The notes under the pieces: model-generated
What the model saw: only the letters and a program-made list of their open reading frames with translations
Told to the model about the DNA's origin: nothing
Database searches by the model: none
Position numbers and translations under genes: made by a program
NCBI GenBank assembly: GCA_051883835.1
Contig: JBJEUL010000176.1
Coordinates: 1-59,209, forward strand
Direction of reading: 5' to 3'
Length of the DNA: 59,209 bases
DNA from: Aristaeellaceae bacterium
GTDB lineage: Bacteria; Bacillota; Clostridia; Christensenellales; Aristaeellaceae
Shown: positions 1 through 59,209 of the stretch, piece by piece
How the letters are laid out: every line of letters starts with the position of its first letter
Position numbering within the stretch: position 1 is the first letter of the stretch

Positions 1-711
1 CCCCGGCATGTGGCCATCATCATGGACGGCAACGGCCGCTGGGCCAAGAAGCACAAGCTCAATGTTGCCAAGGGCCATCGGCAGGGAACGGAGACGCTGC
101 GGGAAATTATCCGCCACACGGATGACCTGGGCATTGAGGCCCTGACCATCTACGCCTTCTCCACGGAGAACTGGAAGCGTTCCCCGGAGGAGGTGGCTGC
201 GCTGATGCAGCTGATTCTTGACTTCTTCGCCTCGGAAATTGACGAGCTGGATGCCAAGAATGTGCGCATCCTGATTCTGGGGGACAAGCAGGGCCTGCCG
301 GACAAGCAGCGGGACGTGCTGATGGAAGCGGAGGACCGCACCTGCAAGAATACCGGCCTGCGCCTGAACATCGCGCTCAACTACGGCGGGCGGGCGGAAA
401 TCGCCCGTGCGGCCCGGGAGCTGGCCAAGCTGGTGCAGGCAGGGCAAATGCTGCCCGAGGACATCGACGAGGAAGCCATCGCCTGCCACCTGTATACCCG
501 GGGTCAGCCGGAGGTGGATTTGATGATTCGCACCAGCGGGGAGATGCGGCTGAGCAACTTCCTGCTCTATCAGTGCGCCTATGCGGAGTTCCTGTTCCCC
601 AAGGTGCTGTGGCCTGACTTTACCGTGGCGGACTACGACGAGGCATTGACGGCCTATGGCGGACGTGAGCGACGCTTTGGCAGGAGGTTGCAAGATGGCG
701 GGAAGCAATGA
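1..711 (+). CDS. uppS: Undecaprenyl diphosphate synthase (isoprenyl transferase), N-terminus cut by window edge
   Basis: Frame 1 reads PRHVAIIMDGNGRWAKK (UppS signature) and IRTSGEMRLSNFLLYQCAYAEF. Followed by cdsA-dxr-rseP as in other Firmicutes. Confidence 0.93.
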   Translation, partial: PRHVAIIMDGNGRWAKKHKLNVAKGHRQGTETLREIIRHTDDLGIEALTIYAFSTENWKRSPEEVAALMQLILDFFASEIDELDAKNVRILILGDKQGLPDKQRDVLMEAEDRTCKNTGLRLNIALNYGGRAEIARAARELAKLVQAGQMLPEDIDEEAIACHLYTRGQPEVDLMIRTSGEMRLSNFLLYQCAYAEFLFPKVLWPDFTVADYDEALTAYGGRERRFGRRLQDGGKQ

Positions 712-1528
712 GAAGATGCAGCGGGTTGTCACCGGTGCGGTTCTGGCGGCGGCGGCAGCTGTGCTGATGATTTTCGGCGGCGCGGTGATGGCTACGGCGG
801 CACTGGTGTGCATCTGCATCGCCATGTATGAGGAGTATCATGCCTTGAAGGTGGCGGGAAACCGGCCTGTGGCGTGGCCCACCTGGCTGGGCGTGGTGCT
901 GAGCATCCCGCTGGCGAGTCTGGGCGGCACGCGGGTGCTGGTTCCGCTCATCATGGGTGTGTTCCTGCTCACGGCCATCTGCGTCATGTTCCGCGCCCAG
1001 CCTCGGCTGGAGGATGCGCTGATGAGCATCATGCCCCTGTTCACCATTGCCCTGCCGGGCATGTGCGTGGTGGCCATGTCCCTGATGCAGCCCAAGGGCC
1101 TGCAGGTGGTGCTGCTGTGCCTGGCCTTTGCCACGCCCTGCGTGGGGGATATGGCGGCCTATGCGGTGGGCAGCCGCGTTCGCGGGCCGAAGCTGTGTCC
1201 CGCCGTCAGCCCCAACAAAACCATTTCCGGGGCCATTGCCGGGCTGGTGGGCAGTCTGCTGACCGCACTGCTGGTGGGCGGTATCGGCTATCTGTGCGTG
1301 TCGCCGGAAACACGGCTGCTCCTGCCGAGCTGGTGGCAGTATCTGCTGATGGGTCTGGTGGGCGGCGTGGCAAGCCAGATGGGCGACCTGTGGGCCTCCA
1401 TGGTCAAGCGGCACTGCGGCATCAAGGACTTTTCCAACCTGTTCCCCGGGCATGGCGGCATGCTGGACCGTATTGACAGTATCCTGTTCATGTCGGTGGT
1501 GGTGTTCTGCTTCTGTGTGATGCTGTGA
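695..1528 (+). CDS. cdsA: Phosphatidate cytidylyltransferase
   Basis: Polytopic membrane ORF with C-terminal signature SQMGDLWASMVKRHCGIKDFSNLFPGHGGMLDRIDS. ATG 695 is preceded by AGGAGG (682-687) and overlaps the uppS stop. Confidence 0.9.
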   Translation: MAGSNEKMQRVVTGAVLAAAAAVLMIFGGAVMATAALVCICIAMYEEYHALKVAGNRPVAWPTWLGVVLSIPLASLGGTRVLVPLIMGVFLLTAICVMFRAQPRLEDALMSIMPLFTIALPGMCVVAMSLMQPKGLQVVLLCLAFATPCVGDMAAYAVGSRVRGPKLCPAVSPNKTISGAIAGLVGSLLTALLVGGIGYLCVSPETRLLLPSWWQYLLMGLVGGVASQMGDLWASMVKRHCGIKDFSNLFPGHGGMLDRIDSILFMSVVVFCFCVML

Positions 1529-1538
1529 GCGACTGTTT

Positions 1539-1576
1539 CCGTCGGAGGGATGCGTCCTTCCGACGGGTTTATGTTT
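1539..1576 (+). terminator. Intrinsic terminator after cdsA
   Basis: 10-bp stem CCGTCGGAGG/CCTTCCGACGG with a 7-8 nt loop, followed by GTTTATGTTT. Confidence 0.5.
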
Positions 1577-1652
1577 CCGCGCCCTGTCATAGGGCAGAGC
1601 GCGGCTGTTTACAATGAAGATTGCCCCCGGTCGGCAAGGAGGTTTGTTTTCG

Positions 1653-2807
1653 ATGCAAAGCATGGCTGTACTTGGCTCCACTGGCTCCATCGGCACGCAG
1701 GCCCTTGAGCTTGTGCGGCTGCACCCGGAGCGTTTCCGGGTCTGTGCGCTGACGGCGCACCGCAACAAGGAGCTGCTGTTCCGGCAGGTGCGGGAATTCC
1801 GCCCGGAGCTGGCAGGCTTGACCGAGCCCATCCCCATGGCGGATATCCCGGAGGATTTGCGCTTCTGCCGCTGGGTCATGGGCAAGGAAGCTCTGCATGC
1901 CGCCGCAGCGGAAATCAGCGCGGACATGGTGCTGGTGAGCGTAGTGGGCATTGCGGGCCTGCAAAGCGTGATGGATGCGCTCGCGGCTGGGCGGCAGGTG
2001 CTGCTGGCGAACAAGGAAGCCCTCGTCACGGGCGGTCATCTGGTGATGGAAGCCGCCCGCCGCGCAGGCAAGCCGCTGCTGCCCGTGGACAGCGAGCATA
2101 GTGCCATCTTCCAGTGCCTGCAGGGCGCGGCCCCCAACCGGCCCGTGCGGCTGCTGCTGACGGCCTCGGGCGGCCCCTTCCGCACATGGGACAAGGCCCG
2201 GATGGACGCAGCCACCCCGGCGCAGGCCCTGAAGCATCCCAACTGGAGCATGGGCGCGAAAATCACCATCGACTCGGCCAGCATGTTCAACAAGGCCCTC
2301 GAAATCATGGAGGCCCGCTGGCTCTTTGACATGCCCCCGGAGCGGATTCAGGTGGTGGTGCATCCGCAGAGCATTGTGCATTCGGCGGTGGAGTTCGCGG
2401 ACGGCGCGGTGCTGGCGCAGCTGGGCGTGCCGGACATGCGGGTACCCATCCAGTATGCCATGGCCTACCCGGAGCGGCTGACCACAAGCAGCAGACCCCT
2501 TGACCTGTTCGCGCTGGGACAGCTGACCTTTGAGCCGGGCGACCCGGTGCGCTTCCCGGCCCTTCGGCTGGCAGGGGAGTGCCTGAACGCAGGCGGTGCG
2601 GCCTGCACCATCCTCAACGGCGCGAACGAGGAAGCCGTGGCGGCCTTCCTGCGGGAGGAAATCCCCTTCGGCGGCATTACCCATCTGGTGGAGGGTGCCC
2701 TTGACAAGCTCGGCCCGATGCCCGCCAACACCCTGACGGACATCTTCCACGCGGACGCGCAGGCGCGGCAGGCGGTCAGGGAGCTGCTGCCCAAGGTTGC
2801 GCATTAA
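1653..2807 (+). CDS. dxr: 1-deoxy-D-xylulose 5-phosphate reductoisomerase
   Basis: N-terminal AVLGSTGSIGTQAL nucleotide-binding motif, LLPVDSEHSAIFQCL, WSMGAKITIDSASMFNKALE. AGGAGG at 1637-1642 lies 10 nt before ATG 1653. Confidence 0.93.
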   Translation: MQSMAVLGSTGSIGTQALELVRLHPERFRVCALTAHRNKELLFRQVREFRPELAGLTEPIPMADIPEDLRFCRWVMGKEALHAAAAEISADMVLVSVVGIAGLQSVMDALAAGRQVLLANKEALVTGGHLVMEAARRAGKPLLPVDSEHSAIFQCLQGAAPNRPVRLLLTASGGPFRTWDKARMDAATPAQALKHPNWSMGAKITIDSASMFNKALEIMEARWLFDMPPERIQVVVHPQSIVHSAVEFADGAVLAQLGVPDMRVPIQYAMAYPERLTTSSRPLDLFALGQLTFEPGDPVRFPALRLAGECLNAGGAACTILNGANEEAVAAFLREEIPFGGITHLVEGALDKLGPMPANTLTDIFHADAQARQAVRELLPKVAH

Positions 2808-2825
2808 CAGGCGGAAAGGAGCCTT

Positions 2826-3905
2826 ATGTCGATCGTGTATGTATTGATTGCAATTCTGCTGCTGGGCATTCTGGTGACGGTGCATGAAGCCGGACATTTT
2901 CTGGCGGCGCGGCTGACGGGCATTGAGGTGATGGAATTCGCCATCGGCTTCGGCCCCAAGCTCATCGGCTGGAAAAGCAAAAAGCACGGCACAGCCTTTA
3001 CTTTGCGGGTGATTCCTTTCGGCGGATACTGTGCCTTCTATGGCGAGGATGATGCCACGGGCAAGACCCGCAGCGATCCCCGGGCCTACAACCGTCAAAA
3101 GGTGTGGAAGCGCATGCTCTCGGTGGCCATGGGGCCGCTGATGAACATGGTGCTGGCCTTTGTGGTGGCAACGCTGTATTTCTGGATTGGCGGCGTGGGC
3201 GTGGCCACGGGCGTAGACCCCTACATTGCGGAGGTTGCCGCCACAGGCCCGGCCTATAACGCAGGCATCCGGGACGGGGATATCATCACCGCCGTGAACG
3301 GTGTGGACGTGCTGGACGGCACGGTGGATACGCTGCTGGGCATGATTGGCGGCTATCAGGCCGGTGACCCGCCGCTGCACATAACCGTCTCCCGCGGCGA
3401 TACCACCTTTGAAACGGACATGACCCCCTTCTGGGATGAGGAGGCCGGCAAATATCGTGTGGGCGTGAACATCGGCGGCGTGTACCGTGTGGAACGGCAG
3501 CCGGTGGGCTTCCTGGGCGCGGTGAGCAGCAGCTGGGACGTGTGCGTCTATGCCAGCGGCGTGATTATCAAGGCTCTGGGTGCCCTGGTGACCACCGGCG
3601 AGGGCTTCGAGCAGACCAGCGGCCCGGTGGGTGTGGTGAGTCTGGTCAGCCAGGAGGTGCAGAGCGGCGGTCTGGATGCCTTCGTGAACCTGCTGGTGGT
3701 GATATCCATCAATCTGGGTATCATGAATGCGCTGCCTATTCCCGGACTGGACGGGAGCCGGTTCCTGTTCATGCTGGTGGAGGCCATCCGCCGCAAGCCC
3801 ATTGCCCCGGAAAAGGAGGCCATGGTGCATCTGGCAGGCATGGTGTTCCTCTTTGGCGTGATGATTTTCTTTACCTTCCGGGATGTGCTGAACCTGTTCC
3901 GTTAA
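2826..3905 (+). CDS. rseP: RIP site-2 zinc metalloprotease (RseP/RasP family)
   Basis: HEAGHF zinc motif near the N-terminus, central PDZ-like segment, C-terminal NALPIPGLDGSRF motif, several TM helices. Confidence 0.88.
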   Translation: MSIVYVLIAILLLGILVTVHEAGHFLAARLTGIEVMEFAIGFGPKLIGWKSKKHGTAFTLRVIPFGGYCAFYGEDDATGKTRSDPRAYNRQKVWKRMLSVAMGPLMNMVLAFVVATLYFWIGGVGVATGVDPYIAEVAATGPAYNAGIRDGDIITAVNGVDVLDGTVDTLLGMIGGYQAGDPPLHITVSRGDTTFETDMTPFWDEEAGKYRVGVNIGGVYRVERQPVGFLGAVSSSWDVCVYASGVIIKALGALVTTGEGFEQTSGPVGVVSLVSQEVQSGGLDAFVNLLVVISINLGIMNALPIPGLDGSRFLFMLVEAIRRKPIAPEKEAMVHLAGMVFLFGVMIFFTFRDVLNLFR

Positions 3906-3940
3906 GGGCAGGGCAGAATAGAGCGACAGGAGGAAGCAGC

Positions 3941-4999
3941 ATGTACAAGACCCGTGTCGTCCCCGTGGGGACGCTGAAGCTGGGCGGCGACAACCCCGTG
4001 TGGGTGCAGTCCATGACCAACACCGACACCGCCGATGTCCCTGCAACGCTGAATCAAATCCGCGCACTGGCGGAAGCCGGATGCGATATCGTGCGCGTGA
4101 GCGTATACAACGAGGCCTGCGCCCGTGCCGTGCGCCAGCTGGTGGACGCATCCCCCGTACCGCTGGTGGCGGACATCCACTTTGACCATCGGCTGGCCCT
4201 GCTGGCCATGGAAAACGGCATTCACAAGCTGCGCATCAACCCCGGCAACATTGGCGGGGAGAAGAACGTGCAGGCCGTGGCGGACTGCGCCAAGGCCCAT
4301 CATGTACCCATCCGCATCGGGGTGAACAGCGGCTCCATTGAGCGGGATATCCTCGCCCGGGACGGCGGCCCCACGGCCCGGGGCATGGTGGACAGCGCGC
4401 TGAATCACGCCCGGATGCTGGAAAAGGCAGGCTTTGGCGATATCGTGCTGTCCATGAAGGCCAGCGATGTGCGCCTGACCATCGAAGCCTATGAGCTGGC
4501 GGCGCAAAGCTGCGACTATCCCCTGCATGTGGGCGTGACGGAAGCCGGACTGCCGGGGCAGGGCACCATCAAGAGCGCGATTGGCATTGGTGCGCTGCTG
4601 GCGCGGGGGATTGGCAGCACCATCCGCGTGAGCCTGACGGGCTCGCCCATTCCCGAGGGCAAGGCCGCGTGGGATATCCTGCGCGCGCTGAACCTGCGCA
4701 CACAGGGGGTGCAGCTGGTATCCTGCCCGACCTGCGGGCGCACGGCCATTGACGTGGCGGGGATTGCGGCGCGGGTGGAAGCGGAGCTGGCGGATGTGAA
4801 GGTGCCGCTGAAGGTGGCCGTGATGGGGTGCGTGGTGAACGGCCCCGGCGAGGCGCGGGAAGCGGACATCGGCATTGCTGGCGGCAAGGGCTGCGGTGCC
4901 TTGTTCCGCAAGGGCCAGGAGCCAGTGAAGGTAGAAGGCGACCTTGCCGAAATCCTCATCCGCGAGGCCCGCAAAATCGCCGCCTCCAAAACCGAGTAA
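3941..4999 (+). CDS. ispG: 4-hydroxy-3-methylbut-2-enyl diphosphate synthase (flavodoxin)
   Basis: MYKTRVVPVGTLKLGGDNPVWVQSMTNTDT start, Fe-S ligands in VSCPTCGRT and GCVVNGPGE. GGAGG-type RBS before ATG 3941; the longer ORF from 3542 overlaps rseP and is not used. Confidence 0.93.
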   Translation: MYKTRVVPVGTLKLGGDNPVWVQSMTNTDTADVPATLNQIRALAEAGCDIVRVSVYNEACARAVRQLVDASPVPLVADIHFDHRLALLAMENGIHKLRINPGNIGGEKNVQAVADCAKAHHVPIRIGVNSGSIERDILARDGGPTARGMVDSALNHARMLEKAGFGDIVLSMKASDVRLTIEAYELAAQSCDYPLHVGVTEAGLPGQGTIKSAIGIGALLARGIGSTIRVSLTGSPIPEGKAAWDILRALNLRTQGVQLVSCPTCGRTAIDVAGIAARVEAELADVKVPLKVAVMGCVVNGPGEAREADIGIAGGKGCGALFRKGQEPVKVEGDLAEILIREARKIAASKTE

Positions 5000-5207
5000 C
5001 TCCAAGGGACCGCGCCAGCGGAAAGGGGTCAAGGGGCGATGCCCCTTGTGGGGTGCAGGGGTGAAACCCCTGCGCAGGTCTGGGCGGCAGCCCAGCGCAA
5101 CACGTTAGACCGGCAAAAAGGAAAAGAGAAAAACGCGAGTTTCCCAGCAGACGGCGCAGCCCACCCGCGTCGGAAACGGCAGGTTCCGCCATCTGCAAAG
5201 GAACGCC
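5000..5207 (+). repeat. Multi-hairpin intergenic repeat, copy A (full length; module 2 diverged)
   Basis: Starts 1 nt after the ispG TAA. Carries the CGCGCCAGCG core, hairpins CAAGGGGC-GAT-GCCCCTTG, GCAGGGGT-GAA-ACCCCTGC and CTGGGC-GGCA-GCCCAG, a purine-rich linker, the GTTTCC...GGAAAC module, and the GTTCC...GGAAC hairpin. Confidence 0.9.
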
Positions 5208-5235
5208 TTTCCCCTCCCGTATGGCTCCCACCATC

Positions 5236-5272
5236 GCAAAACAGCCCGTTCCGGTTCTGCACCGGGACGGGC
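5236..5272 (-). terminator. Intrinsic terminator of the XRE regulator gene
   Basis: Stem GCCCGTTCCGG/CCGGGACGGGC (5244-5272). On the minus strand it is followed by TGTTTTG. Confidence 0.5.
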
Positions 5273-5274
5273 CA

Positions 5275-5517
5275 TTATCGTATTTCCTGCCCCAGATGCT
5301 GGAACAGCGGAGAATCGAAAAACGCCTGAATGGAGATGTCCAGCCCATCGCAGAGCTTCTTCAACGTGGAAAGGGTAACGCTGTGATTGCGGCCGTTGAC
5401 GATGTTGTTCACCGTGGACTGTGTTACGCCGCTGAGCGTACACAGGCGGTTCACCGTGATGCCCCGCTCCTGACACAGCTCCAGAATCCGCTCACGAACG
5501 GCTTCACCAATCATCAT
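5275..5517 (-). CDS. XRE-family helix-turn-helix transcriptional regulator (80 aa)
   Basis: IGEAVRERILELCQERGITVNRLCTLSGVTQSTVNNIVNGRN is a typical HTH_XRE pattern. Convergent with ispG. Confidence 0.8.
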   Translation of the reverse strand: MMIGEAVRERILELCQERGITVNRLCTLSGVTQSTVNNIVNGRNHSVTLSTLKKLCDGLDISIQAFFDSPLFQHLGQEIR

Positions 5518-5661
5518 GCGCTATCCCCCCTCTCTTGTGCACGATGTCAGCATGCCTGCTTCCTCTGGCTCAGATTACCCCCAAAGGGCTGAAAAGTCAA
5601 GGAGAGCAGGGATGGGCCGACTGGTGCATCATTCCGGGCAGCCCGCCTGCGCCCCCCTGCC

Positions 5662-5691
5662 TTGACCCATCCCGGGGAAATGGTATATAAT
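5662..5691 (+). promoter_or_regulatory. Putative sigma-A promoter of polC
   Basis: TTGACC (5662-5667), 18 nt, TATAAT (5686-5691), about 65 nt upstream of the polC start. Confidence 0.45.
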
Positions 5692-5756
5692 ATTGACACC
5701 GCACAGGACGGCTGACAGAGCCGCCCTTGTTCAGCTTCACACAAGGAGATGACCGC

Positions 5757-8700
5757 ATGAGCTACGAGGACCTGCTCAGCCAGATTTATGCCGCACTGCC
5801 GCATTTGAAGGGCCAGCTGTCCTCTCCCCGGGTGGTGTACGTCTGGGCGCAGGGCAAGGTGTATATCACCTTCGACTCAGCGGTGCTGGTGGAGGAAGCG
5901 GCCTTCCTGAAAATGGAGAGCATCCTGCGCAAGGTCTTTCCGCAAAAGCCCCTGGCCCTGCGGGTGGTCTCCCCGGGTCTCAAGGAGGACTTTCTGGACA
6001 ACATCAGCCGCTACAAGCAGGTGCTGACCGACTTCCTCAAACGCAATTACCCCGCTTCCGTGAGCTGGATGGAGCAAATCGACTGGCGGTGCGACGGCGA
6101 ACGCATCACCCTGACCTTCCCGGACGACTTCTCCCTGCAATACATGGCGCGGCAAAATATCACCGGCCGTCTGGCGCAGGCTGTGAAGGATATCTTCTCC
6201 GCCGATGTGAAGGTGGAGCTGACCGTGGCCGGCAATCAGGAGGCCCGGCTGGAGGAAATGCGCCGCGAGCGCGACAAGGCCCTGCAGGCCGCTGTGACCT
6301 TGCAGGAGCTGGCTTCCGACCACGCCGCCCCGCCCAAGGAAAAGAAGGAGCGCAAGCCTACCGCCCCACGCCCCAAAAAGGAGCCGGAGAAAGCCCCGGA
6401 AAAGAAGCCGGAACCCATCTTCCCGCAAATGACCGACACCGCCCTGGGCAAGCCCATCCTGGGCCGGGGCATTGCTGACCATCCGGTGGAAATGAAGGAG
6501 CTGGCCAGTGACAGCGGTCTGGTGGTGGTGCAGGGCGATATCTTCAAGCTGGAAACCAAGGAGCTCAAGGGCGGCGAAATGCTGCTGGTGACCTTCGCCA
6601 TCACGGACTATACCTCGTCCATCCTGTGCAAGACCTTCCTGCGCTTCCGCAAGGGCGGTGGATTTGGCCGACGCAAGGACGACGAGGCCCCGCTGCCTCC
6701 CATCACCGAGGAGGAACGCCGCGCCGTGATGGAGAAGGTGGAGCAAATCAAGCTGGGCATGAATGTCAAGGTGCGCGGTGAATGCCTCTACGATAGCTTT
6801 GCCCGGGAGCTGTCCATCTCCGTGCGGGACATGGTGCCCATGGAGCGCATCGAGCGGGAGGATACCGCTGAGGAAAAGCGCATCGAGCTGCACATGCACA
6901 CCAACATGTCCAACATGGATGCCATGACCCCCGCCGGTGACCTCATCAAGCGGGCCATCAAGTGGGGACATCCCGCCGTGGCCATTACCGACCATGGCGT
7001 GGTGCAGTCCTTCCCGGCGGCCTTCAATGCGGTGAAGAAGCAGCCCATCAAGCTCATCCCCGGCTGTGAGGGCTACCTCATTGATGACAAGGACGTGGTG
7101 AAGGACGCTGATGACCGTCCGCTGGATGATACCATCATTGTGCTGGACTTTGAGTCCACGGGCCTGAACACCGCCGTGGACCGGGTGATTGAAATCGGCG
7201 CGGTGAAGCTGGTGGGCGGCACGGTGACGGACAGCCTGTCCCTGCTGGTCAATCCCCAGCGGCCCCTGTCCCCGAAAATCACCGAGATTACCGGCATCAC
7301 CGATATGATGCTGGCCGACAAGCCCACCGCCGAGCAGGCCATCCCCCAGTTGATGGCCTTCATGGACGGGCATCCCATCGCGGCGCATAATGCCGCCTTT
7401 GACGCGGCCCTGCTGCAAGCGGAGCTGCGCCGCCTGGGCATCACCTATCACGCGCCGGTGCTGGATACCCTCACCCTGGCCCGCAAGCTGTACCCCGACA
7501 TGAAAACCCACAAGCTGGGCAGCGTGTGCAAGCAGCTGGGCGTGTCGCTCAAGAACGCCCACCGGGCCGTCCATGATGCCACCGCCACAGCCCTGTGCCT
7601 GGCGAAAATGTTCCAGCAGATCAAGGAGGAAAAGGGCTATACGAAGCTGTCCGACCTGAACCTGCTGCAGGGCGGTGCCATTGGCGAGAGCTATCATGTG
7701 ATTCTGCTGGTGAAAACGCAGGCGGGACTGGTCAATTTGAACCGTCTGGTGTCCATCGGGCATCTGGACTACTTCCGCCGCCGTCCCCACATGCCCAAGA
7801 AAATCATCCAGCAGTACCGGGAGGGGCTGATTATCGGCTCCGCCTGTGAAGCCGGAGAGCTGTTCCGCGCCGTGCTGGACAACGAGCCCTGGGAGAAATT
7901 GAAGGAAATCGCCTCGTGGTATGACTATCTGGAAATCCAGCCCATCGGCAACAATGCCTTTCTGGTGCGGGAGGGCCGCGTGCCGGACGAGGAAGGCCTG
8001 CGGGAGCTGAACCGCACCATCGTCCGCCTGGGCGAGGAGCTGGGCAAGCCCGTGGTGGCCACGGGGGACGTGCATTTCCTTGACCCGCACAACGCCATCA
8101 ACCGCGCCATCATTCAGGCGGGCATGGGCTATGAGGACTGCGACCAGCAGCCGCCCCTGTATTTCAAGACGACCAATGAAATGCTGGAGGAATTTGCCTA
8201 TCTCGGGCCGAAAAAATGTCATGAGGTGGTTATCGACAACCCCCGCATGATTGCCGACCAGGTGGAGAAGCTGCAACTCTTCCCCATCCACCCCAAGGGC
8301 GAGGATACCTTCCAGCCCCTGTGGGAGGACGCGGCGGACAATATTCAAAACATGACCTGGAACACAGCCCGGGAGCTGTACGGCGACCCCCTGCCGGAGA
8401 TTGTGGTCAAGCGGCTGGAGAAGGAATTGAAGTCCATCATCGGCTACGGCTTTGCCACGCTGTACAACATCGCCCAGAAGCTGGTGAAAAAGTCCAACGA
8501 TGACGGCTATCTGGTGGGCAGCCGCGGCTCTGTCGGCTCCAGTCTGGTGGCGCGCATGTGCGGCATCACTGAGGTGAACGCCCTGCCGCCCCATTATCGC
8601 TGCACCCATTGCCGCAAGGGCTTCTTCGATGTGGACAAGTCCCTGTATCAGGTGGGCGTTGACCTGCCGGACAAGGACTGTCCCCTGTGCGGCAAGCCCC

Positions 8701-10181
8701 TGAGCAAGGACGGCTTCGACATTCCCTTCGAGGTGTTCCTGGGCTTTGAGGGCGACAAGGTGCCCGATATCGACCTGAACTTCTCCGGCGAGTACCAAAA
8801 CCGCGCCCACCACTATGTGGAGGAGCTCTTCGGCCATGACCATGTGTTCCGCGCAGGCACCATCACGGGCCTTGCGGACAAGACGGCCTATGGCTATGTC
8901 GCGAAGTACCTGGAGGAGCGGGGCATTCAGACGGGCAACACGGAAAAGGAGCGGCTGGCCGCAGGCTGCGTGGGCGTGAAAAAGACCACCGGCCAGCATC
9001 CCGGCGGCATGGTGGTGGTGCCCAAGGAATACGAAATCTACCAGTTCACCGCCGTGCAGCATCCTGCGGACGATTTGGAGAGCGACTTTACCACCACGCA
9101 TTTCGACTTCAACTCCATGCACGACATTCTGGTCAAGCTGGACTGTCTGGGGCATGATGACCCCACGGTCATTCATATGCTGGAGGAGCTGACGGGCATC
9201 CCGCCCACGGAGGTGCCGCTGGATGACCCGGCAGTGCGCAGCCTGTTCCACTCCCCGGAGGCTCTGGGCGTTACCTCCGAGCAAATCGACTGCTCCACGG
9301 GCACCTTCGGCATCCCGGAATTCGGCACGGCCTTTGTGCGCGGCATGCTGGACGATACCACGCCTTCCACCATGGAGGAGCTGATTCGCATCTCCGGCCT
9401 GTCCCACGGCACGGACGTGTGGCTGGGCAATGCGCAGGATTTGATTCGCTCCGGCACAGCCGTGCTGCGGGAATGCGTCTGCTGCCGTGACGATATCATG
9501 AACTACCTCATCGACCGGGGCGTGGCCCCCAAGCTGGCCTTCACCACCATGGAGTCGGTGCGCAAGGGCAAGGGCCTCAAGCCTGAGATGGAAAAGGCCA
9601 TGATAGACAACAACGTGCCGGAATGGTTCATTGATTCCTGCAAGAAAATCAAGTACATGTTCCCCAAGGGCCATGCTGTGGCCTATGTGACCAGCGCACT
9701 GCGCATTGCGTGGTTCAAGGTGCATCATCCGCTGGCCTATTACGCGGCGTACTTCACCGTGCGCGGCGATGGTTTCGATGCCTGCACCATGCTCATTGAC
9801 CCGCAGACCATCAAGCAGAAAATCCGCGATATCAAGAACGATCCCAAGGCCACTGCCAAGGATCAAACCGCCGTCACCAGTCTGGAGCTGGTGCTGGAAA
9901 TGAACATGCGCGGCTTCCGCTTCCTGCCCTGCGACCTGTACAAGAGCCACGTCAGCCGCTTCCTGATTGAGGACGGCGCGCTGCGCTGCCCCTTCACGAG
10001 CCTGGGCGGCCTGGGCGAAAGCGCGGCCATCGCCATTGTGCGCGAGCGCGACAAGGCCCCCTTCCTGTCCATTGAGGACATGAAGGAGCGCACCAAAATA
10101 TCCAGTGCCGTCATCGAGCTGCTCCGCGCCCACGGCAGTCTGGAGGGTCTGAGCGAAACCAGCCAGGTAAGCTTCTTCTAA
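5757..10181 (+). CDS. polC: DNA polymerase III PolC-type alpha subunit
   Basis: PHP motif ELHMHTNMS, inserted DEDD exonuclease (VLDFESTGL, HNAAFD, HRAVHDA), zinc finger CTHC/CPLC, polymerase core. GGAG RBS before ATG 5757. Confidence 0.95.
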   Translation: MSYEDLLSQIYAALPHLKGQLSSPRVVYVWAQGKVYITFDSAVLVEEAAFLKMESILRKVFPQKPLALRVVSPGLKEDFLDNISRYKQVLTDFLKRNYPASVSWMEQIDWRCDGERITLTFPDDFSLQYMARQNITGRLAQAVKDIFSADVKVELTVAGNQEARLEEMRRERDKALQAAVTLQELASDHAAPPKEKKERKPTAPRPKKEPEKAPEKKPEPIFPQMTDTALGKPILGRGIADHPVEMKELASDSGLVVVQGDIFKLETKELKGGEMLLVTFAITDYTSSILCKTFLRFRKGGGFGRRKDDEAPLPPITEEERRAVMEKVEQIKLGMNVKVRGECLYDSFARELSISVRDMVPMERIEREDTAEEKRIELHMHTNMSNMDAMTPAGDLIKRAIKWGHPAVAITDHGVVQSFPAAFNAVKKQPIKLIPGCEGYLIDDKDVVKDADDRPLDDTIIVLDFESTGLNTAVDRVIEIGAVKLVGGTVTDSLSLLVNPQRPLSPKITEITGITDMMLADKPTAEQAIPQLMAFMDGHPIAAHNAAFDAALLQAELRRLGITYHAPVLDTLTLARKLYPDMKTHKLGSVCKQLGVSLKNAHRAVHDATATALCLAKMFQQIKEEKGYTKLSDLNLLQGGAIGESYHVILLVKTQAGLVNLNRLVSIGHLDYFRRRPHMPKKIIQQYREGLIIGSACEAGELFRAVLDNEPWEKLKEIASWYDYLEIQPIGNNAFLVREGRVPDEEGLRELNRTIVRLGEELGKPVVATGDVHFLDPHNAINRAIIQAGMGYEDCDQQPPLYFKTTNEMLEEFAYLGPKKCHEVVIDNPRMIADQVEKLQLFPIHPKGEDTFQPLWEDAADNIQNMTWNTARELYGDPLPEIVVKRLEKELKSIIGYGFATLYNIAQKLVKKSNDDGYLVGSRGSVGSSLVARMCGITEVNALPPHYRCTHCRKGFFDVDKSLYQVGVDLPDKDCPLCGKPLSKDGFDIPFEVFLGFEGDKVPDIDLNFSGEYQNRAHHYVEELFGHDHVFRAGTITGLADKTAYGYVAKYLEERGIQTGNTEKERLAAGCVGVKKTTGQHPGGMVVVPKEYEIYQFTAVQHPADDLESDFTTTHFDFNSMHDILVKLDCLGHDDPTVIHMLEELTGIPPTEVPLDDPAVRSLFHSPEALGVTSEQIDCSTGTFGIPEFGTAFVRGMLDDTTPSTMEELIRISGLSHGTDVWLGNAQDLIRSGTAVLRECVCCRDDIMNYLIDRGVAPKLAFTTMESVRKGKGLKPEMEKAMIDNNVPEWFIDSCKKIKYMFPKGHAVAYVTSALRIAWFKVHHPLAYYAAYFTVRGDGFDACTMLIDPQTIKQKIRDIKNDPKATAKDQTAVTSLELVLEMNMRGFRFLPCDLYKSHVSRFLIEDGALRCPFTSLGGLGESAAIAIVRERDKAPFLSIEDMKERTKISSAVIELLRAHGSLEGLSETSQVSFF

Positions 10182-10366
10182 AGGGATCGCGCCAGCGTCG
10201 AAGGGGTCAAGGGGCGATGCCCCTTGTGGGGTGCAGGGGTAAAACCCCTGCGCAGGTCTGGGCGGCAGCCCAGCGCAACATATTCGAACAGCCAAAAGGA
10301 ATCGGAAAAAATCAGAGTTTCCAAGCAGACGACGCAGTTCGTTCGCGCCGGAAACGGCAGGTTCCG
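10181..10366 (+). repeat. Multi-hairpin intergenic repeat, copy B (modules 1-2)
   Basis: Begins at the polC TAA. Same three hairpins (hairpin 2 loop AAA) and module 2 with a TCGTT (G:T wobble) variant. Confidence 0.9.
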
Positions 10367-10443
10367 CAGCCTGCACCGCAGAGCCTAATTAACGCACTGG
10401 AGCTTCCATCAACAAGGGAAGGCCAGCGTTCAGGAGGTATATC

Positions 10444-11262
10444 ATGGCTACGTTGCATCGTGTCCGTGTGGTCGCCATTGGCGGGGAGGAGGATATGCTC
10501 CGGCTGTGCCGCGTCATGCTGCGCAACTGTGGCGAGGAGGAGGATCCGTCGGAGGAGCTTCCGCCCATGAAGCTGGAGGAACTGCTGGCCCAGATTCAGC
10601 ATCGCGCCGAGGAGGAGGGAAGCCCGGAGGAATGCGGCTTCTACTACGGCATGCTGGGCAGTCGGCTCTATGGCCACGCGGATGCCGACAGCTGCCGCTT
10701 CCGGGTGCGTCAGGAGCCCTGCGGCCTGTGGACAGCCACCTTTTCCTATGACAGCGGCGAGCCCTTCCAGCAGGAGGACTGGCTGCGGCTGCACAACGCC
10801 TGCGGGCATCTGCCCCTGCTGGCCCTGCGGGCCTCGTGGGACTTTGCCCGGGCCAAGGGGATGCTCATCTTCACCGGAGGGCATATCCTGGAAAACTGGG
10901 AGCGTATGGAGGAAGCGTGGATGTACCTCATCGCCCAGTATGAGTGCGGCTATCCCCCGGAGGAAGCCGTGCGCAGGCTGGAGAAGCTGCAAGCGACCCT
11001 CGAGCGGGAGGACTGCGACCTGACCATTGACCAGCTGCTGACAGGCTGCATGGACAATCTGCGGGATGTTGCCGACCACACGGCTGACCCTGCGCTGATT
11101 CGGGACATGATGCAGCAATGCCGCGAAAAGCGGGACTATCAGGGCCTGTTCATGCTGCAATGCCATGTGGCGGAGGCCGCGCTGTGGGACACGGAGCACA
11201 ACGGCCGCTGGCTGGCCACGCTGGAAGCGGTGCGTCAGGCCTGGCAGGCGCATCAGGCATGA
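10444..11262 (+). CDS. Hypothetical acidic cytoplasmic protein (272 aa), no family recognised
   Basis: Long ORF with a strong AGGAGG RBS 6 nt upstream of ATG 10444. No TM segment, signal peptide or motif that I can name. Confidence 0.6.
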   Translation: MATLHRVRVVAIGGEEDMLRLCRVMLRNCGEEEDPSEELPPMKLEELLAQIQHRAEEEGSPEECGFYYGMLGSRLYGHADADSCRFRVRQEPCGLWTATFSYDSGEPFQQEDWLRLHNACGHLPLLALRASWDFARAKGMLIFTGGHILENWERMEEAWMYLIAQYECGYPPEEAVRRLEKLQATLEREDCDLTIDQLLTGCMDNLRDVADHTADPALIRDMMQQCREKRDYQGLFMLQCHVAEAALWDTEHNGRWLATLEAVRQAWQAHQA

Positions 11263-11317
11263 TGGTCTAATACGGAGACAAAGGGCATACGCTTCCCCAG
11301 ACAGGGAGGCGAAAGGC

Positions 11318-11602
11318 ATGAACAGGGACGCGGCAACACCCGAGAAGCCCTACGGCCTGACCATGGAGCAGCGGAAGAAGGCCATCGTCACCGGCGTGAC
11401 GGATGTGGAGAGCTTCGATGACGGCGCAGTGGTGCTGCACACCCACGGCGGCCGCCTGACGCTCACAGGCTCAGGGCTGCATGTGTCCAGCTTGCAGCTG
11501 GAGGAAGGCCGCCTGAGCGTGGATGGCGTGATTGACAGCGCAGTCTACGAGGGCAGCGGGGTCAGGCGAAGGGGCGGCTTCCTGCGCAAGGCACTGGGAT
11601 GA
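11318..11602 (+). CDS. yabP: Sporulation protein YabP
   Basis: 94-aa protein with YabP-like core GVTDVESFDDGAVVLHTHGGRLTLTGSGLHVSSLQLEEGRLSVDGVIDSAVY. Directly followed by yabQ and divIC, the conserved order. Confidence 0.8.
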   Translation: MNRDAATPEKPYGLTMEQRKKAIVTGVTDVESFDDGAVVLHTHGGRLTLTGSGLHVSSLQLEEGRLSVDGVIDSAVYEGSGVRRRGGFLRKALG

Positions 11603-12012
11603 TGCTGGAAAATCTCTTTGCACAGGCGGTGCAGGCGCAATTGTTCCTGTGGCTGATGGCAGGGGGCTTGGGGCTGGGTGCGCTGCATCAGCTCAGCCGC
11701 GCCCTGCGGCGCAGGAGCCGAATGGCCGGTCTGGCGGGGGATGTGCTGACGGCCCTGACGCTGGGCCTTGTGCTGCTGTGGACGCTCACGCGCTTTGGCA
11801 CAGGGCTGAGAGCCTATGGCCTGCTGGGGCTTGTGCTGGGACTCGCGCTGTACCTGGCAGGGGTCAGCCCGCTGATGAGCGCGGTGGGGCAGGGTGCGGC
11901 GCGCCTGGGCAGCCGGATGGAAAAATTCCGCAGGAAAAAAGAAGGATTTCCCATGCCGGATGCGGAAATCATATCAACTAATGATGAAGCCGAGGGGTCG
12001 CGAAGGGAGTGA
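11599..12012 (+). CDS. yabQ: Spore cortex biosynthesis protein YabQ
   Basis: Small 3-4 TM protein translationally coupled (4-nt overlap) to yabP. Position matches yabP-yabQ-divIC synteny. Confidence 0.7.
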   Translation: MMLENLFAQAVQAQLFLWLMAGGLGLGALHQLSRALRRRSRMAGLAGDVLTALTLGLVLLWTLTRFGTGLRAYGLLGLVLGLALYLAGVSPLMSAVGQGAARLGSRMEKFRRKKEGFPMPDAEIISTNDEAEGSRRE

Positions 12013-12017
12013 CGCGC

Positions 12018-12362
12018 ATGGATCGGGTGGTCATCCGGTGGCAGGCGATGGCGGTGGCCTGTGTGCTGATTGTGGCCCTGTTTGCGGCAGGCCTGTGGAG
12101 CAACGCCCGGGATTTGCGCACCGCCCAGGAGCGGGAAACCGCCATGCAGGAAGAGCTCACGCACCTGCAGGAAATCGAGCTGGAGCTGTCTGCAGAGCTG
12201 GAAAAGGTCGGCACAGCGAGCTATATCGAGGCCCGCGCCCGGGAGGACTATGCGTTCCTGAAGCCGGGAGAGCTGCGCTTTGAGGTCATCAACCCCAAGG
12301 TGCTGGAGGGCTACACCCGGGAAGAGCTGCAAATTCTCATGGACGAAATAACCATGTACTGA
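12018..12362 (+). CDS. divIC: Septum formation initiator (DivIC/FtsB family)
   Basis: Single N-terminal TM helix, then a coiled coil (LRTAQERETAMQEELTHLQEIELELSAELEKV) and IEARAREDYAFLKPGE. GGGAG RBS before ATG 12018. Confidence 0.75.
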   Translation: MDRVVIRWQAMAVACVLIVALFAAGLWSNARDLRTAQERETAMQEELTHLQEIELELSAELEKVGTASYIEARAREDYAFLKPGELRFEVINPKVLEGYTREELQILMDEITMY

Positions 12363-12364
12363 TG

Positions 12365-12396
12365 GGGGAGCCTGCGTGCGCGGGTTCCTCTTTTTC
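12365..12396 (+). terminator. Intrinsic terminator after divIC
   Basis: Stem GGGGAGCC/GGGTTCCTC (with wobbles), followed by TTTTT (12391-12395). Confidence 0.45.
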
Positions 12397-12440
12397 TCAA
12401 TCGGATACAAAGGGACAAGGCGGAAGGGAGGCATGCTGTC

Positions 12441-13355
12441 ATGATAGCGGCAGTCATCGGGATCGGGTCCAATTCCGTGCGAATGCTGGTGGCACAGGTG
12501 GAGGGCAACCATGCACGGCGGCTGTGGCGGGACAGGGAAGGCACGCGGCTGTTTGCAGGGCTGGACAAGGACGGGTGCTTGCAGCAGGAAGCCATGGCCA
12601 CGACGGTGGCGGCGGTCAGGCGCATGGCGGAGGATGCCCGGGCCAGGGGCGCGCAGGAGGTGCGGCTCTTTGCCACCAGCGCGACCCGGGACGCGGCCAA
12701 TCAGGAAGCCTTTGCAGCCATGCTGCGCCAGCAGGCCGGTGTCGAGTTGGAGGTTTGCTCCGGGGAGAAGGAAGCCGAGCTGTCCTTCCTGGGGGCCACG
12801 GATGGGGATTACTGCGGCGTGATTGACATCGGCGGCGGCTCCACCGAGGTGGTGGTGGGGCAGGGCAAGCAGCTGCGGTGCGCCTTCTCCTGCCAGATGG
12901 GCGCGGTGCGGCTGCATCGGCGGCAAGCCATCGACTCCCACAGCGATCTGCCGCTGGTGGAACAGCTTGCCACGGATATTTTGACGGACAAGCTCCGGGA
13001 GCATCCCACGCTGACCCTGCCGGAGAAGTGGATTGGCACGGGCGGCACCTTCACCACGCTGGCAGCGATGGTCAAGGGCATTCGCTGGACGGATCGCACC
13101 TACATGCACGGCACGGTGCTGACCCTGGCGCAGGTGGAGCAGCAGGCATGGCTGCTCTCCGACATGCCCATGGCACAGCGGCTCAAGCACCCGGGCCTGC
13201 AGCCCCATCGGGCGGATATCGTGGTGCATGGCATCTGCATCCTGCTGGCGGTCATGAAGCGGCTGGGCATTGAACGCATCACCGTAAGCGAATACGGCAA
13301 TCTGGACGGCTATATGAAGGAGCTTTACGGCCTGAAGGGCGAAATCGCGCCCTGA
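12441..13355 (+). CDS. ppx: Ppx/GppA-family phosphatase (exopolyphosphatase-like)
   Basis: ASKHA-fold motifs AAVIGIGSNSVRMLVA and GVIDIGGGSTEVVVG. Confidence 0.85.
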   Translation: MIAAVIGIGSNSVRMLVAQVEGNHARRLWRDREGTRLFAGLDKDGCLQQEAMATTVAAVRRMAEDARARGAQEVRLFATSATRDAANQEAFAAMLRQQAGVELEVCSGEKEAELSFLGATDGDYCGVIDIGGGSTEVVVGQGKQLRCAFSCQMGAVRLHRRQAIDSHSDLPLVEQLATDILTDKLREHPTLTLPEKWIGTGGTFTTLAAMVKGIRWTDRTYMHGTVLTLAQVEQQAWLLSDMPMAQRLKHPGLQPHRADIVVHGICILLAVMKRLGIERITVSEYGNLDGYMKELYGLKGEIAP

Positions 13356-13430
13356 CGGGCAAAATATCCCCAAAATGTGCATGTTCACTGAATATTCATA
13401 GGAAAATGGCGGATTTCTCCTTGCGCTTTG

Positions 13431-13475
13431 CAGGATACTTGCGGTATAATATCGCAAGTATCCTGATTATTTTGG
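13431..13475 (+). terminator. Perfect 13-bp hairpin plus T-tract after ppx; the loop contains TATAAT
   Basis: CAGGATACTTGCG-GTATAATAT-CGCAAGTATCCTG, followed by ATTATTTTGG. It could also be an operator or promoter for the next gene. Confidence 0.5.
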
Positions 13476-13492
13476 ATGGGAGAGTATGTTCA

Positions 13493-14977
13493 ATGAACAA
13501 GAAGGCTTTGCTTGCGCTGCTGCTGGTGATGGCCATGCTGCTGTCCGGCTGCGCGCTGGTCGAGAAGGATATGGCGGTTGACCGCGCCACGGAAATCATC
13601 CGCGTGGGTGACCGGGTCTTTACCAAGGGTGAAATTCAGGACGAGGTTGACTATCAGCTCAACTACACGGCGTACCTGTACAGCATGTTCGGCATGAGCT
13701 ATGATATCACCAGCGAAGCGGTCATTGCGCAAGCGCAGCAGGCTGTGGTGGATGCGCTGGTGGAGCAGGCCGTGTCCGAGGCGAAGATTGCCGAGCTGGG
13801 CCTGGATCAGCTGACCGAGGAGGAGCAGGCCGAGCTGGACGCGAATGCCGCTGCCACCTGGCAGTCCAATCTGGACAGCATTCAGCGCAGCTATCTGGCC
13901 GATACCGAGCTGACCGGCGATGAGCTGACCGCCGCGCTGGAGGCCAAGGCGGCTGAGCTGGGCGTGACGTATGAGAGCGTGGTGGACTACGAGAAGTCCG
14001 TCATCACGGCTGAGAAGCTGTACAATTACGTCATCGCGGATGTGGTCGTGACCGATGCGGAGCTGCAAGCTGCCTATGACGAGCAGGTGGAGCAGGCCAA
14101 GACCACCTATACGTCCAGCCCCGCCAGCTATGTGTCTGCCGCCAATGCGGGCAGCACCGTGTATTACCGTCCCGCCGGCTTCCGGCAGGTCAAGCAGATT
14201 CTGATTTCCTTTACGGAGGAGGATCAGGCGGTGCTGGACGAGCTGGACAGCAAGATTGCCGATGAGGAGGCCCTGATTGCTTCCTACATGAGCAGCCTGA
14301 GTGCTCTGGGCATCACCGATGTGGACGCGCTGGTGCAGCAGGTGAATGTCACGCTGGAGCAGGCCGCTGCGGAGGATACCGACCCGGCGACCCAGACCGA
14401 CCTTGCCGCCGCGGTTGTGGCGACTGTGACCGACATCAGCGATTCCTTTGGCGAGGAAGTGACCGAGGAAGTGGCCGAGCTGGCCCGCCTGCTGGCTGAG
14501 TCCAAGGAGAAGCTGTCCTTCTACAGTGCACAGCAGAAGATGGCTGAGAAGCTGGCCTATGCCGCCATCGCGCCCGAAGCGGATGACGTGCTGGCGCAGC
14601 TGGCTGACGGTGCGGACTGGGATACCCTCATGGCCGAAAAGACCGACGACCCCGGCATGCAGGGCGACAGTGTGACCGCGCAGAACGGCTACACCATCTA
14701 CGCCGAGCAGACCAACTTTGACGAAGCGTTCCTGACTGCCGCCATGGCCCTGGAGAACGTGGGCGATGTGTCCGACAAGGTGCAGGGCATGTACGGCTAT
14801 TACATCATCCAGTACACCGCTGATGTGGTGGAGGGCCCTGTGGCCCTGGAGGAGGTCAGCGAAACGCTGTCCGCCGAGCTGCTGTCCGACAAGCAGGACA
14901 CCACCTATGACGCGACGGTCGCGCAGTGGATTGAAGCCGCCAAGCCCACAATCGACTACAACGCCCTGAACAACTAA
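13493..14977 (+). CDS. Secreted lipoprotein with SurA-N/PpiC-type peptidyl-prolyl isomerase architecture (PrsA-like foldase)
   Basis: Signal peptide MNKKALLALLLVMAMLLSGC with a lipobox Cys, long acidic helical region, C-terminal rotamase-like GYTIYAEQTNFDEAFLTAAMALENVGDVSDKVQGMYGYYIIQY. Confidence 0.72.
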   Translation: MNKKALLALLLVMAMLLSGCALVEKDMAVDRATEIIRVGDRVFTKGEIQDEVDYQLNYTAYLYSMFGMSYDITSEAVIAQAQQAVVDALVEQAVSEAKIAELGLDQLTEEEQAELDANAAATWQSNLDSIQRSYLADTELTGDELTAALEAKAAELGVTYESVVDYEKSVITAEKLYNYVIADVVVTDAELQAAYDEQVEQAKTTYTSSPASYVSAANAGSTVYYRPAGFRQVKQILISFTEEDQAVLDELDSKIADEEALIASYMSSLSALGITDVDALVQQVNVTLEQAAAEDTDPATQTDLAAAVVATVTDISDSFGEEVTEEVAELARLLAESKEKLSFYSAQQKMAEKLAYAAIAPEADDVLAQLADGADWDTLMAEKTDDPGMQGDSVTAQNGYTIYAEQTNFDEAFLTAAMALENVGDVSDKVQGMYGYYIIQYTADVVEGPVALEEVSETLSAELLSDKQDTTYDATVAQWIEAAKPTIDYNALNN

Positions 14978-14978
14978 T

Positions 14979-15187
14979 CTCCAAGGGAACGCGCCAGCGT
15001 AAAAAGGGTCAAGGGGCGATGCCCCTTGTGGGGTGCAGGGGCAAGGCCCCTGCGCAGGTCTGGGCGGCAGCCCAGCGCAACACGTTCCATTTACTCAAAG
15101 GGAAAAGAAGCAACGTGAGTTTCCAGGCAGACGACGCAGTTCGTCCGCGTAGGAAACGGCAGGTTCCGAAGCCCGCCAGGGAACGCC
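14979..15187 (+). repeat. Multi-hairpin intergenic repeat, copy C (full length)
   Basis: Begins 2 nt after the stop of the PrsA-like gene. Hairpin 2 carries the C-G closing-pair variant GCAGGGGC-AAG-GCCCCTGC. Confidence 0.9.
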
Positions 15188-15226
15188 CTCATCCCCCGCT
15201 GCGCCCCGTTCCATTCCCGACAAACC

Positions 15227-15262
15227 AAAGGGACAGTCTGCCACCATGCAGGCTGTCCCTTT
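15227..15262. terminator. Bidirectional terminator between the PrsA-like gene (plus repeat C) and the GNAT gene
   Basis: AAAGGGACAG-16 nt-CTGTCCCTTT. An A-run and a T-run flank the stem. Confidence 0.55.
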
Positions 15263-15285
15263 CGCGTGAACCGGCCCGTCAGCCT

Positions 15286-15843
15286 TCACAGCCCCCGCAC
15301 CCAGTAATCCCCGTAGCGCGTCCCATCATGCCCAATGAGCGGCGCATCCCCCGGCAGGAATCCTCGCATCCGCAGGGCTTCCCTGCGCGCCTGTGCCACC
15401 GGCGGAGCCTTGATGGCCACCCTGTCCGCGTGAAACAGCTCCTTCAGGCAGGGCAAAAGCAGGTCAAGGCATGCGCCGTTGATGTCGGGGGTCTCCATAT
15501 CTCCCCGCAGGTCGATGCGCAGCAGCGCACAGCCGCCGTAAGCATCCTCCGCCACGCGGTGAAAGCATTCCACCGTGCCAATGGGCCCTCCCGCCGCCAC
15601 CATGGCCCAGCGCACAAAATATCCCTGCGCGTAGCTGTCCAGCCAGAACTGCACAGCCTGCTGCATCCGCGCCAGGGTCGGATAGTGGAAATGGTCCCCG
15701 TGGCAGTTGTCGCTGTTGAAAAAGGGCAGGCGCGTTTCATCCCCGTAGACGGACATCAAAGCTGCCGCGTCTGCCATGGTGACGGGCCGCAGGGTCAGGG
15801 TCGGGCTGGTCAGCGTGGGACAGTGGGCGTATACATCAGGCAT
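15286..15843 (-). CDS. GNAT-family N-acetyltransferase (probable)
   Basis: About 185 aa. TLRPVTMADAAALMSVYGD start and RWAMVAAGGPIGTVECFHR central strand resemble the RimJ/RimL-like GNAT fold. Start chosen at the ATG preceded by AAGGA. Confidence 0.6.
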   Translation of the reverse strand: MPDVYAHCPTLTSPTLTLRPVTMADAAALMSVYGDETRLPFFNSDNCHGDHFHYPTLARMQQAVQFWLDSYAQGYFVRWAMVAAGGPIGTVECFHRVAEDAYGGCALLRIDLRGDMETPDINGACLDLLLPCLKELFHADRVAIKAPPVAQARREALRMRGFLPGDAPLIGHDGTRYGDYWVRGL

Positions 15844-15955
15844 GACCATCATCCTTTCATGAAGGGAATATTCGTTCGTATTCGCGCAGGAACGCAACTT
15901 CTCCTTCCCATGGGGCGAAAAATATGGTATCATCATCGGGAAAGGAGTGACGTTC

Positions 15956-16324
15956 ATGCAATTCACCTTTGCGCACAACAACATCAACGTCCTGAATCTG
16001 GACAAGTCCCTGACCTTTTACAAGGAGGCTCTGGGCCTGACCGTGGCCCGGGAAAAGGAAGCCGCTGACCACAGCTTCAAGCTGGTGTACCTCACCGACG
16101 GCACCACCCCTCACCTGCTGGAGCTGACCTGGCTGCGTGACCGCACCGAGCCCTACAACCTGGGCGATAACGAAATCCATCTGGCCTTTGTGGTAGAGGA
16201 CTTCGATGCCGCCCATGCCCTGCATGAGAAGATGGGCTGCATCTGCTACGAGAACCCCGGCATGGGCATCTACTTCATCGTGGACCCGGACGGCTATTGG
16301 CTGGAAATTGTCCCCAAGCGGTAA
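15956..16324 (+). CDS. VOC-family protein / glyoxalase I-like (lactoylglutathione lyase)
   Basis: FAHNNINVLNLDKSLTFYKEALGL ... LELTWL ... NEIHLAFVVEDFDAAH ... YFIVDPDGYWLEIV, a paired beta-alpha-beta-beta-beta VOC pattern. AGGAG RBS. Confidence 0.8.
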   Translation: MQFTFAHNNINVLNLDKSLTFYKEALGLTVAREKEAADHSFKLVYLTDGTTPHLLELTWLRDRTEPYNLGDNEIHLAFVVEDFDAAHALHEKMGCICYENPGMGIYFIVDPDGYWLEIVPKR

Positions 16325-16325
16325 T

Positions 16326-16483
16326 CCTCATTTTCACCTGAAACGCTTCATTCGCACAGCGTCTTTTCCGCCCTGTCTGCGCTTCGTTGCGCTCAACGTA
16401 CTTCCAGTACGCCTCGCTTTACTCAGCTTTGCCAGAACGAAAAATCCGCTGCGCTCGGTGAAGCTTTTTAGACAAAAATGAGT
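16326..16483 (+). other. About 158-nt structured intergenic element bounded by inverted termini
   Basis: CTCATTTT...GCTTCA (16327-16350) is complementary to TGAAGC...AAAATGAG (16459-16482). Internal hairpins are GCGC-TTCGTT-GCGC and GTAC-TTCCA-GTAC. No credible ORF. Confidence 0.35.
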
Positions 16484-16547
16484 ATGCATGTTCCGTTGCC
16501 GCAGCGCATAGCATCAAGCACATGGACGGTGAAGGAGGCTATGCGAT

Positions 16548-16958
16548 ATGGCACAGACAAGAACGGCCCGCCGCCGCCGGAGCGCGAACGCATCCCCGTG
16601 GCTGCGGCTGCTCAAGGGGCTGGGCGTGGCCGTGCTGACCACACTGGCAGGCGTGGCAATCTTTGCGCTGCTGATGCAGTGGATTCGTCCCACGGAGGGC
16701 GCGGTGCGCATCTTCAATCAGGTGCTCAAGCTGGTGTCCATCGTGGCAGGCGTATGGGCAGCGGTGGGGCGCGGCGGCGATGGCGGATTGCTCCGGGGCG
16801 CAGCCGTGGGGCTGATGTATATGGCGGCAGGGGTCGCGCTCTATGCGCTGCTCTCCGGGCAGAATGCGCCCGTATCCGCTTATCTGGCCGATTTGGGCAT
16901 GGGCGTGGCCGGAGGCGGCATCGTGGGGCTGATTCTGGCGAATATTTCGCCCAGGTGA
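16548..16958 (+). CDS. Small 4-TM membrane protein (YrzE/TIGR04086-like)
   Basis: 136 aa, Arg-rich N-terminus and Gly-rich TM helices. AGGAGG RBS 9 nt upstream. The family name is from memory and unverified. Confidence 0.55.
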   Translation: MAQTRTARRRRSANASPWLRLLKGLGVAVLTTLAGVAIFALLMQWIRPTEGAVRIFNQVLKLVSIVAGVWAAVGRGGDGGLLRGAAVGLMYMAAGVALYALLSGQNAPVSAYLADLGMGVAGGGIVGLILANISPR

Positions 16959-16987
16959 TTGCATGTTGCGGCCAAATGGTGTATAAT
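16959..16987 (+). promoter_or_regulatory. Putative sigma-A promoter of the SCIFF operon
   Basis: TTGCAT (16959-16964), 17 nt, TATAAT (16982-16987), about 95 nt upstream of the SCIFF ATG. Confidence 0.5.
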
Positions 16988-17080
16988 CAGTCATATTCCG
17001 GGCCGATTCCGGCTGGAAGATATTCTGCAAACGTGCCGGGCCGTATCGGGCCTGCGCAGTAGCGATGGAGGAATGTTCCC

Positions 17081-17278
17081 ATGAAGCATATCCAGACCAT
17101 TCAAAATCCCTGCCTGAAGCAGTCCCTGGTGCACGGCGGCTGCGGCGAGTGCCAGGCCTCCTGCCAGAGCGCCTGCAAGACCAGCTGCACCGTGGCCAAC
17201 CAGTCCTGCGCCAACCGGGAGAACAACGCTGTCCTGGCCGGTAACGAGGGCAAGCTCAACCGCTCCTTCGGCAAGTAA
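17081..17278 (+). CDS. SCIFF (six-cysteines-in-forty-five) ranthipeptide precursor, C-terminally extended (65 aa)
   Basis: MKHIQTI leader plus core GGCGECQASCQSACKTSCTVANQSC, the SCIFF signature. Directly upstream of its radical SAM/SPASM maturase. Confidence 0.9.
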   Translation: MKHIQTIQNPCLKQSLVHGGCGECQASCQSACKTSCTVANQSCANRENNAVLAGNEGKLNRSFGK

Positions 17279-17295
17279 GCCGCAGCAGCAACGCG

Positions 17296-17322
17296 AAAAG
17301 GGCGGGCGTTTCCGCCCTTTTT
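17296..17322 (+). terminator. Intrinsic terminator/attenuator between the SCIFF precursor and maturase genes
   Basis: AAAAGGGCGG-GCGTTT-CCGCCCTTTTT, 18 nt after the SCIFF stop. Confidence 0.7.
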
Positions 17323-17363
17323 GCTATGGAATCAGAACAAACGCAAAGCAGGAGGATGCCAAG

Positions 17364-18719
17364 TTGATTCATACATTCAAGGCGGTGGGCCAGCCCATGC
17401 TGCTGGACGTGGGCAGCGGCGCGGTTCATGCCATCGACGATATGGCTTATGATGTGCTGAGCCTGTGGAACGACCACAGCGAGGCCGAAATCAAGGACGC
17501 GCTCCGGGACCGCTACACCGAGGCGGAGCTGGACGAGGTCATCGGCGAGCTGAAGCAGCTGGAGGAAATCGGCGCGCTCAACGCTCCCGACAACTATGAC
17601 GATGTGGAGCAGGTTCGCGAGAAGGGCACCATCAAGGCCATGTGCCTGCATGCCGCCCATGACTGCAACCTGCGCTGCAAGTACTGCTTTGCCGCCACGG
17701 GCGATTTCTGCATGGGTGAGCGCAAGCTCCTGCCCTACGAGGTGGGCAAGGCCGCGCTGGACTGGCTGGTGGAGCACAGCGGCAAGCGCGTGAACCTGGA
17801 GGTGGACTTCTTCGGCGGTGAACCGCTGATGAACTTCGAGGTGGTGAAGCAGCTGGTCGCCTATGGCCGCTCCATCGAGCAGGAGAAGCACAAGAAGTTC
17901 AAGTTCACCATCACCACCAACTGCGTGCTGATGAACGATGAAATCATCGACTTCCTGAACCGGGAAATGCACAACGTGGTCATCTCCATGGATGGCCGCC
18001 CCGAGGTGCATGACCGCATGCGCCCCACCGTCAACGGCAAGGGCAGCTACGCCATCATTGCCGAGAAGGCCAAGAAGTTCGCCGCCGCCCGCGGGGACAA
18101 GGAATACTACGTCCGCGGCACCTACACCGGCTACAACAAGGACTTCGGCAATGATGTGCTGTTCCTGGCGGATGAAGGCTTCGAGCAGCTGAGCGTGGAG
18201 CCTGTGGTCACCGACCCCCAGTGCGAGTACGCCCTGAAGGAGGAGGATTTGCCCCAGCTCAAGGCCGAGTATGACCGGCTGGCGCAAATCTACCTTGACC
18301 GCCGCGCCAACGGCAAGTGGTTCAACTTCTTCCATTTCAATGTGGATTTGGCAGGCGGCCCCTGCCTGCGCAAGCGGCTCACCGGCTGCGGCGCGGGCAA
18401 TGAGTACGTTGCCGTGACCCCCGATGGCGACATTTACCCCTGCCACCAATTCGTGGGCCGGGAGGGCTACCGGATGGGCAGCGTGCTGGACGGCACCTTT
18501 GACACGGAAATTCAGGACAGGTTTGCCCGCAACAACGTGTTGGCCAAGGAAAAGTGCCGGGAATGCTGGGCGCGGTTCTTCTGCTCCGGCGGCTGTGCGG
18601 CCAATGCGGAGGCCTTCCACGGGGACATCTCGCAGCCCTACGACATGGAGTGCCAGCTGGAGCGCAAGCGTCTGGAATGCGCCATGGCCATCTACGCCCG
18701 TGAGCATGCACGTTCCTGA
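17364..18719 (+). CDS. SCIFF radical SAM/SPASM maturase (thioether-forming)
   Basis: CNLRCKYC radical SAM cluster (CX3CX2C), GGEP motif, C-terminal SPASM cysteines (CGAG...YPCHQF...CRECWARFFCSGGCAA). TTG start with AGGAGG 8 nt upstream. Confidence 0.9.
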   Translation: MIHTFKAVGQPMLLDVGSGAVHAIDDMAYDVLSLWNDHSEAEIKDALRDRYTEAELDEVIGELKQLEEIGALNAPDNYDDVEQVREKGTIKAMCLHAAHDCNLRCKYCFAATGDFCMGERKLLPYEVGKAALDWLVEHSGKRVNLEVDFFGGEPLMNFEVVKQLVAYGRSIEQEKHKKFKFTITTNCVLMNDEIIDFLNREMHNVVISMDGRPEVHDRMRPTVNGKGSYAIIAEKAKKFAAARGDKEYYVRGTYTGYNKDFGNDVLFLADEGFEQLSVEPVVTDPQCEYALKEEDLPQLKAEYDRLAQIYLDRRANGKWFNFFHFNVDLAGGPCLRKRLTGCGAGNEYVAVTPDGDIYPCHQFVGREGYRMGSVLDGTFDTEIQDRFARNNVLAKEKCRECWARFFCSGGCAANAEAFHGDISQPYDMECQLERKRLECAMAIYAREHARS

Positions 18720-18724
18720 CAATT

Positions 18725-18912
18725 CCCCAGGGACCGCGCCAGCGGAAAGGGGTCAAGGGGCGATGCCCCTTGTGGGGTGCAGGGGTGAAGCCCCTGCGCA
18801 GGTCTGGGCGGCAGCCCAGCGCAACACGTTCGCATTGTAAAACGGAACCGCAAAAAACGTGAGTTTCCAAGCAGACGACGCAGTTCGTCCGCGCTGGAAA
18901 CGGCAGGTTCCG
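18725..18912 (+). repeat. Multi-hairpin intergenic repeat, copy D (modules 1-2)
   Basis: Begins about 6 nt after the SCIFF-maturase TGA. Hairpin 2 has the T:G variant (GCAGGGGT-GAA-GCCCCTGC). Confidence 0.9.
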
Positions 18913-18972
18913 CAGCCTCTATCGGTGTGCCCTCGCCCCAGTCGTATCTTTGCAGATTCTATAGAAAAAAGC

Positions 18973-19020
18973 GCATCGGTGTGGTATGATGAATGCATCA
19001 CACCGATGCCCTTTCTTTTG
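18973..19020 (+). terminator. Intrinsic terminator downstream of repeat D
   Basis: 11-bp stem GCATCGGTGTG/CACACCGATGC followed by CCTTTCTTTTG. The loop contains TGgTATGAT. Confidence 0.6.
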
Positions 19021-19045
19021 GGAAGGCGTTGCGCTTAGGAGGTTG

Positions 19046-19528
19046 ATGGCAACCATGAAAAAGGTACTGTTCGTCTGCCACGGCAACATTTGCCGCAGCC
19101 CCATGGCGGAGGTCATCTTCCGCGAGCTGCTGGTCAGGCGGGGCCTGACTGACCGCTTCACCGTGGATTCCGCAGCGGTCAGCAGCGAGGAGCTGGGGAA
19201 CCCTGTGTACCCCAGCGCGCAGCAGGAGCTGACACGCCGCGGCCTGCCTGCCAGCGACCACAGGGCATGGCAGCTCTCCCGGGCGGATTATGACCGCTAT
19301 GACTATTTTGTGGCCATGGATATGGACAACGCGTACCGGATGCTGCGCATCTTCGGCGGGGATGAGCAGTGCAAAATCAGCCTGCTGCTGGGGCACACGA
19401 ATCGTCCCGGCGATGTGGAGGATCCATGGTTCACCTTCCGCTTCGACTATGTGTTTGACGAAATTACCCGGGGCTGTGAAGCCCTGCTGACCGATTTGCT
19501 GAAGGATGAGCGCGGTGCGCAGTCCTGA
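19046..19528 (+). CDS. Low-molecular-weight protein-tyrosine phosphatase
   Basis: P-loop VLFVCHGNICRSPMAE (CX5RS) and DPW motif (VEDPWF). Confidence 0.88.
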   Translation: MATMKKVLFVCHGNICRSPMAEVIFRELLVRRGLTDRFTVDSAAVSSEELGNPVYPSAQQELTRRGLPASDHRAWQLSRADYDRYDYFVAMDMDNAYRMLRIFGGDEQCKISLLLGHTNRPGDVEDPWFTFRFDYVFDEITRGCEALLTDLLKDERGAQS

Positions 19529-19561
19529 CACAGGGCTCACGGACACAGAAGGGAGACATGC

Positions 19562-20230
19562 ATGATGCTCAATATGCTGGAGGATTACATTGCCCACAGC
19601 CTGCCGGAGGTGGGCAGCTTCGAGACCCGCCCCGGCCTGCGCAGCAAGGTGGATGACGCGGGACGGCTGATTCCCTTCCGGGGGAATACCACGGTGTTCC
19701 TGCTGGGGGAGGAGGACAAGCGACGCCTGTCCCTGCTTCAGGAGGGGCTGTACCGCGCCGCGCCGGACATGCTGGCCCAGCCCCTGGACGCGGATACCTT
19801 CCATGTGACGCTGCATGACCTGGCCAACGGCACGCCCGAGCAGGAGGGCCTGTCAGCCTGGATGGCGCAGACCGAGGCAGGTGCGCGCCCCCTGCTGGCC
19901 CTGTGCCGGGAGCTGCCGCCGCTGCACATGCGCACTACATGGATGTTCAACATGGTCAATACCAGCATCGTGCTGGGGGTGAAGCCTGCGGACGAGGACA
20001 GCTGGCGGCGGCTGGATGCCATGTATGGCGCGCTGGAAACGGTGCGCCCGCTGGGCTATGCCCTCACACCGCATATTACCCTGGCCTATTACCGTCCCGG
20101 CTGGTATTCGCAGGACACGGTGGAACGGCTGCGGCATGCGCTTGGCCCGGTGGACATGACATTGACCCTTGACCCCGCTCATCTGGTGCTGCAAAACTTT
20201 GACAGCATGAACCACTACGAAACCGTATAA
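19562..20230 (+). CDS. 2H phosphoesterase superfamily protein (LigT / cyclic phosphodiesterase-like)
   Basis: Two H-x-T-x motifs about 100 aa apart: FHVTLHDL and PHITLAYY. Confidence 0.7.
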   Translation: MMLNMLEDYIAHSLPEVGSFETRPGLRSKVDDAGRLIPFRGNTTVFLLGEEDKRRLSLLQEGLYRAAPDMLAQPLDADTFHVTLHDLANGTPEQEGLSAWMAQTEAGARPLLALCRELPPLHMRTTWMFNMVNTSIVLGVKPADEDSWRRLDAMYGALETVRPLGYALTPHITLAYYRPGWYSQDTVERLRHALGPVDMTLTLDPAHLVLQNFDSMNHYETV

Positions 20231-20236
20231 CAGGCA

Positions 20237-20286
20237 AACGGGTGTGGAACCTGCCCGGCAAGGGGCGTTCCACACCCGTTCTTTTG
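20237..20286. terminator. Bidirectional terminator between the 2H-phosphoesterase and CHAP genes
   Basis: 14-bp stem AACGGGTGTGGAAC/GTTCCACACCCGTT followed by CTTTTG. Confidence 0.65.
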
Positions 20287-20304
20287 GGGGTATCAGGCTA
20301 TCGT

Positions 20305-21108
20305 TCAGGGCGCAGGGGTGGGGGTGGTCAGGGCGTTGTATTCGTCATCGGGTACCCAGGTCATCAGGAAGCAGTTGACATAATAGGGCGACTTCTTGCT
20401 GGCGGAGCTGCTGGGCTTGCTGGAAGGTACCGTGTAGTCGATGCAGGCGGATTCCGTCAGGGTGCGCTCCGCTTCCGGCACGGCGGAAAGGTTCTTCTGC
20501 CAGTCATCGGCGTTCATGTCGTAGTCGTGGACGTACAGCTTGACCCGGTTGGACATGTTGCCCTCCAGGGTGGTCAGGCGGAAGCGGCCCTCGCCCAGCT
20601 CCTGAACATCATACACCAGGGCCACGTGGATGGTCTTGTTGTAGGAGCAGCCGTAGACCAGCAGGTAGCCCTTCTGCGGCACCTGCGTGGTGCGGTTCAT
20701 CAGCTGATAGCCCCGCAGCAGCTTGCCCACGCTGGCTTCCTTCACATGGAAAACCCCCTGCGCAGGATAAAAGCCGTCCGCACCGGCATTCTTTTTGACG
20801 TACTCCAGCTCCTCCATGGGCACACCGGCCTCCAGCATGCACCAGGTGATGTAGCCGCCGCACCAGCCAAAGCTCACACCCTTGCCGCGCCATTCGGTGT
20901 ATTTGTTCACCTTCTTGAGAACCTTGCCGTCCAGGGTCTGCCATTCGTTGTAGGCGATGTCCAGCACACGCTGAATGATGGCAGGCGGCTCCAGCTGCGT
21001 CTGTGCCAGCGGAATGGGCGGAGGCGTGGGGGTGGCGGTGGCGGCCAGCGCGGAGGAACACAGCATGCAGCCCAGCAGCACGGCCAGCAGACAACGGAAC
21101 AAACGCAT
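20305..21108 (-). CDS. Secreted CHAP/NlpC-P60-like cell-wall peptidase (probable)
   Basis: Signal peptide MRLFRCLLAVLLGCMLCSSALA, candidate catalytic Cys in FGWCGGYITW, candidate His in IHVALVYD. Confidence 0.62.
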   Translation of the reverse strand: MRLFRCLLAVLLGCMLCSSALAATATPTPPPIPLAQTQLEPPAIIQRVLDIAYNEWQTLDGKVLKKVNKYTEWRGKGVSFGWCGGYITWCMLEAGVPMEELEYVKKNAGADGFYPAQGVFHVKEASVGKLLRGYQLMNRTTQVPQKGYLLVYGCSYNKTIHVALVYDVQELGEGRFRLTTLEGNMSNRVKLYVHDYDMNADDWQKNLSAVPEAERTLTESACIDYTVPSSKPSSSASKKSPYYVNCFLMTWVPDDEYNALTTPTPAP

Positions 21109-21192
21109 GGGGAATGTCTCCTTTCGGTGGGGAATATGACCCTACTATACCACGGATGATGGGAAAAGGAAAGCCGCCGGGGATATCCGTCA

Positions 21193-21221
21193 TTGAAATT
21201 TACACTCGCCCATGGTATAAT
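21193..21221 (+). promoter_or_regulatory. Putative sigma-A promoter of rfbACBD
   Basis: TTGAAA (21193-21198), 17 nt, TGgTATAAT extended -10 (TATAAT at 21216-21221). Confidence 0.5.
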
Positions 21222-21271
21222 GCCATTGCGTTGATTCTGTAGGGTAGTTGCACATAAAGGAGCGTTGAAGC

Positions 21272-22159
21272 ATGAAAGGCATCATTCTGGCCGGCGGTGC
21301 CGGAACACGGCTGTATCCCCTGACCATGGTTACGAGCAAGCAGCTGCTGCCGGTTTACGATAAGCCCATGATTTATTATCCGCTGTCCACGCTGATGCTG
21401 GCGGGTATCCGGGATATCCTCATCATTTCCACCCCCGAGGATACCCCGCGCTTTGAGCATCTGCTGGGGGACGGCAGCCAGTTCGGCCTGAACCTGAGCT
21501 ACTGCGTGCAGCCCTCGCCGGATGGGCTGGCACAGGCGTTCCTGCTGGGGGAGGATTTCATCGGGGCCGAGGCCTGCGCCATGGTGCTGGGCGACAATAT
21601 CTTCTATGGCAATGGCTTCGGCAAGATTCTGCGCACCGCTGCTGCAAACGCCGAGCAGAATGCCCGGGCCACCGTGTTCGGCTACTATGTCACCGACCCG
21701 GAACGCTTCGGCGTGGTGGCGTTCGATGACAGCGGCAAGGTCGTCTCCGTGGAGGAAAAGCCCAAAGAGCCCAAGAGCAACTACGCTGTCACGGGCCTGT
21801 ACTTCTACCCCAAGGGCGTGTCCGCCATGGCCCATGAGGTGAAGCCCTCCGCCCGGGGTGAGCTGGAAATCACCACGCTCAATGAAATGTACCTGCATCA
21901 GGAGCTGCTGGATGTGCAGCTGCTGGGCCGGGGCTTCGCATGGCTGGATACCGGCACCATGGACAGCCTGGTGGACGCGGCAGACTTCGTGCGCATGATT
22001 GAGCAGCGGCAGGGCATCAAAATCAGCGCGCCGGAGGAAATTGCCTACAGGAACGGCTGGATCAGCAGGGACAAGCTGCTGGAATCTGCGGCCCGTTACG
22101 GCAAGAGCCCCTATGGTGCCCACTTGAAGGCCGTGGCGGAAGGAAAGGTGCGGTATTGA
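21272..22159 (+). CDS. rfbA: Glucose-1-phosphate thymidylyltransferase
   Basis: [18 protein letters not shown]...[18 protein letters not shown], the canonical RmlA N-terminus. Confidence 0.93.
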
Positions 22160-22722
22160 TGAAGCGAATCGACACTCCGCTGCCGGGCGTGTGCATCCTG
22201 GAGCCGGATGTGCATGGGGATGCCCGGGGCTACTTCATGGAGACGTACTCCACGCGGAACTTCGCGGCGGTGGGCCTGGACACGGTGTTCGTGCAGGACA
22301 ACGAGTCCTTCTCGGCGCACAAGGGCGTTTTGCGGGGCATCCATTTCCAGAATGCCCCCATGGCGCAGGCCAAGCTGGTGCGCGTCACCAGGGGCGCGGC
22401 ATTGGATGTGGCCATTGATCTGCGCAAGGGCAGCCCCACCTACAAGCAATGGGTCAAGGTGGAGCTGAGCGAGGAGAACAAGCGGATGCTCTACATCCCC
22501 CGGGGCTTCGGACATGGCTTCGTGACCCTGACGGAGGATGTGGTGTTCTGCTATAAGGTGGATAACCTCTACAGCAGGGAATGTGACCGGGGCATCCGCT
22601 TCGATGACCCCGCCATCGGCGTGGACTGGGGCGAGGTGGACGAAAGCCTGCTCTCCCCCAAGGATACCAAAGCCCCCCCGCTGGCGGACAGCGACTGCAA
22701 TTTTGTCTACGGCGAAATCTGA
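22156..22722 (+). CDS. rfbC: dTDP-4-dehydrorhamnose 3,5-epimerase
   Basis: [39 protein letters not shown], RmlC cupin motifs. 4-nt overlap with rfbA. Confidence 0.92.
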
Positions 22723-22733
22723 GGAGGATACCT

Positions 22734-23753
22734 ATGACCATCATCGTGACCGGCGGTGCCGGGTTCATCGGCAGCAACTTTATCTTCCACATGCTGGACA
22801 AGCACCCGGAGGATCGTATTATCTGCCTGGACAAGCTGACCTATGCGGGCAACCTCAGCACCCTGAAGGGCGTGATGGACAAGCCCAATTTCCGCTTCGT
22901 GAAGGCGGACATCTGCGACCGGGAGGCGGTGTTCGCCCTCTTTGAGGAGGAGCATCCCGATATCGTGGTCAACTTCGCGGCGGAGAGCCACGTTGACCGC
23001 TCCATCGAGAACCCCGGCGTGTTCCTGCAAACCAACATCATCGGCACGGCCACGCTGATGGATGCCTGCCGCAAGTACGGTATCCAGCGGTATCATCAGG
23101 TGTCCACGGATGAGGTCTACGGTGATTTGCCGCTGGATCGGCCTGACCTGTTCTTCACCGAGGAAACCCCCATTCATACCTCCAGCCCCTATTCCTCCTC
23201 CAAGGCCGGGGCTGACCTGCTGGTGCTGGCCTATCACCGCACCTTCGGCCTGCCGGTGACCATTTCCCGCTGCTCCAACAATTACGGCCCCTATCATTTC
23301 CCGGAAAAGCTCATCCCCCTGATGATTGCCAACGCCCTGGCCGACAAGCCCCTGCCCGTCTACGGCACCGGCGAGAACGTCCGCGACTGGCTCTATGTGG
23401 AGGATCACTGCAAGGCCATTGACCTGATTATCCGCAAGGGCCGGGTGGGCGAGGTGTACAACATCGGCGGCCACAATGAGATGCGCAATATCGACATCGT
23501 GAAGATCATCTGCCAGACGCTGGGCAAGCCCGAGAGCCTTATCACCTATGTCACCGACCGCAAGGGCCATGACCTGCGCTATGCCATCGACCCCACGAAA
23601 ATCCACAGCGAGCTGGGCTGGCTGCCGGAAACGAAGTTTGTGGACGGCATTCAAAAGACCATCCAGTGGTACCTGGACAACAGGGATTGGTGGGAAGAAA
23701 TCATCTCCGGGGAATACCAGCAGTATTATCAGAAAATGTACGGCGACCGGTGA
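22734..23753 (+). CDS. rfbB: dTDP-glucose 4,6-dehydratase
   Basis: TGGAGFIGSNF Rossmann motif, VSTDEVYG, YSSSKAGADLL (YxxxK). Confidence 0.93.
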   Translation: MTIIVTGGAGFIGSNFIFHMLDKHPEDRIICLDKLTYAGNLSTLKGVMDKPNFRFVKADICDREAVFALFEEEHPDIVVNFAAESHVDRSIENPGVFLQTNIIGTATLMDACRKYGIQRYHQVSTDEVYGDLPLDRPDLFFTEETPIHTSSPYSSSKAGADLLVLAYHRTFGLPVTISRCSNNYGPYHFPEKLIPLMIANALADKPLPVYGTGENVRDWLYVEDHCKAIDLIIRKGRVGEVYNIGGHNEMRNIDIVKIICQTLGKPESLITYVTDRKGHDLRYAIDPTKIHSELGWLPETKFVDGIQKTIQWYLDNRDWWEEIISGEYQQYYQKMYGDR

Positions 23754-23766
23754 GCGGAGGGAGAGC

Positions 23767-24600
23767 ATGAAGGTACTGGTAACGGGTGCGGCAGGCCGTC
23801 TGGGTGCAGCGGTGATGCGCTGCCTGCGGGACAGACGGGTGGATTGCCTGGGCGTGGATCGGGAGGACTTTGACCTGCTGGATGGCGCGGCGGTGCATCG
23901 CGCCGTGCAGGCGTACAGGCCGGATGCCATCCTCCATTGCGCCGCCTACACCGATGCGGAGCAGGCCGAAACGGAACCGCAGAAGTGCGCCGAGGTCAAC
24001 GGCATGGGCACGCTGAACGTGGTGCGTGCCGCGCTGGCGGTGGATGCCAAACTGATGTATATCTCGGACGTGGCCGTGTTCCCCGGCGATGGCGACAGAC
24101 CCTGGGAAACCACGGAGCGCACCAACGCCCGCAGCGTCTACGGCCTGACCAAGGCGCAGGGTGAGGAAGCCATTTCCAGCCTGATGACCCGGTACTTCAT
24201 CGTCCGCACCTCCTGGCTCTACGGCGGGGAAGGGGAGGACTTTGTGCAGCAAGTGCTGACCATGGCACAGGGCCGGAGCGAAATCATCATGTGCGGCACG
24301 GAGGTGTCCTCGCCCACGCTGACGCCGGAGCTGGCCCAGCGGCTGTGCGACATGCTGGCCACGGAACGCTACGGCGTGTATCACATGGTGGGCGAGGGCT
24401 TCTGCACCCGGGCGGAATGGGCCAGCAGCATCCTGCGCCTGTCGGGCACCCGCTGTACGGTGCGCCCGGTGGATACACCCTGGATGGCCAAGGTGCCCCG
24501 GAATGGTCGCCTGAGCACCGCCAGTCTGACCCAGGAAGGCTTCGAGAAGCTGCCCCCCTGGGAGGACTCCCTCACCCATTACCTAACCCAAACCCGCTAA
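23767..24600 (+). CDS. rfbD: dTDP-4-dehydrorhamnose reductase
   Basis: MKVLVTGAAGRLG start, YGLTKAQGE (YxxxK), last gene of the rfbACBD block. GGAGGGAG RBS before ATG 23767. Confidence 0.9.
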   Translation: MKVLVTGAAGRLGAAVMRCLRDRRVDCLGVDREDFDLLDGAAVHRAVQAYRPDAILHCAAYTDAEQAETEPQKCAEVNGMGTLNVVRAALAVDAKLMYISDVAVFPGDGDRPWETTERTNARSVYGLTKAQGEEAISSLMTRYFIVRTSWLYGGEGEDFVQQVLTMAQGRSEIIMCGTEVSSPTLTPELAQRLCDMLATERYGVYHMVGEGFCTRAEWASSILRLSGTRCTVRPVDTPWMAKVPRNGRLSTASLTQEGFEKLPPWEDSLTHYLTQTR

Positions 24601-24610
24601 CCCCCCCCCA

Positions 24611-24816
24611 ACGGACCGCGCCAGCGGAAAGGGGTCAAGGGGCGATGCCCCTTGTGGGGTGCAGGGGTGAAACCCCTGCGCAGGTCTGGGCGGCAGCCCA
24701 GCGCAACACGCCCGAACAGCAAAAAAGGAAAAGAGAAAACGTGAGTTTCCAAGCAGACAACGCAGTTCGTCCGCGTAGGAAACGGCAGGTTCCGCATACC
24801 TGCATGAGGAACGACC
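24611..24816 (+). repeat. Multi-hairpin intergenic repeat, copy E (full length)
   Basis: Follows the rfbD TAA after a C9 run. All four hairpins are present. Module 2 has GACAA (one mismatch). Confidence 0.9.
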
Positions 24817-24837
24817 TCATCCGACTTCGCTTCGCCC

Positions 24838-24872
24838 GGCCTACTCCCTGCATAGGGAGCAGGCCGCTTTTT
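24838..24872 (+). terminator. Intrinsic terminator downstream of repeat E
   Basis: GGCCTaCTCCCT-GCAT-AGGGAGcAGGCC followed by GCTTTTT. Confidence 0.6.
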
Positions 24873-24877
24873 ATGCC

Positions 24878-25275
24878 TGTGGATAACCTGCGCACCTGAA
24901 AGTTTTGACGGCAACAGGGCAATTTCCTGCATTTGCAGGAGCAGCATGGCCCGAAAGGGCCTGTTCGCCACCGATTCGGACAATGACAGGACAATCCAAT
25001 CATCATTTTTGTGCATAAATATGCAATTCAACAATTGGGGATATATCCAAAGAACGCCAAAAGTCCCGTGTTTGGCTGGGGATAAAATGCCCCGGAGCAG
25101 GGGAAAGCATGTGGAGGAAAGCTGTGGAAAACCTGTGGATAATGTGGATAACTCAGAAAGAATGGCGTAAATCAAGGATTTTCCGTTCGCAAGGCTGTGG
25201 ATAACGCTGTGCATTGTGTGGATGGATAACGCACTTACCCACAGGCCGAAAATGAAGGAGGCTTCATTTTCCACA
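24878..25275. promoter_or_regulatory. DnaA-box cluster in an AT-richer intergenic island
   Basis: Perfect TGTGGATAA (complement of TTATCCACA) at 24878, 25134, 25143 and 25196. One-mismatch boxes at 25077, 25123 and, inverted, 25267. Two-mismatch boxes at 25110 and 25217. AT-rich stretch at 25005-25050. Confidence 0.75.
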
Positions 25276-25372
25276 GCGGGGCTATGCATGGAAAAACGGT
25301 ATGCCAGATTTTCCATGCCGATGTTCTTGCAGGGTCGGACAGCGCATACCCTGTCGGCAGGAGGTGCGTGCC

Positions 25373-26137
25373 ATGGACGGAAGCAGGGCGCAACGGTGGC
25401 TGGCGGTGGCGGTGGTCGTCACGCTGGCGGTGGGGACGGTGGTGGCGGTGCTGGCAGCCCGGCGGTCAGCAACACAAGAGACATCACCCACACCTGCGCA
25501 GGCAACAACGGCCCCGGAGCCGCTGCCACTGACCGGCTGGGTCATTCTGGTGGACCCGGGTCACGGCGGCTATGACGGCGGTGCCAGAGCCCGCAGCAGC
25601 GGCGTGTGGGAGAAGCATATCAACCTCTCTGTCGCACTGGAGGTCGAAAAAAACCTCGTCGCCCGGGGTGCATCCGTGGTGATGACCCGACGGACAGACG
25701 AGGATTTGTGCGAGGAGGAACGCCCCGCCGCCCTGACGAAAAAACGGCAGGACATGCAAAACCGCGTGGCCATTGCCGTCAACAGCCACGCGGATATGGT
25801 GCTATCCATTCATATGAACGAGTACCGGGACAGCCGTCAATCCGGCCCGCAGGTGTTCTATCGCCAGGGCGCGGACGCGGGACGGCTGCTGGCAGGCTGC
25901 TTGCAGGCTGCGCTCATCACCGGCCTGCAGCCCATCCGGGAGCGTCAGGCCATGGCGGGTGACTACTTCATCCTGCAATTGGAGGTGCCCTCCGCCCTGG
26001 TGGAGTGCGGGTTCATCTCCAACCCGGCGGAGGAAAAGCTGCTGCTCACGTCCGAGTATCAGGCGCGTCTGGCACAGGCCATTGCCGATGGGGTGGAGGA
26101 ATATGCCGCCCTGTGCCCCAAGGCCGACACCCTTTAG
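25373..26137 (+). CDS. cwlD: N-acetylmuramoyl-L-alanine amidase, CwlD-like (Amidase_3)
   Basis: N-terminal TM anchor, VILVDPGHGGYDGGA, LSIHMNEY, ALVECGFISNPAEEKLL. AGGAGG 8 nt before ATG 25373. Confidence 0.78.
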   Translation: MDGSRAQRWLAVAVVVTLAVGTVVAVLAARRSATQETSPTPAQATTAPEPLPLTGWVILVDPGHGGYDGGARARSSGVWEKHINLSVALEVEKNLVARGASVVMTRRTDEDLCEEERPAALTKKRQDMQNRVAIAVNSHADMVLSIHMNEYRDSRQSGPQVFYRQGADAGRLLAGCLQAALITGLQPIRERQAMAGDYFILQLEVPSALVECGFISNPAEEKLLLTSEYQARLAQAIADGVEEYAALCPKADTL

Positions 26138-27285
26138 CCCTTGCGCCGGTTGCGGCCAGGTTGGCTGTAATAGGCATTCTTCTCCTTGTACATTTCATGG
26201 TCTATCCGGTTCATGAATTCGTCCATGGTCTGTGTTTTCAGGTCAAGGATGGCAAAGCCCATGGCGGCAGAGAGCCGGTAGGGCATGGAATTGGTGCGGT
26301 TGAAGTCCGCAAAAGCCTGATGGGCTTCCTCCATGAGCTGCTCCACGCGCAGCGTATCGGTAATGTTGAGCAGAACAATGAATTCATCCCCGGCATAGCG
26401 CATGACCACACCGTATTCGCCAAAGATGCGGTTGAGAATATCACCCGTGGCAATCAGGGCCGCATCGCCCATGGAATGGCCGAATTGGTCATTGATTTGC
26501 TTGAAGTCGTTCAGGTCAATCATGATGCCGGAGACATAGGTTTTCTTCTTTTTCTGAATCTCCTGCTGCAAGAATTCCAGATATACGCGGTTATGCAGGC
26601 CGGTCAGGCGGTCGGTGAAGATGACCTCGTTTTTCAGCGCGCTCATGACACCGGCCATGGCCACCGCCACCGATGGCCAGCCAATGGTCAGCTCCGTGAA
26701 GAGCGTCTGCACGATGGTGCCAGTGAGAATCGGCACCAGAAACACATACACCGGGAACACCCGCAGCATGCCTACCTTGGCGCGGCACTTGATGTACAGG
26801 TACAGGCTGTCACCCAGTGCAAGGAAAATCACACAGGTAAAGAACCAGAAGCCGCCGGCGCGCGCATACACATTGTCTTGCGCACTGAACACGCAGGGAT
26901 AGAACAGATTCACGGCCAGCAGCGCACAGGACAGGATGAGCAGGAACACATACATATGCTTGCGCTGGTTCGAAAAAGGAATGCTCAGATGGATAATGAT
27001 GAACTTGACCCACGTCAGGCTGGTCAGAACGTTCATCAGAAACAGCAAGGAACCGCACACATACAGCAGCACCGTATTGGACATGCCGGGCTGGCCGTCG
27101 ATACAGGCCAGCGTGAGGTCTGCCACGCAGGCCACCAGGGTCATCCACAGCATACGTGTCACCAGCCGCATGTCCCGGTGCATATGCGGCCTGCGCTGGT
27201 TGCTGAAATACAGGGTTAAAACCAGCATGACTCCGATCAGATCAGCCACCAGAATCGAGGAAGCAACGGTCGTTGTCATGGGCAT
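26134..27285 (-). CDS. Membrane-anchored diguanylate cyclase (GGDEF domain, AGDEF variant)
   Basis: About 6 TM helices, then TGLHNRVYL ... DLNDFKQINDQFGHSMGDAAL ... RYAGDEFIVLL. Confidence 0.85.
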   Translation of the reverse strand: MPMTTTVASSILVADLIGVMLVLTLYFSNQRRPHMHRDMRLVTRMLWMTLVACVADLTLACIDGQPGMSNTVLLYVCGSLLFLMNVLTSLTWVKFIIIHLSIPFSNQRKHMYVFLLILSCALLAVNLFYPCVFSAQDNVYARAGGFWFFTCVIFLALGDSLYLYIKCRAKVGMLRVFPVYVFLVPILTGTIVQTLFTELTIGWPSVAVAMAGVMSALKNEVIFTDRLTGLHNRVYLEFLQQEIQKKKKTYVSGIMIDLNDFKQINDQFGHSMGDAALIATGDILNRIFGEYGVVMRYAGDEFIVLLNITDTLRVEQLMEEAHQAFADFNRTNSMPYRLSAAMGFAILDLKTQTMDEFMNRIDHEMYKEKNAYYSQPGRNRRKG

Positions 27286-27336
27286 AGTCTCCTTAGTCCA
27301 TAGGATGTGACCAATCGAATCGTTCTATTCACCAGT

Positions 27337-28260
27337 TTACAGGATGGCTCCATGGCTTGTCAAGCCCTTCAGGAAGGCATCGGGCAGGGGTGCGGTAAAG
27401 GTCATGCGCTCACCGGTGACGGGATGGGTGAAGGTGAGGGTATAGGCGTGGAGCATCAGCCGGGGCACCTTCGCGCCCCTGGGGCTGCCATAGATGGGGT
27501 CGCCGCATACGGGATGCCCGATGTGCTTCATATGCACGCGGATTTGATGGGTGCGCCCGGTGAGGATATGCACGTCCAGCAGCGTCACGCCCCGGCCCCG
27601 GGCCAGCACCGTCCATTCGGTGATGGCTTCCCGGCCCTCGGGGTCAACGGCCATTTTCTTGCGATCCTTTTTGCTCCGGGCAATGGGGGCCTCGATGCGT
27701 CCGCTGTCCTCCTTGATGAGGCCGTCCACCAGGGCGCGGTAATGCTTCTCCATCTGCCGCTCCTGCAATTGACGGCTCAGGGACAATTGCGCTTCGTCAT
27801 GCTTGGCCACCAGCAGCAGGCCGGAGGTGTCCTTGTCCAGCCGATGCACAATGCCCGGGCGCAGCTCGCCCCCGATGCCCCCCAGGCTGTCCAGATGATG
27901 CAGCAGGGCATTGACCAGTGTGCCGTCCTCGTTCCCGGCGGCAGGATGCACCACCATGCCGCAGGGCTTGACCACCACAGCTAGGTCATCATCCTGATAC
28001 AGGATGGTCAGTGGGATGTCCTCCGCCAGGGGAATGGCAGGCTTGGGTGCGGGAATCAGCAGGCGTACCGTTTGCTGCGCGGTGGGCTTTGCGCCGGTCT
28101 TGGTTTCGGGCCTGCCGTCCACGGTGACATGGCCCTCGTCCATCAGCGCGGCAACACGGCTGCGGGTCAGGCCGCTGTGCTGGGCCAGCAGTACGTCAAT
28201 GCGGCGGCCATCGCCCAGGCATTCAATCAGCTGTTCTTCAGGGGTCGGCATGATGTGCAT
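27337..28260 (-). CDS. rluD: RluA/RluD-family 23S rRNA pseudouridine synthase
   Basis: S4 domain at the N-terminus, catalytic HRLDKDTSGLLLVAK, GRTHQIRVHM. Confidence 0.9.
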   Translation of the reverse strand: MHIMPTPEEQLIECLGDGRRIDVLLAQHSGLTRSRVAALMDEGHVTVDGRPETKTGAKPTAQQTVRLLIPAPKPAIPLAEDIPLTILYQDDDLAVVVKPCGMVVHPAAGNEDGTLVNALLHHLDSLGGIGGELRPGIVHRLDKDTSGLLLVAKHDEAQLSLSRQLQERQMEKHYRALVDGLIKEDSGRIEAPIARSKKDRKKMAVDPEGREAITEWTVLARGRGVTLLDVHILTGRTHQIRVHMKHIGHPVCGDPIYGSPRGAKVPRLMLHAYTLTFTHPVTGERMTFTAPLPDAFLKGLTSHGAIL

Positions 28261-28702
28261 CGCTCCAGTCTTTGGGATGAAACAGCAGGGAAAAAGTCAT
28301 CAATATTCCCCCCACTGTGATGGCCGCGTCCGCCACGTTGAAAATGGCAAAGCGGAACGCCAGCACCTCGAACATATCCACCACATAGCCGCGCAGCAGG
28401 CGGTCGAGCATGTTCCCCGCCGCACCGCCCAGCAGCAGCATGGCCGCCACGCTGGGCAGCGGCCCCAGCCGGTAGCGGTGCAGCACGAGCAGCCCCGCCA
28501 CAATCACCCCGGCCGAGAACAGCCCCAGCAGCCAGCTTTGCCCGCTCAGCAGGCTGAAGGCCATGCCGGTATTCTCCGCATAGGTGAAGGCAAGCAGCCC
28601 GGGCAGTAAAGAAAAGGTGGCCCGCCAACGGCCAGCCAGCATTTTCACGGCCTGATCCACGGCCAGCACCAGCAGTGCGATCCAGCCATAACGTCGCAGC
28701 AT
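28238..28702 (-). CDS. lspA: Lipoprotein signal peptidase II
   Basis: 154-aa 4-TM protein with YAENTGMAFSLL and FNVADAAITVG aspartyl-protease motifs. Overlaps the rluD start. Confidence 0.88.
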   Translation of the reverse strand: MLRRYGWIALLVLAVDQAVKMLAGRWRATFSLLPGLLAFTYAENTGMAFSLLSGQSWLLGLFSAGVIVAGLLVLHRYRLGPLPSVAAMLLLGGAAGNMLDRLLRGYVVDMFEVLAFRFAIFNVADAAITVGGILMTFSLLFHPKDWSDAHHADP

Positions 28703-28705
28703 ATC

Positions 28706-28990
28706 CTACTCCAATCTGCTCTGAACAATGGCCACAATCTGTGCCAGAAAATCCCCGATGACCGGGAGATTCTTCTGGGCCAGGGCTTGCAGGATGATGA
28801 CCAGCACCGCGCCCAGGATGGTAAAGCCCACCGCCATGCCCATGCCCCGGAAAAGTCCGCCCAGGAACTGTGTCCGCATCAGCCGCCGGGTATCCTGGGC
28901 ATAGCGCAGGTATTCCGCCAGCTGAAGCTGCTCCAGCGCGTGCAGGTATTCTTCCATTCTTTTCGCCATGAGGCGGTGGTTCTCCTTCAT
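28706..28990 (-). CDS. Small membrane protein (DUF5665-like), first gene of the lspA-rluD operon
   Basis: 94 aa. LAEYLRYAQDTRRLMRTQFLGGLFRGMGMAVGFTILGAVLV...LPVIGDFLAQIV. The family name is from memory only. Confidence 0.5.
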   Translation of the reverse strand: MKENHRLMAKRMEEYLHALEQLQLAEYLRYAQDTRRLMRTQFLGGLFRGMGMAVGFTILGAVLVIILQALAQKNLPVIGDFLAQIVAIVQSRLE

Positions 28991-29087
28991 GCGCAGTCCT
29001 CCCGCTCGCTGGATAATTTGTGCCTGCGCAGTTCAATCTATACATCAGGCATTCCCCCTTGCGGCATGCTTTTCATGAAGCTTTAAC

Positions 29088-29116
29088 TTGCCGCAGGGCA
29101 GCAAGTATGCTATACT
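29088..29116 (+). promoter_or_regulatory. Putative promoter of the flippase-like membrane protein gene
   Basis: TTGCCG (29088-29093), 17 nt, TATACT (29111-29116). Confidence 0.4.
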
Positions 29117-29152
29117 GTTGCCACATCCGAGCAAAAGAAACGAGGAGGCATC

Positions 29153-30193
29153 ATGAAGCCGGCAACGAAAACCATCCTGAATTTTGCGCTGATTTTCGGC
29201 ACGCTGGCGTTGGTGCTGCTCATCGGCGTTAACGGGCAGGAAATGTCCGGCGCGGTGGAGGCCCTGCGCTCCATCGGCCCGAAATGGATTGCCCTGTGCA
29301 TCGCGGCCTATCTGGCCTTTATCACCTTCGATTCGCTGAGCCTGTATTATTTCCTCCGCTGCCAGGGGCAGCCAATCACCTTCCGCTATGCCATGTTCGT
29401 GACCGTGCTGGGGGCGTACTATTCCAACATCACCCCCGGTGCCACCGGCGGACAGCCCATGCAGGTCTATTACCTGACCAAGCGGCGCGTCCCCATCGGC
29501 GTGGGCACCTCCGCGCTGACGGTGAAGCTGTTCTGCTTCCAGTTTATGCTGGCTGTGCTGGGCACGGTGCTGTGGGTGGCCAACGGGCCGTTCATCCAGC
29601 AGCAGGTCGGCTCCCACATGTGGATGCTGATTGTGGGGTATGTGTACAACTGTTTCACCGTGCTGATGGTGGTGTTCATGGCCCTGAACAAGCGGCTGGT
29701 GCGCTTCATCATCCGGCAGGTGATTCGCCTGTGTACATGGCTCCGTCTGTGCAAGCACCCCGCGGCCACCCGGCAGAAATGGGAGGAAGTGCTGTGCAAC
29801 TTCCATGACAGCATCATGCTGCTGGTGCGCCGCCCCACGAACCTGATTGCGCAGCTGCTCCTGGCCGCCGGCCAGCTGCTGAGCCTGATGCTGGTGATCT
29901 GCTTTGTCTATTCCGCCTTCCGGCTGCAGGGCGTGAGCAGCTGTCAGCTGATTGCGCTGGGCGTGATGCTCTACACCTCCGCTGCCTACACGCCCCTGCC
30001 CGGTGCCTCCGGGGCGCAGGAGGGTGTCTTTGCGCTGTACTTCGCGCAGGTGTTCCCCGATGGTATTCGACTGATGGCCTTGCTGCTGTGGCGGTTCTTC
30101 ACCTACTACATATCGCTGATTGTGGGCGCGGTCATCACGGTGGGCCATGGCATCCAGTCGGCGCGGCAGCGGCATCTTGAGAAAAAAGCCTGA
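29153..30193 (+). CDS. Lysylphosphatidylglycerol-synthase-TM / flippase-like (UPF0104) membrane protein
   Basis: About 8 TM helices. SNITPGATGGQPMQVYYL and PLPGASGAQEGVF motifs are typical of the LPG_synthase_TM family. Confidence 0.72.
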   Translation: MKPATKTILNFALIFGTLALVLLIGVNGQEMSGAVEALRSIGPKWIALCIAAYLAFITFDSLSLYYFLRCQGQPITFRYAMFVTVLGAYYSNITPGATGGQPMQVYYLTKRRVPIGVGTSALTVKLFCFQFMLAVLGTVLWVANGPFIQQQVGSHMWMLIVGYVYNCFTVLMVVFMALNKRLVRFIIRQVIRLCTWLRLCKHPAATRQKWEEVLCNFHDSIMLLVRRPTNLIAQLLLAAGQLLSLMLVICFVYSAFRLQGVSSCQLIALGVMLYTSAAYTPLPGASGAQEGVFALYFAQVFPDGIRLMALLLWRFFTYYISLIVGAVITVGHGIQSARQRHLEKKA

Positions 30194-30215
30194 GCATGGT
30201 ACACGGTTCCTGTTT

Positions 30216-30268
30216 CCATGAAGAAAGCCTGCGGACATGGAGTCCGGCTTTCTTCATGGTATTTTTTT
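30216..30268 (+). terminator. Intrinsic terminator after the flippase-like membrane protein gene
   Basis: 14-bp stem CCATGAAGAAAGCC/GGCTTTCTTCATGG followed by TATTTTTTT. Confidence 0.7.
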
Positions 30269-30410
30269 GTACGAAAGGCGTTGTTTTTAGGGGATGCATG
30301 CAGCGTCACGCCGCACGACACGGAACATGTGGCGTGGGGGACGGTGCGGCTTTTCAATCGAGGGGGGATGTGGTATACTGGGTTCAGGATGGAAAGAAAG
30401 GATTTGGGGT

Positions 30411-31259
30411 ATGAGCAAGACGAAGGAACGCATCAGGGACAGCCAGCTGCGCTATAAGCAGGGGCTGGGGCAGAATTTTATCTATGATGAAGCCTTGCTG
30501 GCGGCACTGGCGGAGCTGTCCGGCGTGACGGCGGAGGACGATGTGCTGGAAGTCGGGCCGGGCGCAGGGTCGCTGACCCGGTATCTGTGCAGCAGGGCGC
30601 ATCACGTCCTTTCGGTGGAGCTGGATGAACGGCTCATTCCGCTGCTGGAAGCGTATATGCGCGAAGCCGACAATTTCACCCTCATGCAGGGCGATATCAT
30701 GCAGCTGAACCTCCCGCAGGTCACGGAGCCGCTGCGCAAGCCCTTGTCCGTGGTGGCAAATATTCCTTATTATATCACCACGCCGCTCATCAACCTGCTG
30801 CTCACCTGCGGCTTGCCCCTGAAACGGCTGGCCCTGATGGTGCAGAAGGAGGTCGCGGACAAGATTCTCGCCGCTCCCGGGGACGAGGGCTGGGGCATGC
30901 TGGCTGTGCGCTGCCAATACCACTGCGCGCCGTATCTCGCGCTGGATGTCCCTGCCAGCTGCTTCACCCCGCAGCCCAAGGTGGACAGCGCGTTCATTGT
31001 CCTGCCGGTGCGCGATACGCCTGCTGTGCAGGTGCTGTGCGAGGAGGACTTTTTCCGTGTGGCTGCTTCCGCCTTTGCCCTTCGGCGCAAGACCATGACC
31101 AACAATCTGTGCGCCACCTTCCGCATGACGCGGGAGCAGGCCGTGACCCTCATGCATACCGCCGGACTGGATGAGCGCGTCCGGGGCGAAAAGCTCACCC
31201 TGCAGCAGCTGGCCGACCTCGCGGATGCCTATACCCGCTGGAAGGAGGGGCAAGCATGA
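30411..31259 (+). CDS. rsmA: 16S rRNA (adenine1518/1519-N6)-dimethyltransferase
   Basis: KQGLGQNFIYD, VLEVGPGAGSLT SAM motif, VANIPYYITTPL. Confidence 0.92.
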   Translation: MSKTKERIRDSQLRYKQGLGQNFIYDEALLAALAELSGVTAEDDVLEVGPGAGSLTRYLCSRAHHVLSVELDERLIPLLEAYMREADNFTLMQGDIMQLNLPQVTEPLRKPLSVVANIPYYITTPLINLLLTCGLPLKRLALMVQKEVADKILAAPGDEGWGMLAVRCQYHCAPYLALDVPASCFTPQPKVDSAFIVLPVRDTPAVQVLCEEDFFRVAASAFALRRKTMTNNLCATFRMTREQAVTLMHTAGLDERVRGEKLTLQQLADLADAYTRWKEGQA

Positions 31260-31735
31260 CCATCGCCCGCTTTGAGCATGTATCCCCCCGGCAGTATGAG
31301 CAGGACATGCACCTGCCGGATGCCCTGCCCGTGGCGGATATCCCGCTGCCGCGCCGCGCCACACAGGGCAGCGCAGGGTACGACTTCACCTGCCCCGCTA
31401 CCGTGACCCTTGCACCGGGGCAGCAGGCCGTCATCCCGACGGGGGTGCGGGTCAGCATCGCGCCGGGGTGGGTACTGCTCAACTGTCCCCGCAGCTCGCT
31501 GGGGCGCAGGCACGGCATTCGCCTGGCCAATACGATTGGCGTGATTGACAGCGATTACTATGGTGCGGACAACGAGGGCCATATTCTGGTCATGCTGGTC
31601 AACGGCGGCGACCACAGCGTGACCATTGCCCGGGGCGAACGCTTCTGCCAGGGCATCTTCGTCCCCTTCGGCCTGGCCGAGGAACCCGAGGTACTAACCC
31701 AGCGCAGCGGCGGCTTCGGCTCCACCGGCACATAA
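31256..31735 (+). CDS. dut: dUTP diphosphatase
   Basis: GSAGYDF, GVIDSDYYG, RSGGFGSTG motifs. 4-nt overlap with rsmA. Confidence 0.85.
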   Translation: MTIARFEHVSPRQYEQDMHLPDALPVADIPLPRRATQGSAGYDFTCPATVTLAPGQQAVIPTGVRVSIAPGWVLLNCPRSSLGRRHGIRLANTIGVIDSDYYGADNEGHILVMLVNGGDHSVTIARGERFCQGIFVPFGLAEEPEVLTQRSGGFGSTGT

Positions 31736-31736
31736 C

Positions 31737-31845
31737 CTCCAAGGAACCGCGCCAGCGTCGAAGGGGTCAAGGGGCGATGCCCCTTGTTCGGTAGCAGGGG
31801 TGAAACCCCTGCGCAGGGCTGGGCGGCAGCCCAGCGCAACATGTT
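31737..31845 (+). repeat. Multi-hairpin intergenic repeat, copy F (module 1 only, truncated)
   Basis: Begins 2 nt after the dut TAA and ends after CCCAGCGCAAC. Inter-hairpin spacer variant GTTCGGTAGC, similar to the GCTCGGTAGC variant of copy H. Confidence 0.85.
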
Positions 31846-31896
31846 CGACCACCCTGTACCCCCATTGTTTTTTTGTGCCATGGGGAATCCGATTTC

Positions 31897-31925
31897 TTGA
31901 CAAGCATGGCGGGGTATGATATCAT
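31897..31925 (+). promoter_or_regulatory. Putative sigma-A promoter of the M20 / peptide-ABC operon
   Basis: TTGACA (31897-31902), 17 nt, TATCAT (31920-31925). Confidence 0.5.
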
Positions 31926-32187
31926 TTGTCCAGCCTTCGGGCGAGTATGACCAAAGACAGGGGGCGCAAGGATGTTCATGTTGATGAACGAGATGTGTAC
32001 GCGCATGGGCACACAGCGGCTTTGCGCAGAACCTGGTCATGCCCGTTTCTGAACCGGAAACAGACTGACCCAGACAGATGAACGGATCGCGCAAAGCGAT
32101 GATGCTGTGCTGCAAAGCAGGCATCACGCCTTTGCGCTTTTTCTTTGGGCAAAGCCCGCTCATTTTCTCTGCACGGAGGTGATTGAC
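31926..32187 (+). promoter_or_regulatory. About 260-nt 5' leader with a Met-rich uORF (31972-32052) and a terminator-like hairpin (32112-32146)
   Basis: The uORF encodes MFMLMNEMCTRMGTQRLCAEPGHARF. Complementary 8-mers: CTTTGCGC (32020, 32130) and GCGCAAAG (32089), plus GCAAAG (32112). A T-run follows at 32138-32146. Confidence 0.4.
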
Positions 32188-33342
32188 ATGCCCCAGCAAA
32201 CGCTTGCCCAGCAGCTCACCGAAACCTTCCACTATCTCCACAGCCACCCGGAAACCGCCTTTGAGGAGAAGCTGACCACAGCCCATCTCCGCCAGCGGCT
32301 GACGGAGGCCGGCATCACGGTGCTGGACTGCGGCCTGTCCACCGGCCTGATTGCCCGCATTGACGGCGCAAGCCCGGGCCGCGCCATCGGCCTGCGGGCG
32401 GACATTGACGCACTGCCCATTCAGGAGGAGGCCGAGCTGGACTACGCATCCGTGTTCCCGGGCAAAATGCACGCCTGCGGCCATGATTTCCACGCATCCA
32501 GCGTGCTGGGCGCGGCCCTGCTGCTGCATGCGCGGCGGGAGCAGCTCAGCGGCTGTGTGAAAGTCGTTTTTCAGCCCGCCGAGGAAGTGGACGGCGGCGC
32601 GGGGCTGATGCTGGACACCGGCGCGCTGGATGACTGCCAGTGCTTCCTGGGAGCCCATACCTACCCCGGCTTCCCGGCAGGCACCGTGGGCATCAAGGAA
32701 GGCCCGGTCATGGCGGCGGTGGACCGCTTCGCACTGACCATTCGCGGACGCGGCTGCCACGGTGCCCAGCCCCACAAGGGCCTTGACCCCATCGTGGTGC
32801 AGGCGGCACTCATTCAGGCGTTGCAGACCATCGTCAGCCGCACCCTGTCGCCCTTCTCCCACAGCCTGGTCAGCGTCACCCGCGTCACGGCGGGCAATAC
32901 GTGGAACGTCATTCCCGAAACCGCCCTGCTGGAAGGCACCGTCCGCACCATGGAGCCAGCGGAGCGCGTCCGGGTGGAAAAGCAGTTCCGGCAAATCGTC
33001 GAGGGCGTGTGCGCCGCCTATGGCGCAACAGCGGAGCTTGACTGGCAGCCCGGTTCCCCCGCCGTCATCAACGACAGCCGCCTGTGTGCGCTGGCCCGCC
33101 GGGTCGCGCTGGGCAGCGGCCTGAAGGTCGACCGGCAGGAGGATACGCTGGGCGGCGAGGATTTCTCCCAGTACCTTCAGGGCAGGCCCGGCGTGTTCGT
33201 GCGCATCGGCACAGGCGGCGCGTATCCGGCCCATCATCCCCGCTTCACTGTGGATTCTGCCGCGCTCTGGCCCGCAGCCTGCTACCTGGCCGATTTGGCT
33301 CAGGCATGCCTGGCCGAGGGTGACGCGGCGTTCCCTCAATAA
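32188..33342 (+). CDS. M20-family amidohydrolase (N-acyl-L-amino acid amidohydrolase / hippuricase-like)
   Basis: LHSHPETAFEE, LRADIDALPIQE, MHACGHDFH, FQPAEE, GGEDFS motifs. GGAGG 8 nt before ATG 32188. Confidence 0.88.
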   Translation: MPQQTLAQQLTETFHYLHSHPETAFEEKLTTAHLRQRLTEAGITVLDCGLSTGLIARIDGASPGRAIGLRADIDALPIQEEAELDYASVFPGKMHACGHDFHASSVLGAALLLHARREQLSGCVKVVFQPAEEVDGGAGLMLDTGALDDCQCFLGAHTYPGFPAGTVGIKEGPVMAAVDRFALTIRGRGCHGAQPHKGLDPIVVQAALIQALQTIVSRTLSPFSHSLVSVTRVTAGNTWNVIPETALLEGTVRTMEPAERVRVEKQFRQIVEGVCAAYGATAELDWQPGSPAVINDSRLCALARRVALGSGLKVDRQEDTLGGEDFSQYLQGRPGVFVRIGTGGAYPAHHPRFTVDSAALWPAACYLADLAQACLAEGDAAFPQ

Positions 33343-33376
33343 ATCCCCCCAAAAATACGCAAGGAGGTTCCCCATC

Positions 33377-34963
33377 ATGAAGCATCTGTTCCGTTCCCTG
33401 CTGGCCCTCATGCTGGCACTGACCCTGCTGTGCGGCCATGTGGCCTTCGCCGCCGAGGGCGAGAAGTCCGCCAACATCGCCGTGACCTCGCCCATCACCA
33501 CCCTGAATCCCCTCATGTGCGATGCCACCGAAATCGTCAAGTACGCCACATCGCTGGTGTTCCTGCCGCTGGTGGAGCTCAATGCCGAGCTGGAATTCGT
33601 GCCCCAGCTGGCGCAGAGCATCACCACCGAGGACAATCAAACTTTCACCATCCGCCTGCAGGAGAATGCCGTGTGGTCTGACGGTACCCCCATCACCGCC
33701 AAGGACGTGGAGTTCACCTTCCTGCTCATCACCAGCCCCGAGTGCTTCTACAGCTGGCTGAACCAGGCCAGCATTGTCGGCACGGATGACAGCGGCCTTG
33801 CACCCCAGGGCGCGACCAGCCTGGAGGGCGTGAAGGTCATTGACGACAAGACCCTGACCGTCTCCACCAAGTGGCCTGTGGCCCTGTACACCTTCGAGAA
33901 CATTCTGGGCCGCTATCTGTTCCCCCTGCCCGAGCATGTGCTGGGCGATACGCCCCGGGATCAGCTGCTGAGCAGCGAGTGGTTCAGCAAGCCCGATGTC
34001 ATCTCCGGCCCCTACTTCGTGGAAAGCTATGACCCCAACCATTATGTGAACTATGTGGCCAACCAGAACTATTTCATGGGCGCGCCCAAGCTGGACCGGC
34101 TGAACCTGAAGGTCGTTTCCCCCGCGCAGATGCTGGCTGGCTTGCAGTCCGGCGAGATTGACCTGGTGCAGCCCACCACCGGCGACATGCCGCTGGAGGA
34201 CTACGAGGCCATCACCGCTCTGAGCAACGTCACCGCCAAGCCTGCTACCCCCGTGACCAACCAGTGCGTGTTCTTCAATACCCAGCGCGTCACCGATGTG
34301 CGCATCCGTCAGGCTCTGGCTTATGCGCTGGATCGTCAGACCATCCTGGAGGGCCTGGTGCTGGGCTATGGCGAGATTGTTGATGCCTTCCTCTGCTCCG
34401 CTTCCCCCTTCTACTCCGAGGAGCTGGGCGTGACCGAGTACAACCCCGACAAGGCCCGTGAGCTGGTCAAGGCCGCCACGGCGGACGGCGCATCCGCTGA
34501 CCTGACCTGGTACGTCAACAGCGGCGATGCCACCTTCGTCAACGCTTCCGCCTATATTGCCGCCACCATGCAGGAGGTCGGCCTGAACATCACCATCAAG
34601 ACGGTTGACCTGTCCATGCTCATGGAGGTGGCCGGCTCCGGCGACTTCGATGTGCTGAGCGTGGAATATACCCTGGCTCCTGTGGACCCCTACAGCGACA
34701 TGGCATGGCTGCTCTCCGCCGATGGCTGGACCCACTACAGCAATGACAGCGTGGACGCCAATCTGGCCCTCACCCAGTCCGCCACCGACATGGAGGATGT
34801 CCGCAAGGCTTATCTGGCCGTGAACCAGGATGTGCAGGAGAACGTCCCCATGGTGTCCTGCTATATCGTCAGCAAGCTGGGCGCGGTGAGCAACCGTCTG
34901 CTCAACGCCACGCCGGATGTGTTCGGCACCTTCATCAACGTCCACGAGTGGGACGTGCAGTAA
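33377..34963 (+). CDS. Peptide/nickel ABC transporter substrate-binding protein (family 5)
   Basis: Signal peptide MKHLFRSLLALMLALTLLCGHVAFA, size and motifs of the OppA/DppA fold, followed by cognate ATPases and permeases. Confidence 0.85.
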   Translation: MKHLFRSLLALMLALTLLCGHVAFAAEGEKSANIAVTSPITTLNPLMCDATEIVKYATSLVFLPLVELNAELEFVPQLAQSITTEDNQTFTIRLQENAVWSDGTPITAKDVEFTFLLITSPECFYSWLNQASIVGTDDSGLAPQGATSLEGVKVIDDKTLTVSTKWPVALYTFENILGRYLFPLPEHVLGDTPRDQLLSSEWFSKPDVISGPYFVESYDPNHYVNYVANQNYFMGAPKLDRLNLKVVSPAQMLAGLQSGEIDLVQPTTGDMPLEDYEAITALSNVTAKPATPVTNQCVFFNTQRVTDVRIRQALAYALDRQTILEGLVLGYGEIVDAFLCSASPFYSEELGVTEYNPDKARELVKAATADGASADLTWYVNSGDATFVNASAYIAATMQEVGLNITIKTVDLSMLMEVAGSGDFDVLSVEYTLAPVDPYSDMAWLLSADGWTHYSNDSVDANLALTQSATDMEDVRKAYLAVNQDVQENVPMVSCYIVSKLGAVSNRLLNATPDVFGTFINVHEWDVQ

Positions 34964-34998
34964 TTCCTTCAGGCCCCGGCCTGCCCGGCGGTCTGCGT

Positions 34999-35033
34999 CC
35001 TGTCCGGGGGTCATGCCCCGGACAGGCTTTTCC
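34999..35033 (+). terminator. Intra-operon terminator/attenuator after the substrate-binding protein gene
   Basis: CCTGTCCGGGG-GTCATG-CCCCGGACAGG followed by CTTTTCC. Confidence 0.55.
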
Positions 35034-35054
35034 CTATTCTGAACATGGAAAGGC

Positions 35055-36038
35055 ATGAGCGCATTGGAGCCAATCCTTGAGGTGAAGGAGCTGGATATCG
35101 CCTTTGACAGCGGCAGAAAGCGCGTCCCCAAGACGGACAAGGTATCCTTCCGGGTCGCGCCGGGGGAGATTGTCTGCCTTGTGGGCGAGAGCGGCTGCGG
35201 CAAGAGCATTACCGCCCTGTCCATTCTGGGCCTGCTGAGCCGACAGGGTCATGTTACCGGCGGCTCCATCCGCTTTGACGGGCAGGAGCTGCTCACCATG
35301 ACGGACAGGCAGCTGGATCAAATCCGCGGCAGGGATGCAGCGATGATTTTTCAGGACATCATGTATTCCCTCAACCCGGTGTTTACCATCGGCCATCAGC
35401 TGACGGAGGGCATGCGCCGCCACATGAAGCTCCCCCGGGCGCAGGCGCGGGAGAGGGCGGTCGCCCTGCTCCAGCGCACGGGCATCCCGGACGCGCAGGG
35501 GGTCATGGGCAAGTACCCGCACCAATTGTCCGGCGGCATGCGCCAGCGGGCCATGATTGCCATGGCTCTGGCCTGTCAGCCCAAGCTGCTCATTGCCGAC
35601 GAGCCCACCACCGCGCTGGATGTGACCATTCAGCTGCAAATCATGCAGCTCCTGCGCTCCCTGCGGGATGAAACGGGGCTGGCCATCCTGCTCATCACCC
35701 ATGATATCGGCGTGGTGGCGGAAATGGCCGACCGGGTGGTGGTCATGTATGCCGGGCAGTGCGTGGAGCAGGCGGACACCCGCACCCTGCTCACCGCTCC
35801 GGCCCATCCCTACACCCGTGCGCTGATGCAGGCCGTCCCCGGCATTCACGATGACCGGAGCCGCCGCCTTTACGCCATTCCCGGCGCGGTGCCGGAGGAT
35901 TACAGCGGCCTGGAGGGCTGCCGGTTTGCGCCCCGATGTCCCTATGCGGAAAGCTGCGGGCAGCATCCTGCCTACGCGCCGCTGACGGAGCAGCATCTGG
36001 TGCGCTGCGAAAAGGCCCGGGAGGTGCAGCATGGCTGA
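35055..36038 (+). CDS. Oligopeptide/dipeptide ABC transporter ATP-binding protein (OppD/DppD-like)
   Basis: Walker A GESGCGKS, signature LSGGMRQR, Walker B LLIADEPTTALD, C-terminal oligopeptide-type extension with Cys residues. Confidence 0.9.
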   Translation: MSALEPILEVKELDIAFDSGRKRVPKTDKVSFRVAPGEIVCLVGESGCGKSITALSILGLLSRQGHVTGGSIRFDGQELLTMTDRQLDQIRGRDAAMIFQDIMYSLNPVFTIGHQLTEGMRRHMKLPRAQARERAVALLQRTGIPDAQGVMGKYPHQLSGGMRQRAMIAMALACQPKLLIADEPTTALDVTIQLQIMQLLRSLRDETGLAILLITHDIGVVAEMADRVVVMYAGQCVEQADTRTLLTAPAHPYTRALMQAVPGIHDDRSRRLYAIPGAVPEDYSGLEGCRFAPRCPYAESCGQHPAYAPLTEQHLVRCEKAREVQHG

Positions 36039-37029
36039 CAAGCATACACCCCTGATGGAGGTGCGCGCCCTGCGCAAGACCTATCCCGCCGCCAACGGCT
36101 CCCTGCTGCATCGGGCGCGCTTCACCGCCGTGGAGGATGTGAGCTTCACGGTGGAGAAGGGCGAAACCTTCGGCATCGTGGGGGAGAGCGGCTGCGGCAA
36201 GTCCACCGTGGCCAAGCTCATCATGGGGCTGGAAAAGCCCGACAGCGGCGAGGTGCTGCTGGAGGGGCGGCGCATCGACCCTCTGTCCGAGCGGCAGTTG
36301 AAGCCCCTGCGCCCGCTGTTCCAGATGGTCTTTCAGGACAGCGGCTCCAGCCTGAATGCCCGCAAGCGTGTGGCCGATATTCTGGCCGAGCCGATGCTGT
36401 ACCATCACATCGTCACCCGCCAGGACGCTGCCCGCCGTGTGGACGAGCTGCTGGAGCTGGTGGGCCTGCCCGCCGCGGCACGGAACCGCTACCCCCATGA
36501 GTTTTCCGGCGGACAGCGGCAGCGCATCTGCGTGGCGAAGGCCCTTTCGCTGAACCCGAAGCTGGTCATTCTGGACGAGCCGGTGTCCGCGCTGGATGTG
36601 TCCGTGCAGGCGCAGATTTTGAACCTGCTCAAGGATTTGCAGCAGCAGTTGGGGCTGACGTGCGTGTTCATCGGGCATGGGCTGGGGGCTGTGCGCTATG
36701 TCAGCCATCGCATTGCGGTGATGTACATGGGGCGTGTGTTGGAAACGGGGGATGCGGAAACGCTGTTCGCCCATCCCGCGCACCCCTACACCAAGGCCCT
36801 GCTGGATGCAGCCCCCATCGCGGACTTTGACCAGCGCAACCGCCAGCGGCTGTCCCTGAAGGGCGAGGCCCACGCGGCCTCCCTGAGCGGCTGTCCCTTC
36901 CGGGATCGCTGCCCCTTTGCATCGGCGGACTGTGCCGGACGGACACCCCTGCTCACCCCTGTGGCAGGCGATGCCGCCCATCTGTCCGCCTGTGACCGTG
37001 CGCTGCGTCAGGAGGAAGGCTCATGCTGA
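36031..37029 (+). CDS. Oligopeptide/dipeptide ABC transporter ATP-binding protein (OppF/DppF-like)
   Basis: GESGCGKST, FSGGQRQR, LVILDEPVSALD. Overlaps the preceding gene by 8 nt. Confidence 0.9.
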   Translation: MADKHTPLMEVRALRKTYPAANGSLLHRARFTAVEDVSFTVEKGETFGIVGESGCGKSTVAKLIMGLEKPDSGEVLLEGRRIDPLSERQLKPLRPLFQMVFQDSGSSLNARKRVADILAEPMLYHHIVTRQDAARRVDELLELVGLPAAARNRYPHEFSGGQRQRICVAKALSLNPKLVILDEPVSALDVSVQAQILNLLKDLQQQLGLTCVFIGHGLGAVRYVSHRIAVMYMGRVLETGDAETLFAHPAHPYTKALLDAAPIADFDQRNRQRLSLKGEAHAASLSGCPFRDRCPFASADCAGRTPLLTPVAGDAAHLSACDRALRQEEGSC

Positions 37030-37967
37030 AATACATCCTGAAAAAGATACTCCTGGCCATCCCGGTGCTGCTGGGCATTACCATCATTGACTTTCTGCTG
37101 ATGAATCTGGCAGGCAGTCCCATCGACATGATGACCGGCCCCAAAATGACCGAGAGCATGAAGGCCATGCGTGCCGCTGCCTGGGGCCTGGATCAGCCCC
37201 TGTGGCGGCAGTACATCGGCTGGCTGGGCGAGGTGCTGCAAGGGAATCTGGGCTATTCCTACAAGAGCTACCAGCCCGTGGCCGACATGATTGCCAGTCA
37301 CATCGGGCCGACGCTGTTGTTGATGGGCTCCTCGCTGGTGCTGGGGTTGCTGATTGCCATTCCCGCAGGCATTTACAGCGCGGTACACCGCTACAAGAAG
37401 CGGGACTACGCCATGGTGACGACCTCCTTTGTGTTTTCCAGCGTGCCGAGCTTTTTCATGGCCCTGCTGCTGATTTACCTGTTCACGGTGAAGCTGGGCT
37501 GGCTGCCCTCCTCGGGCATGACCACGCCCGGCGCGGACGGCAGCCTGACTGACCTGTTGCGGCACATGGTCATGCCGGTGCTGGTGCTGGCGGCAGGCGT
37601 GGCGGGGAGCAATATCCGCTACATCCGCTCCGCTGTGCTGGAAATTCTGGAAATGGACTACCTGCGCACAGCCCGGGCCAAGGGCATCGGCCAGGCGCGG
37701 GTCATCAACAAGCACGCCCTGCGCAACGCCCTGCTGCCCATTGTGACGGTCATCGGCATGCAGATTCCCACGCTCTTTGGCGGCGCGGTCATCATTGAGC
37801 AGGTGTTTTCGTGGCCGGGGCTGGGGCTTATCACCATGAGTGCCATTCTGGGCCGCGATTACCCGGTCATCATGGGCGTTTGTCTGCTGTCGGCGGTGGT
37901 GGTGCTGGTGGCGAACCTGCTCACCGACATCGTGTACGCGCTGGTAGACCCCACCATCAAGTATTGA
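37023..37967 (+). CDS. ABC transporter permease (OppB/DppB-like)
   Basis: 6 TM helices, EAA-loop region YLRTARAKGIGQARVINKHALRNAL. Confidence 0.88.
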   Translation: MLKYILKKILLAIPVLLGITIIDFLLMNLAGSPIDMMTGPKMTESMKAMRAAAWGLDQPLWRQYIGWLGEVLQGNLGYSYKSYQPVADMIASHIGPTLLLMGSSLVLGLLIAIPAGIYSAVHRYKKRDYAMVTTSFVFSSVPSFFMALLLIYLFTVKLGWLPSSGMTTPGADGSLTDLLRHMVMPVLVLAAGVAGSNIRYIRSAVLEILEMDYLRTARAKGIGQARVINKHALRNALLPIVTVIGMQIPTLFGGAVIIEQVFSWPGLGLITMSAILGRDYPVIMGVCLLSAVVVLVANLLTDIVYALVDPTIKY

Positions 37968-37974
37968 AGGAGGT

Positions 37975-38832
37975 ATGGCCATGCCCTCATCCGGATGGAT
38001 GCCGATCCTTAGGCGGTTCTGCCGCCATCGTCTGGCGGTGGTCAGCCTCTTTGTGCTGACAGTGTTGGTGGTCATGGCGGTGCTGGCACCGCTCATTGCG
38101 CCCTATTCCCCCACCAAGCCCACGGGCGGCTTCTCCAAGGGGCCCAACGCTGCGCACATTCTGGGTACCGACCAGGTGGGCCGGGACGTGTTCAGCCGCC
38201 TGCTCTACGCCATGCGGGTGTCGCTACTGGTGGGCTTTCTGGCAACGGTCAATTCCACCATCATCGGCGTGGTGCTGGGACTTATCAGCGGCTATGTGGG
38301 GGGCTGGGTGGACAAGGCCCTCATGTCCCTGACGGATATGGTCATGTCCTTCCCCTACATCCTGCTGGTGCTGGTGGCGGCGGCCATCTTTGAGCCGGGG
38401 CTGTGGACGATTGTGCTGATTCTGGGCTTTGTGGACTGGCCGGGCGTGGCGCGGCTGGTGCGGGGCAACGTGCTGTCCCTGCGGGAAACGAATTTCGTCA
38501 AGAGTGCGCGGACAGCTGGCATGCCCGGACGCTTCATCCTCTTTTCCGAGATACTGCCCAACACCCTTGGCCCGGTGCTGGTGTATGCCACCAGTGTCTT
38601 TGCCATTTCCATTCTGGACGAAGCGGCCCTGAGCTATCTGGGCATGGGTGTTCAGCCGCCCACGCCCTCGCTGGGGAACATGCTGGGCGGGGCGGAGTCC
38701 CTGTCCATCCTGACCACCAAGCCATGGCTGTGGCTCCCTGCGGGGCTGGCGGTCATCCTGCTGGTGACATGCATCAATCTGGTTGGCGATGCGCTGCGGG
38801 ACGCGCTGGACCCCCGCAATTCCCTGACGTAA
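37975..38832 (+). CDS. ABC transporter permease (OppC/DppC-like)
   Basis: 6 TM helices, HILGTDQVGRDVFSRLLY N-terminal motif, EAA-loop FVKSARTAGMPGRFILF. Confidence 0.88.
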   Translation: MAMPSSGWMPILRRFCRHRLAVVSLFVLTVLVVMAVLAPLIAPYSPTKPTGGFSKGPNAAHILGTDQVGRDVFSRLLYAMRVSLLVGFLATVNSTIIGVVLGLISGYVGGWVDKALMSLTDMVMSFPYILLVLVAAAIFEPGLWTIVLILGFVDWPGVARLVRGNVLSLRETNFVKSARTAGMPGRFILFSEILPNTLGPVLVYATSVFAISILDEAALSYLGMGVQPPTPSLGNMLGGAESLSILTTKPWLWLPAGLAVILLVTCINLVGDALRDALDPRNSLT

Positions 38833-38845
38833 GCGAGGTATACAC

Positions 38846-39481
38846 ATGAAGAACCGACTCATCACCCAGACCACCGAGTACGACTGCGGCCCGACCAGCC
38901 TCATCAATGCCCTGCGCTTCCTCTACGAGCGGGAGGAGCTGCCCCCCTGCCTCATCAAGAGCGTGTGGACGCTGTGCAACGATACCTTTTCCCTGCAGGG
39001 CGAGCATGGCAAGCGCGGCACCTCCCGGGCCGTGATGCGCTACCTCTGCTCCTGGCTGGAGGGCTTCGGAGAGGGGTGCCAGTTCCCGATTCGCACCGCC
39101 TATCAGGATGGCGAGGATGCTGTCATTGCGCCGGGGAGTCTGGTGGAGAGGTGCCTGAAAGAGGGCGGCGCGGCGGTGGTGCGCTGCTGGAGCGAGCATT
39201 ACCGGCACTATGTACTGCTGACCGGGCTGATGGCGGGCAACCGGGTGGCTCTGTTTGACCCCTATGACGAGCCGGATGAGGAAGTTTCGCAGGCCCCGGG
39301 GCTGGAAATCGTCCACGGGGAGAAGTTCTACAACATCACCCTGCCCATGGAGACCATGAACCTGCACGGGCAGACCAACTATGCCCTGGGCGACACGGAG
39401 GATCGGGAAATTCTCATGCTGTGGCGCACGCAGGCCACGAGCTGCGCGGTAGGAGGCCATTGTCCCCATGAAGCAACGTAA
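38846..39481 (+). CDS. Stand-alone peptidase C39-like (papain-fold) domain protein
   Basis: QTTEYDCGPTSLINAL (C39-type Q...DCG catalytic Cys context) and downstream HYVLLTG candidate His. No ABC exporter domain is attached. Confidence 0.6.
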   Translation: MKNRLITQTTEYDCGPTSLINALRFLYEREELPPCLIKSVWTLCNDTFSLQGEHGKRGTSRAVMRYLCSWLEGFGEGCQFPIRTAYQDGEDAVIAPGSLVERCLKEGGAAVVRCWSEHYRHYVLLTGLMAGNRVALFDPYDEPDEEVSQAPGLEIVHGEKFYNITLPMETMNLHGQTNYALGDTEDREILMLWRTQATSCAVGGHCPHEAT

Positions 39482-39974
39482 CAAGGCCCAGCGTGTTGCC
39501 CTGCTGGGGCTGCTCATGGCCCTGATGCTGGTGCTGGGCCTGGTGGAGAACATGATTCCGCTCAATGCCGGTGTCCCGGGCATCAAACTGGGCCTGAGCA
39601 ACGGCGTGCTGATTTTCGCGCTGTACATGCTGGACATCCCCACCGCCTTCGGGCTGATGATGGGCAAGGTGCTTTTGGCCAGCATGCTGTATGCAGGCTT
39701 TGGCGCGGCCCCCTATGCGCTGTGCGGCGGCGTGCTGAGCCTTGCCGTGATGGCCCTGCTCAGCCGGGTGAAGGACATTCACCCCATCACGGTGAGCATG
39801 CTGGGCGGTGCGATGCACAACATCGGGCAGGTAGCCTTGGCGATGCTCATCACCCGTACACCGGGGCTGGTGGGCTACATGGGCGTGCTTGTCGCCGTGG
39901 GCTTGGGCTGCGGCCTGCTCACGGGCGTGTGCGCCACGCTGGTGATGAAGCATTTGAAGCATATCCGCCTGTAA
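39468..39974 (+). CDS. Gx transporter family protein (Hpre_diP_synt_I-like membrane protein)
   Basis: 168 aa, 5 TM helices, LVENMIPLNAGVPGIKLGLSNGVLIFAL motif. 14-nt overlap with the C39-like gene. Confidence 0.62.
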   Translation: MKQRNKAQRVALLGLLMALMLVLGLVENMIPLNAGVPGIKLGLSNGVLIFALYMLDIPTAFGLMMGKVLLASMLYAGFGAAPYALCGGVLSLAVMALLSRVKDIHPITVSMLGGAMHNIGQVALAMLITRTPGLVGYMGVLVAVGLGCGLLTGVCATLVMKHLKHIRL

Positions 39975-40008
39975 TCTGCCAGGACAATCCAGATAAGGAG
40001 CTGAACCC

Positions 40009-40857
40009 ATGCCCCGAGACCTGACCCCCAACGAGAAGATTGAGCGAAGCCTCATCAAGCGTTTCCGCAAGGAATTATGGAAGCCCTTCATCGTGGCGGT
40101 GAAACGCTACGAGCTGATTCAGCCCGGGGACAGAATTGCCGTGTGCATCTCCGGCGGCAAGGATTCGATGCTGCTGGCCAAGCTGATGCAGGAGCTGCAC
40201 CGGCACACCTTCATTCCCTTTGAGCAGGTGTTCATCGTGATGGACCCGGGGTACAGCCCGGCCAACCGCGCCCGCATTGAGGAAAACGCCCGGCTGATGG
40301 AGATTCCCATTCAGATTTTTGAGAGCGACATTTTCGATGTGACCGGCAAGATGAGCTGCAATCCCTGCTACATGTGCGCCCGGATGCGCCGGGGCTTCCT
40401 CTACGACCGGGCGCGAGAGCTGGGCTGCAACAAGATTGCGCTGGGCCATCACTTCAATGATGTGATTGAAACCACCGTGATGGGCATGTTCTATGGGGCG
40501 CAGCTGCAGGGGATGATGCCCAAGCTGCACAGCAAGAACTTTCCGGGCATGGAGCTGATTCGTCCGCTGTACTGCATCCATGAGGACGATATCCTGTCGT
40601 GGTGCCGGTATAATGAGCTGACGTTCATCAACTGTGCCTGCCGTCTGACGGAGCGGGCCGCGCAGGATGTGCATGTATCCAAGCGGCAGGAGGTGAAGGA
40701 GCTGCTGCGCGCGCTGCGGCAGACGAATCCGGATGTAGAAAAGAGCGTGTTCAACAGCATCCACGCCGTGAGTCTGGACACGATGCCCGGCTGCAAGTGG
40801 CGCGGTCAGGAGCATACCTTTCTGGAGTGGTACGACACCGCCGAAGATGCAGAGTAG
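40009..40857 (+). CDS. ttcA: PP-loop ATPase, tRNA 2-thiocytidine biosynthesis TtcA-like
   Basis: PP-loop IAVCISGGKDSMLL, CNPCYMCARMRRG and CAC Cys motifs, GHHFNDVIET. Confidence 0.78.
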   Translation: MPRDLTPNEKIERSLIKRFRKELWKPFIVAVKRYELIQPGDRIAVCISGGKDSMLLAKLMQELHRHTFIPFEQVFIVMDPGYSPANRARIEENARLMEIPIQIFESDIFDVTGKMSCNPCYMCARMRRGFLYDRARELGCNKIALGHHFNDVIETTVMGMFYGAQLQGMMPKLHSKNFPGMELIRPLYCIHEDDILSWCRYNELTFINCACRLTERAAQDVHVSKRQEVKELLRALRQTNPDVEKSVFNSIHAVSLDTMPGCKWRGQEHTFLEWYDTAEDAE

Positions 40858-41071
40858 ACCCCACCAAGGGAACGCGCCAGCGGAGAAGGGTCAAGGGGCG
40901 ATGCCCCTTGTGGGGTGCAGGGGTAAAACCCCTGCGCAGGTCTGGGCGGCAGCCCAGCGCAACATGTTGAAACAACCCAAAAGGAAAAGGAAAAATCAGA
41001 GTTTCCAAGCAGACGACGCAGTTCGTCCGCGTCGGAAACGGCAGGTTCCGGGGAACTGCAAGAGGAACGCC
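40858..41071 (+). repeat. Multi-hairpin intergenic repeat, copy G (full length)
   Basis: Begins immediately after the ttcA TAG. All four hairpins are present. Forms a tail-to-tail pair with copy H. Confidence 0.9.
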
Positions 41072-41203
41072 CCATCAACACACACGGCCCTGCAGAATGT
41101 ATGCTGTCCTGCAGGGCCGTCGTATGAACAAGAAAGCTGCTGCCCGGTTGAGGGACAGCGGCTTGTGTGCATTGGGGGAACGATACGCTCCTTTGGGAGA
41201 ATT

Positions 41204-41399
41204 CGGAACATGCCGTTTCCAGCTCGAACGAACTGCGTCGTCTGCTTGGAAACTCACGCTTTTTCCTTTCTTTTTGGATAAGTGGGACGTGTTGCGCTGG
41301 GCTGCCGCCCAGACCTGCGCAGGGGTTTCACCCCTGCTACCGAGCAAGGGGCATCGCCCCTTGACCCCTTTCCGCTGGCGCGTTCCCTTGGTGGGGTCG
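41204..41399 (-). repeat. Multi-hairpin intergenic repeat, copy H (only minus-strand copy; modules 1-2)
   Basis: The reverse complement aligns end to end with the other copies (CCAAGGGAACGCGCCAGCGGAAAGGGGTCAAGGGGCGATGCCCCTTG...GAGTTTCCAAGCAGACGACGCAGTTCGTTCG). Confidence 0.9.
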
Positions 41400-41417
41400 G
41401 AATAGGGCACCGCCTGC

Positions 41418-41446
41418 TTGACGAAATGGGCGGAAAACGATATAAT
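41418..41446 (+). promoter_or_regulatory. Putative sigma-A promoter of the small-ORF-secDF unit
   Basis: TTGACG (41418-41423), 17 nt, TATAAT (41441-41446). Confidence 0.5.
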
Positions 41447-41500
41447 AGCGTCATTGTGTGCGGCAGAAGCATTCGGGCATCGGGAAAGGAGCGTGTGCGC

Positions 41501-41839
41501 ATGAAATACGCCGGGCGGATTGTGCTGGGGCTGTGCTTTGCGCTGCTGCTCCTTCTGGGCGCGCGGACGCTGGTGGAGGGGCCGCAGGAAACGGCGCATG
41601 CCCTGCCCTGCCTGCCGGAGGGCAGTCTTGTGGCCCTGGAGGCCCAGACAGTCCAGCAGGGAGCCACGGCGCAGGAGGATACCCGTCCCACCTTCCGCGA
41701 GCGCGCCGCACGGCAGGAATTGCAGGCTCAGGGGCCTGCCCTCCTCCCCGTGCGCGACCGCAACGGCCGCCCCATGGCCAGCCGTACCTATGCCCGAACC
41801 GCCTATACGGTCTGTCCCATGGAGGATATGCCCGGATAG
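41501..41839 (+). CDS. Hypothetical small secreted/anchored protein (112 aa)
   Basis: N-terminal hydrophobic segment MKYAGRIVLGLCFALLLLLGA. GGAAAGGAG RBS and a consensus promoter upstream. No family recognised. Confidence 0.45.
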   Translation: MKYAGRIVLGLCFALLLLLGARTLVEGPQETAHALPCLPEGSLVALEAQTVQQGATAQEDTRPTFRERAARQELQAQGPALLPVRDRNGRPMASRTYARTAYTVCPMEDMPG

Positions 41840-41902
41840 ACAAAAGCCCGCACCCCATCGGTTTACCCCCCAAAATATCAATCAATGGAGGAAGCACGCG
41901 AT

Positions 41903-43234
41903 ATGAAATCCAACAATCGCAAGCGCGGCAATGGCAAGACCCGCTCCATCATCGCGCTGTCCATCGTGCTGGTGCTGACCATCGCCATCGGCATCATCGC
42001 AGTGACCGGCATGCCCCTTGACAGCCGCGGCCTGTACAAGCTCAAGTCCTGGCTGCCCACCACCAACGCCGAGAACTGGCCCACCACCCTGTCCCTGGGC
42101 CTTGACCTGCGCGGCGGCGTGTATGTGGAGTACTCCGCTGCCCGCCCCGAGAACAGCGAGGCCAATTTCGACTCCCTGATGGAAGGCACCATCGGCGTCA
42201 TCCAGCAGCGTCTGACCGACAAGGGCTATGCGGAAAGCACCGTGCAGCGCATCGGCGGTGACGGCATCCGCGTGGAAATCCCGGACGTGACCGACCCCGC
42301 CGCCGTGCTGGATCTGATTGGCTCTCCCGCGCAGCTGGAGTTCCGTACCCCCAGCGGTGAAACCTTCATGACCGGCGACATGGTGGAAACTGCCACCGTG
42401 GCCTATCAGGAAGGCGAGTATGTCGTGGCCTTCAAGCTCAACGATGAGGGCGCGAAGATTTTCGCGGAAAAGACCGCTGAGTACCTGAACCAGTCCATCG
42501 CCATCTATCTGGACGGCGTGCAGCTCATCAATCCCCGGGTGCAGACCGTCATCACCGGCGGCAGCGGCATCATCAACGGCATGGACGGCGAGGAAAATGC
42601 CCGCACCATCGCGGCTAAGATTCAGTCCGGTGCCCTGCCCCTGGTGCTGACCCAGCAGAAGGTTGATACCGTGTCCGCCACCCTGGGCGACAACGCCCTG
42701 TCCACCTCCGTGCTGGCGGCCATGATCGGCATTCTGCTGGTGATGCTGGTGATGGTCATCCGCTATCGCCTGAACGGCGTCATTGCTTCCTGGGCCCTGG
42801 TCATCTACATCATTACCCTGTTCTTCCTCATCGCGGTCATTCCGGGCATTCAGCTGACGCTGCCGGGCCTGGCCGGTGTGGTGCTGGGCATCGGCATGGC
42901 GGTGGACGCCAATGTTATCATCTTCGAACGCTTTAACGAGGAAGTCCGCGCGGGCAAGAGCCTGAAGGCCTCCGTGCGCATGGGCTTCAAGAACGCCATG
43001 AGCGCCATCCTGGACGCCAACGTGACCACGCTGATCGCCTCCCTGGTGCTTCTGTGGTACGGCACGGGCTCCATCCAGGGCTTCGCCAAGACGCTGCTGC
43101 TGAGCGTGGTGACCTCCATGTTCACGGCGATTGTGGTGACGCGCTTCCTGATGAAGAATGTTGTGAACCTGGGCGGCCTTGATGTGAAGCTGTTCACCTC
43201 CGGCGTGCAGGTGCGGAAGGAGGAGCAGAAATGA
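41903..43234 (+). CDS. secD: Protein translocase subunit SecD
   Basis: LGLDLRGGVYVEY, periplasmic-type P1 domain, C-terminal 5-TM block with GIGMAVDANVIIFERF. Confidence 0.9.
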   Translation: MKSNNRKRGNGKTRSIIALSIVLVLTIAIGIIAVTGMPLDSRGLYKLKSWLPTTNAENWPTTLSLGLDLRGGVYVEYSAARPENSEANFDSLMEGTIGVIQQRLTDKGYAESTVQRIGGDGIRVEIPDVTDPAAVLDLIGSPAQLEFRTPSGETFMTGDMVETATVAYQEGEYVVAFKLNDEGAKIFAEKTAEYLNQSIAIYLDGVQLINPRVQTVITGGSGIINGMDGEENARTIAAKIQSGALPLVLTQQKVDTVSATLGDNALSTSVLAAMIGILLVMLVMVIRYRLNGVIASWALVIYIITLFFLIAVIPGIQLTLPGLAGVVLGIGMAVDANVIIFERFNEEVRAGKSLKASVRMGFKNAMSAILDANVTTLIASLVLLWYGTGSIQGFAKTLLLSVVTSMFTAIVVTRFLMKNVVNLGGLDVKLFTSGVQVRKEEQK

Positions 43235-44127
43235 CAATCAAGAATCACGCCAAGGTCTGCCTGATGGTCTCGGCGGCCATCATGGCACTTGCGCTGGTGC
43301 TGAGCCTGTTTGGCATGGGCATCAACATGGGTATTGACTTTGCCGGCGGTCTGTCCATGCAGTACAGCATGGGCGGTGCCTTCGAGCAGAATGATGTGAA
43401 GGCCGTGCTGGATGCGATGAACGTGGGCGACTACGCCATCACCGTGCAGGGCGCGAACCGTGATGAAGTGAACGTGCGCATCAAGAGCGTGAACGAGGAC
43501 GGCGTACAGGGCGTGCAGGCAGCCTTCGAGGAGGGCCTTGCCGAGAAGTACCCCGCCATGGCGCAGTCCGGTGACGTGAACTACGTCGGCCCCGTGGCCG
43601 GTGCCACGCTGCTGAAGAACGCCTTCATCTCCGTGCTGCTGGCCAGCGTGCTGATGCTGGTGTACATCGCCTTCCGCTTCGACTTCAACTCCGGCGTGGC
43701 GGCGGTGTTCGGCCTGCTGCATGACGTGCTGATGATGCTGGCCTTCATGGTGCTGCTGCGCAATTTCGTGCAGATGAATTCGTCCTTCATTGCGGCGATG
43801 CTGACCATCGTGGGCTATTCCATCAACAACACCATCGTCATCTTTGACCGCATCCGCGAGAACGCCCGCAAGATGCCCACTGCGGCCCGTGAGGACGTGG
43901 TGAACCGCTCGGTCAAGGAGTGCCTGGGCCGCACCATCAACACCACCCTGACCACGCTGATTACCATTGTTGCGCTGTATGTGCTGGGTGTGGACTCCAT
44001 CAAGGAGTTTGCGCTGCCCATCATCATTGGCATTCTGAGCGGTGCCTACAGTGCGAACATGATTAACGGCTACGTCTGGGCCGTGCTGGAGGAGCGTCGT
44101 CGCGCCCCCAAGGCCAAAAAAGCCTAA
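43231..44127 (+). CDS. secF: Protein translocase subunit SecF
   Basis: GIDFAGG motif, TIVGYSINNTIVIFDRIREN. 4-nt overlap with secD. Confidence 0.9.
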   Translation: MTIKNHAKVCLMVSAAIMALALVLSLFGMGINMGIDFAGGLSMQYSMGGAFEQNDVKAVLDAMNVGDYAITVQGANRDEVNVRIKSVNEDGVQGVQAAFEEGLAEKYPAMAQSGDVNYVGPVAGATLLKNAFISVLLASVLMLVYIAFRFDFNSGVAAVFGLLHDVLMMLAFMVLLRNFVQMNSSFIAAMLTIVGYSINNTIVIFDRIRENARKMPTAAREDVVNRSVKECLGRTINTTLTTLITIVALYVLGVDSIKEFALPIIIGILSGAYSANMINGYVWAVLEERRRAPKAKKA

Positions 44128-44337
44128 CTCCAAGGGACCGCGCCAGCGGAAAGGGGTCAAGGGGCGATGCCCCTTGTGGGGTGCAGGGGTGAAGCCCCTG
44201 CGCAGGTCTGGGCGGCAGCCCAGCGCAACACGCCCCACTTATCCAAAAGGAAAGGAAAAAGCGTGAGTTTCCAAGCAGACGACGCAGTTCGTCCGCGCTG
44301 GAAACGGCAGGTTCCGGGGACTGAAAGAGGAACGACC
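44128..44337 (+). repeat. Multi-hairpin intergenic repeat, copy I (full length)
   Basis: Begins 1 nt after the secF TAA. The first 31 nt from the stop codon (TAACTCCAAGGGACCGCGCCAGCGGAAAGGGG) are identical to copy A. Hairpin 2 has the T:G variant. Confidence 0.9.
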
Positions 44338-44507
44338 TCATCCGACCTCGCAGCCCTCGGCCCCGAAGACTTTCCGCCCCCTCTCGCTGGGCTTCCTGCC
44401 CAACATGCGGTGCCGTGAAATACCACTTCCTTGACAAACAGAGGAGGGGCCTTGATGTTCAAGGTTCCTCCTTTTCGATTCAGCCATGAAGGATGGAGGC
44501 AAGACCC

Positions 44508-46838
44508 ATGCTGCAATTCGTCAAACGGGGAGCCAGTGTCTCCCAGCCCATCGGTGACATGCCCCTGTGGCTGTCCTCCCTGCTGCGCAACCGGGGCATC
44601 GACACCCCCGAGAAGGCGGAACGCTTCCTGCATCCATCCCTGGCACAGCTCCATGACCCCATGCTCATGCCGGGCATGGACAGGGCCGTGGAGCTGATTC
44701 GCCGCGCCGTGGCGCAGGAGGAGCCCATCATCGTCTACGGCGACTATGACGTGGACGGCGTGTGCGCGTCCTCCATCCTGCTGGAAACCCTGCGGGACAT
44801 GGGCGCGGTGGTGGACTTCCGCATTCCCTCCCGGCATGGGGAGGGCTATGGCCTCAACGCCAACGCCGTGCGCATCATGGCGCAAAGCTACAAGCTGCTC
44901 ATCACCGTGGACTGCGGCGTGACCAACCATGAGGAGGTTCGGCTGGCGCAAATGCTGGGCATGACGGTCATCGTCACGGACCACCACCAGCTGGCCGATA
45001 CACCCTCTCCGGCAGACGTGGTGCTCAATCCGCTGCTGGGGGATTACCCCTTCCGGCGGCTGTGCGGCGCAGGGGTCGCGCTGAAGCTGACGCAGGCCCT
45101 CTCCGGCATGGATGCCGTGCGCCAGCGCATTGACCTGGCCGCACTGGCTACCGTGGCCGACCTGGTGCCGCTGATTGACGAAAACCGGGTCATCGTGAAG
45201 GCCGGTCTGGCTGCCATGGCAGATTCCCCCCGGCCGGGCATGCGGGCCCTGCTCTCGGTCAGCGGCGTGAACCCGCCGGTGAGCGCGGGACAGGTGGCCT
45301 TCCGCCTGGCCCCCCGGCTCAATGCGGGCGGACGGCTGGAGGACGCTTCGCAGGGCGTGCTGCTGCTGACCACCGAGGACGCACAGCAGGCCATGGAGCT
45401 GGCCGAGCATCTGGAGGAAAGCAACCGTCAGCGGCAGGAGCTGGAGCAGGAAATCACCCGGGCAGCCATCGCGGCCATTCCCGAAAGCGTGGATTTCTAT
45501 GACGACCGGGTCATTATCGTGGCAGGGGAGGGCTGGAACCACGGCGTTATCGGGCTGGCGGCGGGGCGCATCTGCGAGCGGTACCATTTCCCCACCATCG
45601 TGCTGACGCGGGAGAACGGACTGGCGGTGGGCTCCTGCCGCTCCATCCCGGGGGTGAACATCCATGCCATGCTCTCAGCCTGCAAGGACTTGTTCCTGCG
45701 CTTCGGCGGGCATGAGCAGGCGGCGGGGCTGACCATGGACGAGAAGCTCATCCCGGAGCTGCGGCGCAGGCTGAACCTGACCATCCGGGAGAACTGCGAC
45801 CCGGCCTGCTTCATCCCCGCGAAGGAGTACGACCTGGCCCTGCCCCTGAGCCAGGTGAGCCTCGACCTCATTGACCAGCTGGAAGCCCTCCAACCGACGG
45901 GCTACGGGAATCCTGCGCCGGTGTTCCTCCTGCGGGACGGACAGGTGCAGCTCATGCGCCGGGTTGGACGGGAGCGGCAGCATTTGAAGCTCTCCCTGCT
46001 GGACGGGGACAGCGTGCGGGACGGCATTGGCTTCTCCATGGGGGAGCTGGCGGAGACTGGCATGGAGCGGGTGGACGCAGTGTTCTCCCCGGAGCGCAAT
46101 GAATTCATGGGCCGTGTGACCGCACAATTGCAGGTGCAGGCCCTTCGTCCGGCGGAGGGAACAGCCCCGCTGCCGACCCAAAACACAATTTTCCAAGGAC
46201 TTTTGCAGGAAATCATGCTATTAGCGGCGAATCAACAACAAATTCCCCCGAAATTGCCAGTCACCTCATCGGCGGCTGTGCGCAGGCTGATGCAGTCTGG
46301 CCGGGGCGTGCTGCTGGTGTGCCATGAGCGGGAACGGGCAGCGGCCCTGACCGTGCAGACCATGGTGGATACAGCCTGTGGGACGGTGCGGGACGGACGG
46401 GGCTTCAACACGGTGCTGTGCGCCCCCCGGCTGGATGCCCTGACGGATATCTGGCAGGAGATTGTGCTGGTGGATGGCGATGTGCTGCCCGGGGAAGCCG
46501 CGGCGATTGCGGCCCGATGCCCCCGTGCGCACCTGTCGCAGCTGCGGCCCAATCCGGCGGTGGTGTCGCTGCTGGCCTCGCTGGCCATGGATGACGATAC
46601 CCTCAGGAGACTGTACCGCCGACTGCGCCAGCCGGACGCGCCAACGCCCGATGTGCTGGCAGCCGATACAGGGCTGACGCAGGAGCAGGTGCTGACGGGC
46701 CTGACGGCCTTTTCGCAGGTGGGACTGGTGGAGCTGTCCCTCGCGCCCTATGCCATGCGGCTGCTGCCGCCGGTCAAGTGCAGCATGGAGGATAGTCCGC
46801 TGGTGCGCTATGTGCGGGGAATAGGACAGGAAATGTAA
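44508..46838 (+). CDS. recJ: Single-stranded-DNA-specific exonuclease RecJ
   Basis: DHH motifs IIVYGDYDVDGV, TVDCG, VIVTDHH, and DHHA1 FGGHEQAAG. GGAGG 8 nt before ATG 44508. Confidence 0.9.
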   Translation: MLQFVKRGASVSQPIGDMPLWLSSLLRNRGIDTPEKAERFLHPSLAQLHDPMLMPGMDRAVELIRRAVAQEEPIIVYGDYDVDGVCASSILLETLRDMGAVVDFRIPSRHGEGYGLNANAVRIMAQSYKLLITVDCGVTNHEEVRLAQMLGMTVIVTDHHQLADTPSPADVVLNPLLGDYPFRRLCGAGVALKLTQALSGMDAVRQRIDLAALATVADLVPLIDENRVIVKAGLAAMADSPRPGMRALLSVSGVNPPVSAGQVAFRLAPRLNAGGRLEDASQGVLLLTTEDAQQAMELAEHLEESNRQRQELEQEITRAAIAAIPESVDFYDDRVIIVAGEGWNHGVIGLAAGRICERYHFPTIVLTRENGLAVGSCRSIPGVNIHAMLSACKDLFLRFGGHEQAAGLTMDEKLIPELRRRLNLTIRENCDPACFIPAKEYDLALPLSQVSLDLIDQLEALQPTGYGNPAPVFLLRDGQVQLMRRVGRERQHLKLSLLDGDSVRDGIGFSMGELAETGMERVDAVFSPERNEFMGRVTAQLQVQALRPAEGTAPLPTQNTIFQGLLQEIMLLAANQQQIPPKLPVTSSAAVRRLMQSGRGVLLVCHERERAAALTVQTMVDTACGTVRDGRGFNTVLCAPRLDALTDIWQEIVLVDGDVLPGEAAAIAARCPRAHLSQLRPNPAVVSLLASLAMDDDTLRRLYRRLRQPDAPTPDVLAADTGLTQEQVLTGLTAFSQVGLVELSLAPYAMRLLPPVKCSMEDSPLVRYVRGIGQEM

Positions 46839-46931
46839 CTGCGCCGCATGCTGTGCGGCGCGGCAGACCGCTGGAGACGGTCGAACGGCAGGGAGGTGGA
46901 TGGAGCATTGGCATATTCCATTTATGAAGCA

Positions 46932-49115
46932 ATGTCCTTGGATCAGATGCTGGCACGGGTGCAGAAGTACAACCCCGGCGAGGGCTATCAGCTGGTGGAG
47001 CGGGCATACAGGTTTGCCGAGAAGGCACATGCGGGGCAGAAGCGCAAGAGCGGGGAGCCCTATTTCATTCATCCCTGCTTTGTGGCCAGCATCCTCACGG
47101 AGCTGATGATCGACCCGCCCTCCATCGCCGCAGGCCTGCTGCATGACACGGTGGAGGACTGCGAGGGCATTACGCTGGAGATGATTCGCCAGGAGTTCGG
47201 GGAGGAGGTCGCCTCGCTGGTGGATGGCGTGACCAAGCTCAACAAGCTGGATTTCGCCAACAAGGAGGAGGCACAGGCCGAATCCCTGCGCAAGATGATT
47301 CTGGCCATGAGCAAGGACATCCGCGTGGTGCTCATCAAGCTGGCTGACCGCTTGCACAACATGCGCACCATGAAGTGGCAGAAGCCCGAACGGCAGGTGG
47401 CCATCGCCCAGGAGACGCTGGACATCTACGCGCCGCTGGCGCACCGGCTGGGCGTGTACGCCATCAAGCAGGAGCTGGAGGATCTGGCCCTGCGCTACAT
47501 TGACCCGGTGGGCTATCAGAATCTGGTGCAGATGGTGGGGCAGAAGCGTTCCGAGCGGCAGGACAACATCCGCATGATTATTGACGAGCTGTCCCAGAAG
47601 CTGGACGAGCAGCATATCCACTACGACATTGATGGCCGCCCCAAGCACTTCTACTCCATCTACCGCAAGATGGTCCTGCAGAACAAGCCCTTTGACCAGA
47701 TTTATGACCTGATTGCCATCCGCGTGCTGGTGGATGATGTCCGCGACTGCTACACGGTGCTGTGGACCGTCCATACGCTGTGGAACCAGATGCCCGGCCG
47801 CTTCAAGGATTACATCTCCGTGCCCAAGGCCAACATGTACCAGTCCCTGCATACCACGGTGGTGGGCGGGCGCAAGATTCCCTTCCCCTTCGAGGTGCAG
47901 ATTCGTACCTGGGAGATGCACCGGGTGGCGGAATACGGCGTCGCGGCCCACTGGCGGTACAAGGAAGGCAACAAGGGCGGCGATGACCTGGACAGCAAGC
48001 TGTACTGGGTCCGCCAAATCCTCGACTGGCAGAAGGAAACCCGGGACAGCCGGGAATTCGTCGATACCCTCAAAACGGATTTGTTCTCCGAGGAAGTGTT
48101 CCTCTTTACCCCCAAGGGTGACGTGGTGTCCATGGCCAAGGGCGCAACGCCCCTTGACTTTGCCTATCGCATCCATTCAGCCGTGGGCAATAAATGCGTG
48201 GGCGCAAAAATCAACGGCCGAATCGTTCCCCTCGATACCCCGCTGGAGACCGGCGACCGGGTGGAAATCCTGACCTCCGCCTCCTGCAAGGGCCCCTCCA
48301 GTGACTGGCTGCGCATCTGCAAGACGGCGCAGGCCAAGGCAAAGATTCGCCAGTTCCTTCGCCAGCAGAAGAAGGACGAGAACATTGAAATGGGCAAGTC
48401 CATGATTGACAAGGAATGCCGCCGGCGCGGCGTGTCCATGGCCGATCTGATGAAGCCCGAGCTGTATGAGGGTCTGCTGCGCAAGTACGGTTTCCAGGAG
48501 CTCAACGACGTGTTCAGTGCCGTGGGCTTTGGCGGCATGGCGGCCATGTATGTGGTCTCCCGGCTGATGGAGGAACAGCGTAGCAAGCAGGTGGCCATGC
48601 TCCCCAAGGGGGACGAGCTGCCCGCTGTTGAACCTCACCGTGCCGCAGGGGAGAAAGCCAAGGCCAACCATGGCATTATCATGCCCGGCAACGAGGATTT
48701 GAACATTCCCGTGCGTTTTGCCCGCTGCTGCAGCCCGGTTCCCGGGGATGACATCGTGGGCTACATCACCCGCGGCAGGGGCGTGACCGTCCATAAGACG
48801 GAGTGCGTCAACGCCATCAACGGTGAGAAGGAACGGCAGGTCGCTGTGGCCTGGGCCGATACGGATGTGGGTTCCTTCGATGTGGCCATCAAGGTGGTGG
48901 CCTATGACCGTGTGCGGCTGCTGGGCGAGGTGACGACCTACATTGGCGAAATGGGCGTACCCATCAAGATGGCTTCCGCACAGGCGGATGAAAAAACCAA
49001 GACCTCAACCATCAAGCTGGTGCTGCAGGTGCGCTCCCGTGAGCAGATGGACAGGGTCATCCGGCAGCTGCGCAAGAAGTCTGATATCATTGACATCTAC
49101 CGTACACAGGGATAA
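46932..49115 (+). CDS. relA: Bifunctional (p)ppGpp synthetase/hydrolase (RelA/SpoT homolog)
   Basis: HD domain (HPCFVASIL...LLHDTVED), synthetase domain ([21 protein letters not shown]), TGS and ACT C-terminal domains. The start is uncertain within about 40 nt. Confidence 0.93.
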
Positions 49116-49134
49116 TCAAGGGAGGCATGCAGGC

Positions 49135-49584
49135 ATGCGCTGTGTCATCCAGCGGGTCACGGAGGCTTCCGTCACGGTGGCGGGCGAGGTCGTGGGGCAG
49201 ATTGGCCGCGGCTTCATGGTGCTCATCGGCGTGTCCGGCGAGGACACCGACAAGGACGTGAAGTACATGGCCGAAAAGGTGCCGAACCTGCGCATCTTCG
49301 AGGACGAGCAGGGCAAGATGAACCTGTCCCTGAAGGATGTGGGCGGAGCCCTGCTGGCCGTGAGCCAGTTCACCCTCTACGGGGATGCCCGGGGCAGCCG
49401 CCGCCCCAGCTTTACGCAGGCGGCCCGGCCCGAGCAGGCCAATGCCCTCTATGAGCAGCTGGTGGCTGCGTGGCGCGGGCAGGGCCTGACGGTGGAAACG
49501 GGCCGCTTCCGGGCGGAGATGCAGGTGGCCCTGGTCAATGACGGCCCTGTGACCATCCTGATGGATTCCACCAAGGCATTTTGA
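49135..49584 (+). CDS. dtd: D-aminoacyl-tRNA deacylase
   Basis: [13 protein letters not shown] ... [12 protein letters not shown] ... SFTQAA ... NDGPVT motifs. recJ-relA-dtd synteny. Confidence 0.92.
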
Positions 49585-49616
49585 TGATGCCACCATGGCG
49601 TGAAGGAGGCGTGAAC

Positions 49617-50192
49617 ATGGCGGGAAAGCTGTGTGTGAAGGAGCTGACGGTGGGGCTGCTGGGCACCTGCTGCTATCTGGTATGGCGGGAGGGCCGGGAG
49701 GACTGCGTGGTCATTGACCCCGGCGCGGAGCCCGAGCGCATCCGCCGGGCCGCGGAGGGCAGGCGCATGGCCGCCATTCTGCTCACCCACGGGCATTTCG
49801 ACCACATCGGTGGCGTGGCGGAGCTGATGGGCGATGATACGGAGCTGGTGATTCACCGTCTGGATGCGCCCATGCTCCAAAGCACCGAGCGCAACGTCTG
49901 CTGGATGATCGGGGAGACCATCACTGCCCCGGAGGCTACCGTGCTGGTGAAGGACGGGGACGTGATCTCCTTTGCGGGCATTGACTTCACGGTGCTGCAT
50001 ACCCCGGGCCACACCCCCGGCGGCGCATGCTATCAGGCAGAGGACGCGCTGTTCACCGGGGACACCATGTTCCATCAGGGCTATGGCCGCACCGACCTGC
50101 CCGGCGGCAGCGATGCGGAGCTGGGGCGGAGCCTGAACCGGCTGTATCCCCTGGCGCGCAAGTGTACGGTCTATCCCGGTCACGGAGGATAA
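49617..50192 (+). CDS. MBL-fold metallo-hydrolase (glyoxalase II-like)
   Basis: LLTHGHFDHIGG motif, HTPGHTPG, YPGHG. AGGAGG 7 nt before ATG 49617. Confidence 0.85.
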   Translation: MAGKLCVKELTVGLLGTCCYLVWREGREDCVVIDPGAEPERIRRAAEGRRMAAILLTHGHFDHIGGVAELMGDDTELVIHRLDAPMLQSTERNVCWMIGETITAPEATVLVKDGDVISFAGIDFTVLHTPGHTPGGACYQAEDALFTGDTMFHQGYGRTDLPGGSDAELGRSLNRLYPLARKCTVYPGHGG

Positions 50193-50195
50193 GCC

Positions 50196-51710
50196 ATGAG
50201 CGACAGCACCCGCAGGGTACATCCCGCCGACAAGGTCGCGGGCTATATGGAGAACATGGAGCCGGAGCTGATGAACATCACCCGGCTTTTTGGCATGCCG
50301 GACACCGCATGGATGGCAGCACCGCCGCGTTTTGCGTGGCGCATGGAGGTGGAAGCGGCGCAAAACGGGGCAGCCTATGTCTGCACCGTCACGGATGGCG
50401 ATACCGGGCATCAGGCTGTGCTGCGGGACACCATTCCGGCCCTGCAGGGGGACGAGCGGCTGGACGACCTCCACTGCAAGCGAACCGCCCGCCGGCTGTG
50501 CAAGAATACCCTGTACCGCCTGCTGCGGGAGGTCACGGGCATGCATCCGCCGTGGGGGAGCCTGACCGGCGTGCGCCCCACGCATCTGATTTACGAGAGC
50601 CTGTCCGAGCAGGCCGGGGACATCGCCACGGACGCTGCGCTGGACAGGGCGGCGCAGGCCATGATGCACGGCTTTGACGTGACAGAGGACAAGGCGTATC
50701 TGGCCCGGGACGTGGTAGCGGCCCAGCTGGCCATGCTGTCCCCGGATGACGGGGCCATCGACGTGTACATCGGCATTCCCTTCTGCACGACCCGGTGCGC
50801 GTACTGCTCCTTTTCCTCCGGGGAAATTGGCCGGGGGAAGCTGGTGGAGCCGTACCTGACCGCCCTGTTCCGGGAAATGGAGGCAAGCGCGGCCCTGCTC
50901 CGGGATACGGGCAAGCGTCTGCGTGCAGTGTATGTGGGCGGCGGCACGCCCACATCGCTGAATGACGGTCAGTTCGCCCGGCTGATGGCGCAGCTGTCTG
51001 CGCGCTTCCCCGGCGCGATGGAATACACCGTGGAGGCAGGACGGCCGGACACCATTACCCCGGCGAAGCTCCGTGCCATCCGGGATGCGGGGGTGGGGCG
51101 CATCAGCATCAACCCGCAGACCATGAACGACAGAACCCTGCAAGTGATTGGCCGCGCCCATACGGCCCAGCAGGTGCTGGATGCCTATGCCATGGCCCGG
51201 GAAGCAGGCATGCGGCACATCAACATGGACGTGATTGCCGGTCTGCCGGGGGAGGGCCTGCCGGACTTTGCCCGCACCATGGATGCGGCGGAGCGATTGA
51301 AGCCCGAGAGCCTGACCGTGCATACGCTGGCCATCAAGCGTTCCAGCCGCATGCACCTGGAGAACGCGCCCCTGCCCGATGGCGACACTGCCGCGGCCAT
51401 GGTGCGCATGGGCCGGGAAACGGCCCGGCGGCTGGGGCTTTCGCCCTACTACCTCTACCGGCAGAAGCACATGGCAGGCAATCAGGAGAACGTAGGCTAC
51501 GCCCTGCCAGGGCATGCCTGCCAGTACAACGTGGACATGATGGAGGAGAACACCCACATTCTGGCCCTGGGTGCCGGGGGGATTTCCAAGCGCATCTATC
51601 CGGAGGAGGGGCATATTGGCCGCAGTCCCAATGTGAGCAACATTGAGCTGTACATCGCCCGGGTGGAGGAGATGATTGGGCGCAAGCGGGAGCTGTTTGT
51701 GCCGTCATGA
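50196..51710 (+). CDS. hemZ: HemN-family radical SAM protein (coproporphyrinogen dehydrogenase HemZ-like)
   Basis: IPFCTTRCAYCSF radical SAM cluster, GGGTPT motif, about 500 aa with the N-terminal extension typical of HemZ. Confidence 0.78.
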   Translation: MSDSTRRVHPADKVAGYMENMEPELMNITRLFGMPDTAWMAAPPRFAWRMEVEAAQNGAAYVCTVTDGDTGHQAVLRDTIPALQGDERLDDLHCKRTARRLCKNTLYRLLREVTGMHPPWGSLTGVRPTHLIYESLSEQAGDIATDAALDRAAQAMMHGFDVTEDKAYLARDVVAAQLAMLSPDDGAIDVYIGIPFCTTRCAYCSFSSGEIGRGKLVEPYLTALFREMEASAALLRDTGKRLRAVYVGGGTPTSLNDGQFARLMAQLSARFPGAMEYTVEAGRPDTITPAKLRAIRDAGVGRISINPQTMNDRTLQVIGRAHTAQQVLDAYAMAREAGMRHINMDVIAGLPGEGLPDFARTMDAAERLKPESLTVHTLAIKRSSRMHLENAPLPDGDTAAAMVRMGRETARRLGLSPYYLYRQKHMAGNQENVGYALPGHACQYNVDMMEENTHILALGAGGISKRIYPEEGHIGRSPNVSNIELYIARVEEMIGRKRELFVPS

Positions 51711-51824
51711 CCCATCGGCGGGGCGCATAGGCTGGTACGGGGCTTGCATCCTGCCGCGGTTGCTGGTATAATAACGCTGTCTGTGGACGGCCCGCGCACA
51801 GGGGCGGGCGTGAGGAAGGAGAAA

Positions 51825-52349
51825 ATGAACATGGCACAGAATCCCACATTTGTCATCACCATGGAGGACGGCCGCGAGATGAAGGGCGAGCTGTACCCGG
51901 ACATTGCGCCCCAGTCCGTGGGCAACTTTATCGCCCTGGCCAACAGCGGCTTTTATGATGGGCTGATTTTCCACCGGGTCATTCCCGGATTCATGATTCA
52001 GGGCGGCGACCCCAAGGGCACGGGCATTGGCGGCCCCGGCTACCGCATCAAGGGTGAGTTCGCCATCAACGGCGTGAACAACCCCCTCAAGCACACCTAT
52101 GGCGTGCTGAGCATGGCCCGCAGTATGATGCCCGATTCTGCCGGCAGCCAGTTCTTTATCATGACCAGCAACAGTCCCCATCTGGACGGTCAGTACGCGG
52201 CCTTCGGCAAGGTGCTGGAGGGCATGGAGGTGGCCGATGCCATCGTGTCCACCCGGCGCGACATGCGTGACAAGCCCCTCGTGCCGCAGGTGATGAAGTC
52301 CATCCGCGTGGAGACCTTCGGTCAGGTGTATCCCTTCGAGCAGCTATAA
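51825..52349 (+). CDS. ppiB: Cyclophilin-type peptidyl-prolyl cis-trans isomerase
   Basis: [19 protein letters not shown]...[20 protein letters not shown] motifs. Confidence 0.9.
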
Positions 52350-52361
52350 TTCTCAGAAAAA

Positions 52362-52400
52362 AGCGCAGACTGGGCTTGGCGGCTTGGTCTGCGCTTTTGC
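52362..52400 (+). terminator. Intrinsic terminator after ppiB
   Basis: AGCGCAGAC-16 nt-GTCTGCGCT followed by TTTT, preceded by an A-run. Confidence 0.6.
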
Positions 52401-52428
52401 CCATCCAACAGGGGGAGGTCGTATCGCC

Positions 52429-52731
52429 ATGGCCAAGCAGAAAACCACCGTGCGCGTGGCAGGCAGGGAATATACCCTCGTATCCGAGCAGACACCGGCC
52501 TATATGAACCGCGTGGCTTCCTATGTGGACAGGAAAATCAGCGAAACCGCGCTGGCGACCCGCCTGAGCGCGGACAAGGCAGCGGTGCTGACCGCCCTGA
52601 ACATTGCCGATGAGCTGATGAAAAGCCACGATGAAAACAGCCGTCTGCGCCGGGAGATGATGGCCCTCCGTCAGGAAGTGGAGGAAGCCCGGCAGCAGGC
52701 CTCAACGCAAAGGAGCCAACAGGATGCTTGA
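52429..52731 (+). CDS. zapA: Cell division protein ZapA
   Basis: 100 aa. VRVAGREYTLVSEQTPAYMNRVASYVDRKI ... LTALNIADEL plus a C-terminal coiled coil. Confidence 0.8.
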   Translation: MAKQKTTVRVAGREYTLVSEQTPAYMNRVASYVDRKISETALATRLSADKAAVLTALNIADELMKSHDENSRLRREMMALRQEVEEARQQASTQRSQQDA

Positions 52732-55036
52732 AACCCTTGCCCCTGCCGGGAACCGGGAAGCCCTTGACCGGGCTGTCGCCGCCGGCGCGAATGCGGTGTA
52801 TCTGGGGTATGCCGCCTTTTCCGCCCGGGCCGGGGCGGGCAACTTTGATGAAGCCCAGCTGCGGGAGGCCGTGGCCTTTGCGCACCTGCATCATGTGCGC
52901 GTCCATGTGACGGTGAATACGCTGGTCAAGGACGGCGAACTGGCGCAGGTGCTGGACGTGCTGCGCCTGCTCCATGACATCCCGGTGGACGGCGTGCTGG
53001 TGCAGGACTTGGGCGTGCTGCGCCTGGCGCGGCAGTGCTTCCCGGCCTTGGCGGTGCATGCCAGCACGCAGATGGCCATCCACAACGCCGCCGGGGTGCG
53101 CTGGTGCCGCCGGATGGGCATGACCCGGGCGGTGCTGGCCCGGGAGTGCAGCCTGGAGGAAATCGCCCTGTGCGCCCGGGAGGGCATCGAGATTGAGGTG
53201 TTCGGCCATGGGGCGCAGTGCGTGGCGGTGAGCGGGCAGTGCCTGTTCTCCTCCATGATTGGCAGCCGTTCCGGCAACCGGGGCCGCTGTGCGCAGCCCT
53301 GCCGCCTGCCCTATACCTATCGGGGCCAAACGGCGGCATGGCTTTCGCCCCGGGATGTGTGCCTGCGGGACTATCTGCCGCAGCTGGCGCAGGCCGGGGC
53401 TGTTTCCCTGAAGATTGAGGGTCGGCTGAAGCGGCCCGAATATGTCGCTACGGTGGCAGGCAGCTACCGCCGGGCCATTGACAACTTGACGCGCGGCACC
53501 TTTGCTCCTGCGGACGCGCAGGAAAAGCGGAACCTGCTGCAAATCTTCCAGCGGGGCGGCTTCATGAACGGCTACGCGCTGGGCACGGAGGACGCGGGCG
53601 TTATCGCGGCAGACCGGGTGAATCATGGCGGTGTGGCACTGGGCACGGTGGAAGCCGTGGCAGGCGGCATGGCCCGGGTGCGGGTGCACCTGCCCCTGAA
53701 CGATGGGGACGGCCTGCAAATGCGGGGCCGTGCGGGGGATCAGGAAATGATTTACGCCGGAAAGCCCGTGGCGGCGGGGGAAATTGCCGTGCTTCGGCTG
53801 CGGCCCGACATGCGCGTGCGCCCCGGGGATGAGGTCGTCCGCCTGACGGACGCGGCGCAGCTGGAACGCGCCCGGGCATTGCCCCTTCCGACCATCCCGG
53901 TGGACATGCACCTAACGGCCATGCCCAGCGCACCCCTGACCCTGACGGTCACGGACGGGGAGAGCTCCGTCACCGTGGCTGGAGAAACGGTTGCACCCGC
54001 CAGGAACCGTGCCATGTCGCCCGAGGATGCCGTTCGCAGTCTGGACAAGACCGGCGACACGGCCTTTACCCTGCGCGACTGCCACGTGGATACGGCGAAT
54101 GCCTTTGTGCCGGTGTCGGCCCTCAATGCTCTGCGCCGGGAAGCCCTCACGCGCATGGCGGAGACGCGCAGCCGGGCCTTTGCCCTGCCAGCCGGACAGG
54201 AGCAGCCTGCCGACGCGCTCACCCTGTCCCGGGGCAAGGTGCCGAACATGGTCATCTTCCGCACGATGGAACAGCTTGCAGCGGTGCGGGACATGGATGC
54301 ACGGCTGGTCTGGTACCCGGAGGACTGGCGGGAGGAAGCCCTGACTGCCGCCCTGCCGGAGCTGCCGGAAGGCGTGTGGCTGCAGCTGCCCATGGCCTGT
54401 GAGCAGGCCACACTGGCCATGCTGCACGGCTTTGTCAGCCGTCACCGGGAGCATGTGAAGGGCGTGGTGCTGGGCAGCGTGGGGCAGCTGGGGATGGACT
54501 GGCCCGTGCCGTATGGCGCGGGGAGCGGCATTCCCGTGATGAACCGCCGCGCCGCGCAGCTGCTGTATGAGCAGGGGTGCGCCTTTGTGACGGCCTCGCC
54601 CGAGCTGACCGGCGGAGAGCTGGACACGCTGCTGGCGGGGAATATCCCGGCGGTTGTCCCGGCCTATGGACGGACGCAGTTGATGCTGCTGCACCACTGC
54701 CCGGCCCGAACCTACCTGGGCCTGAGCCATGGCCATGGGGCCTGCCGCCTGTGCGACCAGCACGACCCCAACGCCCTGGAGCATACCTGCCTGACCGACC
54801 GCAGGCATGTGGATTTCCCGCTGTTGCGGCTGCGGCTGCCGGAGGGCTGTCTGGTGCGGCTGATGAACAGCCTGCCCACGGACAACATCGCCCGTGTCCG
54901 CGCTGCCGGGTGGGCTGGACTGTATGAGCTGACGGACGAAGCCGGGGATGCTTTGCGGCAGGCATGCCTGTCCCTGCGGGGGCAGAAGGCCCAGCGGGAC
55001 ACCACGGCAGGCCACTGGTCGCGCCCGGTGGAATGA
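52724..55036 (+). CDS. Peptidase U32 family protein (long form with C-terminal extension)
   Basis: MLETLAPAGNREALDRAVAAGANAVYLG start, ARECSLEEI, Cys cluster GQCLFSS...RGRCAQPCR, EGRLKRPEYV. 8-nt overlap with zapA. Confidence 0.88.
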   Translation: MLETLAPAGNREALDRAVAAGANAVYLGYAAFSARAGAGNFDEAQLREAVAFAHLHHVRVHVTVNTLVKDGELAQVLDVLRLLHDIPVDGVLVQDLGVLRLARQCFPALAVHASTQMAIHNAAGVRWCRRMGMTRAVLARECSLEEIALCAREGIEIEVFGHGAQCVAVSGQCLFSSMIGSRSGNRGRCAQPCRLPYTYRGQTAAWLSPRDVCLRDYLPQLAQAGAVSLKIEGRLKRPEYVATVAGSYRRAIDNLTRGTFAPADAQEKRNLLQIFQRGGFMNGYALGTEDAGVIAADRVNHGGVALGTVEAVAGGMARVRVHLPLNDGDGLQMRGRAGDQEMIYAGKPVAAGEIAVLRLRPDMRVRPGDEVVRLTDAAQLERARALPLPTIPVDMHLTAMPSAPLTLTVTDGESSVTVAGETVAPARNRAMSPEDAVRSLDKTGDTAFTLRDCHVDTANAFVPVSALNALRREALTRMAETRSRAFALPAGQEQPADALTLSRGKVPNMVIFRTMEQLAAVRDMDARLVWYPEDWREEALTAALPELPEGVWLQLPMACEQATLAMLHGFVSRHREHVKGVVLGSVGQLGMDWPVPYGAGSGIPVMNRRAAQLLYEQGCAFVTASPELTGGELDTLLAGNIPAVVPAYGRTQLMLLHHCPARTYLGLSHGHGACRLCDQHDPNALEHTCLTDRRHVDFPLLRLRLPEGCLVRLMNSLPTDNIARVRAAGWAGLYELTDEAGDALRQACLSLRGQKAQRDTTAGHWSRPVE

Positions 55037-55078
55037 ACCGATGGAACGTTATGACAGATGATTCGAGGACAGAAGTTT

Positions 55079-57433
55079 ATGATGAAAGAGAAAACACTGC
55101 GCGTCCTGGAGTTTACAAAGATTCGTGATCAGCTGGCCGGCAAGGCCCTGACGGAGATGGGTGCGGAACGCTGCCGCGCCCTGACCCCCTCGTGCAACAT
55201 GGCTGAAATCCAGCTCTGGCAGCAGGAAACCGAGGAAGCCGCCGTTGTGCTGCAATACATGGGCGGCCACCCGATGATGGCCTTTCAGGACGTGCGGCCC
55301 TTCCTGATGATGGCCGAGAAGGGGGCAACGCTGTCCCCCCGGGCTCTGCTGAATGTGGCTGAGCTGCTGCGGGCTGCCCGCGTGGCCCGGGACGCGCTGG
55401 TCACCGACAGGGACAACACGCCCCTGCTGCGCGGCAAGGCCGAGGGCCTGTGCGTGCTGCGCAATCTGGAGCAGGATATCTCCGATGCCATCCTCTCGGA
55501 GGATGAGATTGCCGACCAGGCATCCAGCGAGCTGATGAACATCCGCCGGCATTTGCGGGGAGCCAATGAGCGCATCAAGGAGAAGCTGAACCAGATGGTG
55601 CGCAACCAGACCTTCCAAAAGTACCTGCAGGACCCCATCATCACCGTGCGCAATGACCGCTATGTGCTGCCGGTGAAGGCGGAATACCGCGCCAACGTGC
55701 CGGGCCTTGTGCATGACCAGTCCACCTCCGGGGCCACGCTGTTCATTGAGCCGCTGGCGGCGGTGGAGATGGGCAACGAGCTGAAGCAGTGGGAGCTCAA
55801 AGAGCGGCAGGAGATTGAACGCATTCTGGCCGCGCTGTCGGCGGAGGTGGCTCCCTACGCCGCCGCGCTGCGGGATACCATTGACCAGATGGCGGAGCTG
55901 GATTTCATCTTCGCCAAGGGCCTGCTGGCCCGGGAGCTGTTCGCCGTCACGCCCAAGCTCAATCAGGAAGGGCGTATCAACATCATCCGCGGACGGCATC
56001 CGCTCATTGACCGGGAGAAGGTCGTGCCCACCAACCTGTGGATGGGCCGGGACTTCACCACGCTCATCATCACCGGCCCCAACACCGGCGGCAAGACCGT
56101 CACGCTCAAAACCGTGGGCTTGTTCACGCTCATGGCGCAGGCCGGTTTGCAGGTGCCTGCGGATATCGGCACGGAGCTGGCGGTGTTCGAGCAGGTGTTT
56201 GCGGACATTGGCGATGAGCAGTCCATTGAGCAGAGCCTGTCCACCTTCTCCAGCCATATGGTGAACATCGTCAGCATCATGCAGGAGGTCACGCCCCGCG
56301 ACCTGGTGCTGTTCGATGAGCTGGGCGCAGGCACCGACCCCACCGAGGGTGCGGCACTGGCCCAGGCCATCCTGACGCGGCTTTTGCACATCCGTGTGCG
56401 GACGCTGGCCACCACCCATTACAGCGAATTGAAGGCCTTCGCGCTGTCCACCCGGGGCGTGGAGAACGCTTCCGTGGAGTTTGACGTGGAGACCCTGCGG
56501 CCGACCTACCGGCTGTCCATCGGCGTGCCGGGCAAGTCGAATGCCTTTGAAATCAGCCGCAAGCTGGGTCTGCCCGAGAACCTCATCGACGCCGCCAAGG
56601 AGCTGCTCTCCGGCGAGAACATCCGCTTTGAGGATGTGATTGCCAATGCGGAATACCACCGGCAGGTGGCCGAGCGCGAACGGGAAATCGCCGCGCAGGC
56701 CAGCGCAGAAACCGTCCGCCTGCGGGACGAGGCGGAGAAGCTGCGCAAGGAAATGGAGGAGAAGCGCGAAGGCGTCATGCGCAAGGCCAAGGAGGACGCC
56801 CGCCGCCTGATGGAGCAGACCCGCCGGGAATCCGAGAGCATCATCGCTGACCTGAAGCGCATGAAAAAGGAAATGCGCTCTCCCGATGCCGAAACCAACG
56901 CCATCCGCAAGCGCATTGAGCAGGGCGTGGACAGCCTCTCCGAGGGCCTGACCAAGAAGGTGGACAACACCCTGCCGCCCAAAACCGTCAAGCCCGGCGA
57001 CCGCGTGACCATTCTCACCCTGGGCCAGCAGGGCACGGTGCTTTCCGCCCCTGACAGCCGGGGCGAGGTGCAGCTGCAGGCAGGCATCATGAAATTCAAG
57101 GCGCACTTGTCGCAGCTGCGGCTCATCCGGGAGGAGCAGCCCAAGCAGAAGGCCACCGTCCGCACCGATACCGGCGCGATGACTCGCATGGCTCGGATGG
57201 AATGCGACGTGCGCGGCATGACCCTTGACGAAGCCCTCGATGCCGTCGACCAATTCCTGAACGAAGCCGTCCTCTCCGGCCTGAACGAGGTCTCCATCAT
57301 CCACGGCAAAGGCACCGGTGTCCTGCGCAGCGGCATCCAGCAGCACCTGCGCCATCACCTGCTGGTGAAAAGCAGCCGCCTTGGCATCTACGGCGAAGGC
57401 GAAACCGGCGTCACCATCGTCACCCTGAAATAA
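55079..57433 (+). CDS. mutS2: Endonuclease MutS2
   Basis: Walker A ITGPNTGGKT, LVLFDELGAGTDP, long coiled coil, C-terminal Smr domain (DVRGMTLDEAL...IIHGKGTGVLR). Confidence 0.93.
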   Translation: MMKEKTLRVLEFTKIRDQLAGKALTEMGAERCRALTPSCNMAEIQLWQQETEEAAVVLQYMGGHPMMAFQDVRPFLMMAEKGATLSPRALLNVAELLRAARVARDALVTDRDNTPLLRGKAEGLCVLRNLEQDISDAILSEDEIADQASSELMNIRRHLRGANERIKEKLNQMVRNQTFQKYLQDPIITVRNDRYVLPVKAEYRANVPGLVHDQSTSGATLFIEPLAAVEMGNELKQWELKERQEIERILAALSAEVAPYAAALRDTIDQMAELDFIFAKGLLARELFAVTPKLNQEGRINIIRGRHPLIDREKVVPTNLWMGRDFTTLIITGPNTGGKTVTLKTVGLFTLMAQAGLQVPADIGTELAVFEQVFADIGDEQSIEQSLSTFSSHMVNIVSIMQEVTPRDLVLFDELGAGTDPTEGAALAQAILTRLLHIRVRTLATTHYSELKAFALSTRGVENASVEFDVETLRPTYRLSIGVPGKSNAFEISRKLGLPENLIDAAKELLSGENIRFEDVIANAEYHRQVAEREREIAAQASAETVRLRDEAEKLRKEMEEKREGVMRKAKEDARRLMEQTRRESESIIADLKRMKKEMRSPDAETNAIRKRIEQGVDSLSEGLTKKVDNTLPPKTVKPGDRVTILTLGQQGTVLSAPDSRGEVQLQAGIMKFKAHLSQLRLIREEQPKQKATVRTDTGAMTRMARMECDVRGMTLDEALDAVDQFLNEAVLSGLNEVSIIHGKGTGVLRSGIQQHLRHHLLVKSSRLGIYGEGETGVTIVTLK

Positions 57434-57437
57434 GTCA

Positions 57438-57537
57438 ACTCCAAGCAATCGCGCCAGCGTCGAAGGGGTCAAGGGGCGATGCCCCTTGTGGGGTGCAGGG
57501 GCAACGCCCCTGCGCAGGTCTGGGCGGCAGCCCAGCG
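57438..57537 (+). repeat. Multi-hairpin intergenic repeat, copy J (module 1 only, truncated)
   Basis: Begins about 5 nt after the mutS2 TAA. Hairpin 2 has the C-G variant GCAGGGGC-AAC-GCCCCTGC. Ends at CCCAGCG. Confidence 0.85.
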
Positions 57538-57597
57538 TTCCCGGCAGGAAAACCCCAACGCTGTGGAGAATCCTGGCAAGCGGAGGTGCAATGAAGC

Positions 57598-58290
57598 ATG
57601 AAGGACAAGCCCTATATTTTACTGGTGGACGATGACCCCAACATCAGTCGCCTGGTGCAGCTGTATCTGGAGAAGGAAGGCTTCGAGGTCAAGACCGCCG
57701 ACCGGGGGGACGATGCCCTGGCAGCCTTTCGCCGTCTGCCCCCTGACCTGATGCTGCTGGACGTGATGCTCCCGGGCATGGACGGCTGGCAGGTGCTCAA
57801 GGCCATCCGCAAGACCAGCACGATTCCCATTATCATGCTCACCGCCAAGGACGAAACCTTCGACAAGGTGCTGGGGCTGGAGCTGGGCGCAGACGATTAC
57901 ATCACCAAGCCCTTTGACACCAAGGAGCTGGTGGCGCGGGTCAAGGCCGTGCTGCGCCGCACCCAGGGCGCGGAGGAGGAAAAACAGGAGGGCCTGTCCT
58001 TCCCGGGCCTCACCGTGAGCCTGACCCAGTACGAGGTGCATTACGAGGGCCGCAAGGTAGACATGCCCCCCAAGGAGCTGGAGGTGCTGCATTTCCTCGC
58101 CAGCCATCAAAATCAGGTGTTTACCAGGGAGCAGCTGCTGGAGCAGGTGTGGGGCTTCGACTTCTTCGGGGACAGCCGAACGGTGGATGTGCATATCAAG
58201 CGGCTGCGGGAAAAGCTGCAGGGCAGCGAAAAATATGGCTGGTGCATCAAGACCGTGTGGGGCGTGGGCTATAAGTTTGAAATGAAGTAA
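57598..58290 (+). CDS. OmpR-family response regulator
   Basis: Receiver ILLVDDDPNI...LMLLDVMLPGMDG...LTAK, winged-helix C-terminus TVDVHIKRLREKL...VWGVGYKF. Confidence 0.92.
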   Translation: MKDKPYILLVDDDPNISRLVQLYLEKEGFEVKTADRGDDALAAFRRLPPDLMLLDVMLPGMDGWQVLKAIRKTSTIPIIMLTAKDETFDKVLGLELGADDYITKPFDTKELVARVKAVLRRTQGAEEEKQEGLSFPGLTVSLTQYEVHYEGRKVDMPPKELEVLHFLASHQNQVFTREQLLEQVWGFDFFGDSRTVDVHIKRLREKLQGSEKYGWCIKTVWGVGYKFEMK

Positions 58291-58314
58291 GAGCAGAACC
58301 GGGGTGGCAAGGGT

Positions 58315-59209
58315 ATGTTCAAGCGAATCATGGCCGTGGTGATGGCCGTGGTGCTGATGGTGACGGTGGGCGCAACGGGCCTGTGCTGGGTGACGCTGCG
58401 CAATCAGCAGCAGTCGGCCCGGCTGGAAGCGTTGACCAAGGAAGCGCGGGAAATCGCATTCCTGGCGGCGCAGAACAGAAGCTCCACGCTGAACATCCTC
58501 CTCACCGGCGAGACAGGGCTGAGCCTTTACCTGGGCTGGAAGGCCGAGCAGGTCTACCGGGATTACGGCGCGTACATTGTGGTGGTGGACAGGCGGGGCC
58601 GCGTCATGGACAACATGAACCTGACCTCCTCCGCTGACCCGGCCTTTGCCGCCTCGCTCAACGGGCAGGAAATTACCGATGCACTGGTGAAGGTCATGGC
58701 AGGGAAGGAAATCTCCCTGCGGGTCATGGTGGGCGGAGACCCCATGTTCACCGTGGGTGTCCCCTTTGTGAGCAATGATACGGTGCTGGGCGCAGTGCTG
58801 ATTCAGACCCCGGCGCAGGTCATTGAGGGGGGCGTGGGGCCGCTGGTGGCACAGGTGGCCCTCATATCGCTGCTGGCCATCGCACTGGCGGCAGTGGGCC
58901 TGTTCGCCTATGTGCGGCGGGTCATGCGTCCGCTCCATGAGCTGACCCGGGCCGCACAGGCCATGGCAGGCGGGGACTTCAACACCCGAGTGCATTCCGA
59001 GCAGACCACGCCGGAAATGAACGGGCTGTCCGACGCCTTCAATACCATGGCAGCCAAGCTCAGCGAGCTGGAAAGCAGCAGGCGGGAGTTCGTGGCCAAT
59101 GTGAGCCATGAGCTGCGCAGCCCCATTACGTCCATCAGCGGCTTTGTCCACGGGATGGAGGACGGCACCATCCCCCCGGAGGAGCATCCGCGCTATCTGG
59201 CCCTGGTGG
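58315..59209 (+). CDS. Sensor histidine kinase, C-terminus cut by window edge
   Basis: My own translation from ATG 58315 stays open to the window end. It gives TM1, an extracellular domain, TM2, a HAMP domain (PLHELTRAAQAMAGGDFNTRV) and a HisKA H-box (FVANVSHELRSPITSI). Confidence 0.88.
   Translation, partial: MFKRIMAVVMAVVLMVTVGATGLCWVTLRNQQQSARLEALTKEAREIAFLAAQNRSSTLNILLTGETGLSLYLGWKAEQVYRDYGAYIVVVDRRGRVMDNMNLTSSADPAFAASLNGQEITDALVKVMAGKEISLRVMVGGDPMFTVGVPFVSNDTVLGAVLIQTPAQVIEGGVGPLVAQVALISLLAIALAAVGLFAYVRRVMRPLHELTRAAQAMAGGDFNTRVHSEQTTPEMNGLSDAFNTMAAKLSELESSRREFVANVSHELRSPITSISGFVHGMEDGTIPPEEHPRYLALV

Follow-up and report, generated by a model that had tools for sequence, protein, structure and literature searches.

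A modular, hairpin-rich interspersed repeat positioned in sense just downstream of stop codons in uncultured gut Clostridia

REP, BOX, ERIC and Correia repeats shape mRNA stability and translation, the choice of their sites is mostly unclear, and little work has been devoted to small repeats in the uncultured Clostridia that predominate in animal guts. The 59,209-nt contig of an Aristaeellaceae bacterium analyzed here (the window) raises the question of how such a repeat comes to lie next to stop codons. The exact sequence CGCGCCAGCG occurs nine times on the forward strand (5011, 10188, 14990, 18735, 24617, 31748, 40873, 44139 and 57450) and once on the reverse strand (41373). The initial annotation had placed all nine forward cores 6-16 nt past the stops of ispG, polC, a PrsA-like gene, the SCIFF maturase gene, rmlD, dut, ttcA, secF and mutS2, and this description holds: the upstream open reading frames end at 4997-4999, 10179-81, 14975-77, 18717-19, 24598-600, 31733-35, 40855-57, 44125-27 and 57431-33, leaving stop-to-core gaps of 11, 6, 12, 15, 16, 12, 15, 11 and 16 nt in the same gene order. 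The gene names were borne out by NCBIfam for ispG, polC, the peptidylprolyl isomerase (PrsA-like), the SCIFF maturase, rmlD/rfbD, dut, ttcA and mutS2 and by Pfam for SecF, while an exact-protein look-up of Dut returned no record. The identical junction TAA-CTCCAAGGGACCGCG at ispG and secF and the AACTCCAAG past the mutS2 stop were likewise recovered. The genes neighboring the copies in the window are housekeeping genes.

The sequence CGCGCCAGCG, treated as the core in the initial annotation, is the first mini-hairpin (hp0) of a larger modular repeat whose 5' module contains four GC-rich hairpins. From 5' to 3', the repeat comprises a junction (J) motif, (C)CAAGGGAAC, the 5' module of about 100 nt (hp0-hp3), an A/G-rich linker, an optional 3' module of about 60 nt with the arrangement GTTTCC..hairpin..GGAAAC, and the J motif again. 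Some copies carry an extra unit, module C, beyond the terminal J repeat. This non-coding, hairpin-rich element typically measures 100-210 nt, with a full range of 100-240 nt. In the ispG copy, hp0 has the form CGC-GCCA-GCG; hp1, hp2 and hp3 are GC-rich hairpins of 16-23 nt, with GGGTG before hp2 in most copies and GGTAG in a minority (31748 and 41373 in the window; loci L021, L028 and L036 elsewhere). Whole units form tandem arrays at L051, L021 and L029, and at L034 the 3' module is repeated four times with a period of 63 nt. Joints between tandem units always fall at the CAAGGGAAC motif, and orientation is uniform among the hairpins within a unit and among the units within an array. The element termini are GGGAAC .. 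GTTCC, with a weak terminal inverted repeat (GGGAACGCGCC versus GGCAGGTTCC(G), 8/11 positions matching). The flanking direct repeat CAAGGGAACGC is identical across copies and, because of this conservation, is considered part of the element. A copy-specific target-site duplication was not seen at secF, prsA, polC or the SCIFF maturase gene, where the empty sites available for comparison come from diverged species. The J motif was also considered as a pre-existing genomic target and rejected, as CAAGGGAAC shows no enrichment outside elements.

All ten window copies are intergenic; eight are full-length, one of them reversed, and two consist of the 5' module only. The full-length copy after ispG (stop 4997-4999) spans 5000..5207 on the + strand (117 bits) and contains, in order, J (CTCCAAGGGACC), hp0, hp1, hp2, hp3, the A-rich linker, the 3' module and the terminal repeat CTGCAAAGGAACGCC. 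A strong hairpin (-24 kcal/mol) at 5244..5272 lies 3' of this copy, before a convergent HTH gene (5275-5517, - strand), and is probably a shared terminator. For the full-length copy after polC (10182..10385, +), the covariance model places the start on the TAA stop (distance -3); nearby, 10413-10428 contains CAAGGGAAGGCCAGCG, a partial J+hp0 remnant, and no terminator was detected between the copy and the next gene (10444). Further full-length copies on the + strand follow the PrsA-like gene (14978..15187), where the native bidirectional terminator hairpin of this gene and its convergent neighbor is retained 3' of the insert (15228..15262), and the SCIFF maturase gene with its TGA stop (18720..18931). 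The copy after rmlD (24601-24816) is extended by module C, GACCTCATCCGACTTCGC..CGGCC, to 24841 (24601..24841, +), and an intrinsic terminator, a hairpin followed by GCTTTTT, lies at 24838..24873 (+) on its 3' side. The short copies, 5' module only, follow dut (31736..31840, +, 103 bits) and mutS2 (57434..57537, +), the latter with no terminator before the response regulator gene that starts at 57598. The ttcA gene, with a TAG stop, is followed by a full-length copy at 40858..41071 (+), and a strong hairpin of -25 kcal/mol (41086..41118) separates it from the reverse full-length copy (41186..41399, -), which has no co-oriented gene before it. A + strand promoter, TTGACG-17-TATAAT (41418-41446), drives a small gene (41503-41839), and 20 nt separate its -35 box from the 5' end of the reverse copy. 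The full-length copy after secF (44128-44337) also bears module C, to 44362 (44128..44362, +), with more inserted sequence past module C to about 44424; the native secF terminator, AGAGGAGGGGCC..AGGTTCCTCCT TTTCGATT (-24.6 kcal/mol), is retained 3' of the insert at 44440..44481 (+).

The hairpins are the conserved part of the element. In the hairpin alignment 96% of cells are paired, and compensatory changes occur at 13 pairs, compared with 3.6 in shuffles (13 was reached in 0/500) and no more than 4 in slid controls; the folding of a single copy yields z = -4.7. Identity among the window copies is 94.5% for the 5' module, 90.7% for the 3' module and 60.9% for the linker, which nevertheless remains rich in A/G and has an AAGGAA-like core in every copy, and the same pattern of modules more conserved than linker recurs in the metagenome-assembled genome (MAG) PUUB17. 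At orthologous sites, each genome has its own subfamily (ispG in the window, L060 and L004; L007/L024 versus L017). Since G.U and A.C mismatches are about equally frequent in the stems (~9 each), the hairpins cannot be assigned to RNA rather than to single-stranded DNA. A long-range closing stem predicted by folding (GGGAC.GCC with GGC.GTTCC) found no support, as it is lost in subfamilies with GCGGCAGCG or GCGAAGCG and does not persist when hp0 changes from GCC to GGC. A coding reading was rejected as well: ORFs of 83-349 aa open at an ATG in the hp1 loop, yet indels of 1 nt and 4 nt between copies disrupt it, so no reading frame is conserved, and many subfamilies contain an in-loop TAG in the hp2 loop. 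Rfam gave no match for the whole window at the gathering score and nothing relevant for one element searched at an E-value threshold, for which the best weak match reached at most 15 bits.

The initial annotation had called for a comparison of stop adjacency with random intergenic placement, and the enrichment is confirmed by this comparison, both in the window (9/10 copies) and in other MAGs (26/37 sites). Under a chance model of uniform placement over element-free intergenic bases in both orientations, a window copy would lie in sense no more than 16 nt from a stop with a probability of 0.06, and at least 9/10 such copies are expected with P ~1e-10. Among other MAGs of uncultured Clostridia (Aristaeellaceae and relatives), 26/37 independent sites carry a sense copy that starts -8 to +21 nt from a stop (P ~1e-21 at p = 0.074). 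The distance between stop and element has a median of 5 nt (range -8 to +21 nt) and is at most 8 nt in 30/35 cases, where 43% would be expected if starts were uniform over 0-20 nt (P = 2e-7). Sense, stop-adjacent copies account for about 75% of sites, and the ratio of sense to antisense among copies that follow a stop is ~35:1. About a quarter of the sites break the rule, being either antisense (41186-41399 in the window, L019, L034/L053 and L008/L036) or located after a terminator (L002).

Two parts of the original description are not supported. The suggestion that TAA itself is the target conflicts with the TGA or TAG that precedes 10/35 stop-adjacent copies; TAA is merely enriched, ending 25/35 element-adjacent genes versus 18/43 other window genes (Fisher p = 0.012), and no conserved sequence was found upstream of element-bearing stops. 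The claim that all nine genes are the last of an operon fails for polC and probably for mutS2. Requiring a gap of more than 150 nt before the following gene is a circular criterion, given that the element alone occupies 100-210 nt. In element-free relatives, 40-70 nt separate polC from the next gene, in one of them with no hairpin between, and no terminator-like hairpin was found after the polC, mutS2 and SCIFF maturase copies in the window. Similarly, at the site shared by L007, L017 and L024, a stop precedes the element and the ribosome-binding site of the next gene follows it, in a likely operon.

Comparison with orthologous loci, also proposed in the initial annotation, revealed empty sites in related species. 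For four window sites (secF, prsA, polC and the SCIFF maturase gene), empty orthologs exist in relatives at 78-94% protein identity. The secF site is empty in L142-L145, whose SecF is 94% identical, and there the stop is followed by 20 nt and a terminator; the same terminator is present in the window ~310 nt further on, past the insert. The prsA site is empty in L148, with the same terminator hairpin 18 nt past the stop, and this terminator too is kept in the window. The polC and SCIFF maturase sites are empty in L148, L149 and L150; the C-terminus of the polC protein (..SFF) is unchanged by the insert, and its stop is TAA in the window and TGA in the empty relatives. At more distant secF loci (n=80), whose identity does not exceed 81%, a plain terminator is present. 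Because the sites are empty in relatives and the terminator survives downstream at secF and prsA, the element represents a gained insertion in the 3' UTR. As the species with empty sites are 6-22% diverged at the protein level, exact junctions are unreadable and we infer insertion exactly at the stop. In total, terminator-like hairpins lie downstream of the element at five sites (secF, prsA, rmlD, ispG and ttcA), and those at secF and prsA match the terminators of the relatives' empty sites. None of the element hairpins is followed by a U-tract, and terminator scans made no call on the sense strand of the element. The proposal that the element substitutes for a terminator is thus contradicted by the native terminators kept past the insert at secF and prsA, by that at rmlD and by the missing U-tract.

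Transcription data fit this arrangement. In the pig-gut metatranscriptome contigs X26 and X27, which are unstranded and may include DNA carry-over, coding sequence, stop and element are continuous. Together with the native terminators downstream, these contigs support an element located in the transcribed 3' UTR. On the unstranded contig X26, the 5' module is covered more than 10x deeper than the 3' module, a difference that could reflect many 5'-only copies or RNA processing.

The repeat is, or once was, a small mobile element, and it has colonized a group of uncultured gut Clostridia, namely Aristaeellaceae and their neighbors. It is probably a new interspersed element of the REP/BOX/MITE kind with oriented, stop-proximal insertion into the 3' UTR. 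It has entered, in sense, the short untranslated, transcribed stretch between the stop and the gene's own intrinsic terminator, and the RNA therefore contains it as a highly structured 3' UTR extension or intercistronic spacer. The abutment to the stop (median 5 nt) and the ~35:1 sense bias would both date mainly from the insertion step, through an oriented mechanism linked to the direction of gene expression and not to replication. One candidate is that the element integrates into the non-template strand at the point where transcription becomes ribosome-free. Later, the hairpin modules may have been kept by purifying selection or gene conversion while the linker drifted. For the host, likely effects would be a stable 3' hairpin stack that blocks 3'-to-5' exonucleases, as REPs do, and a structure at the edge of the terminating ribosome, comparable to "ribosome termination structures".

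Placement might instead have been set after insertion. A host-selected 3'-end RNA module, in which landing is broader and sense, stop-adjacent copies are kept since the structured RNA helps the gene, is a tentative alternative to which we give less than an even chance. Possible benefits would be a block to 3' exonucleases, a processing site in the A-rich linker or insulation of translation termination. Its support comes from hairpin modules that are 91-95% identical next to a 61% identical linker, the compensatory changes, the A/G-richness and AAGGAA-like core kept in every linker, transcription together with the upstream gene, and the precedents for function near stops offered by REPs and RTS (PMC12306157; PMC7518266). 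Orthologous sites also stay filled across species at 80-94% protein identity (ispG, L007/L017/L024 and L034/L053). High module conservation could reflect host function rather than mobility. However, the genes concerned are functionally unrelated, close relatives lack the element at the same sites, and at least five sites already have a 3' end protected by a native terminator hairpin. The modules are equally intact in antisense and post-terminator copies, tandem and module-only arrays resemble the behavior of selfish DNA, and no strand-specific G.U signal is present. Two other readings are a terminator substitute and a leader that regulates the downstream gene; GC-rich hairpins directly after genes, with no other terminator-like hairpin past the polC, mutS2 and SCIFF maturase copies, speak for them. 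Both are very improbable given the lack of a U-tract after any hairpin, the relatives' terminators retained past the insert at secF and prsA, the hairpins that follow the rmlD, ispG and ttcA copies, downstream genes that are unrelated and sometimes convergent, the intercistronic position in the likely operon of L007/L017/L024 and the lack of Rfam matches.

Oriented insertion itself could be guided by something other than gene expression. If the element recognized a DNA target, inserting 3' of TAA (or TRA) with an orientation inherited from the asymmetric target, surviving insertions would lie at stops because TAA is rare outside stop codons in a 62% GC genome; the + strand of the window contains 89 TAA, of which about one quarter are stop codons. 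The enrichment of TAA among element-adjacent stops (25/35 versus 18/43, p = 0.012), its direct abutment to many copies (TAA|CTCC.., TAA|CAAGGGAAC) and the change at polC from TGA in empty relatives to TAA in the window agree with such a target. It is nonetheless rather unlikely, in view of the 10/35 stop-adjacent copies with TGA or TAG and junctions without TAA, of several TAA-associated copies that begin 7-19 nt past the stop, of non-stop copies (the window reverse copy, L019, L008/L036 and L002) without TAA at the 5' junction and of the lack of any conserved sequence upstream of stops. Replication offers another source of strand bias. IS200/IS605 elements move as single-stranded DNA into the lagging-strand template; were the present element to do likewise, an apparent preference for gene orientation could result, since most genes in Clostridia run co-directionally with replication. 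Hairpin-rich ends fit single-strand transposition, and the + strand carries 46/52 genes as well as 9/10 copies in the window. This reading is strongly disfavored: at L033 two convergent genes each have their own sense copy, so replication direction cannot set orientation, and at L019, L042 and L059 a copy lies in sense to one gene of a convergent pair. The ~35:1 sense ratio has P = 0.003 if 20% of genes are on the lagging strand, and the abutment to stops would be left unexplained. Returning to oriented insertion linked to gene expression, a further version holds that the mover reads the end of translation, the element entering the non-template strand either as hairpin-folded single-stranded DNA or by way of an RNA intermediate. 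That strand would be exposed where the polymerase loses its trailing ribosome, past the stop and before the terminator. We regard this version as unlikely; if true, it would describe the first bacterial interspersed element with a target set by gene expression (stop position and gene direction) and not by DNA sequence.

In kind the element is akin to known small bacterial repeats; the precision of its landing site is unusual. Among the closest parallels are the RAYT-mobilized REP/BIME sequences of Enterobacteria and Pseudomonas: these abundant extragenic hairpins, short and rich in GC, mostly occupy 3' UTRs and are co-transcribed. REPs stabilize upstream mRNA, and copies within a genome are homogenized. 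REP units are extragenic imperfect palindromes of 20-40 nt, matched here by hairpins of 16-23 nt in 10 elements per 59 kb, all intergenic. While BIMEs alternate the orientation of REPs, the present repeat joins 4-5 different hairpins in one orientation into a fixed composite of 100-210 nt with an A-rich linker. The REP hallmark is a conserved GTAG or CGTC tetranucleotide at the palindrome foot (PMC3733652); here, GTAG precedes hp2 in a subset of copies only. A sizeable share of REPs is located at most 15 nt from a stop, where they stall ribosomes (PMC12306157, citing Liang et al.), and 11-52% of E. coli REPs are reported to be stop-adjacent. In comparison, stop adjacency at about 75% of sites is higher and the sense bias is far stronger. 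Stable mRNA structure just past stops is known as the ribosome termination structure (RTS; PMC7518266). As in an RTS, structure begins a few nt past the stop, at the edge of the terminating ribosome; the RTS, however, is a statistical property of unrelated local sequences and not a repeated mobile family. Intrinsic terminators differ in that the element lacks a U-tract and does not lie at the transcript end, terminators being downstream of it at five sites.

Among the Firmicutes, pneumococci carry BOX and SPRITE repeats, which have a modular build, are co-transcribed and are enriched at 3' ends (PMC3049150). BOX (boxA-boxB(n)-boxC) and SPRITE are likewise small, MITE-like repeats with a variable number of internal modules and extensive RNA structure, and SPRITEs are found near the 3' ends of coding sequences in an orientation that mirrors the coding strand (PMC3049150). 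Abutment to the stop within a few nt is undescribed for BOX or SPRITE (PMC3049150). The same source presents ERIC and Correia-type MITEs as non-autonomous, co-transcribed, RNA-folding elements that affect upstream mRNA stability in an orientation-dependent manner through RNase E/RNase III sites, each consisting of one long imperfect palindrome that has clear terminal inverted repeats and TA duplications and is found in either orientation (PMC3049150). In contrast, the present element is built of several hairpins, its inverted repeats are weak, a duplication is not visible and one orientation dominates. It shares with MITEs a size below 300 bp, the lack of coding capacity and presence/absence at orthologous sites, but not a target-site duplication that differs between copies. 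BOX and SPRITE also show no sequence relation to the element, which is GC-rich and stands before the terminator and not in its place. The mycobacterial interspersed repetitive units (MIRUs) that Supply et al. reportedly described in 1997 are oriented with their flanking genes, lie directly past stops in intercistronic spacers and form tandem arrays, and their small ORFs overlap the start and stop of flanking genes, resulting in translational coupling. Gene orientation, position directly past stops and tandem arrays are thus common to both; no internal ORF is conserved here, and hairpins are the conserved feature instead. Recombination or insertion sites just past a stop with fixed orientation are also known from integron attC and from attTn7, downstream of glmS, the one gene that Tn7 targets; as single-stranded DNA, attC forms one long hairpin, and it ends in ..AAC / GTT... 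The post-stop site, the fixed orientation and the ends GGGAAC .. GTTCC recall attC. Integron attC sites follow mobile gene cassettes arrayed beside an integrase, but here the flanking genes form a syntenic core (ispG-polC, secDF-recJ-relA) in several species and no cassettes.

With filled and empty orthologous sites at hand, the element provides a clean system for separating insertion machinery from 3' UTR selection as the cause of placement, and it is usable as a strain marker for Aristaeellaceae and their neighbors. Its recognition matters for the annotation of MAGs, because the copies create spurious long ORFs, break metagenome assemblies and lengthen housekeeping 3' UTRs. In Logan pig-gut metagenomes, which were searched for empty sites, contigs stop at the repeat, which shows up as spikes in depth alone. 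Concerning a mobilizing enzyme, the surroundings of the copies yielded neither a transposase nor a recombinase, and a Pfam scan of 140 ORFs near copies (33 loci, ~1% of each genome) gave housekeeping functions alone among the 25 families listed out of 91; a RAYT, the Y1 HUH transposase whose gene is flanked by its REPs, was found neither in the window nor among these 25 families. The hp1 sequence was absent from viral contigs, and no mention of it was found in the literature. The same hp1 hairpin does occur in unrelated repeats of other phyla (Bacteroidota), and a mover that reads the end of translation, if real and combined with a shared trans-acting enzyme, would explain this occurrence. The ORFs beside the Bacteroidota hp1 repeats are ordinary genes.

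The element is a modular, structured, non-coding repeat that is gained and lost between related species and resides in 3' UTRs or intercistronic spacers, in sense orientation and abutting the stop codon. Alignment of the ten window copies gives a length of 100-240 nt. A junction motif, (C/T)NC-CAAGGGAAC, is followed by hp0, a 3-bp mini-hairpin CGC-GCCA-GCG (loops GGCA and GAA in other genomes) that corresponds to the core recognized in the initial annotation, then by the segment GAAAAGGG and the hairpins hp1 (CAAGGGGCGATGCCCCTTG), hp2 (GCAGGGG-loop-CCCCTGC) and hp3 (CTGGGC-GGCA-GCCCAG). After this 5' module come GCGCAAC, an A/G-rich linker of 35-40 nt, a 3' module, GTTTCC-(inner hairpin)-GGAAAC-GGCAGGTTCC, and, at the 3' end, the terminal repeat CTGCAAGGGAACGCC, which comprises a second junction motif and the first bases of hp0. 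Two window copies (dut, mutS2) consist of the 5' module alone and two (rmlD, 24817-24841; secF, 44338-44362) carry an extra module C. This separate segment of ~40 nt, GACCTCATCCGAC(C/T)TCGC...CGGCC, also occurs at three loci from other genomes (L029, L042, L053), at the first of which CCACCTTCCCCGGAGGGGAAGG comes next. No further window copies were detected with a covariance model of the 5' module, Rfam contained no match to the element and no reading frame is conserved across its copies. Each element opens a spurious ORF of 83-349 aa that starts at an ATG in the hp1 loop (as at 5039-5329, 10217-10570, 15019-16068 and 44167-44418), because GC-rich sequence has few stop codons, and automatic annotation may call such ORFs as genes.

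A hand-drawn structure of hp0-hp3 and two 3'-module stems is paired in 96% of cells across 30 copies. Compensatory changes affect 13 pairs, compared to 3.6 in shuffles, none of 500 of which reached 13, and to at most 4 in a control with slid partners. Between copies of the window genome, identity is 94.5% in the 5' module and 90.7% in the 3' module, compared to only 60.9% in the linker, and the same contrast is present in the MAG PUUB17. Orthologous sites (ispG in three species; loci L007/L024 versus L017) each carry the subfamily typical of the genome they lie in, entire hairpins being exchanged; thus, the modules are preserved or homogenised and the linker drifts. In the stems, G.U mismatches are as frequent as A.C mismatches and, therefore, the folded strand could be RNA or single-stranded DNA. 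A spare G-run is found 4 nt upstream of both hp1 (GGGG-TCAA-GGGG..CCCC) and hp2 (GGGG-TGCA-GGGG..CCCC), at 5021-5075 and equivalent positions of all copies, conserved across subfamilies, which would allow slipped alternative hairpins or a four-tract sense-strand G-quadruplex.

In the window, the decamer CGCGCCAGCG has nine exact matches on the plus strand and one on the minus strand. The proposal that forward cores lie 6-16 nt past a stop codon holds for all nine plus-strand copies relative to long-ORF ends, the quoted stop/element junctions are correct, and NCBIfam and Pfam confirm the gene identities (ispG, polC, a PrsA-like peptidylprolyl isomerase, SCIFF maturase, rmlD, dut, ttcA, secF and mutS2). 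Using window intergenic DNA without the elements, in both orientations, as the null, the probability of a sense position ≤16 nt from a stop is 0.06, and that of at least nine of ten copies being so placed is ~1e-10. The exception is the reverse copy, in which 20 nt separate the 5' end from the -35 box of a promoter. Here, a near-consensus promoter (TTGACG-17-TATAAT) accompanies a small gene of ~112 aa upstream of secD (41418-41839), which has a signal-peptide-like N-terminus, matches no Pfam family and is kept in the relatives L143-L146. The facing pair formed at this site (40858-41071, 41186-41399) encloses only 115 nt.

The enrichment next to stops extends beyond the window: with element 5' ends set by the covariance-model start, real genes judged by a GC3-based test, internal array units omitted and orthologous sites counted once, 26/37 independent non-window sites are in sense, with a stop-to-start distance of -8 to +21 nt. 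Taking all 35 stop-adjacent copies together, this distance has a median of 5 nt and is ≤8 nt in 30 of them, versus 43% expected for an even distribution over the 0-20-nt stop-to-terminator spacer (P = 2e-7). At locus L033, both genes of a convergent pair are followed by a sense copy, therefore gene direction, not replication direction, sets orientation. The suggestion that TAA itself is the target is not supported: TAA is only enriched at element-adjacent stops (25/35 versus 18/43, p = 0.012), and 10 copies follow TGA or TAG. Non-window exceptions comprise L019 5751, two orthologous pairs, namely L034/L053, which is antisense with a stop 20 nt from its 3' end, and L008/L036, and two copies at L002, located after terminators. 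These L002 copies (231-1277) are full-length and facing, each beyond the terminator of an outer gene, and flank a lower-GC GNAT acetyltransferase gene (~555-994), an arrangement that looks like a composite transposon.

Orthologous loci in relatives provide empty sites for secF, prsA, polC and SCIFF maturase. In L142-L145, whose SecF is 94% identical, the secF TAA is followed by 20 nt, the terminator AGGAGGAGCC..GGGTTCCTCCTTTT and recJ; in the window, ~310 nt of element separate the TAA from the same terminator (44440-44481) and recJ. The 80 secF loci of more distant relatives (≤81% identity) have plain terminators. Similarly, the hairpin AAGGGACAGCCTGC..GCGGGCTGTCCCTT, 18 nt past the prsA stop in the relative L148, is retained downstream of the insert (15228-15262), and the SCIFF maturase site is empty in L148 and L149, with ordinary terminators. 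Judged from these comparisons, the element is an insertion located ahead of the terminator. A terminator also lies downstream of the rmlD copy and strong hairpins downstream of the ispG and ttcA copies; neither was found after the polC, mutS2, dut and SCIFF maturase copies. Since the relatives' terminators persist downstream of inserts, a general role as terminator substitute is ruled out. The polC spacer measures only 40-70 nt in L148 and L150, without a hairpin in the latter; therefore, the window polC copy lies inside an operon, and the assertion that the upstream gene is always the last of its operon is incorrect. The PolC protein end (..SFF) is unchanged, with the stop being TGA in relatives and TAA in the window. 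At L149 (MAG LOHA14; 3700-4100), two ~200-nt direct repeats unrelated to the element follow the PrsA-like gene, each beginning with a terminator-like hairpin (CAAGGGAGACGGTTCATCATGAACCGCCTCCC).

In two pig-gut metatranscriptome runs, contigs cross from coding sequence past the stop into the 5' module, one matching the L029 site; these contigs are unstranded and DNA carry-over is possible. Given these contigs and the downstream terminators, the simplest reading is that the element is co-transcribed with the upstream gene. We infer that placement would be largely fixed at insertion by a mechanism linked to gene direction, because the available spacer would allow larger distances than those observed, orientation is biased ~35:1 and antisense copies ahead of a terminator would face no obvious counter-selection. 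One coherent, speculative model is that a hairpin-folded single strand integrates into the non-template strand where ribosomes no longer follow transcription; no transposase was found among the window genes or the Pfam families listed for 140 ORFs near copies. Selection of a useful 3' RNA structure is a serious rival to placement at insertion and may act alongside it. Such a structure might be of use by blocking exonucleases, by offering a processing site within the A-rich linker or by being folded at the terminating ribosome's edge, for which REP and RTS are precedents (PMC12306157, PMC7518266).

In how it works, the element resembles REP/BIME, MIRU, pneumococcal BOX/SPRITE (PMC3049150) and the ERIC or Correia MITEs, but lacks defining features of each: a consistent GTAG tag and the alternating orientation of REP/BIME, the variable target duplication and clear inverted repeats of MITEs, and the conserved ORF of MIRU. 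Unlike attC, it is not part of a cassette system and, unlike intrinsic terminators, it has no U-tract. No published description was found in the literature searched. Its value lies in the precise, oriented placement together with the availability of filled and empty sites.

Scanning one genome per species for hp1 yielded at least 61 loci; those listed are mostly from uncultured Clostridia MAGs of pig, ruminant, rabbit and human gut, including several Aristaeellaceae MAGs and 'Eubacteriales SUG2562'. Protein identity places the window in this group: its IspG shares 94% identity with the IspG of the Aristaeellaceae MAG PUUB17 (L060), and the closest relatives by SecF and Ppx (87-94% identity) likewise carry the name Aristaeellaceae. 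The same composite element occurs in these genomes as several subfamilies, with whole-unit tandem arrays at L051, L021 and L029 joined in every case at the CAAGGGAAC motif. At L034 (6760-7045), the 3' module alone is repeated four times with a 63-nt period, each unit followed by the junction motif CAAGGGAAG, antisense to both neighbouring genes; the orthologous L053 site conserves a copy. Looser GGGGC-NNN-GCCCC hairpin arrays in other MAGs have hp1 and hp2 in common, and a larger superfamily of hairpin arrays appears to include the window element. Long arrays of different such hairpins, hp1/hp2 first, are present in further gut Clostridia, among them MAG SIG372 (L006, L020, L022, L030, L043, L045), directly 3' of a repeated terminator-like hairpin (CCCGGAAATCC-TTCA-GGATTTCCGGG). 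Similar arrays occur in RGIG and other MAGs (L010, L013, L032, L052, L055), those of RGIG MAGs alternating with an 80-90-nt unit (CAGCGGGAAACTG..). Inside unrelated AT-rich interspersed repeats of Bacteroidota genomes (32-40% GC), the exact 20-nt hp1 hairpin TCAAGGGGCGATGCCCCTTG is also found, namely in a Saprospiraceae MAG (L005, L014, L048, L056), Plebeiibacterium marinum (L012, L031, L039) and Bacteroidales (L023), with conserved flanks of its own and between ordinary genes. Its occurrence in two phyla hints at a shared trans-acting factor or horizontal spread, chance being another possibility.

Finally, a cluster of DnaA boxes (TGTGGATAA) lies at 24878-25275, in the 700-nt spacer that separates the rmlD terminator from an Amidase_3 gene (25301-26137), with four exact matches, all on the plus strand, and five more with one mismatch; the whole window has 17 matches versus 5.4 expected. 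Because there is no change of gene strand at this point, a DnaA-box cluster or a DnaA-regulated promoter is more probable than oriC.

Follow-up and report, generated by a model that had tools for sequence, protein, structure and literature searches.

Interspersed structured repeats are, to our knowledge, well studied in Proteobacteria, pneumococci and Neisseria and hardly at all in uncultured Clostridia of the gut and rumen. The REP unit is an imperfect palindrome of 20-40 nt, and in Enterobacteria and Pseudomonas such units, with their RAYT (TnpA-REP) enzymes, form short GC-rich palindromes with a conserved tetranucleotide (GTAG) at the 5' foot. They cluster with linkers into composite elements (BIMEs) in which the units alternate in orientation, reach very high copy number and are located in transcribed 3' regions, from stop codon to terminator. 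BOX elements of Streptococcus pneumoniae (boxA-boxB-boxC) are modular, with optional modules, and occur in a Firmicute host; they are intergenic and co-transcribed, have a stable predicted fold and no known mobilising enzyme. We know of no strict just-after-stop position or sense-orientation rule for BOX. Mycobacterial MIRUs lie between operon genes, in gene orientation and tightly abutting the upstream stop codon, as tandem units of 40-100 nt that carry small ORFs overlapping stop and start codons. PATEs, derived from IS200/IS605, have subterminal hairpins (one per end), neither terminal inverted repeats nor target duplication, and insert 3' of an A/T-rich tetra- or pentanucleotide in strand-specific orientation. 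Correia elements (Neisseria) and ERIC/IRU (Enterobacteria) are structured intergenic repeats that occur in abundance, are transcribed and can influence the ends of mRNAs; they are long imperfect palindromes or MITEs bounded by terminal inverted repeats, and occur in both orientations.

The repeat described here combines traits of these systems. It was analysed in a window of 59,209 nucleotides (the whole stretch of DNA under study) from an uncultured gut bacterium of the Clostridia, a PolC-type Firmicute with 62% GC whose closest matches are Aristaeellaceae, a family of the order Christensenellales in GTDB. Like REP/BIME, it consists of short GC-rich palindromic units with a conserved 5' foot, clustered with linkers into composite elements of very high copy number in transcribed 3' regions. 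Unlike in REP/BIME, the foot is GGGT or GGT, all three units are direct in every copy, an unrelated nested-stem module (module 2) is attached, and the host is a Firmicute. It shares the listed traits of BOX but has no sequence similarity to it, and the position and orientation of MIRU but no MIRU-like small ORF: there is no conserved start codon or frame, and the hairpins are the defining feature. It resembles PATEs in its hairpins, its orientation and its want of long terminal inverted repeats, and may share their insertion context and lack of target duplication, but carries several hairpins in tandem, lacks sharply defined ends, and comes with no TnpA or TnpB that was found. With Correia and ERIC/IRU it has in common that it is abundant, structured, intergenic and probably transcribed, though it differs from such long palindromes or MITEs found in either orientation. 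The copies and their neighboring features are:

5000..5215, plus strand: full copy after ispG (gcpE), starting 0 nt past its TAA stop; module 1 at 5000-5103, module 2 at 5139-5182
5242-5272: terminator-like hairpin (by eye) downstream of the preceding copy
10177..10395, plus strand: full copy after polC, within an operon without terminator; module 1 at 10177-10281, module 2 at 10317-10360
14979..15200, plus strand: full copy after a PpiC/SurA-like gene; module 1 at 14979-15083, module 2 at 15119-15162
15227-15262: original terminator of the PpiC/SurA-like gene, downstream of the preceding copy
18724..18940, plus strand: full copy after the SCIFF radical SAM maturase gene; module 1 at 18724-18827, module 2 at 18863-18906
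24606..24837, plus strand: full copy with conserved tail after rmlD; module 1 at 24606-24709, module 2 at 24745-24788
from 24838: rmlD terminator, directly 3' of the preceding copy
31737..31842, plus strand: module 1-only copy between the dUTPase gene and a promoter at 31897-31925
40862..41078, plus strand: full copy after a PP-loop ATPase gene; module 1 at 40862-40965, module 2 at 41001-41044
41086-41118: hairpin downstream of the preceding copy
41185..41393, minus strand: full copy (41204); module 1 at 41289-41393, module 2 at 41213-41255
44128..44362, plus strand: full copy with conserved tail after secF; module 1 at 44128-44231, module 2 at 44267-44310
44440-44475: original secF terminator, downstream of the preceding copy
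57439..57543, plus strand: copy with module 1 alone behind mutS2, immediately 5' of the next gene's ribosome-binding site
5030, 10208, 15010, 18754, 24636, 31768, 40892, 44158 and 57470, plus strand: positions of the hairpin 1 19-mer
41345-41363, minus strand: hairpin 1 19-mer

The ten copies that the first-pass annotation had placed in the window are found at their positions. The 19-mer of hairpin 1, CAAGGGGCGATGCCCCTTG, has 10 exact matches, against 0.07 expected by chance, and all ten copies score 111-127 bits with a covariance model of module 1, which detects no further forward-orientation copy in the whole window. The core of module 2 (at most 2 mismatches) is present at 7 of the 10 hairpin 1 sites (0 expected), and an eighth, more diverged module 2 lies 3' of module 1 in copy 5000. 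Repeat finding returns one family with seven members of 214 nt and another with nine of 109 nt. Eight copies are full, comprising module 1, purine linker, module 2 and tail, and two (31737 and 57438) have module 1 only. The repeat is roughly 220 nt long, non-coding and built of hairpins, and its ten copies take up about 1.9 of the 5.3 kb of intergenic DNA (~36%). All are intergenic, as had been claimed, the modelled 5' end of the polC copy (10181) containing the polC stop codon, an overlap of 5 nt. Nine share the orientation of the flanking plus-strand genes, again in agreement with the first description, and one (41204) is on the minus strand.

Alignments bear out the layout proposed for module 1, linker and module 2, namely a trio of GC-rich hairpins followed by a linker rich in purines and then by a nested stem. 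The fourth hairpin (GTTCC...GGAAC) fares differently: it stands in 5 of the 8 full copies and not as a general feature of full copies. In copy 41204, which would be the sixth, GGAGC replaces GGAAC in the 3' arm. The 3' arm of the fourth hairpin lies within a sequence that partly duplicates the start of the element, CAAGGGAACGC; this duplication, seen 3' of module 2 in roughly 6 of 11 copies, offers modest support for a terminal direct repeat. A weak 3-bp hairpin (CGC-GCCA-GCG) lies upstream of hairpin 1, and some copies have a further conserved tail beginning GACCTCATCCGRCYTCGC. The hairpin modules are nearly invariant among the paralogous copies of the window while the linkers differ by 30-40%.

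The purine linker followed by a GTG start and the peptide SFQADDAVRPR... could be read as a ribosome-binding site and coding sequence; this is rejected because 3 of 8 copies lack the GTG start and the reading frame varies from copy to copy. The motif CGCGCCAGCG resembles the core of a type I-E CRISPR repeat, a likeness judged coincidental, with a stem of only 3 bp and no covariation.

Module 1 belongs to a wider family. In 32 aligned members from many genomes it is an array of three hairpins, each of 6-8 bp and preceded by GGGT or GGT, and the covariance model detects this array in numerous further metagenome genomes of Clostridia. Compensatory changes occur in 19 of 25 pairs, and 98.8% of cells are paired, compared with 30-55% when the partners are slid. 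Covariation in this alignment thus shows the predicted hairpins to be maintained by compensatory substitutions. In L127a and L048, module 2 retains its outer stem around a different inner hairpin. Pattern searches with module 1 match 3 contigs of a metagenome collection and no viral contig; module 2 has no match in JGI metagenomes. BLAST against plasmids and phages gives partial matches only, to hairpins 1 and 2, and the hairpin motif, besides being shared by many genomes of Clostridia, occurs on a small plasmid and on a phage contig.

With Rfam 15 the window gives no match at the gathering threshold, the region 40800-44400 gives only chance-level matches at E <= 10, and the arrays in 18 related loci give none. 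A full-text literature search for the hairpin sequences returned nothing relevant. The suggestion that no named Rfam family is involved thus holds at gathering and permissive thresholds across the window and the related loci. The proposal of an undescribed structured RNA or non-autonomous mobile element likewise gains support, from these searches, from the compensatory changes and from empty orthologous sites. Beyond that description are the tight coupling to stop codons and the membership in a Clostridia family of GGGT-hairpin arrays. The repeat is a real, apparently undescribed relative of bacterial repeats of the REP/BIME/BOX type and not a new kind of system.

Nine of the 10 copies begin within -5 to +5 nt of a stop codon that ends a long plus-strand ORF. 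Random intergenic placement would achieve this at an estimated rate of about 0.08 per copy, which gives P of about 1e-9. At secF, rmlD and ppiC, the element is followed downstream by a terminator that has orthologues in relatives. Since the copy is upstream of the terminator where one exists, it should be transcribed as 3' UTR, and we infer that each copy is transcribed within the 3' UTR of its upstream gene. The stop codon is TAA at 7 of 9 filled sites and at 17 of 45 others (Fisher p = 0.033, weak at n = 9). The 5' flanks of most copies end in TAAC, TGAC, CGAC or AGAC; between this putative target and CAAGGG lies a variable stretch of 0-8 nt, and the ends of the element are not sharp. The plus strand is the leading strand by GC skew. 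A replication origin at a cluster of DnaA boxes (24878-25275) was considered and rejected, as the skew keeps its sign across the cluster. In L008, two inverted copies each stand behind their own convergent gene, which indicates that orientation tracks the gene.

Relatives with 93-96% protein identity lack the element at five sites, where their stop codon and their terminator or promoter are otherwise the same. These are the sites at secF (empty in L116-L119), ppiC (L127, L130, L131), the SCIFF radical SAM maturase (L127, L130), rmlD (L133) and dUTPase (L133, L137). At rmlD in L133, the stop codon is followed by 13 nt and then the orthologous terminator. The closest empty sites are too diverged from the filled ones for base-level comparison. 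The polC site is filled in L127, where the orthologous copy has the same linker variant, and unfilled in L130/L131, whose polC has 96.5% nucleotide identity to that of L127; the unfilled spacer of L130 is unrelated sequence and not a clean excision site. No copies were found in L116-L119, L130-L137 and L140. L127 also has a tandem arrangement of module 1, module 2 and module 1. Comparison of these loci supports an element that would be mobile, or at least gained and lost. As a separate observation, L120 has a different insertion at the secF site, which is not repeated within the L120 locus.

No enzyme that could mobilise the repeat has come to light near it. Transposase, integrase and Cas genes had been described as absent from the window, and none is seen (Pfam on 40 of about 54 genes); most of the genes outside the Pfam scan correspond to genes annotated in relatives or to the Pfam families of those genes. 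About 1 Mb of related loci contains no transposase that was found, and a crude regex scan of all ORFs there for the HUH motif gives no credible candidate. No RAYT was found among the window genes covered by the Pfam scan or, with the crude motif scan, in the related loci, and no gene of a tnpA/tnpB-carrying element is seen in the related loci examined. Long terminal inverted repeats are lacking, complementarity being limited to 5-6 nt (GGGAAC/GTTCC) with variable 3' ends. The flanks reveal no recurring target-site duplication, and the 3' boundary is not sharp. A non-autonomous element is supported.

The best explanation, on which we regard the balance as about even, is a family of hairpin repeats of the REP/BIME/BOX kind that has multiplied in this lineage, resides in 3' UTRs and is moved in trans by an HUH/Y1-type transposase. 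Copies would be made and inserted by an enzyme of this type that recognises hairpins in single-strand DNA and is encoded elsewhere in the genome, possibly a RAYT or a protein like the TnpA of IS200/IS605. The putative enzyme would insert 3' of a short A-rich target, TAAC or more loosely NRAC. In a GC-rich genome such targets may be supplied mainly by sense-strand stop codons, which would explain both the adjacency to stop codons and the orientation. The inserted array would then be tolerated, or be mildly useful, as 3' UTR structure. The GGGT/GGT foot, the lack of terminal inverted repeats and of obvious target duplication, and the TAAC-like flanks hint at an enzyme of the HUH type. The variable junction of 0-8 nt is unlike the precise junctions of IS200/IS605 and counts against this explanation, as do the lack of a transposase among the genes and loci scanned, the direct orientation of the units, the unrelated polC spacer of L130 and the weakness of the TAA excess. 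The invariant hairpins and drifting linkers fit selection for a host function as well as they fit several master copies.

Such selection is the core of a more doubtful explanation, which we hold tentatively: a host-selected, cis-acting RNA module of the 3' UTR, whose position and orientation are set by selection and not by insertion bias. It could serve as a barrier to 3'-to-5' exonucleases, as a terminator or attenuator, or as a modulator of translation termination and ribosome release, the last being a role that REPs of E. coli reportedly have when they lie within 15 nt of a stop codon. The sense orientation between stop codon and terminator and the near invariance of the hairpins agree with this, as does the identity of the orthologous polC copies (86.5%, against 76.7% at fourfold sites of polC), but half of hairpins 1 and 2 is gone from the orthologous polC copy of L127, and the same genes manage without the element in close relatives. 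In L078, L108 and L110, from other Clostridia, a T-tract comes directly behind the array's final hairpin, as in an intrinsic terminator. Sense-strand G.T exceeds A.C by 12 to 5, which is not significant (p = 0.07). Both strands are predicted to fold equally well (-101.5 kcal/mol), and the conserved A.C mismatch of module 2 is on the sense strand, where the antisense would have G.U. Copy 41204 and the two L008 copies also stand behind terminators or without an upstream gene: copy 41204 is convergent with copy 40862..41078, follows no minus-strand gene, precedes a terminator at 41159-41139 on the minus strand, and has 24 nt between its 5' end and the -35 box of the promoter that follows on the plus strand.

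A version that joins insertion and selection is unlikely in our estimate: a Clostridia-wide, unnamed REP-like system whose transposase effectively targets the stop codon (TAA + C) and whose copies the host keeps as RNA structures.

A classical MITE, a deletion derivative of an IS with a DDE transposase that is cut and pasted via terminal inverted repeats with target-site duplication, is very improbable. The interspersed, non-coding repeat of roughly 220 nt is in the size class, its 5' end (GGGAAC) has short complementarity to GGTTCC after module 2, and its TA-containing 5' flanks recall TA-targeting MITEs such as Correia. The inverted repeats do not extend beyond the 5-6 nt noted above, however, and no recurring duplication is visible; the strong orientation bias, variable 3' ends, module 1-only copies and tandem modules of L127 are also unexpected for MITEs defined by such repeats.

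Still less credence is due to recombination sites (attC-, dif- or att-like) of a site-specific recombinase that mark cassettes or points of rearrangement. Each copy stands behind a stop codon in sense orientation, as attC does in integrons, and in L008 a GNAT gene of low GC lies between the two inverted copies; the flanking genes of the window, however, are core, syntenic housekeeping genes (polC, secDF, ispG, mutS2) and not cassettes, and no integrase is nearby. The convergent pair 40862-41393 lies at a breakpoint of an inversion relative to relatives, but no copy is present at the second breakpoint (30193-30294).

That the copies are small-RNA genes in their own right, or an artefact of assembly or duplication, can hardly be entertained: their size and stable predicted fold (z = -3.4) would suit small RNAs, but no promoter is conserved (the sole promoter-like match inside a copy is a weak 9/12 in one linker) and the copies abut stop codons, while an artefact, which the first-pass annotation had raised as a window-only alternative, is excluded by the unique flanks of every copy and by orthologous and paralogous copies in five other, independent assemblies from other samples.

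Repeats of this kind break metagenome assemblies (several contigs break inside copies), mark rearrangement sites and create spurious ORFs, such as the several of 100-270 aa that run through copies in the window. That about a third of the intergenic DNA of the window consists of the repeat, and that its hairpin motif occurs in many Clostridia, points to a common trans-acting partner, which would be either a transposase or an RNA- or DNA-binding protein. The just-after-stop and sense-orientation rule could separate insertion targeting from selection. If the Clostridia-wide system with a stop codon as target is real, a GGGT-hairpin element would home, in sense orientation, to the very start of 3' UTRs, and the copies kept by the host would act behind terminating ribosomes, affecting the stability of mRNA 3' ends, termination or ribosome release.

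The first-pass annotation's claim of ten intergenic copies is confirmed. The 19-mer of hairpin 1 has ten exact matches in the window (nine on the plus strand and one on the minus strand, 0.07 expected), the module 2 core, allowing up to 2 mismatches, is matched at seven places (0 expected), and an eighth, diverged module 2 lies behind the copy at 5000. A de novo repeat search of the window yields families of 7 × 214 nt and 9 × 109 nt. The module 1 covariance model (R1) scores all ten copies at 111–127 bits, and its scan of the window returns no forward-orientation copy beyond them. Together they account for about 1.9 kb of the window's 5.3 kb of intergenic DNA. The proposed layout of three hairpins, purine-rich linker and nested module 2 is borne out by the copy alignments, which give the following parts:

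Part 1: C/T-rich 5′ end, CTCCAAGGGAMC
Part 2: weak 3-bp hairpin, CGC-GCCA-GCG
Part 3: three strong hairpins, H1 to H3
Part 4: purine-rich linker, variable
Part 5: nested module 2
Part 6: GGCAGGTTCCG
Part 7: tail, variable

Copies 31737 and 57438 end after module 1; module 2 always has module 1 upstream and never occurs without it. Mechanical ORFs of 100–270 aa traverse element copies on both strands (window 40806–41881), such as 41075–41881 (minus strand) and 40847–41281 (plus strand); these might be annotated in error as hypothetical proteins bearing motifs like KGVKGRCPL.

The copies obey a strict position rule: nine of the ten begin within −5 to +5 nt of a stop codon that ends a long, high-GC3 plus-strand ORF. 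With about 47 plus-strand gene ends, about 3.4 kb of other intergenic DNA and either orientation allowed, random placement would give this at roughly 0.08 per copy, and nine of ten would then have P ~1e-9. The copies behind polC and mutS2 are within operons. At three other sites, a terminator recognisably orthologous to that of relatives is located downstream of the element:

44440–44475: secF terminator
24838–24872: rmlD terminator
15227–15262: ppiC terminator

The element therefore lies inside the transcription unit and is presumably transcribed. Beyond the window, close family members also lie in sense orientation behind stop codons (loci from other genomes or contigs, distance from the stop codon):

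L072 copy: 0 nt, sense
L048 copies: 0 and 19 nt, sense
L038 copy: 6 nt, sense
L126 copy: 14 nt, sense
L127 polC copy: 2 nt, sense

Two inverted copies in L008 (Eubacteriales bacterium SUG2562) are each behind their own convergent gene, but past that gene's terminator. In this locus (225–1282) the two full copies, module 1 outward, flank a low-GC GNAT acetyltransferase gene (554–994) and sit between the terminators of the two convergent genes, an arrangement that looks like a composite transposon.

The sole exception to the rule in the window is the minus-strand copy 41185–41393, convergent with copy 40862. No minus-strand gene precedes it, and a minus-strand terminator of its own follows at 41159–41139. 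The block 30294–40857 (ksgA to PP-loop ATPase) is inverted with respect to relatives L132–L137 and L140; the GNAT, DUF1801 and ECF-transporter genes found behind the PP-loop gene in relatives are missing from the window. One inversion breakpoint (40857–41450) corresponds to the convergent pair of copies, and the other (30193–30294) carries none. In relatives the PP-loop gene, or its operon, faces an ECF-transporter gene convergently; given this and the inversion of the block, the minus copy may be what is left of a 3′ UTR whose gene the rearrangement removed, although no gene remnant was found.

Comparison with relatives reveals sites that are filled in the window and empty, i.e., without the element at the orthologous spot, elsewhere:

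secF: empty in L116–L119 (stop, 20 nt, terminator)
ppiC: empty in L127, L130 and L131 (in L130 and L131, orthologous terminator 19 nt behind the stop)
Radical SAM: empty in L127 and L130 (no element)
rmlD: empty in L133 (stop, 13 nt, terminator)
dUTPase: empty in L133 and L137 (no element)

The polC site of L127 is filled by a true orthologue of the window copy, the linker variant GGAATCGGAAAA being common to both, and the two copies are 86.5% identical, as against 76.7% at polC fourfold sites. L130 and L131 share 96.5% nucleotide identity with L127 in polC, yet have an unrelated 68-nt spacer at this site; the polymorphism is real, though there is no clean excision footprint. Among the relatives at 89–95% protein identity, L127 has three copies and L116–L119, L130–L137 and L140 have none. 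Full copies at 86–88% identity occur in SUG2562 (L008, L086) and L126. Several contigs start or stop within copies, as expected for a multi-copy repeat. Two further features were seen in such loci. In L120 (10903–11247; a species with 82% SecF identity), an unrelated, hairpin-rich insertion of about 250 nt separates the secF stop codon from the terminator, at the spot used by the element in the window, and is not repeated within the 21-kb locus. In L127 (10829–11296), a 156-nt unit occurs three times in tandem downstream of a ppiC-like gene, overlapping a minus-strand gene in its 3′ portion.

The consensus fold by RNAalifold contains H0 to H3 as well as the module 2 stem. In 32 module 1 matches from 17 sources, aligned to the model (a fit that favours pairing), 98.8% of cells are paired, compared with 30–55% when partners are slid 1–3 columns; both sides change in 19 of 25 pairs, and none of 500 shuffles reaches the observed values. 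Given the effect size and the raw sequences, there is little doubt that the module 1 structure is kept, despite the model-fitted alignment. GGGT or GGT precedes every hairpin in the raw aligned sequences. Support for module 2 is weaker, with compensatory changes in 2 pairs; even so, the outer stem GTTTCC/GGAAAC is retained in L127a, where the inner hairpin is swapped, and reads GTTTCA/TGAAAC in L048. Other lineages (L037, L038) carry a different conserved hairpin module behind module 1. The selected structure may be one of RNA or of single-stranded DNA, on either strand: both strands fold at −101.5 kcal/mol, sense-strand G.T outnumbers A.C by 12 to 5 (p = 0.07), and module 2 conserves an A.C on that strand. 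GGGT-hairpin arrays are also present on the 1.7-kb uncultured-bacterium plasmid pRGF00221 (L138, HG796849.1, 1188–1278) and on a human-faecal phage contig (L139, MT837061.1, 3981–4083; 63.8 bits with the module 1 model). A separate repeat family in other Clostridia (L001, L015, L016, L125, e.g., L125 1940–2140) has a conserved 5′ module, ACAGCGGGAAAYTGTTTG...ACTTCCGC, attached to hairpins 1 and 2 in almost unchanged form, frequently in tandem.

The window (62% GC) is a core-gene segment of a Firmicute chromosome, encoding PolC, IspG, SecDF, RecJ, RelA, MutS2, the sporulation proteins YabP/YabQ and the SCIFF maturase. The nearest proteins (93–95% identity) belong to MAGs named Aristaeellaceae bacterium and to metagenomes from pig and other guts. 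As the first-pass annotation had stated, a search for transposase, integrase or Cas genes found none (Pfam on 40 of ~54 window genes; most others correspond to gene calls in relatives or to the Pfam families of those genes). GC skew is positive across the whole window, and therefore the plus strand is the leading strand; nearly all genes are co-directional with replication. A SCIFF-type six-cysteine peptide gene (17081–17278) is followed by a radical SAM/SPASM maturase (17364–18719) and then by an element copy. Between the rmlD terminator and an amidase gene (24878–25275), 4 perfect TTATCCACA and 5 one-mismatch DnaA boxes cluster within 400 bp (17 matches in the whole window, 5.5 expected), conserved in L133. 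Because the GC skew keeps its sign there, these boxes look like a cluster located away from the origin rather than oriC itself. A strong promoter, TTGACA-17-TATCAT (31897–31925), precedes a 26-codon Met/Cys-rich ORF (31972–32052, MFMLMNEMCTRMGTQRLCAEPGHARF), with an operon for M20 peptidase and Opp peptide transporter downstream. The ORF is also conserved in L133 and L137 and may encode a leader peptide that senses sulphur amino acids.

The earlier proposal of a non-autonomous mobile element or structured RNA agrees with what is observed: interspersed, non-autonomous copies, present or absent at orthologous sites, with structurally constrained hairpins and sense orientation at stop codons. The element would be moved by a putative hairpin-recognising HUH/Y1 single-strand DNA transposase, because the REP-like unit is a tetranucleotide plus palindrome, no long terminal inverted repeats and no recurring target duplication are seen, 5′ flanks in most copies end in TAAC, TGAC, CGAC or AGAC, TAA stops are in excess at filled sites (7/9 vs. 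17/45, p = 0.033) and the top strand is on the lagging-strand template. If the target included the sense-strand stop codon, position and orientation would both follow with no need of selection. The main competing reading is that an RNA function in the 3′ UTR is selected for, favoured by hairpin modules that are near-invariant beside diverged linkers and by T-tracts behind the last hairpin in distant members; mobilisation by such an enzyme and this selection are compatible. A TIR-and-TSD MITE is unlikely from copy ends and flanks, and a coding repeat is rejected by copy alignments and ORF frames, as are an integron cassette array and an artefact on other grounds.

This is a genuine, dense and apparently unnamed repeat family: the element has no Rfam match, consistent with the initial reading, and a search of one paper library returned none with its sequences or a description of such a repeat. 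It is alike in kind to REP/BIME and BOX elements, but is set apart by three hairpins in direct orientation with GGGT feet, by the module 2 joined to them and by its strictly sense-oriented position directly behind the stop codon. With so few copies in relatives, the dense spacing in the window reflects expansion within this one lineage.

Follow-up and report, generated by a model that had tools for sequence, protein, structure and literature searches.

A putative non-origin DnaA-box cluster upstream of cwlD in uncultured gut Clostridia

The window, meaning the whole 59,209 bp stretch of DNA analysed, comes from a contig with a GC content of 62%. On its left side the genes run in the order uppS-cdsA-dxr-rseP-polC and, further on, rfbA-rfbC-rfbB-rfbD; these are followed by a cluster of DnaA boxes and then by a cwlD-like amidase gene, downstream of which lie a GGDEF gene, rluD, lspA and a DUF5665 gene on the minus strand, and then ksgA, dut, an opp operon, secDF, recJ, relA and mutS2. 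The amidase scored 198 bits against TIGR02883 (spore_cwlD), below the cutoff of 221.6, and rfbD scored 220 bits against TIGR01214, for which the cutoff is 224. No homologue of dnaA, dnaN, gyrB or rpmH was detected by tblastn in the 59,209 bp, in agreement with a first-pass annotation made from the sequence, which had noted the absence of dnaA, dnaN and rpmH. Most genes are on the plus strand (16 of 18 on the left flank and 23 of 27 on the right). Both flanks of the cluster have a positive bulk GC skew, whilst the skew at third codon positions is around zero on each of them for plus and minus strand genes alike, even though 87% of genes lie on the same strand; the contig shows no sign of a mutational skew linked to replication. 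Hence the bulk skew reports the coding strand only, and GC skew, being uninformative with regard to an origin, was dropped from the analysis.

The cluster had been placed between the rfbD terminator and cwlD, which is correct save that the rfbD stop codon and the terminator are separated by around 230 bp, corresponding to one copy of a high-copy repeat that lies outside the cluster. This GC-rich, multi-hairpin repeat, approximately 195 nt long, is found in at least ten copies in the 59 kb at 85-91% identity (4995-5205, 10181-10375, 14981-15194, 18725-18914, 24601-24830, 31736-31841, 40859-41076, 41201-41396, which is inverted, 44130-44362 and 57450-57537). Nearly every copy starts within a few bases of the stop codon of a plus strand gene, in the same orientation and in a 3' UTR position. 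No Rfam family corresponds to the repeat, and of the related loci only a contig of the same species (L001) has it; were the density in the window typical, the genome would contain hundreds of copies.

The features of the intergenic region are listed in Table 1. The terminator, the position of which is kept in L002-L005 (alignment A1), forms the left boundary of the element. The conserved block that contains no box could be the start of a short open reading frame or a binding site. A candidate frame spans 24947-25171; its ATGGCC start and TCGGACAATGACAGG block are kept in L002-L004, where the TGA of CATGAATAAA ends it after 22 codons, whilst in the window this stop has been lost, leaving a frame of 74 codons, and the conservation could equally reflect a DNA-level motif. 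The AT-rich stretch reported in the first-pass annotation is real, having a duplex dG of -59.3 against a window mean of -78.1 (sd 4.5), which puts its stability about 4 sd below the mean. The lower GC around the cluster is only local; AT-rich tracts of the ATGCAT/ATGAATA type accompany the cluster in most relatives. Immediately upstream of cwlD, CATACCCT resembles the B. subtilis consensus sequences for sigma-E/K and is a putative -10 motif of this type. The set of GCATAnnnT, a gap of 6-12 nt, GGAGGTG and ATG is kept across loci, including those of a lineage without boxes.

Table 1. Features identified between the rfbD operon and the cwlD-like gene (positions in the window).
Feature	Position	Strand	Details
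rfbD-operon intrinsic terminator	24838-24874	+	GC hairpin (stem 24847-24863) and T-run
Distal perfect DnaA box	24878-24886	-	TGTGGATAA on + strand; abuts rfbD-operon terminator
Conserved non-box block	24947-24992	+	CATGGCC...CCACC..TTCGGACAATGACAGG; A1, direct reading
AT-rich island	24991-25050	.	70% AT; least stable 50-60 bp duplex of whole contig
One-mismatch box	25010		TGTGCATAA; inside AT-rich island
One-mismatch DnaA box	25077-25085	-	TGGGGATAA; mismatch scan
Distal box array	25110-25151	-	25110 (2 mismatches), 25123 (1 mismatch), 25134 and 25143 (perfect)
Spacer between arrays	25152-25195	.	Conserved A-tract (A/T)AAATCAAGG (A1)
Proximal box array	25196-25225	-	25196 (perfect), 25207 (degenerate, 3 mismatches), 25217 (2 mismatches)
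Two inverted one-mismatch boxes	25235-25275	+	25235 (TTACCCACA) and 25267 (TTTTCCACA)
Palindrome with T-run	25248-25271		10-bp stem, flanked by the inverted boxes at 25235 and 25267; MFE fold, z = -3.2
cwlD promoter-proximal motifs	25345-25375	+	CATACCCT 25345-25352, RBS GGAGGTG 25360-25366, ATG 25373
cwlD-like N-acetylmuramoyl-L-alanine amidase gene	25373-26137	+	PF01520; TIGR02883 best NCBIfam match

The window has exactly four perfect DnaA boxes (TGTGGATAA, equivalent to TTATCCACA on the minus strand), all of them in the cluster and at the positions given in the first-pass annotation (24878, 25134, 25143 and 25196). In 100 dinucleotide-preserving shuffles of the window the mean number of perfect boxes was 0.17, and no shuffle reached four. 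Seventeen boxes with at most one mismatch occur in the whole window, against 5.5 expected, and nine of these fall within 24878-25275. The scan recovered the one-mismatch boxes previously reported at 25077, 25123 and 25267 (inverted) and added those at 25010 and 25235 (also inverted), whilst the two-mismatch boxes likewise reported earlier are present by direct reading (TGTGGAGGA at 25110 and TGTGGATGG at 25217); the tally of the cluster is four perfect, five one-mismatch and two two-mismatch boxes, and none of the 100 shuffles matched the observed counts. This is a grouping of several consensus and near-consensus boxes in an intergenic region, as in the DnaA-box clusters (DBCs) of B. subtilis. 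The boxes of the distal array are spaced by 13, 11 and 9 bp, the last pair abutting, in a TGTGGAAAAccTGTGGATAATGTGGATAA arrangement that is kept in L002-L004, L007, L010, L013, L014 and L018; those of the proximal array are spaced by 11 and 10 bp, which is kept among relatives as TGTGGATAAcgcTGTGGAnnnTGTGGATGA. Box 25143 is 53 bp, or five helical turns, from box 25196. The CCTGTGGATAAC of the outlying box at 24878 occupies invariant columns in alignment A1, with a counterpart at -507 to -532 in L002-L005.

A CwlD protein scan of species-representative genomes yielded 57 loci, 35 of which belong to MAGs of uncultured Christensenellales-type bacteria, a part of them under the label Aristaeellaceae; the CwlD proteins of these are 48-79% identical, and the only exact match to the protein of the window was on a single 2.7 kb contig. 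Among sequencing runs, four metagenomes alone matched, with 6-8% of the sequence words, too few for coverage or RNA measurements. In 29 of these 35 loci, four to ten boxes with at most one mismatch are found within 900 bp upstream of cwlD, and beyond that distance boxes are nearly absent from up to 20 kb of the same loci. Over the 29 loci taken together, the 25.5 kb upstream of cwlD contain 185 boxes and the remaining 420 kb contain 65, such that boxes are enriched 47-fold ahead of the gene. The majority are co-oriented, the ratio of orientations relative to cwlD being 143:42 for all 185 boxes and 68:9 for the 77 perfect ones. The spacing between successive co-oriented boxes peaks at 9, 11-13, 20-21, 42-43, 53-54, 64 and 83-85 bp, all of them integral multiples of the helical repeat; the boxes are helically phased. 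The recurrent layout consists of two box triplets 53-55 bp apart, a spacing seen in 11 box pairs, with an AT-rich tract.

The arrangement of the rfb genes, the cluster and cwlD is present in five independent assemblies. Only the closest relatives have rfbD as the upstream neighbour, and the downstream neighbours vary repeatedly, although this comparison of neighbour families is qualitative only, as crude clustering of open reading frames over-splits them. As the pairing of the cluster with cwlD persists whilst the outer flanking genes change, the conserved unit is the cluster plus cwlD. No comparable boxes were found upstream of the outgroup amidase genes of Peptostreptococcaceae and Gastranaerophilales. 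On these comparisons the pairing is ancient and extends throughout an order of uncultured gut Clostridia; we found no papers linking DnaA boxes and cwlD. A nested lineage (L006, L008, L009 and L011) is without the boxes, having retained cwlD and its CATAnnnT and RBS motifs. Where the boxes once stood upstream of cwlD, L006 (9880-9930) and L011 (9880-9935) have ATTCCG(A/C)A octamers in tandem, with GC-rich palindromes of REP-like type ahead of them. A tandem repeat of around 70 bp, with about three copies and an extra partial one (...aaaggaacccaaaccccgcatcgcggctgagcgtagcaatagccgcgtca...), lies just upstream of the box cluster in L019 (approximately 9390-9660).

In B. subtilis, six DBCs outside oriC bind DnaA stably and jointly restrain initiation; of the neighbouring genes, sda goes up whilst dnaA, ywlC and yydA go down (PMC3245932). 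On the basis of its sequence features, which include those that define a DBC, the element in the window appears to have its closest known relative in this set. Both are intergenic groups of consensus TTATCCACA boxes in Firmicutes, set apart from the unwinding site and beside a potentially regulated gene, and one of the B. subtilis DBCs controls a gene linked to sporulation, sda; by analogy, the cluster described here would be expected to bind DnaA stably and to buffer initiation (PMC3245932). The Bacillus clusters differ in lying beside different genes in each species, mostly close to oriC, whereas the cluster of the window accompanies one gene, cwlD, in one orientation across the order, and has a strongly AT-rich tract next to it. 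This constancy of gene and orientation, unlike that of the Bacillus DBCs, points to a cis relationship with cwlD.

We consider it probable that this is a non-origin DBC coupled to cwlD, on which a DnaA oligomer would modulate cwlD, soak up DnaA, or both. Around ten boxes, in two phased arrays 53 bp apart and nearly all in one orientation, would provide a platform on one face of the helix, and ATP-DnaA would assemble cooperatively as an oligomer on the two phased triplets, 120-260 bp upstream of the putative sporulation-type promoter of cwlD itself. DnaA occupancy might then modulate transcription entering or starting at cwlD, with either sign, through an activation like that of sda or, in growing cells, by acting as an insulator or roadblock, and so tie the status of replication initiation to a gene of the spore cortex. 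A second, compatible consequence would be that a substantial amount of DnaA is retained on the array, at a distance from oriC, as happens at the B. subtilis DBCs and at datA of E. coli. The cwlD motif set is kept even in the absence of boxes, which argues that the array is a modulator rather than the promoter. The same retention of motifs in the four loci without boxes indicates that the putative cwlD promoter is independent of the array, which counts against this reading; so does the distance of 120-260 bp, which is far for a simple repressor, and no described DBC looks as much like an origin as this one, with its AT-rich island next to boxes that point at it.

It is unlikely, in our estimation, that the cluster is purely a DnaA sink or initiation-control element of the datA or DBC type with no role at cwlD, the linkage being historical and breakpoints rare in a short gap. 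Such an element would accord with the retention of promoter-proximal motifs by cwlD after loss of the boxes, with the distance of more than 120 bp between the array and the -10-like motif, and with the B. subtilis DBCs, which restrain initiation even after relocation (PMC3245932). Yet the neighbours of Bacillus DBCs differ between species (PMC3245932), whereas here there is one partner in one orientation despite rearrangements on both outer sides. A constant partner and orientation across an order are hard to explain without a link in cis, and they strain this explanation. The datA and DARS1/2 loci of E. coli are likewise chromosomal clusters of high-affinity boxes outside oriC, which change the pool of active DnaA: datA, with its boxes 2, 3 and 7 and the IBS, depends on IHF and stimulates hydrolysis of the ATP bound to DnaA, whilst DARS has a defined three-box core (boxes I-III) and releases ADP. 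However, neither architecture, nor an IHF site, was identified at the cluster of the window, the layout of which, two triplets 53 bp apart, is unlike both; the phylum and the regulators differ as well, and we know of no defined Firmicute equivalent.

A promoter repressed by DnaA could instead lie inside the array and drive a short transcript or leader, as in dnaA autoregulation. A promoter embedded in the spacer is possible, with a -35 hexamer, TGGATA, inside box 25143, followed after 17 bp by TAAATC/GAAAAT as the -10; the transcript would end at the palindrome or read into cwlD. The position of these candidate hexamers is conserved between the window and L002-L004, in which the palindrome has compensatory GAAG/CTTC to GCAG/CTGC changes (A1), and in L033 cwlD-pfk-dnaA is preceded by no cluster other than that upstream of cwlD, which would fit a former role in driving dnaA. 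Set against these observations, a sigma-70 promoter scan of the intergenic region gave no match above threshold, and the hairpin is AT-rich, weak and conserved within the family only; a search of Rfam gave nothing at the gathering threshold, and at E<1 only chance-level matches. We regard an internal promoter as distinctly improbable.

That the cluster is the chromosomal origin, or the DnaA-assembly half of one, unlinked from dnaA, is very unlikely, although a number of its properties would suit an origin. It is the densest DnaA-box array in any locus of the clade, denser than anything beside dnaA in this order, and its boxes are directed at the 60 bp where the duplex of the contig is least stable. 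In relatives, at least four unrelated gene contexts are seen for dnaA, which sometimes has no box at all; solitary dnaA genes (L066 and L067) have no more than one, so oriC does not lie at dnaA there. In one subclade alone (L026, L028, L033, L034 and L035) dnaA lies 2-4.5 kb downstream of cwlD, in the string cluster-cwlD-pfk-dnaA-DUF5711-cvpA, and in L019, L020, L022 and L031 the cluster sits at a -/+ divergence of genes. However, gene orientation does not switch at the site in the window, such that the 16 of 18 left-flank genes on the plus strand, polC included, would run head-on to replication over 25 kb, and among relatives the contexts of the cluster are +/+, -/- and -/+. Neither dnaA, dnaN nor marker genes are linked to it in the window; rpmH, rnpA, yidC, parAB, gyrB and dnaN are all missing within 10 kb in around 35 loci, and none of the classical genes to the left of origins lies beside the clusters, those at -/+ loci included. 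Furthermore, in the lineage without boxes the cluster has proved dispensable or separable.

The unwinding site provides a more direct comparison. A canonical BUS comprises tandem boxes, a spacer of 0-16 bp, three or more NAN trios and AT-rich DNA in the form of a DUE (PMC8287927). The window resembles this in its abutting tandem boxes and the AT-rich region near them, but no run of trios lies within 16 bp of any of its boxes; the weak (NAN)3 hits at 25010 and 25036, the only two, are not conserved in relatives, and consensus-like trios number at most two in any cwlD cluster against five in L065 and three in L070, which served as canonical controls. The CCACMGYACTAC junction between boxes and trios is absent from the window at up to one mismatch, and from all 66 other loci. 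As judged on this contig by the lack of an orientation switch, trios or CCACMGYACTAC, the cluster very probably lies outside the origin.

By contrast, an unwinding module of tandem boxes and GTA-CTA-CTA trios, with the CCACMGYACTAC junction exactly once in each, is found just upstream of dnaN at five loci (L065, 11428-11480; L068, 9925-9990; L069, 9928-9990; L070, 9920-9960; L071, 9924-9990), which come from related gut Clostridia with DnaN around 50% identical to the query and could not be assigned to the cwlD-cluster clade. In L065 and L070 it occupies the dnaA-dnaN spacer, reading TTTTCCACC-gTTTCCACC-GTA-CTA-CTA-CTA-CTA-CGA-CTA-CTT-aatata and TTATCCACA-ATATCCACA-GTA-CTA-CTT... respectively, whilst the other three are solitary dnaN-recF loci, each at a -/+ divergence. 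A strict scan for contiguous trios recovers L065 and L070 only, missing the interrupted trios of the solitary dnaN loci; the shared junction motif, which replaced it, ties these to the former pair. One MAG contributed both L067, where dnaA is bare, and L068, where dnaN has the module. In this group of gut Clostridia the predicted module stays with dnaN while dnaA moves. In L071, a second dense cluster (12268-12484; seven boxes, three of them perfect, in mixed orientation) directly follows recF, such that dnaN-recF is bracketed by box clusters. The first-pass annotation had ranked a cluster distant from dnaA above an origin unlinked from it, and that order stands: there is no orientation switch, trio run or junction, the module is found upstream of dnaN in related genomes, and the cluster is kept specifically with cwlD across the order.

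The origin-like features may nevertheless have a history. In L071, dnaN-recF is followed by a DUF5711-like gene and cvpA, the same pair as follows dnaA elsewhere, and hence there was probably an ancestral string dnaA-dnaN-recF...DUF5711-cvpA, broken differently in each lineage. The oriC1/incAB region of bipartite Firmicute origins, which lies upstream of dnaA and is associated with dnaA autoregulation, likewise combines an AT-rich tract with numerous co-oriented boxes in phase, and in L026, L028 and L033 the cluster is upstream of cwlD-pfk-dnaA; the cluster of the window differs in having neither dnaA nor dnaN within 25-34 kb, nor an unwinding module. Speculatively, the cwlD cluster may descend from the box-rich, oriC1/incAB-like half of an ancestral origin region, although the dnaA-linked arrangement, being confined to one subclade, does not set the polarity of this history. 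That the cluster arose by chance, or is what remains of a former origin region now decaying, and does nothing today is scarcely credible, for all that the proximity of dnaA in one subclade suggests descent from an origin region: perfect 9-mers are maintained, with their spacing and orientation, between species in which CwlD is only 48-79% identical, as would not happen in neutrally evolving DNA.

Returning to the DBC coupled to cwlD, DBCs as a kind are known, and the new element is the order-wide coupling of one to a sporulation gene. The strongest form of this idea, in which DnaA directly gates a late sporulation gene through an order-wide platform in spore-forming gut Clostridia whose dnaA, dnaN and box clusters have become dispersed, perhaps an orphaned oriC1/incAB half that has been reused, is tentative and, on present sequence comparisons, rather doubtful. 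DnaA is both the initiator of replication and a transcription factor, yet to our knowledge almost nothing is known of its sites elsewhere in the genome beyond a few model species. Methods that predict oriC from the position of dnaA or the density of boxes would mis-call these genomes, probably by choosing this cluster. Sda is a protein of the Bacillus lineage, and we know of no Sda checkpoint in Clostridia. The locus places a strongly constrained, putative DnaA platform beside a gene of the spore cortex, in an order that is mostly uncultured and little studied, and as such offers a concrete link, open to experiment, between the status of replication and sporulation in Clostridia. A connection between DnaA and maturation of the spore cortex would be new, if shown; and were direct gating true, it would represent a replication-to-spore-cortex checkpoint of a previously undescribed kind.

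Follow-up and report, generated by a model that had tools for sequence, protein, structure and literature searches.

What is the hairpin-rich sequence that follows the secF-like gene in an Aristaeellaceae genome, and on which of its two strands does it fold? The window analyzed here is a 59,209-nt stretch of DNA (contig JBJEUL010000176.1) from an Aristaeellaceae bacterium. It contains ten copies of a ~220-nt repeat, and the region at 44128-44337 is one of them, located between secF-like and recJ-like genes. A preliminary description of this region, made from its letters, had proposed that selection acts on a folded sense strand. The sequence at 44128-44351 is probably one member of a REP/BIME-like family of modular stem-loop repeats that are dispersed and specific to their lineage. 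Homologs of its SecF and MutS2 proteins assign the window to the Aristaeellaceae. In other words, the best reading is that of a new repeat family, in Aristaeellaceae, of a known bacterial repeat kind. The Aristaeellaceae are the former Christensenellaceae R-7 group; they are abundant in the rumen and gut and have been little studied. A literature search found no paper that describes repeats in this family.

The copy at this locus, called copy I, is on the plus strand and runs from 44126/44128 to 44351. The secF-like gene upstream of it (43231-44127, plus strand) ends in a TAA stop codon at 44125-44127, and the repeat begins at the following base. The SecF C-terminus and the stop codon are identical in relatives that do not carry the repeat. 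(An exact look-up of the window SecF protein returned no record, probably because of a different called start codon.) All parts of the copy are given here on the plus strand. The 5' end is a junction motif CTCCAAGGGAC (44128-44138), a variant of which recurs at the 3' end of the unit. Module 1 consists of four hairpins. Hairpin 0 (CGC-GCCA-GCG, 44139-44148) occurs as CGC-GGCA-GCG or CGC-GAA-GCG in other copies. Hairpin 1 (CAAGGGGC-GAT-GCCCCTTG, 44158-44176) is invariant within the window. Hairpin 2 (GCAGGGGT-GAA-GCCCCTGC, 44183-44201) has as its innermost pair T44190:G44194, the pair to which the preliminary description drew attention, and hairpin 3 (CTGGGC-GGCA-GCCCAG) is at 44208-44223. Module 1 is followed in the unit by an A-rich linker (44224-44266), the most variable part between copies, and then by the long module 2 hairpin (44267-44305), which has an outer stem GTTTCC/GGAAAC, an inner stem GACGA/TCGTC, and a conserved A:C at pair 11-28. 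The conserved tail GGCAGGTTCCG (44306-44316) matches the 5' GGGACCGCGCC imperfectly in inverted orientation. The copy ends with a 3' junction repeat and module 3, CTGAAAGAGGAACGACCTCATCCGACCTCGC (44321-44351), a span in which a second copy of the junction motif is followed by GACCTCATCCGAC and which is common to copy E and several loci in other genomes. The basic unit of this architecture is a GC-rich hairpin of ~20 nt (hairpins 1-3 of copy I are 16-19 nt). A GGGT or GGGGT head is found 5' of each hairpin, always on the same strand of the unit.

Other folds can be drawn within copy I. At 44300-44315, the 3' arm of the outer stem of module 2 (GGAAAC) has a potential alternative partner in a downstream GGTTCC, across a GGCA loop like those of hairpin 3 and of one variant of hairpin 0. 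This alternative fold and the module 2 outer stem are mutually exclusive. On the sense strand at 44153-44189, four GGGG runs fall within ~40 nt (GGGGTCAAGGGGC...TGGGGTGCAGGGG). The G-quadruplex potential of these runs is formal, and a quadruplex would compete with hairpins 1 and 2. No Rfam 15 family matched in the window at the gathering score, and permissive thresholds around the element yielded only chance-level matches (E > 1).

All ten copies in the window are intergenic, and the repeat makes up ~3% of the 59 kb. The copies are mutually 82-93% identical, with divergence mainly in the linker and nearly invariant stems. Nine copies are on the plus strand. Copy A (4998-5217) follows an ispG-like gene, copy B (10176-10397) follows polC, whose stop codon runs into the start of the repeat, copy D (18723-18940) follows a radical SAM gene, and copy E (24606-24827) follows an rmlD-like gene. 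Copies F (31736-31851) and J (57438-57538) consist of module 1 only and follow the dUTPase gene (dut) and mutS2, respectively. Copies C (14977-15199), G (40862-41080), and I complete the plus-strand set. The sole minus-strand copy, H (41175-41393), is arranged tail to tail with G and is behind no minus-strand gene. Copies G and H are ~95 nt apart, and hairpins are present between them (40862-41393). A promoter-like TTGACG-17-TATAAT at 41418-41446 adjoins H, ahead of the secD operon. A short tandem repeat CCCCCATTCATACCTCCAG elsewhere in the window (23167-23202, period 19, 1.9 copies) is unrelated to the hairpin repeat family.

How are the copies placed relative to genes? In the window, nine of the ten lie within 8 nt behind a plus-strand gene. 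The genes ahead of these nine copies are unrelated housekeeping genes: ispG, polC, radical SAM, rmlD, dut, PP-loop ATPase, secF, mutS2, and one gene without a Pfam match. Likewise, 39 of the 75 best module-1 matches start -7 to +22 nt from the stop of a co-oriented ORF that has a coding GC3 signature. An opposite-strand ORF ends near the 3' side in only 4 of these 75 matches, and the remainder are mostly inner members of arrays. In two convergent gene pairs (loci L015 and L027), each copy lies behind its own gene, which indicates that the orientation of a copy tracks transcription, not replication. Terminator-like hairpins with T runs are found downstream of copies C, D, E, and I, and copies B and J occupy short intercistronic spacers directly ahead of the ribosome-binding site of the next gene. 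The intrinsic-terminator-like hairpin downstream of copy I (44442-44475, plus strand), beyond which the recJ-like gene starts near 44493, is kept in relatives without the repeat, and this places copy I inside the secF 3' untranslated region. Given where the copies lie and how they are oriented with respect to genes and terminators, a sense transcript of the repeat is likely.

Could the repeat itself be a terminator or a coding sequence? A scan of copies G, H, and I called no terminator-like site. An antisense terminator consisting of the module 2 hairpin and the T-rich complement of the linker was rejected; its T run begins 5-6 nt beyond the stem, and no such terminator was called by the scan. 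An ATG in the hairpin 1 loop (44167 onward in the window; 215-994 in locus L002) opens a long frame through the element in several copies. The coding reading was rejected because the hairpin 2 loop (3 versus 7 nt) and linker indels differ between copies. As a result, the reading frame shifts from copy to copy, and the element is very unlikely to be coding.

The repeat family extends beyond the window. An exact search of genome contigs with the hairpin 1 21-mer found at least 55 stretches, and the matches listed all came from gut or rumen metagenome-assembled genomes labelled Aristaeellaceae, Clostridia, or Eubacteriales. Viral contigs had no match to the hairpin 1 21-mer. In a metagenome scan with the 17-mer GGAAACGGCAGGTTCCG, all 120 of 120 loci were chance matches, mostly to one unrelated coding sequence. 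A covariance model of module 1 gave 121 matches in 56 sources (the window and 55 loci). The full unit was found in closer genomes, and distant genomes showed hairpins 1 and 2 only or long strings of GGGGT-hairpin units. The ~220-nt unit occurs alone, with modules lost, or in tandem. For example, a tandem array of six full units with a 167-nt period lies between two co-oriented genes (L042, 3278-4292, minus strand), and another array consists of four module 2 units with a 76-nt period (L028, 6772-7067). A CRISPR reading of these two arrays was rejected; the stretches between the repeats are themselves repeated rather than unique spacers, so the arrays are tandem duplications. Variant hairpins are common to unrelated loci and genomes.

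Are the hairpin stems maintained as pairs? The preliminary description had reported that the innermost pair of hairpin 2 varies between window copies while remaining paired, and an alignment of the ten copies reproduced the reported states: six copies (A, B, E, F, G, and H) have T-A, two (C and J) have C-G, and two (D and I) have T:G. The same alignment reproduced the hairpin 2 loops (GAA, AAA, AAG, and AAC) and the variation in the module 2 inner stem, which is GACGA/TCGTC in C, D, G, and I and ends in TCGTT, with a G:T pair, in B and H. It also contained pairs that were absent from the preliminary description. The module 2 inner stem of copy E reads GACAA/TCGTC, with an A:C on the sense strand, and that of copy A contains two additional A:C pairs; an A:C is also present at module 2 pair 11-28 in every window copy. 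In the ten window copies alone, covariation at the hairpin 2 innermost pair was not significant (Fisher p = 0.13). The larger alignment that the preliminary description had called for, with 116 copies, gave significant covariation at this pair (p = 7e-18), its states being C-G in 81 copies, T-A in 20, T:G in 4, and C:A in 0.

The pairing extends through both modules, for which 116 module-1 copies and 42 module-2 copies were sampled; the module 1 pairing test used 120 distinct sequences. In the module 1 alignment, which was fitted to the covariance model and consists of copies related by descent, standard pairs were found in 97.1% of cells and both-sided changes at 23 of 25 pairs. The observed module 1 scores were reached in 0 of 500 shuffles, and the signal was lost when pairing partners were slid by one to three columns. 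Module 2 showed double changes at 5 of 14 pairs, as in GACGA/TCGTC, GGCGA/TCGCC, and GGATGC/GCATCC. Compared with shuffled sequence, both strands of 44128-44337 folded better (z = -3.7 for the sense strand and -4.3 for the antisense strand). These results support the conclusion that the stems are maintained as paired structures rather than as fixed sequence.

Which strand folds? The preliminary description favored a folded sense strand over simple sequence conservation, and only part of this claim holds: pairing is maintained in the stems, but the sense strand is not identified by the wobble pairs. The strand claim had been staked on mismatching variants being rarer than compensated ones. Sense-strand mismatches, which are wobbles on the antisense strand, turned out to be about as common as sense-strand wobbles, and the claim that wobbles single out the sense strand therefore fails. 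In module 1 there were 48 G:U versus 27 A:C pairs when counted by copy, and 38 versus 27 when counted by distinct stem type (p = 0.21). In module 2 there were 7 G:U versus 51 A:C pairs by copy, or 7 versus 19 when the conserved A:C pair 11-28 was left out. With wobbles included, the paired fraction of module 1 is 97.2% (sense) versus 96.4% (antisense), and that of module 2 is 88.6% (sense) versus 96.1% (antisense). At pair 11-28 of module 2, 32 copies have A:C, 9 have G-C, and 1 has A-T; read on the opposite strand, this is a classic series of G:U, G-C, and A-U. The converse is seen at hairpin 2, which is lengthened on the sense strand by a conserved U:G (UG 41, UA 1, CG 1). Strand-biased mutation was ruled out as the source of the G:U excess, because unpaired columns show no enrichment of C>T over G>A.

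Fold energies, which the preliminary description had suggested comparing, did not settle on one strand. Module 1 favored the sense strand by 5.2 kcal/mol (45 of 46 copies), module 2 favored the antisense strand by 2.5 kcal/mol (29 of 36 copies), and the eight full-length window copies showed no strand difference. RNAalifold gave -74.6 kcal/mol for the sense strand versus -72.7 kcal/mol for the antisense strand. The wobble pairs leave the folding strand undecided. One explanation, which is that of the preliminary description, is that the repeat is a functional sense RNA (or sense single-stranded DNA) whose hairpins are kept by selection on the sense fold alone. It agrees with the co-orientation of the copies with the upstream gene, which puts them in its 3' untranslated region, with the conserved U:G next to hairpin 2, with the better sense fold of module 1, and with the purine content of unpaired sense-strand positions (72%). 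It also agrees with the loop-closing C-G pairs of hairpins 1-3, which changed to T:G 9 times and to C:A 0 times, a pattern that favors the sense strand. However, the opposite is seen at the module 2 closing pair (A:C 9, G:T 0), and module 2 as a whole points the other way in both its A:C excess and its fold energy. Furthermore, the module 1 excess of G:U is small by stem type, and full-length copies have no energy difference between strands. Somewhat better folding of a G-rich strand, relative to its C-rich complement, is in any case to be expected, as G can pair with C and with U alike. The repeat is also missing at orthologous sites of close relatives, and blocks of it are swapped at orthologous loci, as described below. 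Selection on the sense fold alone is thus an unlikely explanation for the hairpins.

Comparison with relatives shows both empty sites and exchange among copies. The secF-recJ site is empty in four related loci (L056-L059) whose SecF homologs are 94% identical; their spacer is 90-150 nt and has the same stop and the same terminator hairpin. Among 15 secF-region loci from relatives, a copy was found in none (0/15). Likewise, L192 and L193 have an empty site behind mutS2. In these two relatives, a NUDIX gene is present between mutS2 and a response-regulator gene (L192 9208-9830; L193 12355-12971), and the corresponding interval of the window (57433-57598) contains copy J and no NUDIX gene. In L191, the post-mutS2 spacer is 180 nt long (12353-12531) and has a different sequence that is outside the repeat family; in other relatives this spacer is 16-20 nt.

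Where copies are present at orthologous sites in genomes that are ~92-95% identical, the differences between them concern entire hairpin blocks. A copy in L014 (492-589) has other versions of hairpins 2 and 3 than those in L006 (6243-6340) and L020 (6435-6532), and orthologous copies at L191 16107, L192 12803, L193 15944, and L195 7321 also differ by whole blocks; over all these loci, the block that differs is either the pair of hairpins 2 and 3 or module 2 in its entirety. Hairpin 1 varies by a swap of the closing pair plus the loop at a locus behind the shikimate kinase gene, where three unrelated module 2 variants are also found. Uncompensated T:T mismatches, which are rare, and decayed second units also occur at this locus. 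Because whole blocks are exchanged between copies, differences that look compensatory could have arisen in one step. The decayed second units at some loci indicate that not all copies are under constraint.

Does exchange alone account for the paired stems? If there were no selection on structure, palindromes would be regenerated by template switching within the palindrome and by gene conversion between copies. The wholesale replacement of hairpins 2 and 3 in L014 versus L006 and L020, the three module 2 variants at the shikimate kinase locus, and the variant hairpins held in common by unrelated loci and genomes are what such a process would produce. However, the window copies, at 82-93% identity, have a diverged linker and almost invariant stems, and the family as a whole contains many different stem sequences that are all still paired. 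The rare but present T:T mismatches fit ongoing purifying selection. An origin of the pairing without any selection on structure is therefore improbable.

A different explanation is that the repeat is a purely selfish DNA-folding element. Its hairpins would be recognized by a single-strand transposase (IS200/IS605 or RAYT type), only intact copies would propagate, and the orientation bias would come solely from the harm done by antisense insertions. The conserved GGGT or GGGGT head 5' of each hairpin on one strand, the presence or absence of copies among relatives, and the occurrence of tandem arrays and of REPIN-like inverted pairs such as G/H are consistent with this explanation. A DNA mini-hairpin of unusual stability, d(GCGAAGC), is part of the hairpin 0 variant CGCGAAGCG, and its presence would be in keeping with a fold of the single-stranded DNA. 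As for its occurrence, GCGAAGC or GGGGCGAAGCCCC forms are found in hairpin 0 of L008, L010, L013, L016, L031, L032, L035, and L048 and in single hairpins of L003, L045, L047, L052, and L060. Compensatory changes are also known in REPINs, where they are common and where tandem arrays occur (PMC3116915). On the other hand, a tblastn search of ~640 kb (the window and related loci) found no RAYT/IS200-like gene, and hence no Y1 transposase, although this counts weakly against the explanation because the IS200 TnpA query was approximate. The ORFs that lie between inverted pairs in L002 and L015 are acetyltransferase- and ribbon-helix-helix-like by eye. Furthermore, the orientation of copies follows the flanking gene even in convergent pairs, which a replication-fork preference does not predict, and copies at orthologous sites are stable between ~95% identical genomes. 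A purely selfish origin of the hairpins is possible but doubtful.

The reading of the repeat as a modular stem-loop family of the REP/BIME kind rests on its resemblance to the REP and BIME sequences of E. coli and other Proteobacteria. Like these, it is high-copy and extragenic, consists of short GC-rich imperfect palindromes combined into mosaics, lies behind stop codons in regions that are probably transcribed, and shows compensatory stem change. It differs from them in several respects. The GTAG/CGTC foot is missing and the head is GGGT or GGGGT instead; all hairpins of a unit face the same way, without BIME-like alternation; the hairpins belong to a fixed-order ~220-nt unit that includes an A-rich linker and the long hairpin of module 2; the repeat is co-oriented with the upstream gene; and the host belongs to the Firmicutes (Christensenellales). 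REPINs, the RAYT-mobilized REP doublets of Pseudomonas, in which two inverted REPs fold into one long hairpin, are similar in that each genome has a population of related hairpin repeats, and the inverted pair G/H resembles a doublet. However, nine of the ten window copies are single directed units, with only G/H inverted, and no RAYT gene flanked by repeats was seen in the ~640 kb searched with the approximate query.

Among the repeats of Firmicutes, the BOX element of Streptococcus pneumoniae (boxA-boxB-boxC) is a modular intergenic repeat whose modules are lost or multiplied and whose predicted structure is stable. The Aristaeellaceae repeat is likewise a modular intergenic Firmicute repeat with a stable predicted secondary structure, but strict sense placement behind stop codons is not a defining feature of BOX, and a sequence relation is not expected. 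MITEs are comparable in size (100-250 nt) and in showing presence/absence polymorphism at orthologous sites. The ends of the repeat form a terminal inverted match (5' GGGAACGCGCC versus 3' GGCAGGTTCCG, 8 of 11 positions) that pairs in the RNAalifold consensus, a pairing to which covariation gives no support. Unlike those of MITEs, the ends carry a direct repeat CAAGGGAACGC that resembles the start of the next unit, and no parent insertion sequence is known for the repeat. Since CAAGGGAACGC is present at both ends in every copy, it belongs to the element and is not a target-site duplication. No target-site duplication was visible at the copy ends, where the flanks differ between copies, and the MITE reading was rejected on this ground. 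An integron attC reading was also rejected. The flanking genes are housekeeping genes in conserved order, such as secDF-recJ-relA, not mobile cassettes, and the module 2 ends GTTTCC/GGAAAC do not fit the RYYYAAC/GTTRRRY core sites.

How might such a repeat have come about, and what might it do? In the preferred reading, that of a dispersed REP/BIME-like family, the repeat would have spread as non-autonomous mobile or duplicative DNA. Its sense strand would be transcribed within an mRNA 3' untranslated region, and exchange of whole hairpin blocks between copies may supply part of the apparent compensation. In E. coli, REPs in transcribed 3' regions protect the upstream mRNA from exonucleases (PMC5082802). 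A REP within 15 nt of a stop codon stalls ribosomes (PMC5082802, citing Liang et al. 2015). By analogy, if the Aristaeellaceae repeat has any role in mRNA, its hairpin cluster near the stop could be a barrier to 3'-to-5' exonucleases, or it could alternatively be a structure met by the terminating ribosome.

The tight placement behind stop codons invites two more specific proposals. The copies could make up a genome-wide sense-oriented 3'-UTR module, 0-10 nt behind the stops of housekeeping genes, that couples translation termination to mRNA decay or protection. Or the spread of the repeat could target the first post-stop bases in the direction of transcription. That one or the other of these holds seems very unlikely. 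To our knowledge, neither a stop-adjacent 3'-UTR module nor post-stop targeting has been described for repeats of Firmicutes.

The analysis carries a methodological lesson: a few wobbles in ten copies cannot assign a strand, especially where copies exchange blocks. For work on the family, repeat-rich loci occur in several related draft genomes, and the repeat probably fragments metagenome assemblies; it is also a marker for strain comparison. For the biology of these bacteria, the repeat extends the 3' untranslated regions of core genes, polC, secF, and mutS2 among them, by a long stretch of structure. If it is true that the stop-adjacent placement is functional, the repeat family would offer a natural system for the study, outside E. 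coli, of the effects that structures directly downstream of stops have on termination and mRNA decay.
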